DNA from: Laetmonice hystrix
Taxonomy: Eukaryota
DNA: 64,000 nucleotides
Assembly: GCA_965235115.1 (NCBI GenBank)
Contig: OZ249441.1
Span: 27,280,001-27,344,000, forward strand
Reading direction: 5' to 3'
In this document: one piece after another, positions 1 through 64,000 of the stretch
Layout: each line of letters begins with the position of its first letter
Position numbering within the stretch: the stretch's first letter is position 1
Notes under the pieces: generated by a model
What the model was told of the DNA's origin: nothing
Databases searched by the model: none
The model's input: only the letters and a program-made list of their open reading frames with translations
Made by a program: the position numbers and the translations under genes

Positions 1-266
1 TTGATTGATCTTTTCTTGATCAAATCGTACCAGGTCCTCAGTTCCTACATGAAGGATCATCACTTCTGGTTTCAAGGGCTGGAACTTTTTTAGGAGGTCT
101 TCCAGAGTTTTTCCCACAGATGAGAACTGCAGGGTTGGGTACGCTAAATAACGGATGCATGAATTGGATGCATTTTGGGTGAGACCATTTTGGCTGGTGG
201 CCGCCATCTGGGTAACGAGATATATCGTGGCATCACCAAGAATCCACACCTGACGTCGTTCACTGG
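1..266 (-). CDS. SGNH/GDSL-hydrolase-like exon, copy A (truncated by window edge), catalytic Ser replaced by Ala
   Basis: Not in the ORF track. Manual translation after acceptor ttaaacag|CC gives SERRQVWILGDATIYLVTQMAATSQNGLTQNASNSCIRYLAYPTLQFSSVGKTLEDLLKKFQPLKPEVMILHVGTEDLVRFDQEKINQ, colinear with the copy B exon; block I-like WILGDA and block III-like LHVGTED. Confidence 0.85.
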
Positions 267-3200
267 CTGTTTAAGTGCAAAAAAAAATCATTGATTATAA
301 AGCATTGCCAAAAATTGCGATTAAAGAAAAACGTATACGCTCACAAGGTCACTCAATGTAAACGGAAATAGCGACAAATGAAACTTAATATGACTACCTT
401 ACCTTAGTTTATAGACAGTATATGGTTACCTTATATTTAATCGGAACATTAATGTTTTTGAGATATCGCTGGGGTGGGGGCTAAAAACTTTCTATCCAAC
501 ATTCATTGCAGGTATTATTTTCAGAGTTTTGGAGCCAGGACTCATTATTATATAATATGCAACCTTCACTGACCTTTCAAGGTCACTGAAAGTAAAGAAC
601 ATTAGTTTTAAGATAAATATCTCATACGATTTCTAATTTGTGAATTACAGTATAACCTGCACCCTCTTGTTTTTTTTCAAGCTATAGGCCAAAATAGCAT
701 GCGTTACATATTATGGAGAGGAAATAGAACAAATATGGCCATAAATTAGTGTAAAATGTCAACGTTGTATACACTTCTAGGAAATCACTGACCATGGCTA
801 TACAGAAAAACGTAAGTCCAAACAGATGGATGTACGGATCGAAGACAAATCGTACTCCCCTTGAAATTGATGGCTGACAGCAAATCCTTATTAGACAGTT
901 TCCCACATGAACAATAACATTTCCTGAGACGTCAAATTATATTCTGTATTCCCTCTTTCTCAAAAAGATGCCATACAAAAATGTTTCCTTACGTGTCATA
1001 TAATCAAAGTTACAACACATGTCCATAGAATTATATTATATACTTACAACCCTTTCCATTCCAGAGCAGCAGTGGTGGCGGAATGTCGCTCTCATCAAGC
1101 CTCGTCAGGGCAGTTTGTAGTTTTCCACCAGTCCAACCTGGCTTTTTATTTTCCTTAACAGGCCAATCCTTTTCGCGCGTATATTCCACCTTCTCTTTTA
1201 TCATGGCTCTATATGCTGCAGGATTATTCAGTTCCTCCGCAGATATACGCGACGTCTGAAAAGGAAGCATTGCTTGCCTTTCTTTTCGACTAGGCTTTGA
1301 TCCTTGGGAACCAGGCATTGGTCTTTGTGGTCCGGGTCCTTGTGGCATTGGATCTTGTTTTCTGGTCTCATGTGGCAGTGATCCTTGTGGACTGTCCCCA
1401 TGTGGCATTGGCCCTTGCGGACCGAGCCCATGTGACACTTGTCCTTGTGGACCTGGCCCATGTGGCATCGGTCCTTGCAGACCTGTCCCGTGTGGCATTG
1501 GTCCTTGTGGGCCTGGCCCATGTGGCATTGGTCCTTGTGGACCTGGTCCATGTGGCATTGGTCCTTGGGGACCGGGCCCATGGAACATTGGTCCTTGTGG
1601 ACTGGGCCCATAGGGCACTGGTCCTTGTGGACCAGGCCCATGGGGCATTGGTCCTTGCGGACCAGGCCCATGTGGCATTGGTCCTTGGGGACCGGGCCCA
1701 TGGGGCATTGGTCCTTGGGGACCGGGGCCACATGGCATTGGTCCTTGTGGACCGGGGCCACCTGGCATAGGTCCCTGGGGACCGGGTCCATATGGCATTG
1801 GTCCTTGTGGACCCGGCCCAGGTGGCATTGGTCTGGGTGGCATAGGGCCACGAAACATTGGTACAGGTTGCATAGCCCAAGGTGGCATAGCCCTAGGAGG
1901 CATTGTTCCTGGGGGCATGGAGCGAGGTGGCATTGACCCAAGTGGTATAGCCCCAGGCGGCACAGCTCCTGGGGGAAAAGCCCCTGGTGGCATGGCTCCA
2001 AATCGTGGACCACCTGTATTACTGCCACAGAAACGACCTCCTGGAAACTGCTGTCCTGGGACTTGGTATTGCATGCCTTGCTGACCTGGAGGAGTCTGTA
2101 CTGGCTTTTGATGAAAAGGACCAGGACCAGGAAAATGCTGAGGGAAAGGAGATCCCACTGGAGCAGCTGGATTTGGTCCTGTAGGGTTGGGCCATGGGTA
2201 ACCATTCCCTGGTTGCCGATGACTATCTGTATAACGCCGATATTCAGGGCTCCTACCTCTCCGGTTGTTATGCCAGGATCTTGGCGATAAACTGCGACCA
2301 CGGCTGCTGAAGGATGATGAACGACTGCTTGAGCTTAGACTCTCGAGGGACAGGTTCTGATTACGGCACCTCTGCCTGGTGCGAGGTGGAGAAACTGAAA
2401 GACTAATCTGTCGTGCACGGTCCCTCCGGTCCCTCCGTTTTTCTCTGTTTCGTCCCGATTCATTCAGGGGCTTCTTTTCTGAAGTTTTGACACTAACTTT
2501 CTTGACATCTCTACGGGTGTAACTTTTCTTTATGTCTGTCTGCTTTCTCCTGGTTTCCGATTTCTGACTTCTTGTCTTCTTGTTATCTGACACGGTACCT
2601 TTTTTTGAGTGTTCCCTCTTCACCTCTGTATGTTTGGAGGATGCCATTTCTTTAACATTAGCGTCCTTATATACCTTTTTAAATTCTTCTTTTACTTTTA
2701 CTTTGTCTTTTACTTCCGGTTCGCTGTCAGAACCCCCAACTTCTTCTAAAACAGTATATCCCTCTAAACTCATGGCACCTGGTTCCGTGTCCCTAGATAT
2801 CACATCGCTGAAGGTTGACCCTCCAGGATCCTTTATGTCTGTACTCTGTGCAGCTTCTTCATCACGTTTCTGAACTAAGGATATTTCTGGAGACTTTCCT
2901 TTAGTCTTGGAACTTTCCCTTCCCTTTGAATTACGTACTGAAATCCTACTGCTACTTTCTAACCTGGATCTCATGGAGGTTGACCATGACCCCTTTTTAA
3001 CCTTACTCTCCCCTGTCTTTCCCTCCCTGGAGTCTTTCTGATCAGAAGAACTAGCTAACATGGGGGACAAGGAGCGTTTATCAGGTTTCACCACAGCAGG
3101 CGCCTTTGAATGGCCTTTGGACCTTGACTGCCTTCCAGAGCTGGAACGATCCAGAGACTTCGAGCGAGTTCTGTGTCTGTTTGCTGGAGACCTTATCCGG

Positions 3201-6200
3201 AGTCTGTTCCTAGACCGCTCAGGAGACCTTGAACGGAGTCTCTTCCTATGTAGCTCTGGAGATTTTAAACGGAGCTTGTTCCTTGACTGCTCTGGAGACC
3301 TTGAACGGAGTCTGTTCCTAGACCGCTCTGGAGACCTTGACCGGAGTCGGTTCCTGGACCACTCTGGGGATCTTGACCGGAGTCTGTTCCTGGACCACTC
3401 TGGGGATCTTGACCGGAGTCTGTTCCTGGACTGCTCCGGAGATCTTGACCGGAGTCTGTTCCTGGACTGCTCCGGAGATCTTGACCGGAGTCTGTTCCTG
3501 GACTGCTCTGGGGACCTTGACCGGAATCTGTTCCTAGGCCTGTCTGGAGATCTTGAGCGCAGTCTGGTCGAAGGGAGATCTGGAGATCTTGAGCGCAGCC
3601 TGTCCCGAGAGAGATCTGGAGATCTTGCATGTAGTCTGTTCTGAGACAGCTCTGGAGATCTTGATCGCAGTCTGTTCCGAAACAACTCTGGAGATCTTGA
3701 GTACTGTCTGTGCCTAAACAGTTCTGGTGACGTTGACCGCAGCCTAGCAAACTCTGGAGACTGTGACCTCAGTCGATGGCTCAACATCTCGGGCGATCTT
3801 GACCTCAAATGCCACTTCTCACTCGTCATGGTTAGACTCGGTGACCTGGACCTGGATCTAGAAGAATGGTGAGGCAGTGGGCCACTGGGTGCCAAGGACT
3901 GACTGGTGACAGGTTCACTCGGCTGTCTTCCGGAAACTGCTCCTGGGAAAGATGCTGTCAAACTGCTACTTGCAGAAATGGCAGTCATTCCCAAGTAGCT
4001 GATCTCTTGATTTGTAGAACCCACATCATTGGACAGACTTCCATATGGTGAAGGCGTTGGCAGGTTGGTACCGCTCTTCATCTTCAGAATTCCTTTTAAG
4101 CCCGTGGTGCCTGCTGGCGTAACACTGGTAGCCAGTATTTTCTGAGGCAAGTTAGAAGAAGACCACGACGTCTCACTCTGAGTCTCCTCGGCCGCCACTC
4201 CTGTATATTCAGCACAACCATATAGAAACACATTAAAACCAACTAAGAAGCAATGCAGAGAATATAGACAGCATAAGTTCAATATAAAATGAACTAACAA
4301 AAATCCTATCTGAGTTAATGGCTGGAATTTTACTGAAATGGCAACAACTAAATGACAAAAGTACAAGCACAGTGTGTGCCTGTGCTTTTTCCCTCTTTTA
4401 CCTCTTGGATCAGGCTAATTTATTTCTGATATCCCTGCCAGATCGAAGAGGTATCCCTCGAGCTTACTTTCCGCTCACTTCAGTACCTATTCATAAATGT
4501 GCGCTTAAAGCTTCCTGGCATCAATAAGAATCAATAAATCCTTGCACTTGAACAACCAAGCTGTCGTCAACCTGCAGAAGATATGAAGTGGAGTTTGATT
4601 TTGGATTTAACCTCTCTAACGTATCATATCGAGGTGGTCAGATTTTCTGGTGGAAGAAACTGGAGTATGCCAGGGAAAACCACCGACCTTACAGCAGATA
4701 ACGCACAAGCCTGATGTCTGGCTAGAGATACACAGTGGAGACCCCACACTGACGTCAACTGGATACAGTGGTCAACATCTAATTATGGCCACATTGGCTC
4801 AGATATGATTTGTCCCTTCTGTTCCACGTTTGTGAAACACTTGCAATTAGTCTTTCAATCTCAGCTTGCTCTGTTGTGCTGGAGTCACCAAGGCTTCCAG
4901 CTCCACTTCCAGGGCCTAGCTTTTCAGAGATTAAGCTTAAACTTTAGCACGAAATTCGGTTTTGAAAAACTGGGCCCAGATGTGAACTATGAATGGTAAC
5001 TACCATACATTGATTGTGACCCGTTAGGTGCTACAAACCAGATTACCGTCTTCCCTATTGTACATACATCAGACATACACTGTCTCTAGTCTAATCTCTT
5101 ATCAAGGCGTCTTTTCTTCCCCCGTGAATTCACCAAGGTTTGTTTTAAATTATAGCAATTACCAGGATTGACTGGTAACCAGCCGGTTAAAGAAACCTTT
5201 ATTGTAAAACACTTATGCCTCCGAGGGGACACCATGTAACATGCCAATCCTGATATGTCATCACCGAGACCGTACCCCCACAACTGTCTAGAGAGAAAAT
5301 GAGAAAAAGTGACAAAACCGCGATTACGCGGTCGACAGATCAGAAACTTAAATCAAACATATATTTTAACATACCAACATCATAACATCACAACTCCCTG
5401 CAAACAAAGCCAGTCCACATTAAATTATGAGCGGGGTATCACAGCTGGTAATAAAATGTACCAAATTTCTGCTACTGGACCCATTGGAAATTTGTTAACA
5501 CATCAGTTGACAATTTTTGTGTAACGACCAAACTAGACAGACCCTGTTCCTTCTTCTTTTTCCTTCTGCTAGAAAGTCACTCCTCTCATCAGGGCCGTCA
5601 GAACTCTCAGGGCCGAAAGGAACAAAGTTTTTTTCCATGAAAATATTGCGAAAAAAAGGTTATTATATTGCTTTCCAAAGATTGCATATCACTGTGTCTG
5701 AATCAGGTATGCAGTCAGAAAGAAAGGACATTGGGAAGAGAAACGTACTGGGATGCTCCAGTTACCTTTAGAGTGTGGACTCCGGTCAGGTTTATTGACG
5801 TAAAATTCTGGCGGGTTATTAAGTAAGGTGATTTTTCTAACCCCGCTAATTCTTGTAACAACAGATCTCTAGTCTCTTGTAATATTACTGAGGCCTCCTC
5901 ATTTCCCAAAACGTTTTTATTTACTGCAAGCTCAATTATACACTCTCTGTTTACATGTATGTATGTATGTTACAAGGAACGAAAGAACACAAGAACTGTC
6001 AAATAGTTTCAAGGACTGCCACGTACTTGGTTATACTTGTTCAAGTTCACGGAATGTTCACTTCAGGTACAAGATGAAAGCAGACAGCATGTACCCGGGT
6101 ACTCCTTAGCCCAACAAAATTTTGTTGGGCTCTTCCACATACATTACAAAATTGTGCAACACTTGCTAACAGCAATACGAGCAGCAAACGTTTCTTGATG

Positions 6201-9200
6201 TATCATGTTTCTTGATTTATGTTCAATGAGTTCAGCAAAAGTCAATGACTTGACGCATGGCTAATAACGGTGATGAGGTTACAATGGGCAGCCCCTGTCT
6301 CGGCAGTTGGTTCAGTTTCTGCCTTACTCTCAGTTGGCAGCCACTGCACCCAGGCTGCAAACACCAGCCTGAATGCTGTCAGAATACAATTTGCACCAGC
6401 TTCGTTCACATGACACCCATCAACCATGTATAGTCCTTCATCATTCCAATCCTTGTAGTAGTCATGGTCCAGAATATAGTACTTTCTCCCATTTTTACGC
6501 AACAAAGTCTGAACCAGACTGTTCACGTCACACCTCAACTTCTCCGTCTCCTCCAAAGGAACATCGACACCACAGGCAGCATGACGCATTATGATTTTGG
6601 ACCAAATCAATACTACATTTGGCAAGATGGTATAAATGTCTTTGATCAGTTTCAACACACTGTCAAAAATCTGGTCCTTAGAAAGTCGAGCCAGGTCCTC
6701 TGCACCAACATGTAAGGTCAGCACATCCGGAGCACGCTTGCATAGCTGCAGGCACTTCCTAATAGTTGTGCCAACAGTGGAGAATCGCAGGGCTGGATGA
6801 GCGAAGTAACGGAATGAGCTATTTTCGACATTCTGATTGAGACCATGCTTGCTTTGGCTCGCCACCTGGCATACCAAGTAGACTGTCGCATCACCAAGTA
6901 TCCAGACCTGACGACTAAGATCGGCTGTTTAAAGAGAGGAGTGCCAAGATATCAACAAAAATATCAAGAAAGAAAAATTGTACTGCACTGAATTTGCTTG
7001 AGAAGCACCTTTCCCTTTCTGTATTGACTGCACATACATTGGTAAAATAAAATAAAACACAAAGAGCAACATTACAACAGATTGTGAATTTACTGCTATA
7101 CAGTCAGACCTCATTAATACGTGCTTCTGTAATCCGTATACCTCACAATCCGAACACACTTTCTGGTAACCTCTTCTACCATTTTCTATTTAAAATGATT
7201 CAGTAACCCGTATATTTCACAATCCGAACACATTTTAATGGGCACCAAGCTGTTCGGATAAACGAGGTGTGACTGTATATATACTGCTAACACTGAAACT
7301 TAAATCATGTCCCATATCTGGATCTTTTACATTCCAGGTTATAAGTATAATACAATACATCACTTAAAAAGAGAGCATATTTACATTTCTGCAAGTCCCA
7401 CATGTGAAGTGGCGGAATAGAGTCCTTGTTGGTCCTGAGAGCAGTGAGGAGTTTTTTACCAGTCCACCCTGGCTTTGTTCTACAGGCGACAAATTTTGTT
7501 GCTGCCATCTCCATCTTGATTCTGACATCAGAGGACAGTTGAACTCCCGCAAAAGGTAGTGGATTTGCTGAAATATTCCGAAAAGGCATGGGTCCACTAC
7601 CATCCTGGATAATTTCACTGCATTTCAAAACTTCCTTATCACCAGGATTTTGCTGTGCTGGGGCTTTGTCTGGGAGGCGCCGCTGATGTGGAGTAATTTT
7701 TACTGGGACTGGTGCTGATGCTATGATGTTGGATGTGATGCTCAATGCTGGTTTGGCATTAAGCTGCTGACGGCAAGTAATTTTTACTGGGACTGGCTGC
7801 GATGCTGGGTGCTGGTTGCTTGGTGTGGCCTGTCGGCCTCCAGTCCTCAAGGGTTTCCCCTCCTTGGAACTTGATTCTGATGACTCAGGACTTTCTCCAA
7901 TTACTGATGATCTTGAACTTGTCGGTGGTAACTTTACATCTAAAACGGGAGGTTTTTGATTCCATGGCTTGCTTGTCTGGGCTGCTTCTATGCCCGTGCA
8001 ACCTTGTATCACAGTTCGAAAACTTTTGATATTTTTACCTTCCTGGTTGTTTCTGGCTGGTCTTTCTTTGGAAGTTTTTCTTTTCTTTGTGCCTTTTGAT
8101 TTAACTTTATCTTTGTTTCTGCTTAAACTGTTTTGAGTTTCAATGGTTCCTCCAGTCGGCAGATTTCCTATAGAAGCTTTTCCTCCCTTTTTCTTTGAGA
8201 CATCTGGCTCAGTAGGATTTTCCTGCTGTATATGATGTTCTGAATTTTGACTCAACTCACTGCAGCTTCCAGCCTGCTCATCTGATGTCCACACTGGTGA
8301 CAAATTTTCTTCCGAGGTCCACACTGGTGACCACTCTTCGTCTGACGTCCAGACTGGGGACAAACGGACTCTACCGAATCTCACCTCGGTAAAAGGTAAC
8401 TTAGGACTTGGGAAAGACGTGTCACTGATCGAACTCAGGCAACTTGGGCTCCATTCTGATGGAAGACTATGCCTAACCTCAGTAGACGGAATTCTGCTTG
8501 AAGTTGAAGATGATGGTCTTGGATGTTCCACTTTCGACAACTTTTTATCCTGAGCTTTTTTCCTCGATTCTTTCTTAGCTTTCTTTTTTCTCAGACCCCC
8601 TGCCTCGCCAGTTTTTTTTATGCTTGCTGTTTTAATAGATTCAGTCTTTAGACTTCCATAGTCTTTGCAAGCTGTGGACTTTTCATTTGCTGGAGGAAGG
8701 CCTTCAGATGTAACTTCGCCCCATTTTTCATGTTCACTTTCTGAGCTACCAACCTCTTCTACAACAGTAAATTCCTTGAGATCTATGACCTTGCTCTCCA
8801 CACTTAATGTATCACTTGATATACTGGACATGACCTTGCTCTCCACACTTAATGTATCACTTGATATACTGGACATGACCTTGCTCTCCACACTTAATGT
8901 ATCACTTGATATACTGGACATGCTTGAGGTTGACCTTGACCCTCTACAAACAATTGGATGATAACTTCTGTCCTCTGAGGTTAGGTTCCCATGCGACAAA
9001 TACCTGCAAGGCTCTAGAGACCTCGACCACAGTTGGTTCCTTGATCTCTCAGGTGACCTTGAGAGTCGTTGCTTGCAAGGAGATCGTGACCGTATTCTGT
9101 GTCTTGGAGACCTTGATTGCTGTTTGTGCTGAGAGAGGTGCGAGAACCTTGACCGGTGTCTGTCCTGAGAGTTGTCTGAAGACCTTGACCGATGTCTATC

Positions 9201-12200
9201 TCTAGATCGGTTTCGGGACCTTGACCGGGGTCTGTGCCAAGACAGTTCTGGGGGCCTCAACCGCGGACTGTTCCGTGACAAGTCTGGGGACCTTGACCCG
9301 GGTCTGTGCTGAAACAGGCCTGGGGACCTTGACCGTGCTCTGTGCCGAGACAGGCCTGGGGACCTTGACCGTGGTCTGTGCCATGACAAGTCTGGGGACC
9401 TTGACCGTGGTCTGTGCCGAGACAGGCCTGGGGACCTTGACCGTGGTCTGTGCTGTGACAAGTCTGGGGACCTTGACCGTGGTCTGTGCCAAGACAGGTC
9501 TGGGGACCTTGACCGTGGTCTGTGCCAAGACAGGCCTGGGGACCTTGACCGTGGTCTGTGCTGTGACAAGTCTGGGGACCTTGGCCGTGGTCTGTGCCGA
9601 GACAGCTCTGGGGACCTTGACCGTGGTCTGTGCGGAGACAGGCATGGGGACCTTGATCTGCTTCGCTGTGTATCTATTGAAGCTAACGTAGGGAAATCTT
9701 TATCCCTAGGCCATCCTGATTTGCTGGCTCCTAGATCAGCCTGCAATGTAGGTCGACTATTCTCACTTAGAGATGTTACTGTCACATTATTCGTGCCCTG
9801 CTGCATACTTGTTATTGAACTCTCCGTCAATGCTGACACAAAAGACCCCTGTTCTAGAGTGGCAGGACTTTGAATGGCTGCTAATGCATTGCATACGTTG
9901 GCCGATTCCTCTAGCAGGCAAGGATTTGTCTTCTTAAGAATTCCTTTTGGTAACTTCTTGCTCCCCTGGGAAAACTTGAGATCCTGTGTTTGGTTGGCAA
10001 TATCCAAAGAAGGCGACAATTTTGAAGTTGTCACTCCTGTATAACAAGCATATTCAACAATGAGCATTTTACATCAGGAATTGGGAAACAATGCCAGGAT
10101 TCTGTACATTATCATTCACACGCCTCCTTTAAGTTCTTCATACTCAGTCATAGCCGACTATGAAAACCTCTGACCTCTCATGTGCTCTCACCATGTTGTC
10201 AAATACATTACAATACAGCTTTTATTTGCTCCAAAAACAGTGCAGACAAAATGACCTTCAATACACATGGCAGGTAGTAGTGTTTTAGTGCCACAAGACA
10301 ACTTATGTCTCACAGAATTTGCTAACTTGCCCATGTCTCCAAAAATCTGATTTGTCAATATATTCAGGCCTTCCAGCAGACCCTGATGAAAAAGTAGGAG
10401 AAAAATAGGACCACAATTTTGGAAAAAGCAGGAGAAACGTAGGAATTGGGGATAAAAAGTAGGATAAAAGTAGGAGTTTTGCAGGCTTGCAGGAGTAGTT
10501 TTCGTCCTTTACCAACGTTGATAGCATAATAAAGAGAGACCTCTTCAGGCTTGGTGCTGTACGATGCAGAGTCATAGTTTTCGGCCCTCGTGAAGGTGTG
10601 GTGCAGCCGGTCTACAGCTTTGGACCTGCAGTAACTACTCACTACTCCTGCACATTATAGTCTTGCATAATTTATATTATTTATGTATTATGTTAAATGT
10701 GTCAAAAGGATTCTACAAAGATGATTACATGTTAAAATTAGATAAGCTCTGCCTGACTATGACTATAGTCAGTGGAGCTAAAAATTGAGATGTATCACGA
10801 AAAAGTAGGAAAAAGAAGGAATTTCAAGAAAAAAAGTAGGAAAAGTAGGAGCAAGGCCAAAAAAGTAGGAAAAAGTAGGAAAAGTAGGACTGCTGGAAGG
10901 CCTGTATATTATTTCAATTGTTGGTTGCTGTCCTGAAACAACAAATTCACAGAAATGACAAATCATTCCTGAAGCTGTATAAATTTACTTTTAAACAAAG
11001 ACACTACCTGCCAAGTCTTAGGGGTCGATATAACTCCAGTGATGTTCTACCTATCTGAGGGGCGACTCCACTGATACTGTGACAAGGATCTATGAAGACC
11101 AGACCGTGGAAGGAGAAAAACCTTTACTCAGTAAACTAATGATAATATCAAGAGCTTTATACTATCAGGTTTTGAATCTGATTAGTGGCCATAATACTAA
11201 GTTTCTGGCTTAAAGAATTTATTTTTTGTTTGGGGAGCTTTGATTGATTGAATTTTACGACACGACTTTCCACTTGTAATCGTAGTATGATACTAATTTA
11301 TATCGGTCTTTCCCATTTCACTCCTGAATACACAACCTTCAGGCCTCTGAACATTGCGGGAACGATCGTTTCGTTCGCGCATTGCTCACATAGATGTCAC
11401 TTTGCGTAACTTAAACTCTGTTCTTGCAAACTCACTGGTTCTGGTGAAATAGACACAATAATTGACAATCTTTTAATGTCTCCTTCAGCATGCTTCTCAT
11501 ATATCGCTATGTTTATTGAATATTAAAGAAATCCATATCCATGTGTAAGTGATAAGTCTTTTACTGAGTTCACACAGCCTAACAGAACTTTTGTAAATGG
11601 GTTACGCAAAATGAGTGGGTTACCTTAAAAAAAAACATTTATGGGTTACGCACATTTTCAATTTTCAGAGGCCTGACCTTGGCTTCATCACTTGTATAAC
11701 AAAGCAGGCAGATTTTGCCTATGAATGTGTCAATACCTCTGTTTCCACCTCCACATTGAGTTTTACAATGTTAGGTCTTTCCAAGCAAGACAGGGTTACC
11801 ATTTGTGCTCGCCTGTACAGTAGAGTTTTGCATGTTGCTGCTATTTTTACTACCCTGACCTCTTGCATTCCTGGCTTGCGAGCTATTTTACAACCCAACT
11901 CATAAACAGGACCGGTGACGATTGAAATTGCACTGGTCCTTGGAAATTTCTACCAATCCAAACTAATTTCAGCATGTTTTCTAGGGCTGAACACTTGTGT
12001 CACGATATGATACGTAATCATGATACATGACAAACGATACGATACGTATCACAATATTTCTCAATGAAACTAAAAGTGTACTATGCTGAAAATAAAAAAG
12101 AATAGAACAGATCTGGTTAAATTTCAAACATTTTAATAGCTGAGAAGGGGCAAGCAGTGCCTTATAACCTTACATAGCCTTCAGGTTTTTCTTCAAGAGT

Positions 12201-15200
12201 GTAAGTTTGTCAACATTTTCTGCACTTGAGGCAGGACGCTGGGCAGTAACAATGTCCCAAGCAGTTGATCACACTCTTTCAGAAGGCACACAAGTTGCAG
12301 GTATTCCCAGATATGCCATGACTCATGGCGTATAGTTTTGTATCGATACTTTGACATTCATTTCGATGTATCGTATTGGACACAAAATATCGCAATGCAC
12401 CGATATATCGATGAATCGTTTCAGCCCTAATGTTTTCCAGGTATAAGTTAGTCAGAACAGTTCTAAAAGGTTACCTTCAGGCTGGCGGGTATCCTTGGTT
12501 ATTTCAGTGAGTGGGTAAGTGAATCACGCAATCCCTAAATAATGTACAACTGTAGTCTCTGAGAAATTGGAGAAGCAACATCAACACCAGTTGATAAGTA
12601 ATTAACAAATTAATCTACAGTCTGTGACTGTGAACAGTTCTCCTATTTCCAGGAGACGAGAGAAACCCCCACAAAAATAGGCGATTTAAAAGGGAAATAA
12701 AAAAAAGGGCTACGCTGTGGTTCCAAGGAGACAAGGGCTTGATGAAATATCACAGAAAAAGCAATGCAACATGATCATACACTTTCCTCCACGACCATGT
12801 ATCTATGTATTTTTAAAATAAAACAAACTTACTTATTTGAGAGAATTATAGGATAGGTCTATTACTATAATCATGTATGTCAAAGATTACTTTGGCTCTA
12901 CCAAATTCTTCTAACGCTGACCTGAAGTTATATGTCACTGTAAAGCTCTTAGTGATAGTTGGCATCTGACAATTTTCCAGATCAAAAAATTGACCCCTGT
13001 CATGAATGGCATACACTCAAACTCAAAGACCATGCTACGAATTTCAAGATGTTCACAAGCATAGCCCAGGAGGCTATTAAAGCAGGAGTAATGGAGAAGT
13101 ACTAATATTAAATGCGAGACCCAGCATTGAGTTATCAATCAATGGGCAGCTGGTGTCAAGGCCAAACCTCCCGTCTGTGTAAAAGTGTAATAAGCCATTG
13201 TCCAGGGAGGTGTTTCAACAAGTGCGTCAGATCGTCCTACCAGCGATGGACCAAAAATTACAGGCCCTACAACCAAGCGACAGACTGTCTGTTGCCAGTC
13301 GGACGATCCAACACGCTTATTATTAACACTCTCCAGGGCCTTCTTACAGTGAACAACAGATTTGTCCGCCCCCTCTCACCACAAAGGTCTACTTGTGTGA
13401 AAATATATTGAGTCGGAAAGTCAAGATCTACAACGGAGTTTAGAGCTATTCCAAGGAACTGGAGTCTTTCAAGAAATACTAGATAGGTACATTTGTAGAT
13501 GATGATTAAAATTAAAGATTATCAATGGGGCAGGCTTTTCTTTTCTTATTTTTTTCCAAGTATGTGTGGGCTTATGAAAGGTCTTGAACCAACATTTATG
13601 TAACATCCTAATCATACACTTGACACTTTCGATTGAGACCCTAGATATCTTTTGAGGGGTTTGGTATGCTTTGCAAGACTGTCTTTTTTTAATTGTATTT
13701 TCACTCATTCAGTCTTTTAAAAATAATGTAAATAGATCTTTTTCCAAGGCTCAAAGTGACCAGGTGGTCAGATATTGAGCACTGGCTGTTTTATGACCTG
13801 TTATTTTAAAACAAAACCTACTTACTGCCAAGGGATTCTGGCTCTCTTGAAGCTGATGAGTACAGGCGCGAAAAACGTGGCCCATCTTCATAGCTATATT
13901 GGTCTCGGTTCGTGTCTTGGCGATTGTCTTTGAATCTATCACGATCTGCAAAATGGAAGAAGAGAAATATAAGAAAACAGAATAAGACTGATTTTAATAG
14001 AGTTCTTTCCACATGCTGGTACACAAATTCTTCATTGAACAGGCTGGATAGTTGATTTGCACTCTAGATTGAGGGAGGCGCCCTCCAGTTTATGAAGTCT
14101 AAGCCCTTATCTAAAATAACAGCCCATGTCTGCATAATTTTTGAGTTATTGAAAAAAAGAGATATTCTCTGATTGCTTAAAGACATTTTACAGTTGATAA
14201 TTTTAATATTTTATTGCATAATTAAGCATGGCTGGATAAGTGTACTTACTTAAAGTTAATTGCCTCAATTGCTCCTTTTCCTTCCATTCCTGATACTCTT
14301 CTTGCACCTTAAATGAAACAGAATCTCCATAAACAACATGAAAAATTACTACCGGTACATACTTGATAATGTAATTATATAAATGATAATAAAAAAGGTG
14401 TTTATTTTTTTTTACTTTAGAACGTGATTTCAGACACAGTGGTGGAACTGTCTAAAAAAAACAGTTCAACATCATATTTTTAGTCATCAATTTCGTGCAG
14501 TAATTCCCTCCCTTGTGAGAATTAGCAAAAAAACAACCCTTTTTATCCATAGCTAATGTTAATACTAATAATAGAGCATTCTTTTGTACGGTTACAGAGT
14601 AAATCCTACTTACCACCCTGACTAAATTACATGCCAGCTTTTCTGACTCTTCTAACCCTTTTAATGTGGAATGCCTGAAAGTAACAACATGGTGAATAAA
14701 AAATGTGCATTGCAAAAGGAGTTACCCAACATTATCAGGGGTTCAACCTAACCAAAAATTGTTACTAGTAGTGATATCCTTCATCACTAGGCCAGGGGGG
14801 TGTTTCAATATCAGGATTGTCCGACCGGGTGACGGACCATGTCCGACCCAGTCGGACAGGCCTATGGGTGTTTCAATAAACGTTCGATTGGCGTCCGACC
14901 CGGTTGGACTGTCCGACTTTGTAGGACTAGTCGGGAGTTGTCCTAGGCGGCGGTCGGACCAAAAAACATGGCGGACCAACTACTGTTTGATTCTCGACGT
15001 GTATGTCAAATTTGGCTGCCAATTTGAGAAATTCCGCCGTCCTTACTAATGTTTAAAGTCCACTCCTCCTGTAGTGAAGGTTTTCATATGTATTCCTACC
15101 CTTATTAGATGTATCTAATAATCAAAGCATCCACAGACACCGGTTGTTTACAAGTGAACTGATATGCTGCACAATCATGTGGCCTGGCCGGATAGACCCA

Positions 15201-18200
15201 CTGAGATTGTGACGTTATCTTTTCTACCCTCAGTATATGACCCGGAAGGAAAAAATTGACATCGGGTCAGGACAACATTAGCAACGTCTGACATCTTTAG
15301 CCAAAAAATGACAGGTTTTATATCTATTAAATATATAAAATCTGTAACATACAGGCTAATAACAAAAGATCAATGAAAATCAGTGAGCGCTATTGCCAAG
15401 TGAAAAGATGTCTCAATAAATCTTTTGTACGTCACAAACCGCCAGAATGAAGTAGATTGAGGCTTCTGGAATGCACGTTTGCTCGACGTGGTATTGTGAC
15501 ATCGCTCTTTGTCTATCGTCATGTCGGCATAGCAGCGTCGGACATGTTTATTGCAACACCTGACGGGCACTGTCCATCGCATGTCCGACTTTTCAAGCGA
15601 CGGATGGTCCGATCGGGTCGAATAAGTGAAGTTTATTGAAACACCCCCCTGGGTTTCCACTAGTTCTTGAGTTCCCGAAGGCTGCGCACATTCTATTACT
15701 GTCAGCCCTAGGCAGAGCCAGGATTTGCAAGACAGGGTGTGGGGGCCTCCACGCAAAAAATTCCCCCTCCTCGACATATGTTACCCTGCCCTTCTGAAAT
15801 CCTGGGAGAGGCACTGTCAGTCATTATTGTAAATTCAAGCCAATTCTATTTCTTGTTTTTACTGCATTCAATTAAAACTGAGAATATTATACCTTTGCCC
15901 GTTTTGATAGTGAACTTGTATCATCTTTATGCATTTTTAGACCCTGTGCAAGTCGTTTTCAGTAACAGAAACAAAATGCAAGTCAATTTCCATAAAATTT
16001 TGTAAGACAAGAGGGTCATTCCATATGAACTCAACCAAATTTGAGAAATTTTCCCGGGTCACTGACTCAGATTTGGCTGAATTTTTTTTTCAGAGTACCT
16101 CTACACATATAATGAACACATGCAAAATTTTAGGCTTCAACTCCCAAGGGTTTCTGAGATATGACCCTCAGAACATGGTGGGGGGTAGCCCAGTTTTTGC
16201 ACTCGCAAATCGCAGACGTTAATTTGTAGGGGGATTTGGAGGCCAATAGCTTAAAAATAAATCAAAGGTTTGGGCTGAAACTTGCTAGCCAGGGTAATTG
16301 AGACCCAGGCTTTCAGAATCCGTCATCGAAATTAGTCTACCTCTTCTCATTTCTGTGTTATTGGCCTCTCAAATATGAATATTTTTATGGCCGAAAATAC
16401 AAAATTCAATTTTCAAGGACCCCCCATCAGCCCAGGATCACCTGCAGAGGGTAAATGATGCTGGATTCCTTTTATTTAGGGACAGATCTGTCAGCAGTAG
16501 GAATATTGACTATATTAAAGACTTAATATATTATAGGAGTTACGAGCCTCTGAAATGGGTCTCAGCCGGAAAAAATGAGTTTTTTGCCATTATTTGGTTG
16601 ACAAGCTCACCATGTGGGCAATTGCTGAAGGTTATGAAACTTTTTCTATATAATTGTATATATCTTACCTGTATTTGTTTGAAATTTCAACTTGTTTTTT
16701 CATTTCGTTCTCTTTTAAATAATTTTGTTAAATGTATACATTTTTTTGCGATTCGCAGGTGGGTCATTCCATGTTGAACCAATGGCAAAAAAGTTGATGT
16801 CTTCGAATTTCTTTAAATTTTAACCACATATTTGATAGCCATATTTGGCTACCTCTGCAAAATTTCTAAGCATTTGCATGAAAATTGTGTCTCTGGGGCC
16901 TCCAAGTATGAGGTGGGGGGTTGTCGACAAAAGCGCACCACTAATTCTGAGTAGGTTTTCAAACACCTCTTACTTTATGGCTTTTAAATTTAGAAGGCTG
17001 AAATTTGCTTTGCTTGCAGACAGTTTGGTGTAGAATAAGTCTACAAAAGATTGGATAGATATGTGAAAGGGTCTTGGCAGCATAATTGTCTGAAAATGGG
17101 AAAAAAATAAGTTTTACCGTTTCCGGTTGCTCAGTAATTTTGAGAATATATTAATCTCTGTATATCTGTTGACCCTTATACTAGTTACCAATATGTCTGA
17201 CAATAGATACTTGGCAATTTGGATACTGTAAGAAGACATTTGCATGGAGAAAATGACTGGTAAAACCCTACTCGAAAAGAGTAAAACTTATTTTTTCCCA
17301 TTTTCAGACAATTATGCTGCCAAGACCCTTTCATAGATCTCTTAAATCTTTTGTAGGCCTACTCTACACCAAACTGTCTGTAAGCAGAGCAAATTTCAAC
17401 CTTCTAAATTTGAAAGCCTTAAAGTTAGAGGTGTTTGAAAACCTACTCAGAATTAGTGGTGCGCTTTTGTCAACAACCCCCCACCTCATATTTGGAGGCC
17501 CCAGAGACACAATTTTCATGCAGATGTTTAGCAATTTTGCAGAGGTGGACAAATATGGCTATCAAATATGTGGTTAAAATTTAAAGAAATCCGGACACAT
17601 ACTTTTTTGCCATTAGTTCAACATGGAATGACCCACCTGTGAATGTAAAAAAAACGCCTGTAGACATTTAACAAAATTTGAAGTGAAGGAAATGAAAAAA
17701 CAAGTTGAAATCTTAAACAAATACAGGTAAGATATATACAATTATATAGAAAAAGTTTCATAACCTTTAGTAATTGCCCACATGGTGAGCTTGTCAACGA
17801 AATATTTGCAAAAAAGTCATTTTTTCCAGCCGAGACCCTTTTCAGAGGCTCGTAACTCCTATATTAAGTCTTTAATATGGTCAATTTTCCTACTGCAGAC
17901 ATATCTGTCCCCAAATAAAAGGAATCCAGCATCATTAACCCTCTGCAGGTGATCCTGGGCTGACAGGGGGTCCTTGAAAATTTAATTTTGTATTTTCGGC
18001 CATAAAAATATTCATATTTGAGAGGCCAATAACACTAAAATAAGAAGAGGCTGGCTAGCAAGTTTCAGCCCAAACCTTTGATTTATTTTCAAGCTATTGG
18101 CCTCCAAATCCCCCTACAAATTAACGTCTGCGATTTGCGAGTGCAAAAACTGGGCTACCCCCCACCATGTTCTGAGGGTCATATCTCAGAAACCCTTGGG

Positions 18201-21200
18201 ATTTGAAGCTTAAAATTTTGCATGTGTTCATTATATCGGGTGGATAAAAAAAAACGCCCGAAATTTAAACTTTAATATTTCAAAAACTATGCATTATAAT
18301 TCAATAAAATTTCTCTTACTATAACTTCATGATATTATCTCTGGTATGTTAAAGTTTCAGCTCAATAGTTTTGATATTAATCCCGTGGCGCTAAAAACAA
18401 AAATCAGTGTCTAAAAACGCAATGCCGGAATTAGGTCAAATATCATGCAGCTGCCAGGTGTCCAATTTGATACCTGTTTGATGCACCGCGTTGTACCTTG
18501 GGTAAAAACATTTTCAATATTTAGTTTTTGCATGTTTTACAATATGTATAATGTTGTGGACCACTAGATATATACTAAATTATGGGCTATTCTAGTACTT
18601 CTAGAGAAAAACAGATGTTTAATGTGCCAAACCCTACAGAGAAACTGCAACATTAGGACGATATGACTGTAACCAGAAGTTCAAGGGAAATCGTACCATT
18701 ATCACGTTTAGCAACACATTCAGAACGTTGCATATTTCCCAATGTTGCGAAGATATTTCCCTATCAGAGATCAGGAAGTGCATTGGCTCATGGAAAATGA
18801 GACTAAGAGCAGTATGGAGTGAAAACGGGGGACCGATTGACCACCTACTCTAGTGTGAGGCCAGGGACTCTGGGTGCGACTACCACTCGCTTTAGCCCGG
18901 CATTGCGCTTTTGTACAATGATTTTTGTTTTTAGCGCCACGGAAATATTATCCAAGCTATTGACTTGTAACATTACCAACTAAGAGACAACATCATGAAG
19001 TGATAGCAAGAAAAATTTCATTGAATTACAATCATTACTTTTTGAAATATTGAAGTTTAAAGTTCGGGGCGTTTTTTTTTATCCACCCGATATATGTAAA
19101 GGTACTCCCACAATTTTTTTGAGCCAAATCTGAATCGGTGACCCGGGGACCTCTGGTTGAGTTCATATGGAATGACCCTAGATTGTAACAAATAGGGCTG
19201 GGATGATACACTATATTCACGATACGATATGTATCTTGATATTTGCTCCACGATATGATACATATCACGATATACATGTATCAAAATTCCCGTCAAACTG
19301 ATTACTGATCAACAACAGCTGATCTATAGCGTCTTATTTTATGATCGCCAACAGTCCTACCTGCTTGGTGACATGATTTAGTCACCCACAATGATATCTG
19401 GTTGCCACAGGTGAGCAGACTAGCATTAGCATGAAAATGTTGTGAAAAGAAATTTTTAGGGAATACAACTTAACTTATACAGGGATGAAAGTGGCCAGCT
19501 GTAAAATTTCCTGAAATTCTGACCGGGGGGGGGGGGGGAGCGGCGGGGGCCAATGTCCATAATTAATATTTGTTCATGCGCACATCCAAGGCTTACCCCC
19601 CCCCCCCCCCCCTTAAAAAAAGTCAGGCTAGGAACAGCAGACAATCATGATCCGATAAGGCCTCCTAGCTATTATATATTATAGGGCCTAGTCCTCAGTA
19701 TTTAGTCGCCACCCCCCCCCCCCACCCACCCCCTCCTCAACCCCCCACCCCTGCTCAGCGGCTCTCAGCCAAGCAACACAGGCTTCGCTGAGTCGAGTGG
19801 TTCAGCCCCTGTGTCCATGTGCCACTCATGTTGTTGTGAAAATTGTCACTTCCGGTCTTATCAGGACACCTGCACTGATCGACAAATGTAAGGAAAAGTC
19901 CTGACAACCCCAAAACTTTAGTGAAAACCACTTACGTAATGCCACTATCCTCAAATTTATATGCAAGAACACATTATGAGAACTTACTGACATATATACT
20001 AGGCAGATTCATAGAACTAAATTGACCCAGTTTCCTGTGAGGAGTGACATTGTGATGGTGCGTAGTTCGTCAGCCTAATCACTATCACCGGGACTAGACA
20101 GACCGGTCTGTCTATAGTCTCGTTGCTATCACTAAGTGAGCGCTCAGGCAAAACTCGCGCATGGATATGGCATAATGGCAAGCCTGAATCAACGGGCTTC
20201 GCAGCTGCCTGACCATCAATTTTGCCTGAAGTCATTACCTGAGGTGAGTCGCTCTCACCACAGCGACACGGGGCCGTGCCTGCCAGACGGGACAGACGCC
20301 ACCGCGTGCCGGTAGAAGTCAGCCCACGCGGGCCGGTCTATGTGAGCGATGTCACCACAGCTACAGGGACCAGCACCCCCGGCAGACCGGCCTATGCACG
20401 GTGGCACCCGTGACACTGGACGGGTTTGAGACACTCTAATATCCCCATCTATAAACGAACTTTGGCAGGTAGAGATATATTGAGCTGCATGGTGTTAAAA
20501 AACGTCCTGGAAGGGGATATTGTTTCATTTGATATTAATTGCCCACCACACAGTCCAGGGCAATACTTAGCCTTGGCTTAGGCCTACCTCTTTTGCCTAT
20601 AGATCTAGGCCTATTTCCTTTTTTGGGTGTTATTTCTTGGGGGGGGGGGGGGGATTTTCCTGATTTCAGGAAATTTCCTGAAAACTTTCATCCCTGCTTA
20701 TAGGGCAGATCAGGGTTGGACAAATCCACTAGCCCGAGGTCCGGAACCTGCCTATTATTGCTTTGGACTTGTGAAAATATATAAATGGTAGTCCGACGGA
20801 CTCTTGCCCAGTCTTGGTTAAACCTAGTATCATTGACAGTGGTATCTGTCAGGACCTGGTGCCAGGCGTGGATGTAGCAGGTCACAAACCTCCATCCTTC
20901 AAGCCTCAAGGATGCTGGAGGTCTGTGGCCTGTAATGACAATGATGATGGCAATCTTAACATTTCCATAAACACTCCATGAAATTGTGGAGTTTTTGACC
21001 AGTGGACCCAAGAGCAGCACCAGTAAATATTCTGAGTTACTGGTCCTGGACCAGTGACTCATAATTTGTCCAACCCTGCAGATGCAAGTCATTTAAAGGT
21101 GCTATTCGTCTCGCACAGAATGGCATTTCTCCTATCATACATTGTGCACATCGTACTAGAAAAAATTCCTACCGATACCATTGGCCTGATAAACTTTCTA

Positions 21201-23625
21201 TTAGTTTGTGTGCAGCATTTGAAACCTATCTCGGTGCGCACCGAGATAGAGCCATTTCCTATGGTGGGGCGTGTCAGGGTCTCCACAGGCCTTCTGAGAG
21301 AGCCCCATTTGTGCCGTTATCCATGAAAAATTTTGATTTCCTTTGTTGTGAATCTATTTCCATGATAGGTGGGATCACATAAACGTCAACAAAATTAAAA
21401 ATTAAAAAATTGAACTTTTCTTCACGAATAGCACCTTTAAATAATAGTCAACGAAGTTTTGACTTCGACCTTGAGTACAAAAGTTGCTTATTCTATGAGA
21501 AAAAAATTTAGGAAAAAAACATGTACTTACTCTAGGTGTATGTGTAAAGGTTTGTTGCTTGCGATGCCAGAACCCTTGCCCACCAGGATTGCCTTTGCTC
21601 CAGTTATACGTCGTAGATACTCAAGATTTTCTCCCTTCAAATAACAGCATCAGAATATGACATCAATACTTGAGTACTGGAAAAATTATTTGTAATTTTT
21701 TAAATGATAATGTATCACCAGCACTGTAGAGAATGCAACATCAACTTACACTATGGGGGGGGGCATGTCTTTCTTCTGACAAATGGTTACTCGAGGCACA
21801 TTAATTTTCTAAAGCTTCAGGGCTGTCACTAATACGTATACAATAAATTTAATGCATCAAAGACTACTCACAGTTTCACCCAAGACCTTGGAACGAACAT
21901 CAAACTCTGGTGGTGCATCATCCACTCCTATGTAAACGCCCGTTTCATAGTTTTCCATCTAGGAAAAAAAGACAGATTCTGAGGTCAGGATGAATTTTTT
22001 TATAATTTCTGACACTGCATACCTTGGCTTGAAGATCTCGTGCAGCATTTTAGCCATCACAAGGTTAGTCACCATGGTCCATGTTACTCATCATGAACTA
22101 GAAGTCTGGCTGCCACCATTAGCTTTTTCAACACACTGAACATGAAGACAGAAGGGACTGTTCTTTAAAAGCATTCAACACCATAAGTACCAACAGGCGA
22201 GTTCAAGCCAGGCAGGGGTCGATTTCGACGGGAGTCCGTGAGTCCAAGACTCCCAAAAATTGGGACGGACTCCTGGCAGCCACCTGACCAGGAGTCCGGC
22301 TGTCTCCTAGATATTTACACACAGATTGATGCAGGTTTTAACCCAGGACCAGGTGATGATTGCCCAGTCACGGTGAACTGAATATCTGCTACTCAGCAGG
22401 GGTCACAAGACGTTTCACTCAGCCCCCCTCCCCCATCATGGCTTGATTACTTGATTGTTTATGCCAAACTATTATGGCATAACACCGTCTGTAATTGCTT
22501 TTTTTACATCCAGTCACGTTGTATTCCCTATAGGATAGCGGACTCCCACTTTTTTGGGCGGACTCCTAGAGTTTGCAACATGGGAGTCCTGCTGACTCCT
22601 AAAAAATCACACACGAAATTGGCCCCTGCCAGTGGACCATAAAATGAATAACATTACACTGGTACCATCACAAGAAATTAACCTCAAGATTGGTGTACCG
22701 GTAAATATAGTCAACTTTGGTCAGTCTGGGCCATCTCAGTTAGCAGCAACAGTCAACAGAAATTCTTATATTTGCTTTGGGAAAGTGGAAGAGTTATAGT
22801 GTTACAAAATACTGACAGTTTATTGTAAAAAGTAAATGTGTTTGTGACAATGTTATGTGGTTCATTAAATTATAAAAGAAAATGGTCAATAAAACAAGAG
22901 AGAAACAAATCTTTATAATTCTTTAAAGTTTCAGTGACAATGCCTTACCTCTCGTTGCTCTTCCTGCTGTGGCCGTTGCTGCTGGGCCGGAGAAGTTTGC
23001 ATAGTTTGGCCAGAGTTACTGATACTTGGATATCCCAAACCTTGTTGTTGTTTTGCTGTACTTGGCTGCATCATTTGGCTAGAGTTTCTGTTATTGTAGC
23101 CCAGATTTTGCTGTTGGGTCTGTGTAGGCTGGACCATTTGGCCTGAGTTTATGCTACTTGTATATCCCAGGTTTTGTTGTTGCTGTGGTTGAGCAGACTG
23201 CATTCCCTGGCTTGAATTTCGGTTATTAAGGTAACCTATTCCTAAGCTCATTTGTTGATTCTGTGGTTGCGCCACTTGCATCAATTGGCCTGAGTTACTT
23301 GTGTATCCCAGGCCTGCGGCAGACATCCCAGCACTTGGTTGTGTAGCAAACACACCAGGTATAGTACCACTACCCCCAACCTGTAAAATTCCGTAAAGGA
23401 AAATGATTATGAATGTCACCAGCTCTACAGAACACCAGCATAGAAGAGAGTGGCTGATTAAATTCACTTGGGCAGAACTTTGGGCCTACTCTCAAGTGTA
23501 GAGTCATATAATCTAACCAGTAACTTAACTTAATTTCACACAATAGAATTTCCTTAGAACTTAGATAAAAAATAACTTGCCTGAGTTCCTGAAGCACCAA
23601 CATTATAGCTATAGCCTCGAAACAT
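1..23625 (-). CDS. Large multi-exon unnamed gene, 3'-partial: prion-like Q/N region + KH domain + duplicated [RS-repeat + SGNH-like] module; about 2630 aa within the window if it is one ORF
   Basis: Phase-compatible exon chain on minus strand: 23625-23581 (ATG, MFRGYSYNVGASGTQ), 23380-22949, 21958-21872, 21634-21531, 14674-14614, 14307-14250, 13945-13826, 11089-11051 (tentative), 10036-7385, 6924-6328, 5923-5766 and 5283-5163 (tentative), 4200-1048, 266-<1. All have AG acceptors and GT donors (one GC donor). Whether the downstream module (4200-1) belongs to the same transcript or is a second tandem gene is unresolved. Confidence 0.7.
1048..4200 (-). CDS. Giant RS-repeat / Lys-rich / Gly-Pro-Gln-repeat exon, copy A (3153 nt, phase 1-1)
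   Basis: Inside the 1111-aa ORF; acceptor tatacag|GAGTG at 4200, donor T|gtaagt at 1047; length divisible by 3; RSRSPE and GPGPQGPMPH arrays. Confidence 0.9.
1310..1825 (-). repeat. Coding tandem repeat, 30-bp unit (GPGPQGPMPH), about 17 units
   Basis: Plus-strand unit ggtccttgtggaccaggcccatgtggcatt recurs with 30-nt period; it generates spurious long ORFs in other frames. Confidence 0.95.
3165..3820 (-). repeat. Coding tandem repeat, 36-bp unit (RSRSPEQSRNRL), about 18 units
   Basis: Plus-strand unit gatcttgaccggagtctgttcctggactgctccgga with 36-nt period. Confidence 0.95.
4592..4802 (-). mobile_element. Degenerate tRNA-derived SINE-like element
   Basis: Minus strand reads a degenerate tRNA-like head, then ggtcggtggttttccctggcatactccagtttcttccacc (resembles the central domain of V/Meta-type SINEs) and a ...gttaaatccaaaatcaaa tail. 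Family assignment from memory, not from a search. Confidence 0.5.
5163..5923 (-). CDS. Two putative linker exons (5923-5766, 5283-5163) between SGNH copy B and RS exon copy A
   Basis: Open frames (I)NKNVLGNEEASVILQETRDLLLQELAGLEKSPYLITRQNFTSINLTGVHTLK and LWGYGLGDDISGLACYMVSPRRHKCFTIKVSLTGWLPVNP with donors AAG|gtaact and G|gtaatt; phases 1-0 and 0-1 bridge the flanking exons. Acceptor choice is ambiguous. Confidence 0.45.
6328..6924 (-). CDS. SGNH/GDSL-hydrolase-like exon, copy B (597 nt, phase 1-1), predicted catalytically inactive
   Basis: Acceptor ttaaacag|CC at 6924, donor GAG A|gtaagg at 6327. Translation contains QVWILGDATVY (block I, GDS to GDA), LHVGAEDL (block III, GxND to GAED) and DGCH (block V DxxH). 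Confidence 0.85.
7385..10036 (-). CDS. Giant RS-repeat exon, copy B (2652 nt, phase 1-1)
   Basis: Inside the 920-aa ORF; acceptor tatacag|GAGTG at 10036, donor T|gtaaat at 7384; shares start, KGILK, TVxEEVG and PGWTG motifs with copy A. Confidence 0.9.
8785..8919 (-). repeat. Perfect coding triplication, 45-bp unit (MSSISSDTLSVESKV x3)
   Basis: atgaccttgctctccacacttaatgtatcacttgatatactggac occurs three times in tandem. Confidence 0.95.
9020..9665 (-). repeat. Coding tandem repeat, 36-bp unit (RSRSPDLSWHRP), roughly 15-19 units including degenerate ends
   Basis: Plus-strand unit gaccttgaccgtggtctgtgccaagacaggtctggg with 36-nt period. Confidence 0.95.
10365..10904. mobile_element. Non-autonomous hAT-like MITE with 6-bp TSD
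   Basis: TIR CAGGCCTTCCAGCAG / CTGCTGGAAGGCCTG; TSD tatatt at 10359-10364 and 10905-10910; subterminal aaaagtagga repeats. Confidence 0.85.
11340..11675. mobile_element. Non-autonomous hAT-like MITE with 5-bp TSD
   Basis: TIR CAGGCCTCTGAA / TTCAGAGGCCTG; TSD acctt at 11335-11339 and 11676-11680. Confidence 0.85.
11982..12429. mobile_element. hAT MITE with canonical 8-bp TSD
   Basis: TIR TAGGGCTGAA / TTCAGCCCTA; TSD atgttttc at 11974-11981 and 12430-12437; subterminal gatac/gtatc repeats. A partial relative begins near 19193. Confidence 0.9.
13206..13333. mobile_element. Small PIF/Harbinger-like MITE
   Basis: Degenerate TIR ggaggtgtttcaacaag / cttattattaacactctc flanked by CAG on both sides; related to the element at 14796. 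Confidence 0.55.
14250..21958 (-). CDS. KHDC4/SF1-type (type I) KH domain encoded by four exons (21958-21872, 21634-21531, 14674-14614, 14307-14250)
   Basis: Spliced translation MENYETGVYIGVDDAPPEFDVRSKVLGET|GENLEYLRRITGAKAILVGKGSGIASNKPLHIHLE|HSTLKGLEESEKLACNLVRV|VQEEYQEW; follows the pattern of the second KH of KHDC4/BLOM7 as I recall it (LFVG..FNV..KV.G...YL.HI...TGAKV.L.GKGSG..P..I.I.H....GL..A..L..NL...V..EY). Phases 0,0,2,0,1 are all compatible. Confidence 0.85.
14796..15648. mobile_element. PIF/Harbinger-like non-autonomous element
   Basis: TIR GGGGGTGTTTCAATA / TATTGAAACACCCCC, flanked by CAG (left) and CTG (right); subterminal gtccgac repeats; a second TIR-like copy near 14866. Confidence 0.75.
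16012..19179. mobile_element. Large fold-back DNA element with about 1.1-kb inverted arms
   Basis: Ends AGGGTCATTCCATATGAACTCAACC / GGTTGAGTTCATATGGAATGACCCT; left arm 16012-17117 is the reverse complement of 17281-19179 once the nested insertion is removed; about 160-bp spacer; no transposase ORF; TSD not resolved. Confidence 0.9.
18236..19090. mobile_element. Tc1/mariner-type MITE nested in the right arm of the fold-back
   Basis: TIR TCGGGTGGATAAAAAAAAACGCCC / GGGCGTTTTTTTTTATCCACCCGA with TA duplication; removing it plus one TA restores colinearity with the left arm (cattatatatgtaaagg vs cattatatgtgtagagg). Confidence 0.9.
19480..20696. mobile_element. Non-autonomous hAT-like element with 6-bp TSD
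   Basis: TIR CAGGGATGAAAGT / ACTTTCATCCCTG; TSD cttata at 19474-19479 and 20697-20702; subterminal aaatttcctgaaa motifs. Confidence 0.85.
21097..21436. mobile_element. Kolobok-like MITE
   Basis: TTAA|AGGTGCTATTCGT ... ACGAATAGCACCT|TTAA. Confidence 0.8.
22213..22628. mobile_element. hAT-like MITE with probable 5-bp TSD
   Basis: TIR CAGGGGTCGATTTCG / CGAAATTGGCCCCTG; flanks ccagg and ccagt (4/5 match); subterminal ggactcc/ggagtcc repeats. Confidence 0.7.
22949..23625 (-). CDS. First two coding exons of the KH-RS-SGNH gene (start exon plus Q/N/S/GY-rich repeat exon) joined by a GC-AG intron
   Basis: aaccATG TTT CGA with an in-frame TGA upstream; donor CAG|gcaagt at 23580; acceptor ttttacag|GTT at 23380; donor GAG|gtaagg at 22948; 432-nt exon. 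Confidence 0.75.
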
Positions 23626-23992
23626 GGTTCTGTCTTGGAATCCTCATGCTGAAAAAAACAATGATGTCCCATTTAGTTTGTGCATTCTGTGTGACTCAGC
23701 CTCAGGGGGGACTGCAGTGTGTAAGATTGGGGGTCATTGAGGGTGCGCCCACTGGGTCAAGATTTAAATGCGCCCGGATTTGTTTCAGTTCGCCCGGATT
23801 TGTGTCATTGCGCCCGGAATTGTGTCATGATGCAATACCTATAATACTTATGGTGTCAGGTCAGGCGCAGATCCAGAGGGGGGGGAGGGGGGTGGGAGTG
23901 ATGCCCCCCTGCTCTCGGCCATTTTAACGACAGGTGGTAATTTTCATCAATTTAATTTTGACCAAAAGGTCGGCACCGAAATTAGCTCTTAA

Positions 23993-24586
23993 GGACAAGT
24001 GCTAGTGTGAGGCCAAAAATTTTTTTGAGACAGATTTTTTTTTAATTTTGCAGATATTTGCAGTATGTTATCCTCTTTCAAAATTCAGCAAAAAAATCAT
24101 GCCTCACCGGCTTAGTTTTTTTGTTAAGAGCGTTTGAAGTTGGTATTTTCTACATATTAATGAATACAGTTTGCAATTTTTTTTTTTTTTTTTTTTTTAC
24201 CACTTTTTTTTGTCAGAACGGTGTTATGACAAATAGAAGTGGTTAAAAAAAAAAAAAAAAAAAAGAGAAATTTTTTTTTTGACTTTGAACCTTTTTTACT
24301 GGTGTAAATGAGCAAAAGTGAAAATGTTCAAAATCAAACTTTTTTTTTTTTTTTTTACCACTTCTATAACTTGAAGAGCGTTATGACAAATAAAAATGGT
24401 AAAAAAAAAAAAAAAAATTCTAAGCACTAATTATTAATTAACATGACGAACATATCAATTTCAAACGCTCTTAACAAAAAAACTAACCCGGTGAGGTTTC
24501 ATTTTTTTGGTGAATTTTGAAAGAGGACAACATACTCTGTTTATCTGCAAAATTTAAAAAAAATCTGTCAAAAAAAATTTTTGTCC
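23993..24586. mobile_element. Kolobok-like fold-back MITE with poly(T)/poly(A) tracts
   Basis: TTAA|GGACAA ... TTGTCC|TTAA; arms reverse-complementary over about 150-250 bp (gttaagagcgtttgaa / ttcaaacgctcttaac, cctcaccgg / ccggtgagg). Confidence 0.75.
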
Positions 24587-25841
24587 TTAAGTTTGATGCT
24601 GAGAAGCCGGGAAATATAGTGTTTATAGCCTTCTATATTACAAAACATTTTCAGTTGGAGGGCCCACTCCCTTGGCGTGGGCACCTTCTGTGTGTGCAAG
24701 GGCAGGCCGGTTGCCAGTGACGCCAAGAGCCAGACGCCGGGTAGGGTCCCCTAGAGCGGTTCCCTGCAGCACACACACCAGTACCCCCACCCCCACAATC
24801 ACCCCACTACCACTGTGGCCGCAGACTCTGTGACTGAGTGGCATCCTGGTGGACATCAGTGCAGAGGGTCAGTGGTGTGATACGGTCGAGTGCACGGCCA
24901 GTCAGGTCCAAGCCGTGTTTGTTGTGACAGGCTGAGCGCTGCTGCCCTGGCTGCCCTGGCCCCGGTTTTTAGTTCATCAATTTACCAATCTTAAAAGAAC
25001 AATCTTCTCCTACATATTGAGTGATCAGATGTTAACTTGATAGTATTAGAGTCCACCTAGTCTATACCATATTAATATTTTTATACTGCACTGGTAATTA
25101 ATGATTATCAATCAAAAACGGGGCTTAGTGGTGAGAAATTTCTAGCTACGCCCTACATACTTGTACTTCCATAGCTTATATTATCTCGGAAAGCGGCTAG
25201 GCCCTATTTTTGGCCTGTTTTTCCCCCTATGCCTATACATGTATTTGGCTATATACTGTGGATCATGGTGGATGTAGCTGGGGGAGGGGGCGGGGGTTTC
25301 AGGGTTCTGACGAACCCCTCCCACTTTTGTGGGGCAAGTTAATCCCTAGCTATAGAACTAGATATTATTGCTACAGAGACTTATTTTTAAACAGGTCCCT
25401 ATTTAACCTATCAGGTCGCCACATGAGCAAGCCGCCTACTTGTCAACATGATCTTGTTTAACGAGCGCCAAGGCATATTCAGGGCTGAGTGTACCTTCGT
25501 GACGTAGTCAAAGATGTAGCCAAGTCATTGCTATTATTGCTGCAAGAGGGCACGCTGTGCGTCAATGGCGGCGACTATGAATCTGCATTAAAGTTTGACA
25601 ATATGGCAGTGACAGTCGAGGCACGAAGAGGGTCATGGGAAGGAGTGTGGGCTGGGGCCTGGCCTGGGTTGGGTAGTCGTGGAGGTGGAAGCAATTTGGA
25701 CATTTTGGTGGACGGCATTACAATTTACAAAAACAACAGCGTTCATTTATTCAATTATTGATCCCTGCTGATTCTAATATAATCCAACCTCAATTCTAAT
25801 TACGTTAACTATGCTGACTCCGAGAAATATTCAGTACATAC

Positions 25842-26262
25842 CGTAAAAACAAACTATTTCCTTCCAGCACTCGGTTCAACTTCAATGAGTCAAATATGGC
25901 GTCTGTATAATTCAGGTATCACTACACAAACTAGATCTAGTGGTCCAGATCTTTAGTGGATCTATCACGTCTTTTCCACAGTCTACATATTTCTGGAATG
26001 ATAGAATGTCCATAATATTTTCCAACGAGATACAACACACATTATCATGTACTATTACTCTTCTATCACTATTACTATAAATACTAGACTATAGTAGTAG
26101 AGACAAGATAGCGAGGCCATAAATCCTATTTTTAGATGCTTCGCTCGGCGGACGACGGATCATCTTTGTGGAGCATTGATGTGTCTGGGTGTGAGGTAGA
26201 AAAGGGTGTCTTACTAGACTTTGTCTTAGCGTGATACTGACTCTGCTGTAGGAATAATCAAC
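25842..26262. promoter_or_regulatory. Putative bidirectional promoter between the KH-RS-SGNH gene (-) and SMPD2 (+)
   Basis: Minus-strand 5'UTR exon with donor ACG|gtatgt at 25841 and a YY1-like gacgccatattt motif (25892-25903); SMPD2 ATG is about 420 bp away on the plus strand. TSSs are inferred. Confidence 0.5.
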
Positions 26263-29200
26263 ATGCCTCTAAGGTTGAAAGTGTTGACCTTAAATTGCTG
26301 GTAAGTTGTGACGGCCAGTACCCTCGTAGTCGTACTCGTAGTCGTAGTAGCCGGGGACCGGGGCCCTTCTGCTGGTTCTCCCGGTGTCGCGGTCTGTTTT
26401 CTCCGCCGGTCTGCAATCTCAGGGTCCGGGGGCATATGGTTTCCTATTGTTTAGAGGCCGAACCTGACTAAGTAAGTGAGCACGCGTGTGTCGCCGTTTG
26501 GGCTCACACCTCCGGTCGCCTGCTAGCTGATGGGCGGTAGAGTTTTCTACCAAACAGTTTAAACGACAGCTGGACTGTGCTGGATAACTGAGCTGAGGAG
26601 AAAAGGGCTAGTAGTAGTACTACTACTAGTAGTAGCCTAATGTAGCCTAGTAGTATAATCCAGACTATATTTCCTTGAGATTTCAGACCGCGCAGAAAAC
26701 AGGCACGGGCCTTTGCCGTGGTCGGTTGTGAAATGATTTTTTCCTTGGCCTACAACGCTATGTTCGAGAGGATAATTTATGACAAGTTTTATAATATAAC
26801 TATCCCTATTCCTAGACTATTCCCACCCCTAACCACTGAATCTGAAAAAATGGAGGGAAAAACAAACAAAAACACAGGGCAGCTCGACATTTATAATATG
26901 CGGTAGCAGCTTAGCAACTGGTGAATACAACTTTCTCAGGGGTGGATCTAGGGCATGAAAAAGGTGAATCGAGGGGGGGGGGGGGGGGGTCCATTGTAAA
27001 AAAAAGGTACTTTTGGTTGTAAAAATAAGGCATTTTGCTTATAAAAAAGGAAATTTGAGGGGGCCCCCAGGTCCAGACGTTGTCCCCCGGATCTTACCAC
27101 TACGTACGCAACTATGCTTGTTGCATTTAATGGCGAGCACGACTGAGTTGTGCTGTGGCCTTTTATGGCACTTTTTATGAACAAATTACCAAATTGAACG
27201 TGGTAGAACAGCCATGAGCATGTATAAGGCTGAAAGTAAAGTCAGTGTATGAAAAGAAATTTTTAACTTTTCATGCAGTCCTAGAAGTAGAAAGGAGTGG
27301 TATATTTTGGCCACTATCCATGACAGGAAAGGAACACTAACCCTACCTGGGCCAAAGCCTGTTCATCATGATAATACTGATTAATTTAACATCTTGTCAC
27401 ATTGGCCTGATTCTGATAAGTATATGACTGGCATGCAATGTATAAAATTATGGTTGGGGACTATACCGTAATACCCAAGGATCCTAGAATTTGGTCAAGT
27501 GGACTTGAGTTATGTTGAACTAATGTCTAATTTCAGCCATGGTTATGATGACTGATAGCGAAGAAATCTTGTTACAGTATTTTAATTGCTTTATACGTGG
27601 CATATAAACATAGACATTTAAAACGCTGATGACAGAGGGGATTCAGAGTTTCTTTCATAACTTTATGAAGGACAAAGATATCTGACACTGTCCTTGTGGT
27701 CTCTGAGGACTTTATCACTGAAAAGGTACTGAAGTCTACCTATAGGCCTATTTGATTTGGCTGATAAGGTTAGTTCTGATTCAAAAGGTCAAGTGATTTT
27801 CAGACATTCTTACATGTTTCATTAAGTGGGGTGAACTGTTTTAATTTAAGACAAGTTTTCACATAAAGCAGGGGTGAAGGAAAAAACGCCTTAGAAACTT
27901 TTGTGGTGCAACTTGGGGCAGGTTTCCCCTCCTCAGCAAAAAATGTGACAATTTCATGTTGGAAATGGTGCAATCTGATGCATTTTGGAGGTCTTATTTA
28001 TACTGGAATGATTTCCATTTTGACCAATTTGGACAAGTTTTACCCCCCCCCCCCCCATATGAATTATGAGATCTCAACAGATTTGCACCAATCACAGAGG
28101 GGTAACTTTTTGATCAATACAAAAAAGCTGGAAATCCGGCAAAAAACGGAAAAATCACAGGCCTGATAAAGGGTGTATTGCCATTCGCTTCATTAAACTT
28201 ATTTATTTTACTTTTCTTTAGGGGAGTGCCCATTCCTCTACTGATCCCCCACCGTTCTGAGAGGTTATCAGCACTAAGGGATGTCATATTCCCCAGTGAC
28301 TATGACCTGGTGCTACTCCAAGAGGTCAAGGATACAAGCACAATTTGTTATCTAGACTTAGACTAAGTTAGTCTACATGCCTTCAGTTAAGAGTCCTTTC
28401 AAATGCTTATAGGCATTAGTCGTCCGTGTACATGCTTTTACCATGATTTCTTTTCCAAAATTATCCCAGCACTCAGCAGCCATACATTGTGAAAGGTCAT
28501 AGGGTGATGGCACAAACTTGACAAAGCAATTCAGAATGTCTATAGGCATAAACACCTAGAATGTAAAAAAATGCTCAAAAGATGCACTTGGGGGGGGGGG
28601 GGGGTTCTCTGAGAGAAGATTGGGCTAAAATATGGATGTTGGATGAAAAAGTTAGCCCTGTGCCAGTGCCCCTCTTAGCTCCCCGACACACCTGGCCAAA
28701 CCAAACCCTATAATAATCTGGAATGTGCTGTTCACTGCCTTGGCACCAACTCCTAATAACTGCACCTCTATCCAAGATCCTCTTTCCTTACAGGGGAGTT
28801 TTTACCCCCGGGGCATGTTCTGATCGTCCAGAAAGAATGGCAGCCATTGGTAAGGCTCTTATAGGGTCTGATTATGATATTATACTCCTTCAGGAGGTAA
28901 GTACTGCCCCATGTCACTGTATGTCCTATTCGTAATACCCCCATATATACACAGGTGTCGGTACCATCCTGACTGCCACTTACCAGAGGTAATCATAACC
29001 TTATCCTCATTTTCTGTTGCTTAGGTTAAGGAGCTCTGCTGCTACTTTAAAAATATAAATCTGAAGTTATATGTCATTCTACTAAAGCCTGGTAAAGGCA
29101 AAATTTGTCAATTTATCCATGCTTAATCTCAATAGTTGGGTCATGCCTTTTTTTAGTGTACATAATTAGAGAATAACTTGATTACCTGTACATTTTTGGC

Positions 29201-31597
29201 TAAACTTGTTTGTATGCAATTTTAAAATGATTTGATTTTTTTGGAATACAATACATACTTTCAGTATTTTGCACAATGGATTATGTTTCAGGTTTGGACG
29301 CAGTCTGATTATGAGAAATTTGTGGCAAAGTTCCATTCTACTTTTCCTTACACACACTACTTTCATAGGTAAGTATGAAGAATTGTTTATAAGTAGAAAA
29401 ATAGGTAATATTGACTGTAGCTGTTAATTGCTGCTTAGAGGTAGAGCAAAAAGATGCAAGGATAGATAGAACCTGGTGTTTATTTTTTAAAACTATATTT
29501 TGGCTAAATAAAAGAAATTGTGAAATGAAGAGGCCTGAATAATGGTTTGAGACCCCTGCCTCAGAAGTACTTTAGGAGGTGACTTTCCAGCATTGTTTTA
29601 TCAAAATTCAAATTTGGTAATACTATTTATTATTGTTTGAGTTTCAGGGGCAGGATTGGGTAATTGATGCAACAAGTGATTTTGATGTTGGTGTATTTCA
29701 GTGGCATGTTTGGCAGTGGAGTGTGCATATTTTCAAAACACCCAATCCAAGAGACAAGTCTTCATCGTTTCCCATTAAATGGCTATGCACACCGTTTGGA
29801 TCATGGAGACTGGTTTTGTGGCAAGGCTGTTGGATTTGCCACTTTTGAAATTCAAGGTTTCAGGATCAATGTCTATGCAACTCATGTAAGTCTGTTGGTC
29901 AGCCAGTGATGGGGCTAGGTGTTTCATCATATCATATTTTGCTGACTGATGAGAATGGGCCATTTTCTTTTCACTGTTCCAAAGAATTACAAGTTTCTTA
30001 ATCAAGTTAATGCATGCCCTTTTCTGATATCGTGGAGCTAGAATGAATGATTATATGAATACCATTATTTGTTGGTTTGACCAGATGCATGCTCAGTATG
30101 ATGAGGACCATGATGATTACATCGCGCACCGTGTGGCCCAGGCATATGAAATGAGCCAGTACATCAAGATGACAAGTATTGGTTGTGATGTGGTCGTAGC
30201 TGGTGGAGACTTTAACCTTCAACCCAAAGATCTTGGGTACAAAATGCTGATATCGAATGCAAACTTGAAAGACTCCTATTTGACACAGGTAAGCATCCCT
30301 GAGTACACAAGCACAAAGTTTTAAAAAAATTACCATTTCAAAATTTCTTTTATATGTACCACTGTAAACTTATGAAAACAAAAACAGAAAATGCACTTTT
30401 GGTCTAATTTGCCCCCGCGCCTCATTTTTGGTGACCTTCCTACAGGCCTGATAATAGAACGTGCTTCACATAAGAAACACTGAGGACTTCATGAACAGTT
30501 TATCAGAGTCATGGTGGTAGATGTGCCATGGCTCACTTTTCTAGTTCAGCATCAGACTGCATTCATTCAGCTCTTGAACAGTTGAAAAGCAAGTAGTTGC
30601 ATCTTCAGGAAGCAGAGCCCGAAGAAGATGAGCATGGTGGTACAACATGTGATCGTCCTGATAATATCTACCATTCACCACCCTGGGTTGCCAGAAACCC
30701 TCACGGTCTTCGCTTGGACTATCTGCTGTACAGAGCCAATGAAGGTAGGTATATATACTGATACCAGACCAACTATGACGGTACCAGACCAACAATGATG
30801 TCGTGTGAAATTGAAAAAGTGTCGGAATGACAGAAATGAACTTTTAACAAGTAGGTTTAGAAATATTCCTATGTTTATCAAAATTATAGATTTTTGATGT
30901 TGAGTAATGGGCCTTAATAATTGTTTGCTCCTGTCAACTGTCAATCAGCCGAATGTAGTATGTATGCACATTATCTAACTTTGGATTCAGGTGTTGACGT
31001 GACATGTGAAAAGTGCTGGCTGACACTTCGCAAGGTGCCGGATCAGAAGTTTCCATACTCGGACCATGAAGGACTTGCTGCATCATTTGTTCTCAATAAA
31101 AATGAATCAGGTTTGTCTGTATTACTATCAGTTGTGGAGGGGCAGAATTAAAATGAAATTTTTTGATTGGCCGAAGCTTGGTCGTAGAGAGCCTTCTAAT
31201 AATTCATTTTACAAATTTTGGTTATGTTTGTATCATGAGCTAGAAAACTAATTATGTATTTTTTTCAGCTCCTGCACCAAAGCGAGACTCTGCAGCCATA
31301 GAAGAACATTTCATGGCAGCCTTACCAGTGCTTTCAAATGGTGTGAAGCGGGTGCGCGCTAACCAGGCATTCCAAGCTATCACTTTTATTATTGGTATCA
31401 TTCTTCTTGCCTTCCTTTCTGATGTTTATCTTCCTTATGGTTTAAATTTTATTGTATGGCTTTTTCGCTTCCTTATCACACTCGGTATGGGTTACGTTGG
31501 CTGGATGGGTGTGGTCATGTCAAACTTTGAAATTAATGGTCTGACGGCAGCCAAAAAAGACATCAATAACCTGCTTGCATGTAATCCTAATAATTAA
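26263..31597 (+). CDS. SMPD2: Neutral sphingomyelinase 1 (sphingomyelin phosphodiesterase 2)
   Basis: Exons 26263-26300 (MPLRLKVLTLNCW), 28222-28324 or 28794-28896 (..LLQE), 29292-29368, 29702-29885 (DHGDWFCGK P-loop-like), 30085-30288 (GGDFN), 30609-30744 (RLDYLLY), 30991-31110 (SDH), 31269-31597 (two C-terminal TM helices). All phases are compatible. Confidence 0.95.
28222..28324 (+). CDS. SMPD2: SMPD2 alternative exon 2a (103 nt)
   Basis: ttttctttag|G GGA GTG ... CAA GAG|gtcaag; GVPIPLLIPHRSERLSALRDVIFPSDYDLVLLQE; open frame, same length and phases as exon 2b. Confidence 0.7.
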
Positions 31598-33198
31598 TGG
31601 GCATAAATGAAAAATATCATTTGGGTGTAAACGTTAAAGCCATCCTAAGTTTACCAGTTCAATTAGCTGCTGCAGCTGCTGCTGTAGTATGTCATACGTA
31701 TGATACGTGTAGCTGTTCCTTTGTTGTGCTTGGCTTTTTCAACAAAAGGGAAGTTATATAATTTAAAATTGTTAATTTTAAAATAGAAAGGGTCAAATTA
31801 AAGGATATACATATCCATAAATTTAGAGGATGTCATTTGTGTAAGAATTGTTTCAGATTTTGAAAATGCCCTCACATAGATGTCTTTGCGCACTTCGTAT
31901 TTCTGAGTGATTTTTCAAAGGCAACATTTACACAATATTAAATCATCAAATGATCTCAGCAGTTCATGATGATCACTACCGTGTTAATGATGACTAAGAT
32001 GTGTCAGGAAAGTACAAGAATGTATAACTACAGATCCGAAGGTAATTCTACTGAGAGTAATTTCTCTCGCTGGATTTATTGAGCTTTACTTGCAACACAT
32101 AATTTATAAGCACATGGTCACTAACATATTTTAGTGATTTAACAATTATATATGTTTGTTTGTCATAGATACAAAAGTATCAATATATTAATAACATTAC
32201 AGTATATTTATATGTCGTCTAAAGTTTTCACAGTATTATATACCTTTATCAGAGTTGTTAAGATTGTTGTCAAGTGAACATTAATGGCATTATGGATTAC
32301 CGTACTTAAAATCTGCTGTAAGAGTGCACTGCTGCAGTGATTGGAGGTTCACCAGCTTGTAGCAGGCATGCATAGATATGAGCATTTTTCAGAGTGGCTC
32401 TTTACCTCAGGATACTAAGTGGATATTTCATGATGGCCTCACGCGTCATAGCACCATGTTCATTTTAGCACACTGTAACTCAAAAGTAATGTCGCAAAAT
32501 TTGGACCTGGTGGCTAAGAGTGCGTTATAAATGATTTAATAAGGCAACTTTTATCAGGACATAATATAACTTTTAGCAGTACCAGTGAGTGCTAATAATA
32601 TTATTTGTTTCAACTACCAGGAAACCTGGTAAATCTGACACAAAAAATGGAGTGCAGATCTATACCCTCTGATCTGTATGCTTTGAGTAAATCTGTAACC
32701 AAATCATACATCATGTAATAATTGTTTCTGTGTGGGTGTTACACAATCATGGATTGGAGATGAATATTATTGGCATTCAAATACAAAGTAAAGCCAACAG
32801 ATATATACAATATATTGTCACTGTACCTTTGTTCAATTAGTCATTTGGCATAAGTTTGCAGCAGAGCTGCTGTGCGAATCATGTTGCCGTTTTTGTTGCA
32901 TCAAGAGTATGTTACTTGTTATGCACACAATATCGTTATCCACACAGCATCTCAAAAATGCAAGTGCTGGTGCATGCCCCTAGAGGCGTTTTTTGGGCCA
33001 GTATTTATATTATAAGGTGTGATTGATTTGATGGCGATGAATAAAGGCCTGTGCTGGAGCCAAGGGTATATTTTGGCAGGCAGGCTGTATTGGCATTGTT
33101 TCTTTTCAACTTATGATGCATTAAAAATAAAAATGCTTAACTGCAAAAGTTGTTCCAAGTTTTTCTTTCGGCTTTGCAATAATGTTATTCAACATGTG

Positions 33199-33803
33199 GT
33201 TCCTCTTCATCAAAGGCATTGGGTCTTGGCATGGCATCACACAAATCAGATTTATGCTTAAAGGCAGGGACAACACCCACGGCAAATAAGGTTTCGTGGA
33301 CCAAATGAAACACCAGCATTTACCTCATGGCAATAAATGCCACAATTGCGTTGTCTTAATGAAGTAATTAACGTGTAACTGCCCGATATGTGATGCTGCT
33401 GGTTCTTACCTTGACTTTCTTGTGTGTTCATCGGAGCCGAATGCTGCATACCGCAGCATATTGCATAACATTACGTGTTACTCTGCTCACAGACCTTGTC
33501 TACACGATGTTTGGAGTCCCAACGTTTGTAAACGTCCTAGGTAATGAACACACAAGCAGAACCAGCAGCGTCACACATCGGGCGTTTACACGTTAATTAC
33601 TTCATTCAGACAACGTAATTGTGGCATTTATTGCCCTGAGGTAAATGCTGGTGTTTCATTTGGTCTACGAAACCTTATTTGCCGTGGGTGTTGTTCCTGC
33701 CTTTAAGCATAAATCTGATTTGTGTTATGCCATGCCAAGACCCAATGCCTTTGATGAAGAGGAACGAAACCTTTTTTGCCGTGGGTGTTTTCCAACCCTT
33801 TAA
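33199..33803. mobile_element. Kolobok-like MITE (33262-33799) with an internal inverted duplication that includes about 60 bp of left flank
   Basis: TTAA|AGGCAGGGACAACACCCACGGCAAA at 33262; inverted copy ending GTTCCTGCCT|TTAA at 33706 that continues as the reverse complement of 33199-33257 up to 33765; second right end GCCGTGGGTGTTTTCCAACCCT|TTAA at 33803. Confidence 0.8.
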
Positions 33804-34431
33804 AGTAACCCTGTGGTGACACATTTCTAGATGCCTGTCGCATGATTTCAAGTTCATGTTTTGTTTTGGACCAAAGGCATGCTATACATAGTATAGTTCG
33901 GTCAGTCGTGGAAAGAGGGACACAGACAAACTGAAAAAATTGAAAGAGATAGGGAAGGGGCTCAGCACTACAACTAGTAAAAGCAAAATGCAACGGGAAT
34001 GCACGTAAAACTTTTATATGCTTGAATACACATAACACAACACAACAAAAGACTGATAGTGCATTTTCATTACCAAAGGGTAAGCTGTACAAAGTAAATA
34101 CATCAATTAAAAAGAAAGTGCAAATACGGAATTCGAGGAGACTAAGTACCTTAGGATGAAACTCAATCAAGAAAACGTATTTATCAGCAGTTATACATTA
34201 GCTAGCACATTTATATATTAGCTAGCACATTTTTGTCTTTACCCATACTTTGCATAATACATTGCTGATAGATTGCTCTTTTGCTCAAAAAACCCTAGTA
34301 TCGGATTATATCTGTACGAGAACAAACCTTGCTTTCCCTTCTCAACCAATTTTTTCTTCTGTATTTTCAACCTTTCAACCTGTCGGATAACAGTCAAATG
34401 TTTAGAAGACAATCCACTGTTCAATCATCTT

Positions 34432-37400
34432 CTAAACAACACGGTAAGCATGTCTGCCGGCCTTGGACCTTGCGCTCTGAAGACGTCCCAAACGTGTCAT
34501 CACCAGTACCATTGCTCCAGCCTTCTGGCCAACCTGATCCTGGAAGTCTGACATTTCAAGTTCAGCTGGCCGACCCTCTGTTGCAGTAGAAGGAGAGAGG
34601 GGGAAAAATAGGACATTTAGTTTTAGATTTGCATTGATCAGTACTATATATATATATCTTATCATAATTTGGCAAAGTTTACCATCTATTCTAGAATCTT
34701 TTTCTTTTTGGGGTGTGGAAGGTGCACATAAAATGTTTGGGAAACTACTAACAAAACAGAAAAGGTGGCATGTTTTGGGTAATGTTTAATGTTAAAGTAA
34801 TTGTAAAGGAAGTAAATAGAGGCTATAACTAAAACAACTGCCTTTTTCAAGCCTGACCAACTTTCCTTCTCCTAACCTATCATCAATATTGAAGCCAGGT
34901 GATAGTAAATTAAACACACCTTTTGCTTTCGTTGCAAGCAGTCTATTAAGATTCTTAATAGCAGCATTGATTTGGCGGAGTGGTTGACTTTTTTGGATGT
35001 AGTCTGGCTGGTTGGCATATTCTTCTTCCGTGATGGCTGCAAGGCTAAACAGTAACAGAATAAAAGATTAATCACTCCAAATTCCTCAAATACATACCTT
35101 TGAATCCCAAGGACACCATGTTAAAATTTCAGGTTTCAGCAATAATCGAAAGAATTTTTAAAATGGAGCTATGTTAGGGGACCATCATAGAGACGTCCAA
35201 ATATGGCAGCAGAATCAGAAATATTTTTCCATTCCATTTTAAAATACTTTTGCTTATTGCTCGGACCTGAAATTTTAACATGGTTCCAATGTAAATACCA
35301 GTAACAGTCCCCTTATGTTGAGGAAGACTGCAAGTTTTAAGAGTGAAGTCTTTATTAACCTGCAATTAACCTCATCACCATTTCAATATTCATACCATTT
35401 GTCGGATACCTGTTGCAAGGTCAGTGTTTTTTCCCTGGGTACTCTGCTGTTGCTGAGACATAAAACCCATATATACAAATTCATCACGCAAGGTTATCTA
35501 TATCAAACTTACCATGGCCCTGTATACTCCTCAGTCTGTGAAGGGATAACTTCAGAAGCATTTTCAGGTGAACTGGAAGTCAGCGTGGTCCCGTCAGAGG
35601 AAGTGTGAGGCACGGTAGTGTAGTTAAACTTATAGGTGAACTCTGGCATGGGGGGCACGTCCTCGTTATCTGTGTCACCCAAGTAGATGGTACTCTTCAC
35701 AGCATCTGAAACACATTCCCCCCCCCCCTTAAATATCTTGGTTTGATTGAATTTACTCTAAATAAGCATAAGCTTAGATGTTTTGATCTTAATTACAATA
35801 ACAGAGTTAAGCATAGCCTACCGACCTTTCTTGCTCACAGTGGTGGCAGTGCCCTCAGGTTCTGTACTACACTGTGGTGAAACAGTAGTCGTTTCCTTTT
35901 TGCTTGGTGGGATAGGATTGCTAATGAATGTCTGGTGCAGGGCAAAAATGTGAATTAGAATCAAAACATTTTTTTAAGAGATTACTAATGTTCTTGGAGT
36001 TCTAAGCTTCAATACTGATCAATAAATAAATGCTTTTACTATTTATTTTTCAGTCTGTATTCCTGCAAGAATTGTATTTTTTAGTTTCTGACCTGACATG
36101 ATTACAACACTTCAGTCGCTCTAATGGTGATAGTATCAATGGATTATTACAACAATCTCTGGGTGTATACTTTGATTTACATACATTAAACTTGTAGGTA
36201 AGTTCTGGCATATCTGGGATGTCATCATCCAAGTCAAACTCTTTTGATATAAGACGGGGTGGGGATGGCACAGTGGTCAGGGCGACATCAACATCTTTTG
36301 TCAACTCAGGAAACTCTGGTATATATTCAGCTCGATCTCTGTGGATAGTGGTTTATAAATACAAATAAATAAAATATTAAAATTATTTGCAAGAATATAT
36401 TGCTTGAAATCAGTCTTAATCAATAAAATAATAACAATGCACTTTCAATAGCCGGTGACCAATTTACACACCCAGGGTTTCCATTCCACAAGGATTTTCA
36501 CCTTTTTTTAGAGGGGGGGGGGGGGGCGGGTTAGCTCAGTCAGGGGCAGGTTTTGAAAAAAATTTGAGCCAAGAAACTTGTATCCCTGGGAGAATAACTA
36601 ATTTTTGAGCTAGAGCAAAGGCTGTTAATATATTTTGTCTATTAACATATTTCTTATTGTGATTATTGCTGAATGGAGGTTGGTAAATGTTACCTGTGTA
36701 TGGGGTCATTTGAACACAACTGAGTTGTTTTCTTGTGGAACTGCATAACACAAGAAAACACAATATATTTACAAGCAAACCTACCGTACTGTACTTGTCC
36801 CATAAAAAATAAAATATAAAAAATGGGAATTTTTTTTCAAGGTATCTTTATAGTTCAGGTGCACTGTACTGGGTCATTCCCAAGAGATTAACAACCAATT
36901 CTGGGATACTGCTAATGTTTTAAAAAAGAGGACTTCCAAAAGAATTTTACAACAGCACCTGCTTAAGACCTGGAGTATTGAGAACTGGAGGAATTGGGCT
37001 GTTGTCTTTGCTTGATTCTCCAGATTGTAGTGTTGATTCTTTGGAAAAACCTAGTTTAACCTAAATGTACAAAGTACATGGGTATGAAAATATCATTTTT
37101 GGAAAATCTTCACTTTGACAGGCAAAAGCAACAAAGGATAACATGAACAAGTATGTATCGGAAAACGATACCATCTTCCAACTATCCATTTCCCTTATAA
37201 TTAATGGCACGCTGATAATTTCCAAACATGTTGATTGCATGAGATTATTTGATATGTTTGAGTCTGCTTTATATTCTAAAAGACCATGTCCTGATAAATG
37301 CCAACACTGCACCTGTTTAACCCCTGGAGTGGTGAGGACGGGAGGAACTGGACTGCAATCTGTGCTTGATTCTCCATCTCCTGATGCAAACTTTGTGGAA

Positions 37401-40400
37401 GTCAAACTGTGCTTCATTATCTGAAAAAAATGACACATTAACTTGACAATGCAGCACATAATTTAGCAAATTTTATTGCTGACATTTCATTTTGGTGGTA
37501 AACAGAAGAATCACCCTATACAGTTGTGTTGTTGAAGTTTTTGGTTACTGTATTGGTTTATTCATTGTTTGTTTGAAAAATTTTCATAAGAAATTTCCCC
37601 ATTATTGGAAACTTGAATGGGTCAAAAGACAGAAGGAGGAAGAATATTATGTCTTTTTCAAACATAAATAACAGGGTCTGATATGTTTGGTATATCAGTT
37701 TGCTATGTAAAACTTCAGCCTGTGCAATGTATTCCTAAAAATGGGTTGCAAAAAATATTTTTTAGAAAAAACAAAATTGGAATTGTGAAGCAAAATTTGT
37801 GAAGCATTTTTTCTCCAACTTTTCAGCCCCTAATAATTACATTACAACATGGACAAGTATTGTTATTAGTATTATAATGAGAAAAATACAGACCACCACT
37901 TTGACTCATGGACAACCACTATTTTAGAAAATAGTTGGCCATGGGCAAATATTTCACAATAGAAATACCAACACTGCACCTGTTTAACCCCTGGAGTGGT
38001 GAGGACGGGAGGAACTGGACTGCAATCTGTGCTTGATTCTCCATCTCCTGATGTAAACTTTGTGGAAGTCAAACTGTGCTTCATTATCTGAAAAAATGAC
38101 ATATTAATTTGACAATGCAGCACATAATTTAGCAAATTTTTTTGCTGGCTCAGATAAACCTTCTGAGGGGACTGTTGCATAGATTCCTGCTCGCTAAAAT
38201 TGAAATTCAATGGCAATTTTAGTGAACAGGAATTTATGCAATGGCCCCCTGTTTATTAATACTAATTAACTAATAATAATAATATTATATGAAACATTTA
38301 CATCATAAGACTAGAATGTTTTCATTTTTCGAAAATGCTCTTACTTGTTTCACCCCTGGTGTTGTCATCATTGGTGGAATGGGACTATTTTCCAGGCTAG
38401 AGTCCTCAACCAGAGTCGGCTTCCTAGGAGCCACATACTTGTTTGGCTGCTTCAATGTTTTCTTCAATGGTTTCAGTCCAGCAGTGCTTAACATTGGAGG
38501 ATTTGGTTTCTGACGAGGGCAGTTTTCTGGCTTTTGGTTTGGCTTTATCTGGCACTCAATGGTCAAGTCAGGATCCTCATTTTCTAAACCAGCCCATAAT
38601 TTTTGTTTTGGATCCATCATTTTGTCTGGACTTTGCCCACGTCGTGGGAAACGATGATGGGCATTCATACCTGGCCATAGAGTAAACAGTCAAAATTTAT
38701 GGATACAATTAGTGGCAAAAATTCCCTCAAAACCATTTTCAAACATACAAAGTTCTAATCTTTTAATAGACATGAACAGGAGAAAAAATCAAAATCGCGG
38801 GAACTTATGAGGTGTTGGGGCAGGGCGGTTTAAACCCCCCTGGATCTGCCACTGATTTTTTTAAATGTTTGTACAAAATACATGTGTATATGATCTTGTT
38901 ACAGTTTTCTTCATACAGTGCAGGTTAATATTTTCAACAAAAGTATTATTATTTGGATAATCAACTACACATTCCCTGCATTTTATTACCTGCATATTTT
39001 GGTGTCAGAGTGTTGATAGGACGTCCGTTGAAAAATCCAGGTGTTACACAAATACCATCGTGCTTAAATTGATCTGGAATACTTTCTGATGATGGCCACC
39101 TCTGACTAGACCTGATGGATAAAGGTTTGGAAATGTCTGCAGGGTGTTTTTATTTTTAAGATGCAGATGGTAACAGAGTAAGGAGTTACATTACAGCCAT
39201 AATCAGTTTTGTCACTTTTAAGATTCTTTTTTTTCCTATAACAGGCATGTATTGCCCCCCGGTGTTTTTGAATCACTCTTTGTATGTAGTAGTTGTGAAT
39301 AAAACTGCAATACTGCTGTTGACTACCACTAAAGCTAATGTGATCATAATATGAGATATACTGTAGACTGTAGTGTCCCACTTTATGAGAAAAACTATAA
39401 AAAAAAAATCATCGAAATTTTTGATAACTTAGCATATTAAATTTGAATAAAATCAATATATTCCATACCCTTGTTCTGGAGCCTCTGGTATGGTCGGTTG
39501 CTTAAAGGTACTGGTTTTTCCTAAATGTGCCGCTATCCTTTCCGCACTGATTCCAAAAGCCTCCATTGTTGGTGTTTTTTCTGGGTCCAAAGTGGGAGGT
39601 TTTTCAACATTCACTGGTGTAGTAGCGGCAGGACTTGAAAGTTAAGAAACATTCACCATAATTTTCTTATCAGTACACTGGAATTACAATTGTGATATTG
39701 CAGAATACTTTTCTGCAGAATCTGGTTTTATGGCCCAAAACCTTGTTGCTGACAAATATTTTGAACATACTTTAGTTTGGGCGACTTTCACTGTGGTAGT
39801 ACATATTTGTCAAGGATACACATTGTTCTGACATTCAGGATCCTGGTCAACTTGTATTTGTAGGGGTGTAGCTGGGACTGTATTCAAGCCAGCACCTGCA
39901 TTTATTTTTTCTGTAAACAAATACAAACAAATCAAAAGGAAAAAAAGACCTCATAAAAGCCCAGAGGTAAATCGCATGAGTAACATGTTGAACAAAAATG
40001 TCCTACCTGCAGGATCATTCTGTTGTGGAGTTTTATAGCCATACTGAGTTAGGTACTCTGTTATTTGCTGTATTACTACGGCCTGGTGCTCGAGTACCAC
40101 TTTACACTTTGGCACTAGTTGTTGGAATCCATCATCACTGCAGAGATTTGCTAGATGACGCCGTCCAGACCGCTGCATTTATTTGAAATGGCAAAATTAA
40201 GGATCAATTACTGGGTAACTACCAAGTACAGGGTTCCGAGATTTTGAGGAGACCATAGAACTAGACTTGGTTGTCTAGTTCTATGACTATGAGGTGACCT
40301 AAAACCCCTGGGTTATCCCATTCCCATGACAGTTGCAGTTTTCCAGTACAAAAATTCTTACCTTTCACTACAGTGTTTCTGTACAGATGTAATAAAGAGT

Positions 40401-40921
40401 ACTCCATGAACACTCAACACCCCTTTTAATAGGAGTTTATTCATTACAGCTGGTTCAACCTCAATAAGTGTATATTGGCTATTCAATTTCATACTGGCAG
40501 GGCTTGAAACCTCCAGGCACAAAAACTTACAATTAAAGGTACCGGTACATCCATACACATCCCAAAGTATGCCAACAGTATGAGGAACAAGTAATACGGT
40601 ACCCTAATTTGGACCCATAAGCCTGTTGCTGGATTAAAATTAGAGGCTGGCCATACTGGAGAGGTCTGCCTTCCACAGCTTGCACACACCTCACTAATTT
40701 TAAAAACTCCACCTGGAAAGCTTAATTACCAGATGTTGTTTGAGATCATCTTCCAATCCTCGTAACAGCAACACTGCACCACCATCCTGCGGACCATCTG
40801 TGGTTTGAGGCTGAAGAACTTCTGTTTGAAGTTTGCTAATCTGCTTTTCCACCGATACCAGACGTCTTAGCTGGGAGAAGAAATTTCCAGGTGTGGATTC
40901 AACCTTGTCACCCATTGTCAT
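34432..40921 (-). CDS. SKA3: Spindle and kinetochore-associated protein 3-like
   Basis: N-terminus MTMGDKVESTPGNFFSQLRRLVSVEKQISKLQ...KVVLEHQAVVIQQITEYLTQYGY resembles the SKA3 coiled coil as I recall it (FCGKLRSL..ETARLQ...KIREYFQKYGY); TPTMEAFGIS, CVTPG and TPGLK motifs. Exons: 40921-40730, 40172-40007, 39910-about 39820, 39633-39469, 39136-38990, 38670-38345, 38087-37980, 37420-37313, 37060-36959, 36740-36694, 36338-36185, 35931-35826, 35705-35513, 35452-35410, 35359-35299, 35036-34920, 34577-34432. Junctions between 39910 and 39136 are uncertain. Confidence 0.8.
37301..38148 (-). repeat. Near-identical duplication of a 108-nt SKA3 exon plus flanks (37301-37480 vs 37968-38148)
   Basis: Exon copies differ at one nucleotide (KFASG vs KFTSG); offset 667 bp. 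Confidence 0.95.
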
Positions 40922-41236
40922 CCTGGATACAGCAAAAAGAATTAAGACAAATTGTGTTGGTGTCAATGGCCAGTCTCTTCAAGATATCAGGGCGAATATG
41001 AAATTCCTGTGTTGTTGACAGAGCTGGGGCGCGTGGGATCTGGGAATTTGCAAACTTGGTACATGGGTGTCCTCAGAATGCCATTTTATTTTGTGATGTA
41101 TCATAAATATTGATCACAGGCCTCGAATTACACGACGGCATCAAAAGCAATTGCTGTGGTGCCCTTTCCATTTGCTGTGGTGCACTCCTATTTTTTCCCT
41201 CATCGACGGCAGTCCAGTGCTGCGATTTTTGCACAA

Positions 41237-41419
41237 GGCAGACATTCCTCACGCTTGAATCAATAGGACACGAGTTCGAACCCCTAGGGATTTATCTTTT
41301 TTTACCATTATTTTGCCTAGAATGAATTCGTTTATGGATTAGGGGTATTTTCTTTCGGATTTAGGGTTAGTTATGGGTTTGGGTTAGGGTTAGTGTTCAC
41401 AGTTTGAGGAATGTCTGCC
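41237..41419. mobile_element. Small inverted-repeat element with telomere-like TTAGGG repeats
   Basis: GGCAGACATTCCTCA ... TGAGGAATGTCTGCC; internal ttagggttagttatgggtttgggttagggttag; no clear TSD. Confidence 0.6.
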
Positions 41420-41450
41420 CTGCGGCCAAGCTGTGCCGTGATGCCCTTTT

Positions 41451-42240
41451 AATAATAATAATAATAATTTATTCCATTTATATAGCGCAATTATACATAG
41501 AGTTTCTATGCGCTTAACAACATAATAAAGCACAATCATATTTAAAAAATACTGACCTTTAAAACTTTAAAAAGACTACGATTATAGACACCAAAAAGTT
41601 AAAAAATAACAGGCATATCACAGCCATGAAGATGTAGAAGAATTAAAAGATTGACTAATCAAACGCTTCTTTGAATAAAAATGTCTTAAGATGTTTTTTA
41701 AAAACTGTTTGGCTTTGTGAGGCACGCATGTAAGCTGGCAGCTGGTTCCACAGTTTAGCGCCAAAAGTTTGAATGGAACGCGTTCCGTAGCCATTGGAGG
41801 CTTTGGGAATCTCCAAGAGCCAAGGGTCAGAGGACGATCTCAGTGTCCGGCGTGGAACATAAACATGGAATAGATCCTTTAAATAGCTCGGCGCGGTTTC
41901 CATGTGCAAGGCTTTCTGAATGGTAGTCAGGACCTTGAAAGTGACTCGCTGACGTACCGGGAGCCAGTGCAGGTGGTAGAGCACAGGTGTTATATGCTCG
42001 CGGCGTCGTGTGCCTGTCAGAAGGCGGGCAGCATTGTTCTGTAGTATCTGAAGACGGTTTAGACCTTTATCTGGGACACCCAGAAGCAGACCGTTATGGA
42101 AATCTAGCCGAGATGTTACAGTGGCATTGATGACTTTGGCGCATGCCTCATGGGTGAGATGATAACGGATCTTAGCAATACGCCTGAGATGATAGTAGGC
42201 CTTCTGGATCACAGCACTGATTTGTTGGTCCGTGATTTGT
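41451..42240 (-). mobile_element. 5'-truncated L2-clade LINE (C-terminal end of ORF2, 3' stem-loop and (ATT)n tail)
   Basis: ORF 41655-42293 contains the typical L2/CR1 post-RT region (SRLDFHNGLL, LQILQNNAARL, HITPVLYHLHWLPVRQRVTFKVL, LWNQLP, FKKHLKTFLF); 3' agcgca...tgcgct stem followed by an attattatt tail at 41451-41468. Confidence 0.9.
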
Positions 42241-42763
42241 TTCTTTTCCCCTTGCTTTCGGATACCCTTTTGTGGACGCAGGCCAGATGACATCCCATTG
42301 CCCTTGGTGCCCCTCCTTGGTTGGAGAAGTAAATTTGGCGTGGTGCCCTTCCAAACTTGTTGAAAATGTGGTGCCCTCCTTTTAACAAGGTCCTCCCCGA
42401 GGACAATTTTTGCCCCCTTTAAGTTCTAATTCGAGGCCTGTGATATCAGTATAATTAAGTTAGGCCCTAGATCCTCAACCTATTGTCACTGTCAGTGTCA
42501 CAGTGTCAGTGCCAAGAACTTGAAGAAGGCAAGATCGAGAGCCAATGAGTAAAATCATAGACCTAGAATAAAAGCAAAGAGTAGTCAGTAGGCCTAAGAC
42601 AGTTGAACTTGAAGACTGAGCTAGAGTCTACTAAGTCTAAGAATCTATCTAGACTATACCTTTAGACGTGGGACCGAAAAATCTATCTACCGTCTACTAA
42701 CTCGTGAGACTCATCTCTCACACTCATAGGCTAGTCACTGTTCACACAGTCACCCATACTCAC

Positions 42764-43236
42764 ACTTCTAAGGAGGTCACCAGCCTGTGAAACACGTTTC
42801 AAAAGTGGCGGTCGTCTTTCTCTCGAGAGGGGGAGTGTTGCATATTATACCGGGTAGATTGATGTAAAGCTGTATCTAATATGGCGTTAACATACCCGTT
42901 ATATTGGGTCTTCTGTACGCTATTGTACATTATGCGTAGTATAATTGTATTCTGTAGTGAAAGTTTAAGTTTAATTCAATTATGAAATTACGCAACTAAG
43001 GCGTCATCATAAAACTCTGATAGCATCGATGTGTATACGATGTGTGGTAGAGTCTACAATTAATAATCCCTCCCCTACCGGAAGTTAAGGAGGCGGGGCG
43101 CGAGTTTGTTTTGGTGTGATGTCACACCGAGAAGGTGACTTGTAAACAGAGCCGGAGGATGGCATACCTCTTGAGTGTAGTCACTGATTCAAATATCTTT
43201 TTCACATGATAACTAGGTTGATTTGAACTCTCCATC
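42764..43236. promoter_or_regulatory. Putative bidirectional promoter of SKA3 (-) and the malic enzyme (+), with a CHR-like element
   Basis: Minus-strand donor AGT|gtgagt at 42763; TTTGAA (plus-strand ttcaaa 42798-42803) next to the inferred SKA3 start, matching the CHR element of G2/M genes; GC box ggcggggc near 43093. Confidence 0.5.
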
Positions 43237-50440
<7,204 letters not shown>

Positions 50441-53400
50441 TGAAGATCCCAGGAACTGGCATGGGGGCAATGCTGTGAAATTTGCTCTTTTAAAAAATCT
50501 TATAAAATTTTTAAATATAAAAGCTGAAGGCTGATTTGCCTCATCAGGTGGAGTTGTATATGATGCTGTGAAGACTAGATCTGCTGAATATAGCAAGAAC
50601 AAAAAGTTCTTAGAATTTGCATACTCAATTTATGTTTGGCTGCACTGACCAGAAATGGTGACTCTCAACGGGATATTTGCAATTTCTTTTAACCCATGAA
50701 AATACAAACGTATTGGATCTGGACATTTTGGCGAACTTCTCTGTATAGGTTAGCCAAACTCTGTAAGAAGAGTCAGAACAATACTTAACGAGGTAGAATC
50801 TGAGCCTGAGGTCTGAGCTTGTGTCTATACTATCAACAACAGAACTGAGTCTCACAATATTTAACACCTGCCAATCGCTCAGAAAATGATGTATACAAGT
50901 AAAAACGCAGAACATGAAAATTGATAACCGCCAACCTTGTCTTTTGACAGAGCCATCTGGTGTCAACGTTGAAAATCAGACCAAGCAAACGCCCTACATC
51001 ATAACATGTATGATGAAGTATGGCAAACATTGGGTTAGTCGGAGTCGGACTGGGCGATTAATTCAGCCAAGTACTGAACTGCCTTTTGTTAAATGACAGG
51101 GTTGAAATCGTAGACTTTCAGCAGAGATGTGACTAGATATTAAAAATTATCAAACGTAAACTGAAACTTTTAAATTTTATTGCAATTTGGAGGCGTTTTA
51201 TATAAAATTTATTGATTGCAGAAATGTCCAAATACGAATTTGTTTCAGGTTGCAGGTTTAAGTTACTATGGTGTTCATAAGCTGAATCTTATCGTATTGA
51301 GCTTTTCAGTTCTCAATTTCCTGTTTCAATGTTCAGAAGTAAGCCTAACTGACTGGAGTTGTTATCCAAGACTTTGTCACTCTGCGTTGCAGTGAATTAT
51401 CAGTGTGCGTCAGACCCATGTCGAAGTAAATGATTGTTGACTGTTGATACATGTACAAATCTGTATCGTAGAGCAATTACAATTAATAATATTTATTTAA
51501 GCAAAAGTTGATTTGTGATAGAAAAGGGTTTTCTTATACCAACTGAAACAGTGTGTAAATGTGATGTACCTTGTCTTTCAGACTGTATCATTCCAGTTCT
51601 GTCGATTTCTTTCAATCTGAAAACTATGTCTCTTATGGTATCTATGGATATGAATTGCTAGAGAAACGCTGGAAACCTAAAAAACTGGGTTTGCTTGTGT
51701 GTAACAGAGGCTGGTTGTAAGAAAAAGTTTTTATATTGTACCGATTACATAAATATCTCTCAGTATTGTACACGATTTAGTCTTTGAAACATTAAAGGTA
51801 CATTTAATCACCGCAAGTCTACCTGATACGGAGCTTTGAACTTTTTGAGTTAACTCAACAAAGGGTTCCAGCCAGTCTTTATATTTTACTGGTCAGCAAA
51901 AATGAATTGTAATGTTGCAGGACAACTGCAAAAAAAAAGAGGTTGGTAAAGTATGAGGAGCTGGACCTGATTATGCTTTGTAAGGCGGGCAGGGTAGATA
52001 AAGTGTACCGGCTCACCGAGTGTACAGTGTGAAAAAATGAATGAAGAAAAAGCAGGCAGTCTTTGAAATGTAGAATCTCGACTTCTTGTTAACATAGCCA
52101 TGAGCTCTAGAAAGCCAAATACTGACAGGGAGATTTAGCCATTGTCTTTTCAATGACGAAAGGTTAACGTTTTCTCTGTATTCGTCAGGTATGATGATCT
52201 AGTCTTACTTTTGGGTACAAAAATGGATTTATTTCTGTTACTGCAGTAATGCCGCTGATGCATAATAAAATAAAATCGAATCATATAGAAAGATATCCGT
52301 GCTCAATTTATTTTCTTTCCTTGGGGGCACGTGTCGGCTTTATCTTATAATGACGAAAAGGGATTTGAAATTATCGAGGTTATCACCCTCAAGGGTTTAG
52401 GCAAGGGTTACAGCGGTTCAGGCAAATGTATCTGCCATTCCTGAAGTTTAGAAACAAAGAAACAAAGAAATTTCTGTAGCTTATTTATTGCTAGTATGTT
52501 TACATTATCATATATTGACACGTGACATGATTTACAAGTGTATTCTTCAATTAGCACAGAGAAAAAAAATGGCGCTTTTTCGAAGAAAATAATGAGTCTT
52601 ATGCATGGGATCTTCACTGGTTACAATCTACATTGGAGGGTTCGAAGTACCACGTCACCTGTTTATATATAAGAACAACACGAGTCAAAGAAAACTTGAG
52701 CCGACACCATTGGATGAAAACAATGTAACCCTAGTACACAGTGTAAACTTTACATCAATACTGCGCCACTGACTCAGCATTGTACTTGTCAGATATACAT
52801 GTACACACATTCTAAAAATCTTTTTACACGAAATCGCATACCAGTATATTAATCTGCAAAAGACCATCTCATGCAAGGGGGAAGTCTATTTTTACTCACA
52901 GTGAGTCAGTTTCTATGTTAATACTTAACAGGCCGACGGGCTTCCGTTTTTTGGCAAACTTCATTTTACAAAAACAAAAGCAAATATCGACCACACCTTC
53001 AAAACAATAAAATATATTATTTTTGTGACAAAAAAAAAAAAAAAAAAAAAAAAATCAGGGACCGCATACTTCTCCATTTAGCTCGAAGGCAGGGATTTTT
53101 GGTTATCTACTCAGTACCGACTTTCCAACACGATATAAATGACATGATCTAATTAATACCCCTAGCAGCCACAGGAAACGTCTTTTTCCAGTTTAGGTAA
53201 CGTGGATGTAAGCGTTGGGTAGAAATGATAATGACAATAACGGTCAAGCAGAAAGGCCCGTTCAACTCTCCTGATTCTAACATGACGGGTCAAGTCATTC
53301 CAACGGTCCAAACAGTGCATGAATCCGCTTCCGAAAGTCACACGGACCATTTCACAGCCGCCTTCTTATGTATACATGTAGTATATTCTCGAATTCACAG

Positions 53401-56400
53401 CCGTGTCATGACTTGAGCCCTCAGGCCAATCTGCATACAGTTCTATTTATAACTCAGCATGGACCTAGACTTTCGAGAAATCCCTAAGAATTCCAAAGAC
53501 GCTCTGTACGGGAGACATTTTTCGAGGGACGTTTGCCTTTAGCTTATGGCGTCGATAAGTTCAGTGTTATCTAGAAAGGAAAGGCTCTCAAAATTTAATC
53601 CATGTGTGATTCCACAAATTATAGCCGATAACATTGCAACATCTTTCCCTGCTTATCCTTGTTGTCACTTCTTAACATTGCGTACAATAATGAGCCTAAA
53701 TAATAAATGCGTGGTCATGGGCACTACACATGCTATCATGTGTATAAAATGTTGAAACATACCTCTTTAACCAATCACAAACCCTCTTCTTCTCCACCCT
53801 TCCTAATCCCATTTGTGCACATCTGATTAAAATAACCCTTATGATTGATCTAAGTTTGATGTGGTTGGCTACTTTTACTATCTACACGTTATGGCGGCTA
53901 ATATACACGTTGTTTTTTTTACATGCTGGCAGCTTTGTAATGTTTGTACACTTACATCTGACTGTATAACGGTTGGCTTAATTCAGAAAGGTCCATTTCA
54001 GGGCCCGGTTTTCTTGCTAAAGCTTAACCCTTATGATTGGCTGGCCGCTTAGACAAGCCAATAAAAAGTGTTGGCCTAATGTTACGCAAGACCATGACCT
54101 TGGAACACTGGGCCTAAGATAGCGCTAGTTTTATCCCCTCCCCCCCCCCCCCAAAAAAAAACAGAACTGTTTAGATGACAATGGCCTTGTCCCTGTGATT
54201 CAGCTGTGTCCATAGGACACCCATTATTAAACTTAAATACTACACCACTAACATAATCTAGGCATGGCTCACAGAATCACACCGACAAATCAGATTAGCA
54301 GCATTTACTAATGTACATCCTGGTTTATTCCACAGATCTGACCGTGCATTCCCTCAAACTATCCCGCATCCCTTCCTCTGCTGTGGGTGTTCTCATACGA
54401 CTTCCAATGTTCATGCCAAAATACACGTCTCTTTACACCCGATATCCCGTTGTGCACTTCTGTTCTTATTTAAATAATCGATTGTCCTTTCTTTTCAACC
54501 ACCGACTTTATCCCTCAAACTGGGCAAACTGCTGATGGTAAATTTCTGTTCATTATTTTATTTGCTGGATAATTCTAAGTTTTCATCCAATCAATGCGCC
54601 CTACTTTCACAATCAGATGACGTTATTTCTATTTGAAATGAACATTACGGTGAAGTTCATTTGAGTACTGCAAGCCATTGATAGAAGTAATACAAGACTG
54701 CAAGAAAACGGCTTGCAAAATGTAGGGCAGGTCAACTAAGATCTGGGAAATCTGGGACTGTGATCATAACATACAATAAGTTAGAAACTGCACATGCAGT
54801 AAGTGGTAGGAAAGTGATTAAGTAAGCATACATTAAGAGAAAGATATTAAAAAATAAAATGCTGCAGAAGGCGCCTCACCAGGAGGTTTGCCCAGACACA
54901 TGGCCCTTAGTTTCGCATGGCCCTTACTTTCACATGGCCACATCTGTACTTGGCTGACCTTCCCTTTTGGAAAGTAACTACAAATTTTGGACAGTCCAGG
55001 TGGAACCTCTATTTGGCTCTGATTCTATATAATAAGCTCTGACCAACAGATTATAATGCAAGAAGCTTGCGAGGAAAAAAAAGGAAAATAAGGAAGCTCT
55101 CATACATCCCTACTTCAATGTCACGTGATTGTTTAACCTAAGCTCTGCTGAAATTTTATGATACTCGAAACATTACTATTTACACAAAGGCATTAAGAAA
55201 ACCCACCCTCCCTATTCTTTCAGTTAATAACAAACGACACTTTCGTCCATTTCAATTACTAATTATTGGAACTTTAGGCAATTGCGACGGTAATAAAGAA
55301 ATCTGTACAAAACACCATAAATATCGTCCATTAGCCAAATCCCCACTACCTCATACAATAATACAAAATTTGGTTTAAAAACATTGAAAGAGGGATGGGA
55401 AAAAAGAAAGGAAGGACAGGACTGAAAAATGTTTCAGTCACACAGCGGCTGATATGCGTGTAAGCCGAGCTGCCCACATTTACCTGTGAACTGGCTCACT
55501 GTACAAACGTAATTTACTGCTAACCATACCTGCTCCCTGTACACGACAGTCCATGGAAAATCTACAGGACTAAAAACATAGGGAAGAAAAGCACCATGAT
55601 GAAAATCAAACAGAGCCGACGTGGTTCACTATCTCTGTCGCGTTTGTGCAACACCTTACACTGTCAACACAGGCCCCATGACGAAAACCGAGGACTGACC
55701 TACTCGAATGGAAGTTAGATGATTTCAGAGAAAAAAAGGAAATCTTCCTCTCTTTCGGCTCGTGGCACCCCGTCCCCGCCCCTAGTCTTCTACTGTGTTA
55801 CAAATACTACAACTGCCGACAAAAACACAAACCATCGTGACGTACAACACATGGCAACAAGGCAAATGGCGCACACGGGAGTTTTACTACAGAGACGGGC
55901 CACTCCTCTACTTACATACATACAGACACACACACACGGCGTGTAGGAAAAACATCCCTTTGTTTGTGTCCAAGTTCTACAACACATCCTGCATTTCTCT
56001 ACACCAGAGAAAATGCCCCTTCCCCCACTTTTAACTGTCACTTAAGGCATGCAGGTTCGGGTGTCCTCAATATTGTATGACTGTGAAGTACAACTTTTCC
56101 CGGGCATGTTACAAACACATACCGGCCACACCATTGCACTCCTATATATGCTTTACCAACATCACTAACAAAACGGCACAGGTGTTACAGCATTATATTT
56201 ATACATATATAGCTTTCATATATTTCTCTATTATCACTTTTGAATGGGGCTATAAATGCATAAACCATTTCTTTCTGTAAAGACAGATAGATCCATGCAT
56301 ACATGCTGATAATATACTAAACTGGGCGCTCCTTTTCTGGGCATCGGTACATGCCTGCAAGTAATACATACACAATAGAAAAAAAAATGGGCATAAATTG

Positions 56401-58574
56401 ACCCAATTGTTGGAGGGGTGGGAGGGGTTGGAATAGTTTGGGATTTAGACTAATACATGAACAGGAACGTTATGTTTGTTGCCACATTGAGAATGGAGAG
56501 AATGCTGCGGCATGGCTCACAAGCTCAGGTATTTCGATAACACTTGAACTCAACACGACGGGTTTGTGTATGACCGCGGTCCCTTAGTCCATGCAATGTC
56601 GTCTGCCACCGCCGTCTCTTTAACATCAAGTGAAACTGGTAACATGCTAATCCGGAGGCAGACCTTGCTCAAGCTACTTGTCAATGGCTCCGACTAGTCG
56701 AGCCATGATGAATCAACTCATCGTTCATCACTTCAAGATGACTTCACTTACGCCATTCAAGTTTCACGTAGAATGTCCACAATGTAAGCGGGGTCTACGA
56801 TCTTGACCGCCAAGCCAAAATAAACTATTTCAGTTCTACATGACTAGATGAGTGCGGCAACTCTTGCCATCACCAAAACATTATTGAGTTTTCATATGTA
56901 CTGGCAAGCTCCTTTCTGGAAGAAAGTTGTGCAACTAATTGAAATGTAGAACTTTTGAAGTCACACTATATCATAAGAAATATTCACTAAAAATTGATCT
57001 AATACCTAAGTTGAGGCAGACCGCAGATTCTACTCGTAATTTACACCTGGACAGTTTATACTTCAGTTGTTTTCAGTGGTCCAACTACACCACTGCAACT
57101 CAACACAATGATTTTGTATTTACACGACACCTGTCCCCACCTACTGCCACGTACATCGAGAATTCAATGTGGAAGAATTCACTCTTCCCAGTCTTGTATT
57201 ACATAACATCCTTTACAAAAATGCACATCTGCTATGTGGCCAGCCCTCAAATCACTCAGCCTGTTGACTTACTGGTAAATACCGGTATGTAACATTGGCA
57301 TTGAACCTGTCCGCCATCATCCATACCTTCAACTGTCCTAAAAAAACAAACTATGGAAACCTTTTTCTACCTGAAATTTAGTTGATTTAGTACCGTGAAT
57401 CATTATCTCACATCTTATTGAAATCTATGCTGCGATTTGATTGGACTCATCAATTGTCAGACATTTGTCCTAATTTTTCTTCATATTCATATGAACGCCT
57501 AATACTAATACCAGTATTATATGTATACATTACATGTAAACATCCAGTTTCAGACAGAGAAGGGTTTCCTCGTTGTTCAGGCAGCAGTCTTGCACACACC
57601 ACACCTGACTCTAATTTCATGCAATCAATTGATCATTCAATCAATCACTGGTTCTGGTGATCATCTGATAAATTCATTGTTATTTGGTTGATCCCTGCAT
57701 ACTGAAGCGACCACACCTTACAGTTGGTGTACTCCAGAACCGATTACACTCGAGTCTCCGCTTTCAGTTCCTTTCTATCAATAGCTGCGATGAAAAGACT
57801 GACTCCGTGATTTGCATCCAGTTTTTGTATGAAGAATCTTTTCCTGATGTCATAAGACAATGATGCCCTTATCACTGGCAGCACCATGTCGCCATAGCAT
57901 CCTCTCTCCTCCGTCCCGCGGCCCTGCTCCTTGGTTTGGCTTTGTACAGAAACAGGCTGCTGGATACAACAATTTGTTTGAAAATTTAGTTCCTGTATGT
58001 CTGAACAGCGGGAAGATGGGGCAAGTTTTTCCCATGTCCTTTGCGAGACCTGCAATGGTCTGGGTCGTTTGAAGGTCACAACGTGACCAACAACACCCAA
58101 GTTTTTGCAGGTTCACCAAGATGGACCACTTGTTTCAGGCACTGTCCTCTGGAATAATATTGATTAAACCAATAGTGGCCTTGTCCCCCACCCAACCTGC
58201 AGTGACTTTGGCCCTGGTTCCCGCAGCCAGCAGTAACTCTGGCCTAACCAGCAGGATTCTAGCCACGACGTTTCCAACATAGAAAATGATACTGAAGTCA
58301 GTGATAAAACTGAAGTCTTCTCAATGCTGGTGAGGTGGTTGGTGGCAAACAACTTGTGTCAGAATGAGACCGTCAGAAACTGGTTCTCACCACCCTCTAA
58401 TTTTGCTCTGACCAAACCGACCCCACCCAGTCTTTTTGTATACCCACAAAAAAAGCACCTTAATGTATGATGATCAAAATGGGTTTCTTGTATTTGTTTG
58501 CATCGGACAGTCCTGAAACTGTGGTGTTTGATTCAATATCGTCTTGGTTTCCACGACGTCATGGCAAAAACTCA

Positions 58575-61500
58575 TCAATCCTCCTCACTGTCCCAGACAA
58601 CGTCCGAGTCGGCATCTCCCTCTTCTTCATCCGAGTCGTTCGCTTCTAGAGCTTTCCGTCGCATCTCAAAGGCTGCCTCCATAATAGATTGCACATCCAG
58701 TCCGCTGGGTGGATGCTTGCGTTGTTCCTCTTTGACTCGTCTTTCTTCTACCTTTCGGAGTTGGATGCCTGCAATGTGACAAATTAAAATCACCTTCAAG
58801 AAAAAATATCTAGGTCAAGAGCTAGTGTCAAGTGGATAACATCATACTGCTTGTAAATTTTCTTTGATTTTGGATTTGTATAATAATAAAATAATTACCT
58901 GTCCGAATGGCAGCCAAGAGGTCACTTCTCTCATCGTTTTCCTCCTTTGGTTTCTCGTCCGACTTAATGGTGCCGCCTGACGAAACGGTAGCAGAGGATG
59001 CATTAGAAGTGATAGAGATGGTATCTGTGGGGGCCAGACCTGCTGCAGCCAGGGCCATGACATTTGCCAGTCCGCCGTTCATCATGGGTCCGTTGGATTT
59101 GTTCATGACCGTTGGAGGTGGGGGTGGAGGGGGCGGAGGGGGTGGTGGTGGCGCCCCGTGATGGGGATCATGGTGCATGTCGTGGAGCTCCGGAGGCGGG
59201 GGGGTTGGCGGGGGCGGGGGCATGGACGTCATGGAACCTGGCGTGTCAGGGGTCTGTGACAGGGGTGGTGGCGGCGGGGGAGGTGGCAGGTCTATACTGT
59301 CTGGGGTGCTACTTTTGGTGTGGCTGCTATGTGTACTGTGTTGTGGACTTGGGGAGTGGATGTCGCGTTGCCGGATTGGCGATTCTCGCTGTGCCATGTG
59401 GTTTATTTGAATGCCGCGGCCAGGGCCGTGACTTGGTGTGCCAATCGGGGACGAAAAAGGCGGTGTGTTTCGCTGCATCTGGTTCACATGGGGGCCACCC
59501 TCTGAAGGTGGCGGAGGAGGAGGCGGGGGGAGGCTCTCTCGACTTGCACTCCCCGACCTACTTCCCATTGGGGATCCATCCTTGCTCGGCACGCCACCAG
59601 GTGGCGGTGGTGGAGCGGCAGTGGGGCGTGGACTGCTCACGTTCGAGGACGCACGTGACCCTGGGGTTCGTTTTGTTGGGGTTTGCTGGGGCGACCCAAT
59701 CACCTCCCCCTGTGGTGTGCGGCCATCGTAAGCATTGCGGCCATATTCTATATTGTGGTTGTGATTGTACTGATCCTGCTGGTTCTGCTCATACTGCTGC
59801 TGTCCGGCACCCTGCCGGCCGTCGCCCTCATCCGTGTACCCCGATGACTGTATGGGACCGTTAGCGTAAGGGTAGTTCTGCTGGCCATAGCCTTGCTGGT
59901 ACTGGCCTGGCTGGCCTTGCTGGCCCTGCCCATATCCTTGCTGGGCCAGGAAGTTAGCGTTTTGTAGTTCCAAGCTGTTTGGCCGAGACGGAGATTTACT
60001 TTCGTCTTCACTCCCTCGTTGACCTTCCGGGACAAACTCCTTGCCCATGGCCATCTTCTGGTACTCATCCTTGCGAGACTTTATCTCACGCACTTTCTGG
60101 GGCTGCCGTTGGTCACGCTGTCCTTTTGGGCGCTACAAGACAAGAGAAAATAAAACGCATTGTTTAAACAGACAAGATGAGACCGCTCTCGTCACTGGGC
60201 TGAAAAAGTTATGGATTACTTCATGAGTATGAATGCCATACATCTGTCTTATTGTCCACAACTTCCTCCTGCCTTATCACCTGTCACCATAGACTGGTTC
60301 CAAAGTTACCATATCAATAACTGCTGACATTCCACATTAAAAGTAGCAAATTATATTAATAAACTCAATGAACAAAGACCTCATGCCTTTTATAACGTAG
60401 TTAAAAACGTGTTTAAAACGAGTACCATATTAACCCAGGTGCATTACACTTCTGATTAGTTCTACACTGGATAACTATCAGTCATCTCTACATATCAAAG
60501 ATGTTTACACCTTTAAAGTGCACAGAATCTCTAGGTGATACAAAACGTTTTCGCTTTTCATCAATAAAATACAATAAAAATATACAAAACTTCCTTAACT
60601 TAATCTAGTTTTGTAAATCTAGGATACATTTATACTCCTATGAGGCTTATTGCTATTTCCATGCACATTCTTCAAAATTTACAGGCCACTTTACCACCCA
60701 AAATAGGTGGACATACAGAATTTCTTTATCTAAAACAAGAAGTCAGGCAGAACGCTTTCAGCTGCTTCATGTCATCCCACGGCACTGACAAAATGTGTAG
60801 TTTGGGCTGTTATTATGATACTACATATCCTAATATTAAATACCGTAATTCCCGGTGTAAAAGGTAATAATTTGTGTTCCATTTGGACAGCGTTTTTAAA
60901 CAAATATCCAGTGTGGTACAGACAGGACATGGGCAATATCTGGTGGCTTTTATGGTGGACCTCATGGGCATTTTTTCACCCCATGACCCATGAAGCATTA
61001 GTTTCTAGGTGGCATTAGTGGCACGGTGCAGCGTTTGTGGTTTAGAGCTTACTGTATACATGTATAGGCTTATTATAAGTCAAACTTAACCAATTGTTTT
61101 ATCCAAATAATATGGCCTAAAAACTGACCCTGCCTTTTAGCTTTTAATAATCTCCCAATATTCTGGTGTAAATACTGGAAGGCATAAGTATCACCTTAAT
61201 GGTATCAACGGAATCAAACCGTGATATCAAACCTACTGAGCATAGACTGTTATTTAACAACGAAGATAATAATACTATCATAGATGACTTACTTAAAACT
61301 TAGAACTTAAAAAAGCGAGGTTCTTAAAGCAAGACGAGGTTCCTAAAGCAAGACATAACTATTTCCGGTGAGTGAACAGCAAGCGTTGACATACTGGCTA
61401 TGGCAGTCGGACTTCCAGGTCCCAATCCACGCCTGCTGAGCAACTAAGCCTATCACCTTAACCAAGGTTTGACATCCATAATCTTTGACACATTATTTTT

Positions 61501-63061
61501 CAGTGCAATAATACCGTATTCAGAAAATTATCACCATACAAAATCAAAATGTCTGGGTCCTTTTTAGTTTATTTAGTTTTCTAAAAAGTGTTTTTCCAGA
61601 ACGATTTGTGTACTTTTACTGATAAAAGCAGAACTGTGTAGTTCAGATTTATATGTCAAACCTGGTGGGAAAAACAAACCGATTTGACAATGAAGGTCTG
61701 CACAAGATCTCAGCATTTCAGGTCGTCTTTTTGACCTTCACTGTCAAATACAGTTCTAGGCGTCCCCCTCAGTCTCCCAGCATGTAAATGATATTTTACC
61801 AGCCTGTAATCTTCAGCTTCTGTCAAAACCTACACTAGTTGTACAGCCGTACACCAATTAGTCATAGATATTGAGCGACGTTAGCAGAAAACTGTTTTCA
61901 TCTATTTGGAATTGTGCAAAGACTGGAACAATGGCAGTGCAAGTTTGGAAAAAATAACACAAAGACAACAGCAATAGCAAACCAATGTTTAGGTACTGCA
62001 CAAGGAAAAACTACTCATGTTAAAAGATTCCACTGCATATTTCTTTTAGCAAAGAAAACGATGTGCAATTCATATAACTTAACAGGTTTTGGTAGACTTT
62101 ACCATGATTTTTTTATTTTTTACAACCTACAGTAATACATTTACATTTGAAACGCTTCAATTCTACTGGTTCTCACAGACATACACCTGCTGCCACCTAG
62201 TGGCTATCTGATAAAGGACCACCTGGCGGTAGACAACTATATTAATGTAACAGACTGAGGTAGACCCCTTTGCAGACGTAATACAACAGTGTACGTACGT
62301 TTGACTGATTTTTTCCCCTTATTATTAAGTAAGTAAAGCGGGTTACCAGGTTGACGGCACTATCAGCGTTGGTAGTAGTAGTAGTAGTAGTGGTACTGAG
62401 GTGAGAAGGGACAGAGGAATTGCAGTGCCTGCTGACCTTGTTTCTCCTCCTCTGTTTTAGTTCCTTTTTCTGCATCTCCGTGTCCTTCTGCATCTCATGG
62501 CACCACAGTTCAAAGAAGTATGTCGGGTCTGTGTAGAATTTCATACTGTCCTTGCCATCCTCCCTACATGACAACAAGAGCACATGGTGTGTGATTGTAA
62601 ATCAAAGTTATTGCTTCAATAAATACAAATTACAACCTGAAATCTGACTTTAAAGAGCTAAAGTTTCAAACAAATCCGGAAAGCTGCTACTAAAATGATA
62701 CTGTTTTTAAGACAACCCCTCTATCTACTCCAATTTACGCTGAAATGCAATATACATGTAATCTGATAACACCTGATTACTTGAGTTGGATTGGGGGTTT
62801 ACACCTCCATATCACTATCAGCCATATATATCGGGGGGGGGGGGGGGGGAAACCACTGACCTTATCGGAACCTTAGACCACTGAACGACTGGGATGAGTC
62901 AACCTACCTGTAAGGATTCAGTTTGTCTAGCGGTGGAGGTGCGTCACACTTCAGGTAGGTCTGCGTGATGGAGAACGGCCGCGACGCTTTGTTTACCACC
63001 TGGGCGTCTTTGATCACCGAACTCTTGAACGGTTTGCGCATGTTGATGTCTTGGAGAGACA
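58575..63061 (-). CDS. WASF: WAVE/SCAR family actin nucleation-promoting factor, 5'-partial
   Basis: Exons 63061-62908 (VSLQDINMRKPFKSS..PPPLDKLNPYR), 62563-62437 (EDGKDSMKFYTDPTYFFELW), 60132-58899 (basic and polyproline regions, RSDLLAAIRT), 58768-58575 (GIQLRKVEE..acidic tail with W). WHD and VCA motifs are clear; the N-terminal exons lie beyond 64000. Confidence 0.95.
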
Positions 63062-63082
63062 CTACAAAAATAAACGTACGTT

Positions 63083-63145
63083 GAGATCAATAGGGGACCA
63101 AATGTGATCAATAGGGGACCAAATGAGATCAATAGGGGACCAAAT
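63083..63145. repeat. 21-bp minisatellite x3 in a WAVE intron, next to the acceptor
   Basis: g(a/t)gatcaataggggaccaaat three times in tandem. Confidence 0.9.
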
Positions 63146-63254
63146 AGGCCAATATGCTTCTGATACAGCCTACCCTCTGACCTTTGACAGATACGTCATC
63201 AGATTTGATGAAATGAAAAAAAAAAGGGGGGGGATCGCTTACAAAAATGCACAA

Positions 63255-63540
63255 AGTCCATTTAGGTGTAAAGCCTGAGGGACCAAGTTCAGATTCCCTC
63301 TTTGGGACCAGCCACTGACGGCAGCCTCAGTGGCTGGCCTGTAGCTGGTATTGTTGTTTACTGACCTAGGCCAGGGCCCGGCCTGGGAGTTGGGCCAGAC
63401 AATACAGCCCTAGGCGGCATGGTCTCTGTCGGCATGGCTCCCTCTGGCCACGCCTACCCCCCGGCCAGACTCTTTCTAGTCTTTTATCAAGGCCGCCGAC
63501 TATGATATCATTAGGACGAGGAGGACATGTTATATCAGCT
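63255..63540 (+). mobile_element. Possible SINE-like fragment
   Basis: B-box-like ccaagttcagattccc followed by a GC-rich body; weak evidence. Confidence 0.3.
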
Positions 63541-64000
63541 TAGGTTAGCTTCATTATACAGATCTGTAATCTCTGTGAGTGACGTCTCTCTGTGAGGGAA
63601 TCATACTTTCTTTTTCTTTAAACTAACATATGGACAAAAACAAACTGTCGCACAATAACTTTTAACTGTGTGCTCATTCACTTCAATTTGAACAGGGAAA
63701 ATGTTTCATGTGAGAAATATTTCCAACGCCGGCATTAAACTGCCTAAATGCGATCCCTGGTCCCAGAGAGTGTTGTTCACATCTGACCCCGTGACTCGAG
63801 AGGTCAGCTGCTGGTGATGACCTGGTCAGTGCGGGTCAGGAGACCCATGTCAACATTAAAATCCTCTCTCAGCATCCTGTGGGGGTTCGTTCAGTCCAGG
63901 TAACCGACAAGGTTCTCTGACCTTGGACTCTCAACGGCAGTTTCTGACAATCAGCCTTTAAAAAAAAAACACTCAAGACTCTATAACCATCTCCTAAACT

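Follow-up and report, generated by a model that had tools for sequence, protein, structure and literature searches.

Organization of the locus

All the elements described here lie on the minus strand of the window (the whole stretch of 64,000 nucleotides of Laetmonice hystrix DNA that was analysed), at or near the coordinates previously reported; they are collected in Table 1. The low-complexity exon at 23380-22949, which a preliminary description of this DNA had characterised as Q/N/GY-rich, is indeed so: it contains 33 Q, 19 S, 17 G and 12 N residues, carries LGY repeats and is delimited by an acceptor ttttacag|GT and a donor GAG|GTAAGG. The KH exons formerly placed at 21958-14250 are also present and are probably of the KHDC4/KIAA0907 type, but two exons of this part of the gene, at 14674-14614 and 13945-13826, had been missed. 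Low-complexity sequence flanks the KH domain on both sides.

Table 1. Exons on the minus strand of the window, in the order of transcription
Feature	Position	Strand	Remarks
Q/N/S/G-rich low-complexity exon	22949..23380	-	144 codons; internal; phase 0 to 0
KH exon a	21872..21958	-	29 codons, V-Y-I-G-V-D-D-A-P-P-E-F...; phase 0 to 0
KH exon b	21531..21634	-	G-K-G-S-G loop of KHDC4/BBP-type KH domain; phase 0 to 2
KH exon c	14614..14674	-	H-S-T-L-K-G-L-E-E-S-E-K-L-A-C-N-L-V-R-V; phase 2 to 0; splice sites present
KH exon d	14250..14307	-	V-Q-E-E-Y-Q-E-W...; phase 0 to 1
Branch-point exon to the alternative 3' ends	13826..13945	-	40 codons; phase 1 to 1; X4 contigs
Cassette 1, RS-rich exon	7385..10036	-	884 codons; phase 1 to 1; K/S/E-rich disordered part
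Cassette 1, terminal SGNH exon	6242..6924	-	stop TGA 6244-6242
Cassette 2, RS-rich exon	1048..4200	-	1051 codons; phase 1 to 1
Cassette 2, terminal SGNH exon	1..266 (continues past window start)	-	G-D-A

The KH assignment is based on short, exon-level matches that stay under the Pfam gathering score. When exon b was queried as a single exon, it matched the KHDC4/BBP-like KH family PF22675 with an E value of 4.2e-5 and 23.8 bits (gathering cut-off 30), and its counterpart in L005, a sequence from a distant species and an unrelated assembly, matched the same family with an E value of 4.9e-7. A profile built from exon b of the two species had a sole match in the PDB, namely 2yqr, 'KIAA0907 protein' (E 8.4e-4). 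The N-terminal KHDC4 exons, including those of the first KH domain, were not found upstream by motif scans and an approximate probe. The next gene upstream of the KH exons is SKA1-like in appearance.

Downstream of the KH exons, an 18-kb intron contains two diverged tandem cassettes of two exons each. Both follow the same plan, that is, a 2.7-3.2 kb exon with an RSRSP array of 14-15 copies and a long disordered stretch, and then a terminal exon of SGNH fold closed by a stop codon. The two cassettes (RS+SGNH units) are tandem paralogues, with SGNH parts about 45% identical. The two RSRSP arrays previously noticed were found again at 9109-9656 (a 12-residue RSRSP-x-LS repeat with a period of 36 nt, 15.2 copies) and at 3184-3700 (period 36 nt, 14.4 copies), and the two RS exons contain 67 and 79 RS/SR dipeptides. 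The RS exon of cassette 2 bears in addition an array of the decapeptide G-P-G-P-Q-G-P-M-P-H at 1314-1833. Close to their ends, the RS exons show the related motifs K-P-G-W-T-G-K-K-L (cassette 1) and K-P-G-W-T-G-G-K-L (cassette 2), and no Pfam domain was found in either. The TGA of cassette 1 is followed, 323 nt downstream, by an AATAAA at 5921-5916, while the SGNH exon of cassette 2 reaches a TGA 512 nt past the window start, with AATAAA or ATTAAA 208 nt further.

Splicing evidence

The RNA evidence consists of contigs of one small run, X4, which was classed as RNA by its behaviour: it covers exons and repeats and not unique intron sequence, and its joints have GT..AG ends and are missing from X1-X3, which are DNA runs from that sample. 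One of these joints connects 14250 to 13945 across a gap of 304 nt whose minus-strand ends are GT..AG, and the loose end of a contig at 14308 maps to 14615-14644, within KH exon c. The KH exons had been expected to splice to 10036 and 6924; acceptors and phases fit, but in X4 position 14250 is joined to 13945 and not to 10036.

Two different loose ends depart from 13826. The shorter one, of 30 nt, is identical to window positions 266-237, the start of the SGNH exon of cassette 2; the resulting 13826->266 junction, carried by one 60-nt unitig-like contig, is in frame. It supports the presence of the KH exons and an SGNH exon in one transcript, and agrees with the earlier proposal that they belong to one gene. 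The longer one, of 255 nt, matches with one mismatch an exon at window position -4455, and the gene runs past both cassettes to this canonical exon, 4.4 kb beyond the window start.

Among the X4 loose ends listed, none leads into the acceptors at 10036 and 4200, where the RS exons begin, so that these exons might be part of transcripts with a start of their own. X4 contigs cover 8596-9983 of the first RS exon at low depth, and of the words sampled from window positions 1-4200, 32% are present in X4. Four isoform models are all open, and the three that include a cassette end in a stop. We infer that the RS exons are included in KH transcripts.

Fold and catalytic residues of the SGNH domain

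The AF2 model of the SGNH domain has a pLDDT of 92.2 and a pTM of 0.88. A Foldseek search with this model gave 168 PDB matches at E <= 0.001, the best 50 of which are all of the SGNH/GDSL type, and the structural comparison (VIA) to SGNH hydrolases gave a Z score of 19.4, with an rmsd of 2.5 A over 178 residues. The Pfam family Lipase_GDSL_2 scored 19.4 bits on the domain, below its gathering cut-off of 32.9.

As already proposed, both SGNH-fold domains lack the nucleophile: their exons, which start at 6924 and 266, encode W-I-L-G-D-A where G-D-S is expected, and the Ser is lost. In the cassette 1 domain A12, A41 and E75 replace Ser, Gly and Asn. The columns of Ala41 (block II) and Glu75 (block III), which are those of the oxyanion hole, are Gly and Asn in at least 90%, or at any rate in the majority, of the related sequences. 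The Asp-x-x-His of block V is kept in both window copies (D-G-C-H and D-G-V-H; D168-x-x-H171 in cassette 1). The proteins P0004 and P0010, from two other species, have G-D-M and G-D-T instead of G-D-S in block I and have lost block V (N-G-F-Y and S-G-F-Y). The catalytic residues are kept in most of about 150 relatives and lost in the two window copies, P0004 and P0010; across this KHDC4-linked clade, the Ser and both oxyanion-hole residues are gone. Judged by these residues, the KHDC4-linked SGNH domain cannot work as a serine esterase. The predicted pI of the window SGNH domains is near neutral (7.0-7.7) and does not point to binding of nucleic acids or acidic lipids.

When the PDB was searched with the family profile, the best match was 4c1b, the esterase of a LINE ORF1p, with an E value of 2.6e-16 (the next match had 1e-7), and the same entry was the top match of the single window SGNH sequence (E 0.042). 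The domain belongs to a family of animal sequences in which the LINE L2 ORF1p esterase has a solved structure, and the suspected link to a retroelement ORF1 is supported. No protein combining KH and SGNH domains was present among the 150 best SGNH relatives from 1.84 billion protein representatives, in line with the earlier statement that no such protein had been described.

Conservation in other species

The arrangement had been proposed as possibly lineage-specific. This is not supported by L005, where KH exons a-d, a charged exon bearing the motif P-G-M...L and a dead SGNH exon follow one another in the same order on one strand, within 7 kb. Identity to the window is 58-68% in the KH exons (58-59% for exon a, at L005 930-1025; 66-68% for exon b; 62% for exon c, at L005 1898-1960) and about 24% in the SGNH domain. 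The phase-1 donor of KH exon d, A|GTAAGTAC, is also found in L005, and a Q/P-rich ORF lies upstream of its KH exons, in the same place as the Q/N/S/G-rich exon of the window. The L005 charged exon has the same acceptor (tacag|GAG) and phase (1) as both RS exons of the window.

A charged exon and a dead SGNH exon separated by the same phase-1 intron also occur in L003, and the position and phase of the intron ahead of the SGNH domain are conserved in three species. In the tree, the KHDC4-linked SGNH domains (the two window copies, P0004 and P0010) form one clade with a support of 97/95. The cassettes are probably conserved, unannotated alternative 3' ends of KHDC4.

Interpretation of the locus and alternative readings

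Taken together, we consider it likely that this region is the 3' half of a KHDC4/BLOM7 orthologue, with two optional tandem cassette endings inside the 18-kb intron. After the second KH domain and exon 13945-13826, the transcript would choose its 3' end: either the 18 kb are skipped and the canonical downstream exons outside the window are used, or the transcript ends in one of the two duplicated cassettes within the intron. Since each cassette consists of an optional large phase-1/phase-1 exon and a terminal exon, the possible products are KH-SGNH, KH-RS-SGNH and ordinary KHDC4. The RS array may take the isoform to the surroundings of SR proteins and the spliceosome, and the dead esterase may act as a binding module for acidic lipid (as does the ORF1p esterase), protein or RNA; together they would alter where, or with what, KHDC4 acts. 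The part of a condensate or RNP scaffold, as first proposed, would be a putative one.

The preliminary description had instead read the locus as an unnamed giant protein in which KH, RS1, SGNH1, RS2 and SGNH2 form a single chain. All the exons are in phase 1, and a weak phase-1 GT (AGA|GTAAGG) lies directly after the SGNH1 domain, ahead of the stop; however, this candidate donor scores 6/9 and is without counterpart in SGNH2 or L005. The TGA at 6244-6242 with its AATAAA ends SGNH1, so the two RS+SGNH units cannot share one protein; moreover, they are paralogues, and L005 has just one. We give this reading hardly any credence, and regard the KH part as the KHDC4/BLOM7 orthologue and the cassettes as its stop-terminated alternative ends. 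A different possibility, which is unlikely but carries more weight, is that the RS+SGNH units are independent genes nested in the KHDC4 intron, with their own promoters, and that the KH-to-SGNH junction derives from rare read-through or chimeric splicing with no role at the protein level. The unseen KH-to-RS junction would fit this, as would the X4 depth of the first RS exon (2-28), which is not tied to that of the KH contig (20.8), and an in-frame ATG at 10067, 10 codons upstream of the acceptor at 10036. Against it, the reading frame of this exon opens just 12 codons before the acceptor, a nearby start codon is absent from the second RS exon and from the L005 charged exon, and neither SGNH exon has an in-frame ATG upstream of the SGNH domain. 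Acceptor and phase, conserved in both paralogues and L005, fit upstream phase-1 donors, order and strand beside the KH exons are kept across deep divergence, and the observed 13826->266 junction is in frame.

The SGNH exons might also be decaying LINE ORF1 remnants, occasionally exonised and functionless. Their nearest solved relative is a LINE protein, their catalytic residues are gone, and the same genome also contains LINEs whose ORF1 includes an esterase (L009). Nevertheless, we judge this very improbable: reading frames of 226 and 260 codons have stayed open in the two diverged paralogues, the intron position and phase are kept in three species, the KHDC4-linked clade is monophyletic and the structure model is confidently folded. 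A search of the whole genome (627 Mb) found two strong SGNH copies only, with the cassette 2 exon as second-best match, and no reverse-transcriptase ORF was found after either SGNH exon.

Comparison with known systems

The OSK domain of insect Oskar is an SGNH-like fold without the catalytic triad in an RNA-granule protein, and Oskar had been invoked as a model for the window protein. Oskar is cited among the inactive SGNH proteins (PMC3905857). With the SGNH family profile no PDB match so named was obtained at E <= 1, Oskar is absent among the best 50 and best 30 structural matches to the SGNH model, and no LOTUS domain was seen in the window protein. The comparison is an analogy only, and not one of membership.

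Human KHDC4/BLOM7/KIAA0907, a splicing factor of the KH type, is a binding partner of SNEV/PRP19 (PMC2781463). The window gene resembles it in KH exon b, by the sub-threshold Pfam match and the PDB match, and differs by its optional endings, in which an RS array and a dead SGNH domain are added; no KHDC4 isoform with such an ending is described in the KHDC4 literature found. SR/SRRM-type proteins share with the window long RS arrays in an RSRSP context, whereas the window RS exons have no RRM or cwf21/PWI domain in Pfam.

The ZfL2-1 ORF1p esterase, from a zebrafish L2 LINE (PDB 4C1B), is an active enzyme with the residues S143/G165/N195/D279/H282, and binds acidic phospholipids and not oligo(A) (PMC3905857). 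In both ZfL2-1 ORF1p, which acts in an RNP, and the window protein the SGNH fold is at the C-terminal end, but S143/G165/N195 are replaced in the window domain by Ala, Ala and Glu. Unlike in LINE ORF1p, the window SGNH domain is preceded by a conserved phase-1 intron, is present in two copies and has no RT neighbour, and the true LINE with an esterase ORF1 in the same genome differs from the window cassettes. Among reviewed eukaryotic proteins, the catalytic subunits of PAF acetylhydrolase Ib match the structure best (TM 0.69-0.72, Z about 18); they are 16-19% identical to the window domain, and are stand-alone enzymes in which all the catalytic residues are present.

A similar architecture is found in uncharacterised RNA-binding proteins, namely teleost proteins with CSD (CSDE1-like), RS and SGNH parts and isoform X1 of a Tubulanus SAFB-like protein with SAP and RRM domains. 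Unlike the window copies, they keep G-H-S or G-D-S, G-G-N-D and D-G-x-H, their RNA-binding domains are different and they fall outside the KHDC4-linked clade. As in the window protein, an RNA-binding domain is followed by a long charged or RS region, and an SGNH domain from this family forms the C-terminus; in the Tubulanus isoform the SGNH part is likewise an alternative terminal exon with phase-1 entry.

Exon structure of the locus

The exon chain was built from stop-to-stop reading frames and from the DNA at each boundary, and all exons lie on the minus strand. The features claimed in the preliminary description exist, and its positions 21958, 14250, 10036 and 6924 are all correct, but it had overlooked the third KH exon (14674-14614) and the 40-codon exon that follows the fourth.

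Features of the KHDC4 locus and of its neighbours in the window (arrays from Tandem Repeats Finder)
Feature	Position	Strand	Remarks
Q/N/S/G-rich exon	23380-22949	-	144 codons, 33 Q
KH exons (four)	21958-21872, 21634-21531, 14674-14614, 14307-14250	-	
40-codon exon	13945-13826	-	
Cassette 1, RS-rich exon	10036-7385	-	
RS array, cassette 1	9109-9656		period 36 nt, 15.2 copies
Perfect triplication in RS exon 1	8785-8922		45-nt unit, 100% matches
Cassette 1, SGNH exon	6924-6242	-	TGA stop 6244-6242, AATAAA 323 nt 3' of stop
Cassette 2, RS-rich exon	4200-1048	-	
RS array, cassette 2	3184-3700		period 36 nt, 14.4 copies
G-P-G-P-Q-G-P-M-P-H array	1314-1833		30-nt unit
Cassette 2, SGNH exon	from 266, extending 512 nt beyond window start	-	TGA stop, poly(A) signal 208 nt 3' of stop
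Exons of another gene, upstream of KHDC4	34795-39641	-	one ORF weakly SKA1-like, E 0.0035
256-aa ORF	41658-42425	-	resembles LINE reverse-transcriptase C-terminal tail (...H-L-H-W-L-P-V-R-Q-R-V-T-F-K...)
ORF row	44349-50437	+	reads by eye as exons of NAD(P)-malic enzyme

The two cassettes share one build, an RS-rich exon followed by an SGNH exon, and are paralogues (identity of 40-55% in the RS arrays, 33% in a K-P-G-W-T-G-x-K-L region and about 45% in the SGNH domains). Both RS exons open in phase 1 at ...tatacag/GAGTG, and the phase-1 donors at 14250 and 13826 match this acceptor. No start codon lies near RS exon 2, and just 12 codons of open frame precede the acceptor of RS exon 1, although the ATG present in this short stretch counts against an internal position. 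The SGNH exons cannot be translated alone. Considering the shared phases, the lack of a start codon near RS exon 2 and the dependence of the SGNH exons, the RS exons are probably internal exons of the KHDC4 gene.

The preliminary description had joined all these parts into a single giant protein. This was rejected, because SGNH exon 1 carries its own stop followed by a poly(A) signal, and the sole potential donor ahead of this stop is weak and unconserved; SGNH exon 2 closes in the same way.

The triplication in RS exon 1 encodes M-S-S-I-S-S-D-T-L-S-V-E-S-K-V three times and is a recent in-frame expansion. In the same exon (8943-9998), the DNA runs differ from the assembly at 12 single bases, two of which exchange R and W inside the RS array; being 6 synonymous and 6 non-synonymous, they are too few for an argument about selection, which was dropped.

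Transcript evidence

Four sequencing runs of one sample contain the region, and their read-contigs were compared over 8450-14400. In three of them (X1-X3) introns and exons are evenly covered, at about 60x, which identifies them as genomic DNA; for this reason they were rejected as RNA support. The fourth run, X4, covers exons and high-copy repeats alone, and in no other run do joints fall at predicted splice sites; although the run type is not on record, X4 therefore behaves like RNA. One X4 joint connects 14250 to 13945, leaving out 304 nt with GT..AG on the minus strand, and a contig continuing past 14308 into 14615-14644 fixes the third KH exon.

Two continuations leave 13826 in X4. One, of 30 nt, matches exactly window 266-237, with which SGNH exon 2 begins. 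The other, of 255 nt, matches with one mismatch an exon with AG acceptor and GT donor at window -4455 to -4557. This second loose end resembled a GAGTG-type RS exon and might have indicated a third cassette; it maps to the 103-nt canonical exon at -4455, and the searched genome (627-Mb, 35-contig animal assembly) contains just two strong SGNH copies (162 and 132 bits, the third-ranked reaching 56), so that no third cassette exists. A k=31 graph gives a 30+30-nt contig where both sides are branch points, and the 30+30-nt contig of X4 thus fits alternative use of donor and acceptor.

Four models were examined, namely KH to SGNH2, KH to RS1 to SGNH1, KH to RS2 to SGNH2 and KH to the canonical exon. 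Each of them has an open frame, and those that involve cassettes, three in all, terminate at a stop. X4 covers RS exon 1 at low depth (8596-9983) and contains 62% and 32% of the words sampled from cassettes 1 and 2, respectively; among its listed loose ends, no junction into 10036 or 4200 was seen. The splicing of the KH exons to 10036 and to SGNH, as proposed in the preliminary description, thus stands in part: the in-frame 13826 to 266 junction is present in X4, but 14250 joins 13945 and the junction into 10036 was unseen. The KH-SGNH link is real in transcripts, for at least one junction.

Identity of the KH part and conservation of the arrangement

The exon encoding the G-K-G-S-G loop matches Pfam PF22675, 'KHDC4/BBP-like KH', with E 4.2e-5, and its counterpart at L005, a locus of another species, with E 4.9e-7. 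A two-sequence KH profile searched against the whole PDB gave a sole match, 2yqr, 'KIAA0907 protein' (E 8.4e-4), KIAA0907 being the old name of KHDC4. N-terminal KHDC4 exons were sought by regular-expression scans and by tblastn with an approximate human probe, with nothing significant; the ORFs at 34-40 kb were rejected as candidates, since they belong to the SKA1-like gene, whose other ORFs contain the repeats P-x-M-P-E-[LF]-T-Y-K-F-N and P-P-[VM]-L-T-T-P-G-V-K-Q-V. Queried against the ESM Atlas, the KH exon gave no usable match. On good sequence grounds the KH part is probably that of KHDC4, and the assignment is incomplete because the matches are exon-sized and below the Pfam cut-off and N-terminal exons were not found. 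Human KHDC4/BLOM7 is a KH protein of pre-mRNA splicing and a partner of SNEV/PRP19 (PMC2781463).

Of the SGNH relatives that likewise lack the Ser, the two closest are P0004 and P0010. The P0010 locus, L005, is on an ENA assembly contig of 4.75 Mb; upstream of it, and on its strand, tblastn revealed all four KH exons in unchanged order (59/68/62/43% identity, E down to 2e-13), preceded by a Q/P-rich ORF and followed by a 250-codon R/E/S-rich exon that ends with the motif F-V-P-G-M-H-Q-G-E-L-E-K-V-L...P-I-F. Splice phase is equal in L005 and in the window at the last KH donor (A/GTAAGTAC), at the charged-exon acceptor (tgtacag/GAG) and at the intron before the SGNH domain. P0004 (locus L003, a Logan contig from another run) likewise has the charged exon with this same P-G-M motif, and the same intron in phase 1 leads to its dead SGNH exon; the contig ends before KH exons could be reached. 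Maximum-likelihood analysis pairs the window copies (100/99) and then joins them to P0004 and P0010 (97/95), which indicates one origin and a later duplication in the window's lineage. When 5.8 billion proteins were searched with a profile, P0004 and P0010 were the only members of this dead clade to be returned. The KH-SGNH gene order is kept across deep divergence. No KH domain is present among the 150 best SGNH relatives.

Fold and lost catalysis of the SGNH domain

The SGNH domain scores 19.4 bits with Pfam Lipase_GDSL_2, below the 32.9 cut-off, and phmmer, run exhaustively against 1.84 billion protein representatives, gave 201 relatives, the top one only 26% identical. The AlphaFold2 model, from an alignment of 39 relatives, has pLDDT 92.2 and pTM 0.88. 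Foldseek returned 168 PDB matches at E <= 0.001, the top 50 all being of SGNH/GDSL type. Both exons have W-I-L-G-D-A as compared to the G-D-S or G-H-S of the family, so that the fold without a nucleophile was borne out. VIA-align of the model gave Z 19.4 and rmsd 2.5 A over 178 residues; among reviewed proteins, the structurally nearest are PAF-acetylhydrolase Ib subunits (TM about 0.7).

When the family profile was compared with solved structures, 4c1b, 'ORF1-encoded protein', came first (E 2.6e-16, the runner-up at 1e-7), and it was again first with the window domain as single query (E 0.042). This structure is the esterase of the zebrafish L2 LINE ORF1p (PMC3905857). At its catalytic positions the window has Ala12, Ala41, Glu75, Asp168 and His171; the domain has therefore lost its nucleophile as well as the two oxyanion residues, while most of about 150 relatives keep all five. 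In P0004 and P0010 Asp and His are lost as well, so catalysis is not the conserved property. A basic surface was considered as a hint of RNA binding and dropped, since the domains of the window have a near-neutral pI (7.0-7.7) and their sequence favours no particular ligand.

Retroelements and other SGNH loci

The source assembly, G000, in which the window is C6:27280001-27344000, contains true LINEs with an esterase in ORF1. An example is L009 (G000:C3:3110000-3119999, 3149-8498), apparently intact. Its ORF1 (565 aa) contains, besides a Cys-rich zinc-finger-like motif and a coiled-coil-like stretch, an esterase with intact G-D-S/G-T-N-D/D-G-L-H and another domain at the C-terminus, which by eye resembles the IMPACT/UPF0029 family; its ORF2 (1043 aa, APE-RT) has, by eye, an endonuclease-like N-terminal part and reverse-transcriptase motifs. 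The KHDC4 cassettes differ from this element in having an intron, two copies, no adjoining reverse transcriptase and dead residues. They are host exons of common descent with the ORF1p esterases, whichever way the transfer went. Three further SGNH loci (L006-L008) are stand-alone ORFs of 300-386 aa with G-H-S intact and no reverse transcriptase on their strand. Contigs C7, C10, C12, C21 and C8 carry tandem arrays of about 5.58-kb units (e.g. C7:18343953-18372069), each with an ORF of ~839 aa, and all these ORFs give the same weak SGNH-profile match (27.9 bits, profile positions 38-107).

Discussion

KHDC4/BLOM7 is conserved and spliceosome-associated, though little studied. KHDC4 with SGNH is a new domain arrangement of a known splicing factor, made from known types of parts. 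By alternative choice of 3' exons, KHDC4 would be produced as KH-SGNH or KH-RS-SGNH proteins. RS arrays are the usual mark of SR-type splicing proteins, and one here would fit the splicing role of KHDC4. An isoform whose tail is swapped for an SR domain and a pseudo-esterase would represent a new route to re-target a splicing factor. In Oskar, an inactive SGNH-like domain binds RNA. The dead esterase of KHDC4 is most likely a binding module; the ZfL2-1 ORF1p esterase, the sole relative tested, binds acidic phospholipids (PMC3905857). The role of the L2/CR1 ORF1p esterase in retrotransposition is unsolved, and a dead copy long kept by a host gene would offer a handle on the ligand of this fold.

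SGNH attachment is seen with KH in KHDC4, with cold-shock domains in teleosts and with SAP+RRM in a nemertean. It is conceivable, if rather doubtful, that animal RNA-binding proteins repeatedly, and in KHDC4 anciently, acquired the LINE ORF1 esterase at their C-termini, in the form of an alternative last exon that follows an RS or charged linker. If true, the proteins so built would be a class of RNP proteins not recognised before, and their SGNH module, whether active or dead, would be a lipid, membrane or RNP anchor taken from retrotransposon biology. The likeness to the teleost and nemertean proteins suggests a general pattern of RNA-binding domain, RS linker and SGNH, overlooked by annotation pipelines because the domain falls below Pfam thresholds and lies in alternative last exons. 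Full-text literature searches found no papers on KH+SGNH or CSD+SGNH proteins.

Four uncharacterised gecko proteins of up to 3131 aa (P0001, P0003, P0007, P0008) carry up to six tandem SGNH domains of the same family, several being half-length matches, with mixed G-D-S, G-Q-S and G-D-A motifs.

Long proteins closing with an SGNH domain are found among the relatives, namely a teleost CSD family, isoform X1 of a Tubulanus SAP+RRM gene and one RRM protein. In the teleost members (P0021, P0040, P0059, P0074, P0076, P0097, P0121, P0123, P0145; 1300-2040 aa, uncharacterised), cold-shock domains like those of CSDE1 are combined with an RS-rich stretch and a conserved E-D-D-I-K-A-K-Q-K-K-R-L-E-Q-F-N helix, and the SGNH domain at the C-terminus has its G-H-S/G-G-N-D/D-G-V-H motifs intact. 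The SAFB-like gene of Tubulanus polymorphus (L010, OZ123229.1 11560-13128, P0006) has an annotated isoform X1 whose last exon encodes an SGNH domain with G-D-S. Splicing into this exon is in phase 1, and the donor lies within a longer exon, the frame of which continues where the donor is not used. As in the KHDC4 cassettes, the SGNH part of Tubulanus is an alternative last exon with phase-1 entry; unlike them, the long proteins named here have retained their catalytic residues, and their place in the tree is outside the KHDC4-linked clade.

What the first reader, a model, noticed from the sequence alone, without database searches (positions are those of the whole stretch)
1..6924. Both SGNH copies carry the same inactivating changes (GDS to GDA, GxND to GxED)
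Seen: copy B has WILGDATVY, LHVGAEDL and an intact DGCH; copy A (1-266, absent from the ORF track) has WILGDATIY and LHVGTEDL. The copies are otherwise clearly diverged, yet both keep Ala at the nucleophile position and Glu at the oxyanion Asn. Established: the block I Ser is the SGNH nucleophile. Inference: the loss predates the duplication and the fold is kept for a non-catalytic role (RNA, lipid or protein binding).
Basis: partly seen in the sequence, partly recalled or inferred. Interest (0 to 1): 0.75.

Follow-up and report, generated by a model that had tools for sequence, protein, structure and literature searches.

The report
Dead SGNH domain on RNA-binding protein
Two tandem copies of a gene's last two exons each end in an esterase-shaped domain that lost its catalytic residues long before the duplication yet is still kept by selection, probably as a binding module of an RNA-binding protein, much as in the fly protein Oskar.

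Summary
On the minus strand, copy B (6242-6924) reads WILGDATVY / LHVGAEDL / DGCH. Copy A (1-266, cut by the window edge) reads WILGDATIY / LHVGTEDL.

An exhaustive HMMER search puts the Ala at the nucleophile Ser column and the Glu at the oxyanion Asn column.

The copy B model (pLDDT 88) is a full SGNH fold: Z 18.9 to solved SGNH hydrolases and 16.4 to Oskar's OSK domain.

The copies are 53% identical, with dN/dS about 0.3, so they are not decaying. Their nearest relatives, in at least one other animal assembly, are dead too. They share the phase-1 intron, a motif just before it and an Arg-rich exon.

Three KH-domain exons upstream are collinear with one of those loci. The gene is therefore probably a KH plus RS-rich RNA-binding protein with a dead SGNH C-terminus, whose last two exons are tandemly duplicated here.

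The nearest active relatives sit in retrotransposons. The reading "loss predates duplication, non-catalytic role" is supported, but the ligand is unknown.

The scan noted this same stretch before (s1-330544, s1-334751, s1-334677).

The parts
6242..6924 (-). Copy B terminal exon: a complete SGNH-fold domain (GDA, block II Ala/Ala, GAED, DGCH), a disordered tail of about 30 residues, and the TGA stop at 6244-6242.
1..266 (-). Copy A terminal exon, first 88 codons only (GDA, block II Ala/Thr, GTED). The rest lies beyond the window start.
7385..10036 (-). Copy B large exon. The acceptor is tatacag|GAGTG (phase 1). It holds a 12-residue RS array (RSRSPxLSxHRP, 36-nt unit, about 15 copies, 9109-9656). 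It ends in the motif KPGWTGKKLLTALRTNKDSIPPLHMWDLQK and the donor T|GTAAGTAT (phase 1).
1048..4200 (-). Copy A large exon, with the same acceptor and donor sequences and phases as copy B. It holds an RS array (3184-3700) and a GPGPQGPMPH array (30-nt unit, 17 copies, 1314-1833). It ends in KPGWTGGKLQTALTRLDESDIPPPLLLWNGKG.
21872..21958 (-). KH-domain exon 1 (MENYETGVYIGVDDAPPEFDVRSKVLGET), collinear with L003 3218-3313.
21531..21634 (-). KH-domain exon 2 (GENLEYLRRITGAKAILVGKGSG...). It matches Pfam KH-I_KHDC4-BBP at E 4e-5 and is 67% identical to L003 4495-4611.
14614..14674 (-). KH-domain exon 3 (HSTLKGLEESEKLACNLVRV), collinear with L003 4939-5010. The three exons join in frame to 84 residues.

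Best explanation
Each of the two tandem cassettes on the minus strand is a large Arg/Ser-rich exon followed by a single terminal exon. That terminal exon encodes a whole SGNH-fold domain that can no longer work as a serine esterase.

The nucleophile Ser is Ala. The oxyanion Asn is Glu. The block II glycines are replaced.

This state was inherited. It was already present in the common ancestor shared with related genes of other invertebrates, well before the local duplication. Since then the domain has evolved under purifying selection.

The cassettes most likely belong to a gene whose upstream exons encode a KHDC4/BBP-type KH domain. The product would then be an RNA-binding, RS-rich protein.

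Its C-terminal pseudo-esterase would act as a binding or scaffolding module in a ribonucleoprotein. This is the same logic as the OSK domain of Oskar, reached independently.

The module was probably captured from a retroelement-borne SGNH esterase gene.

Shown: the substitutions, the fold, the selection, the shared gene architecture and the collinearity.

Inferred: the physical link between the KH exons and the cassettes in one mRNA, the use of the two cassettes as alternative 3' ends, the retroelement origin, and the binding role and its ligand.
For: - The motifs are placed on the catalytic columns by homology.
- ZfL2-1 ORF1p esterase is the best solved relative by sequence (4c1b, E 0.058). 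Its catalytic residues are S143, G165, N195, D279 and H282 (PMC3905857).
- In a model SGNH lipase, Ser10Ala, Asn82Ala and His216Ala each abolish activity, while Gly54Ala does not (PMC10779480).
- The AF2 model has pLDDT 88 and pTM 0.83. 177 PDB chains match at E<=0.001, and all 50 listed are SGNH/GDSL-type or designs built on that scaffold. VIA gives Z 18.9 at the top, 18.6 for PAF-AH Ib alpha and 16.4 for OSK 5a4a.
- dN/dS between A and B is 0.26-0.34. No bootstrap replicate reached 1. Third-codon-position identity is 49% against 77% at second positions.
- The dead relatives P0004 and P0010 are 57% identical, with dN 0.34 and dS saturated.
- The same phase-1 intron lies 5-7 residues before the V/I-W-h-h-G-D strand in the window copies A and B, in L001 and in L003.
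- The motif PG[WM]xGxxLxxxLxxxD...P-hhhh precedes that intron in all four. L005 carries a weaker, looser version.
- An Arg-rich or RS-rich exon lies upstream in L001, L003 and L005.
- The KH exons 1-3, the Arg-rich exon and the SGNH exon are collinear between the window and L003.
- Other dead or half-dead relatives are joined to SAP+RRM (Tubulanus P0006), an RGG box (P0114) or a CCHC-like knuckle (P0144).
- The nearest active relative, P0023, lies in a reverse transcriptase plus tyrosine-recombinase element.
Against: - No expression or splicing data exist. The KH exons cannot splice directly to the large exons, because KH exon 3 ends in phase 0 and the large-exon acceptors are phase 1. Unseen exons must lie between.
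- Copy B keeps an intact Asp-x-x-His, whereas its dead relatives have lost the His. Some chemistry is therefore not excluded.
- The domain is near neutral (pI 7.7), while the family median is pI 9.5. Direct RNA binding by the domain itself gets no support from charge.
- dS is about 1.1-1.4 over only 82 codons, so the omega value is rough.
- The dead clade consists of long branches, so long-branch attraction could inflate its monophyly.
- Block V of copy A was not seen.
Confidence: 0.72

Rival explanations
1. The domain is still a hydrolase with unconventional machinery. The retained Asp168-His171 pair of copy B would work with another nucleophile, for example Thr13 after GDA, Cys170 or activated water.
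For: DGCH is intact in copy B. Thr follows GDA in both copies. P0010 and P0114 have Thr at the nucleophile position itself.
Against: Three elements are changed at once: Ser, Asn and the block II glycines. The Asn replacement is an acidic Glu, which would repel an oxyanion. Single Ser10Ala or Asn82Ala changes abolish activity in a model SGNH lipase. Thr13 is not conserved in the dead relatives, which have F, A or Q there. Those relatives have also lost His, to Tyr. The property kept across the clade is therefore not catalysis.
Confidence: 0.08
2. The exons are decaying remnants of a duplicated or transposon-derived esterase gene, and the shared substitutions are just early steps of decay.
For: Pfam scores fall below the gathering cut-offs (19.1 bits against 32.9). 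Copy B sits on a very long terminal branch (1.63). This genome is rich in retroelement SGNH genes (notes found).
Against: dN/dS is about 0.3, with the upper bootstrap bound at 0.59. The adjoining exons have intact open frames of 1111 and 920 codons. Acceptor and donor sequences and phases are identical in both cassettes. The model is confident. The same architecture is kept in other species under omega of 0.19 or less.
Confidence: 0.06
3. The two copies share Ala and Glu because of gene conversion or parallel change after the duplication, not because the ancestor already had them.
For: Tandem copies 6 kb apart could exchange sequence. The WILGDAT and LHVG-ED stretches are the best conserved parts of the alignment.
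Against: dS is above 1 and amino-acid identity is 53%, which argues against recent conversion. The Ala codons differ (GCC against GCG). The outgroups P0004 and P0114 also carry Glu at the Asn site, and none of the clade has Ser.
Confidence: 0.04

Closest known systems
OSK domain of insect Oskar (PDB 5a4a; Pfam PF17182)
   Same: An SGNH-like fold without a working catalytic site, placed at the C-terminus of a protein that organises ribonucleoprotein complexes. Structural match Z 16.4 over 161 residues. Described as catalytically inactive in PMC2848206.
   Different: No sequence membership: no PF17182 hit at E<=1. The partner domains are KH and RS repeats rather than LOTUS. Oskar lost Ser and His, while copy B lost Ser, Asn and Gly but keeps Asp-His. 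The copy B domain is near neutral rather than evidently basic. The nearest active relatives are retroelement genes of animals, so the origin is independent.
Esterase domain of retrotransposon proteins (ZfL2-1 LINE ORF1p, PDB 4c1b; SGNH ORFs of tyrosine-recombinase retroelements)
   Same: 4c1b is the best solved relative by sequence (E 0.058). The LHVG-x-D block aligns with it. The nearest active relative in the tree (P0023) lies in a reverse transcriptase plus tyrosine-recombinase element. Both are paired with RNA-binding modules.
   Different: The retroelement esterases keep S, G, N, D and H and are active (PMC3905857). Here the domain is a spliced terminal exon of a host gene, with an intron conserved between species, and the site is dead.
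PAF acetylhydrolase Ib alpha subunits
   Same: Among the closest solved folds (Z 18.6, 16-18% identity). From my own knowledge, not tested here: the Drosophila alpha homologue (Q9VXP4, rank 3) is itself reported to be catalytically inactive.
   Different: A different family by sequence, with no LIS1 context. PAF-AH subunits are stand-alone proteins of about 230 residues, not C-terminal modules of RS-rich proteins.
KHDC4 (BLOM7) / BBP-SF1 type KH proteins
   Same: The upstream exons encode a KH domain that matches Pfam KH-I_KHDC4-BBP (E 4e-5 on one exon).
   Different: The score is below the gathering cut-off because only a 40-residue exon was scored. No paper in the library joins KHDC4 with SGNH. 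Orthology to KHDC4 was not tested.

Membership tests
SGNH/GDSL hydrolase superfamily | Three-layer alpha/beta/alpha fold with a parallel sheet | tested here: met
   AF2 pLDDT 88. Foldseek finds 177 PDB chains at E<=0.001, and all 50 listed are SGNH/GDSL-type or designs on that scaffold. VIA Z up to 18.9 over 176 residues.
SGNH/GDSL hydrolase superfamily | Block I nucleophile Ser (GDS) | tested here: not met
   Ala in both copies, on a column that is Ser in 114 of 135 homologous domains.
SGNH/GDSL hydrolase superfamily | Block II oxyanion Gly | tested here: not met
   The near-invariant G41 and G44 are Ala/Ala in B and Ala/Thr in A. Gly-to-Ala alone did not abolish activity in SrL.
SGNH/GDSL hydrolase superfamily | Block III oxyanion Asn (GxND) | tested here: not met
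   Glu in both copies, on a column that is Asn in 127 of 164 domains.
SGNH/GDSL hydrolase superfamily | Block V Asp-x-x-His | tested here: met
   DGCH in copy B, on the D and H columns. Copy A could not be tested because that part lies outside the window.
SGNH/GDSL hydrolase superfamily | Pfam Lipase_GDSL / Lipase_GDSL_2 score above the gathering cut-off | tested here: not met
   19.1 bits against 32.9, and 16.9 against 23.6. Homology nevertheless follows from phmmer hits: 204 at E<=0.001, best single-domain hit 76 bits.
OSK domain (Oskar) | Sequence match to PF17182 | tested here: not met
   No OSK hit at E<=1. The similarity is structural only.
OSK domain (Oskar) | LOTUS/OST-HTH partner domain in the same protein | tested here: not met
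   Pfam finds no domain in the two large exons. The upstream domain that was found is KH. The exons between the KH exons and the large exons were not all identified.
OSK domain (Oskar) | Basic RNA-binding surface | tested here: inconclusive
   Only composition was computed: pI 7.7 and net charge +1 for residues 1-196.
Retroelement esterase (LINE ORF1p ES / YR-retroelement SGNH ORF) | Encoded inside a retroelement next to a reverse transcriptase | tested here: not met
   It is a spliced terminal exon whose phase-1 intron is conserved in other species' loci. The only transposon-like ORF seen at the ORF sizes listed is at 41655-42293, far from the cassettes.
Retroelement esterase (LINE ORF1p ES / YR-retroelement SGNH ORF) | Intact catalytic S, G, N, D, H | tested here: not met
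   See the rows above. ZfL2-1 keeps all five.

The most novel reading that the evidence does not exclude
Retroelement SGNH esterases may have been captured repeatedly as single 3'-terminal exons by RNA-binding protein genes of animals. The cases seen here are KH/RS in this window, SAP-RRM in a nemertean, and RGG and CCHC types elsewhere.

In the lineage of this window the domain would have become a pseudo-enzyme whose former oxyanion hole carries a conserved acidic residue (Glu in four of five clade members, Asp in the fifth). That would turn the old active-site pocket into a receptor for a cationic ligand. The ligand could be the protein's own Arg-rich/RS repeats or a lipid head group.

The two tandem cassettes would be alternative 3' ends. 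Each would give one KH protein a different repeat region and a different pseudo-esterase. This would be an Oskar-like solution reached independently outside insects.
Probability: 0.2. Interest if true: 0.7.

Novelty: new variant of a known kind. Interest (0 to 1): 0.5.

Why it matters
Catalytically dead SGNH domains in ribonucleoprotein proteins are known essentially from one case, Oskar's OSK domain, whose origin and ligand are still debated.

A second, independent family offers a natural comparison for what an esterase fold contributes to RNA-protein assemblies once chemistry is lost. This family is under purifying selection and is joined to KH and RS modules. Its nearest active relatives are retroelement genes.

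It would also be a clear example of domain domestication from mobile elements.

The practical value is modest until expression and binding are measured. The family is sparsely sampled: this window plus three protein clusters from at least one other assembly.

Tried and rejected
- Word-indexed protein searches gave nothing new. Copy B alone had no hit. The profile of dead domains returned P0114 and one weak hit. The profile of P0004, P0010 and P0114 returned only those three. Only the exhaustive HMMER search found relatives.
- Pfam found no domain in either large exon or in the large exon of L007.
- I looked for a conserved 5' exon shared by the stretch upstream of large exon A (4200-6245) and the stretch upstream of large exon B (10000-16000). 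Blastn and tblastx found nothing. A private promoter exon for copy A is therefore neither shown nor excluded.
- I tested whether the Tubulanus SAFB-like N-terminus (SAP, RRM) is encoded in the window. Only the SGNH part matches.
- I scanned the 150 listed hits for a KH+SGNH protein and found none.
- An OSK-like basic domain is not supported by net charge.
- Active-site geometry (His171 to Thr13 or Ala12, position of Glu75) could not be measured, because model coordinates are not exposed to scripts.


Full report
**Anatomy**

The window is eukaryotic DNA with about 40% G+C, introns and a LINE tail. I did not test that.

On the minus strand there are two tandem cassettes.

- Cassette B is a large exon (7385-10036) followed by a terminal exon (6242-6924, stop TGA at 6244-6242).
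- Cassette A is a large exon (1048-4200) followed by a terminal exon that starts at 266 and runs off the window after 88 codons.

Both large exons start at the same acceptor, tatacag|GAGTG, in phase 1. Both end at the same donor, T|GTAAGTAT, in phase 1. Both terminal exons start at aacag|CC.

The large exons are open for 1111 and 920 codons. Each carries a 36-nt, 12-residue Arg/Ser array of about 15 units. Copy A also has seventeen 10-residue GPGPQGPMPH units.

**The observation**

The copies are 53% identical over 83 residues.

Pfam sees the GDSL families only weakly, at 19.1 bits against a cut-off of 32.9. An exhaustive phmmer search of 1.84 billion representatives found 204 proteins at E<=0.001.

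On the resulting alignment:

- the Ala sits on a column that is Ser in 114 of 135 domains;
- the Glu sits on a column that is Asn in 127 of 164;
- the D and H of DGCH sit on columns that are D in 126 and H in 121.

The best solved relative by sequence is the esterase of the zebrafish LINE ZfL2-1 ORF1p (4c1b, E 0.058). Its catalytic residues are S143, G165, N195, D279 and H282 (PMC3905857).

The two glycines of block II, which are at least 90% conserved in the family, are Ala/Ala in B and Ala/Thr in A.

In a model SGNH lipase, Ser10Ala and Asn82Ala each abolish activity, while Gly54Ala does not (PMC10779480). The Ser and Asn changes are therefore the ones that count.

**Fold**

AlphaFold2 on a 71-sequence alignment gives pLDDT 88 and pTM 0.83 for copy B. 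Only the last 20 residues (207-226) fall below pLDDT 50.

Foldseek finds 177 PDB chains at E<=0.001. All 50 listed are SGNH/GDSL-type or designs on that scaffold.

The second-look aligner gives Z 18.9 for the best chain, 18.6 for PAF acetylhydrolase Ib alpha and 16.4 for the OSK domain of Oskar.

**Selection**

Between A and B, dN is 0.36-0.38 and dS is 1.1-1.4, so omega is 0.26-0.34. The bootstrap 95% interval is 0.15-0.59, and no replicate reached 1.

Identity by codon position is 63%, 77% and 49%. This is the signature of a coding sequence under constraint.

dS is close to saturation and only 82 codons are available, so the number is rough. It is nevertheless clearly not 1.

**Relatives**

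The best single-domain hits are themselves dead.

- P0004 (a Logan assembly) reads GDM / GAEE / NGFY.
- P0010/P0163 (ENA assembly ERZ25767047) reads GDT / GADD / SGFY.
- P0114/P0168 (the same ENA assembly) reads GDT / GTED and has Tyr in place of His.

In a maximum-likelihood tree, copy B groups with these three at SH-aLRT 88. That group lies inside an 11-row clade (SH-aLRT 93). The clade also holds the Tubulanus and Amphiura domains and three small stand-alone SGNH proteins with intact sites. All the dead rows have long branches, so attraction is a caveat.

P0004 and P0010 are 57% identical, with dN 0.34 and dS saturated. Their omega is at most about 0.19.

Their loci show the same gene architecture as the window:

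- an Arg-rich low-complexity exon (RD/RE-rich in L001, RS/RK-rich in L003, an 843-codon RS-rich exon in L005);
- ending in the motif PG[WM]xGxxLxxxLxxxD...P-hhhh, with a looser version in L005;
- then a phase-1 intron 5-7 residues before the first strand of the domain;
- then the whole domain in one exon.

The loss of Ser and Asn is therefore older than the local duplication and older than the split from those species.

The acidic residue at the Asn site is conserved: E, E, E, E, D. The nucleophile site drifts: A, A, T, M, T. This is what one expects if catalysis was lost and the acidic residue acquired a use.

**Gene context**

Following a first-reader note (s1-334677), I looked upstream. Three exons at 21872-21958, 21531-21634 and 14614-14674 join in frame to an 84-residue KH domain. 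The middle exon matches Pfam KH-I_KHDC4-BBP at E 4e-5.

tblastx shows the same three exons, in the same order and on the same strand, upstream of the Arg-rich exon and the dead SGNH exon in L003. Identities are 59-62% (tblastx), and 67% for exon 2 by tblastn.

This collinearity across species is the evidence that the KH domain, the Arg-rich region and the dead SGNH domain form one gene.

It is not proof for the window. KH exon 3 ends in phase 0 and the large exons need phase 1, so further exons lie between.

Only one KH set exists for the two cassettes. No conserved exon was found in the 1.9 kb between the stop of B and large exon A. AATAAA signals lie 323 and 448 nt after the stop of B.

The most economical reading is one gene with two alternative 3' cassettes. 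That needs cDNA to confirm.

**Origin and recurring partners**

The nearest relative with an intact site that I traced is P0023. It is present in many copies. It lies at both ends of an element that encodes a reverse transcriptase (RVT_1, E 2e-15) and a weak tyrosine-recombinase match (E 4e-4).

Other relatives are joined to RNA-binding modules:

- SAP+RRM in a SAFB-like protein of the nemertean Tubulanus polymorphus (P0006, GDS / GIID / DSKD);
- an RGG box in P0114;
- a CCHC-like knuckle in P0144;
- cold-shock domains in fish proteins that keep GHS / GGND / DGVH.

The pairing of this SGNH lineage with RNA-binding parts is thus recurrent. That fits a retroelement ORF1-like origin and a role in ribonucleoprotein complexes.

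The domain of copy B is itself near neutral (pI 7.7, against a family median of 9.5). I therefore do not claim that it binds RNA directly.

**Verdict**

The interpretation (ancestral loss, fold retained for a non-catalytic role) is supported by outgroups, gene structure, a structure model and codon analysis.

Still open are the ligand, the isoform structure, block V of copy A, and whether the Asp-His pair kept in copy B has any use.

No paper in the held library joins KHDC4 with SGNH. Dead SGNH domains in RNP proteins are documented for Oskar (PMC2848206).

I class this as a new variant of a known kind, of moderate interest.

Noticed in passing
window 22934-23485 (-): A Gln-rich, prion-like open frame with repeated GYxxNSGQxMQ units, upstream of the KH exons on the same strand. 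It has no Pfam hit. Whether it is an exon of the same gene is unknown.
   Followed up: partly
window 41655-42293 (-): A 212-residue ORF that looks, by eye and from my own recall, like the C-terminal tail of a non-LTR retrotransposon reverse transcriptase (...LDFHNGLLLGVPDKGLNRLQILQNNAARLLTG...). No search was run on it.
   Followed up: no
window 58828-60093 (-): A 421-codon Pro/Gln-rich open frame ending in a WH2-like motif (SDLLAAIRTG). It may be an exon of an actin-regulator gene of the WASP/WIP type, by eye only. Local G+C rises to 53%.
   Followed up: no
window 8785-8922 (-): Three perfect 45-nt tandem units (100% matches) inside large exon B, encoding SSISSDTLSVESKVM three times. They are much younger than the rest of the exon.
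   Followed up: no
L009 228-770 (-) and 4071-4613 (+); L010 the same: A retroelement with reverse transcriptase and a weak tyrosine-recombinase match. It carries 180-residue ORFs of equal length in inverted orientation at both ends. The downstream one is the intact SGNH protein P0023. Whether the upstream one is identical was not checked.
   Followed up: partly
P0001, P0003, P0007, P0008 (gecko proteins, 1300-3100 residues): Uncharacterised gecko proteins hold up to six tandem repeats of an SGNH-like unit (PRVWICGDSLVVSAQ...). Most matches cover only the N-terminal half of the domain, and several have Glu or Lys at the Asn site.
   Followed up: no
P0021, P0039, P0058, P0076, P0093 (fish proteins): Teleost proteins of 1100-1960 residues combine CSDE1-type cold-shock domains with a C-terminal SGNH domain that keeps GHS / GGND / DGVH.
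   Followed up: partly
L004 (Tubulanus polymorphus OZ123229.1): A SAFB-like gene (SAP + RRM + Glu/Arg coiled region) whose isoform X1 ends in an SGNH domain. The domain matches copy B as one uninterrupted stretch, consistent with a single exon. It keeps GDS but has lost Asn and His.
   Followed up: partly
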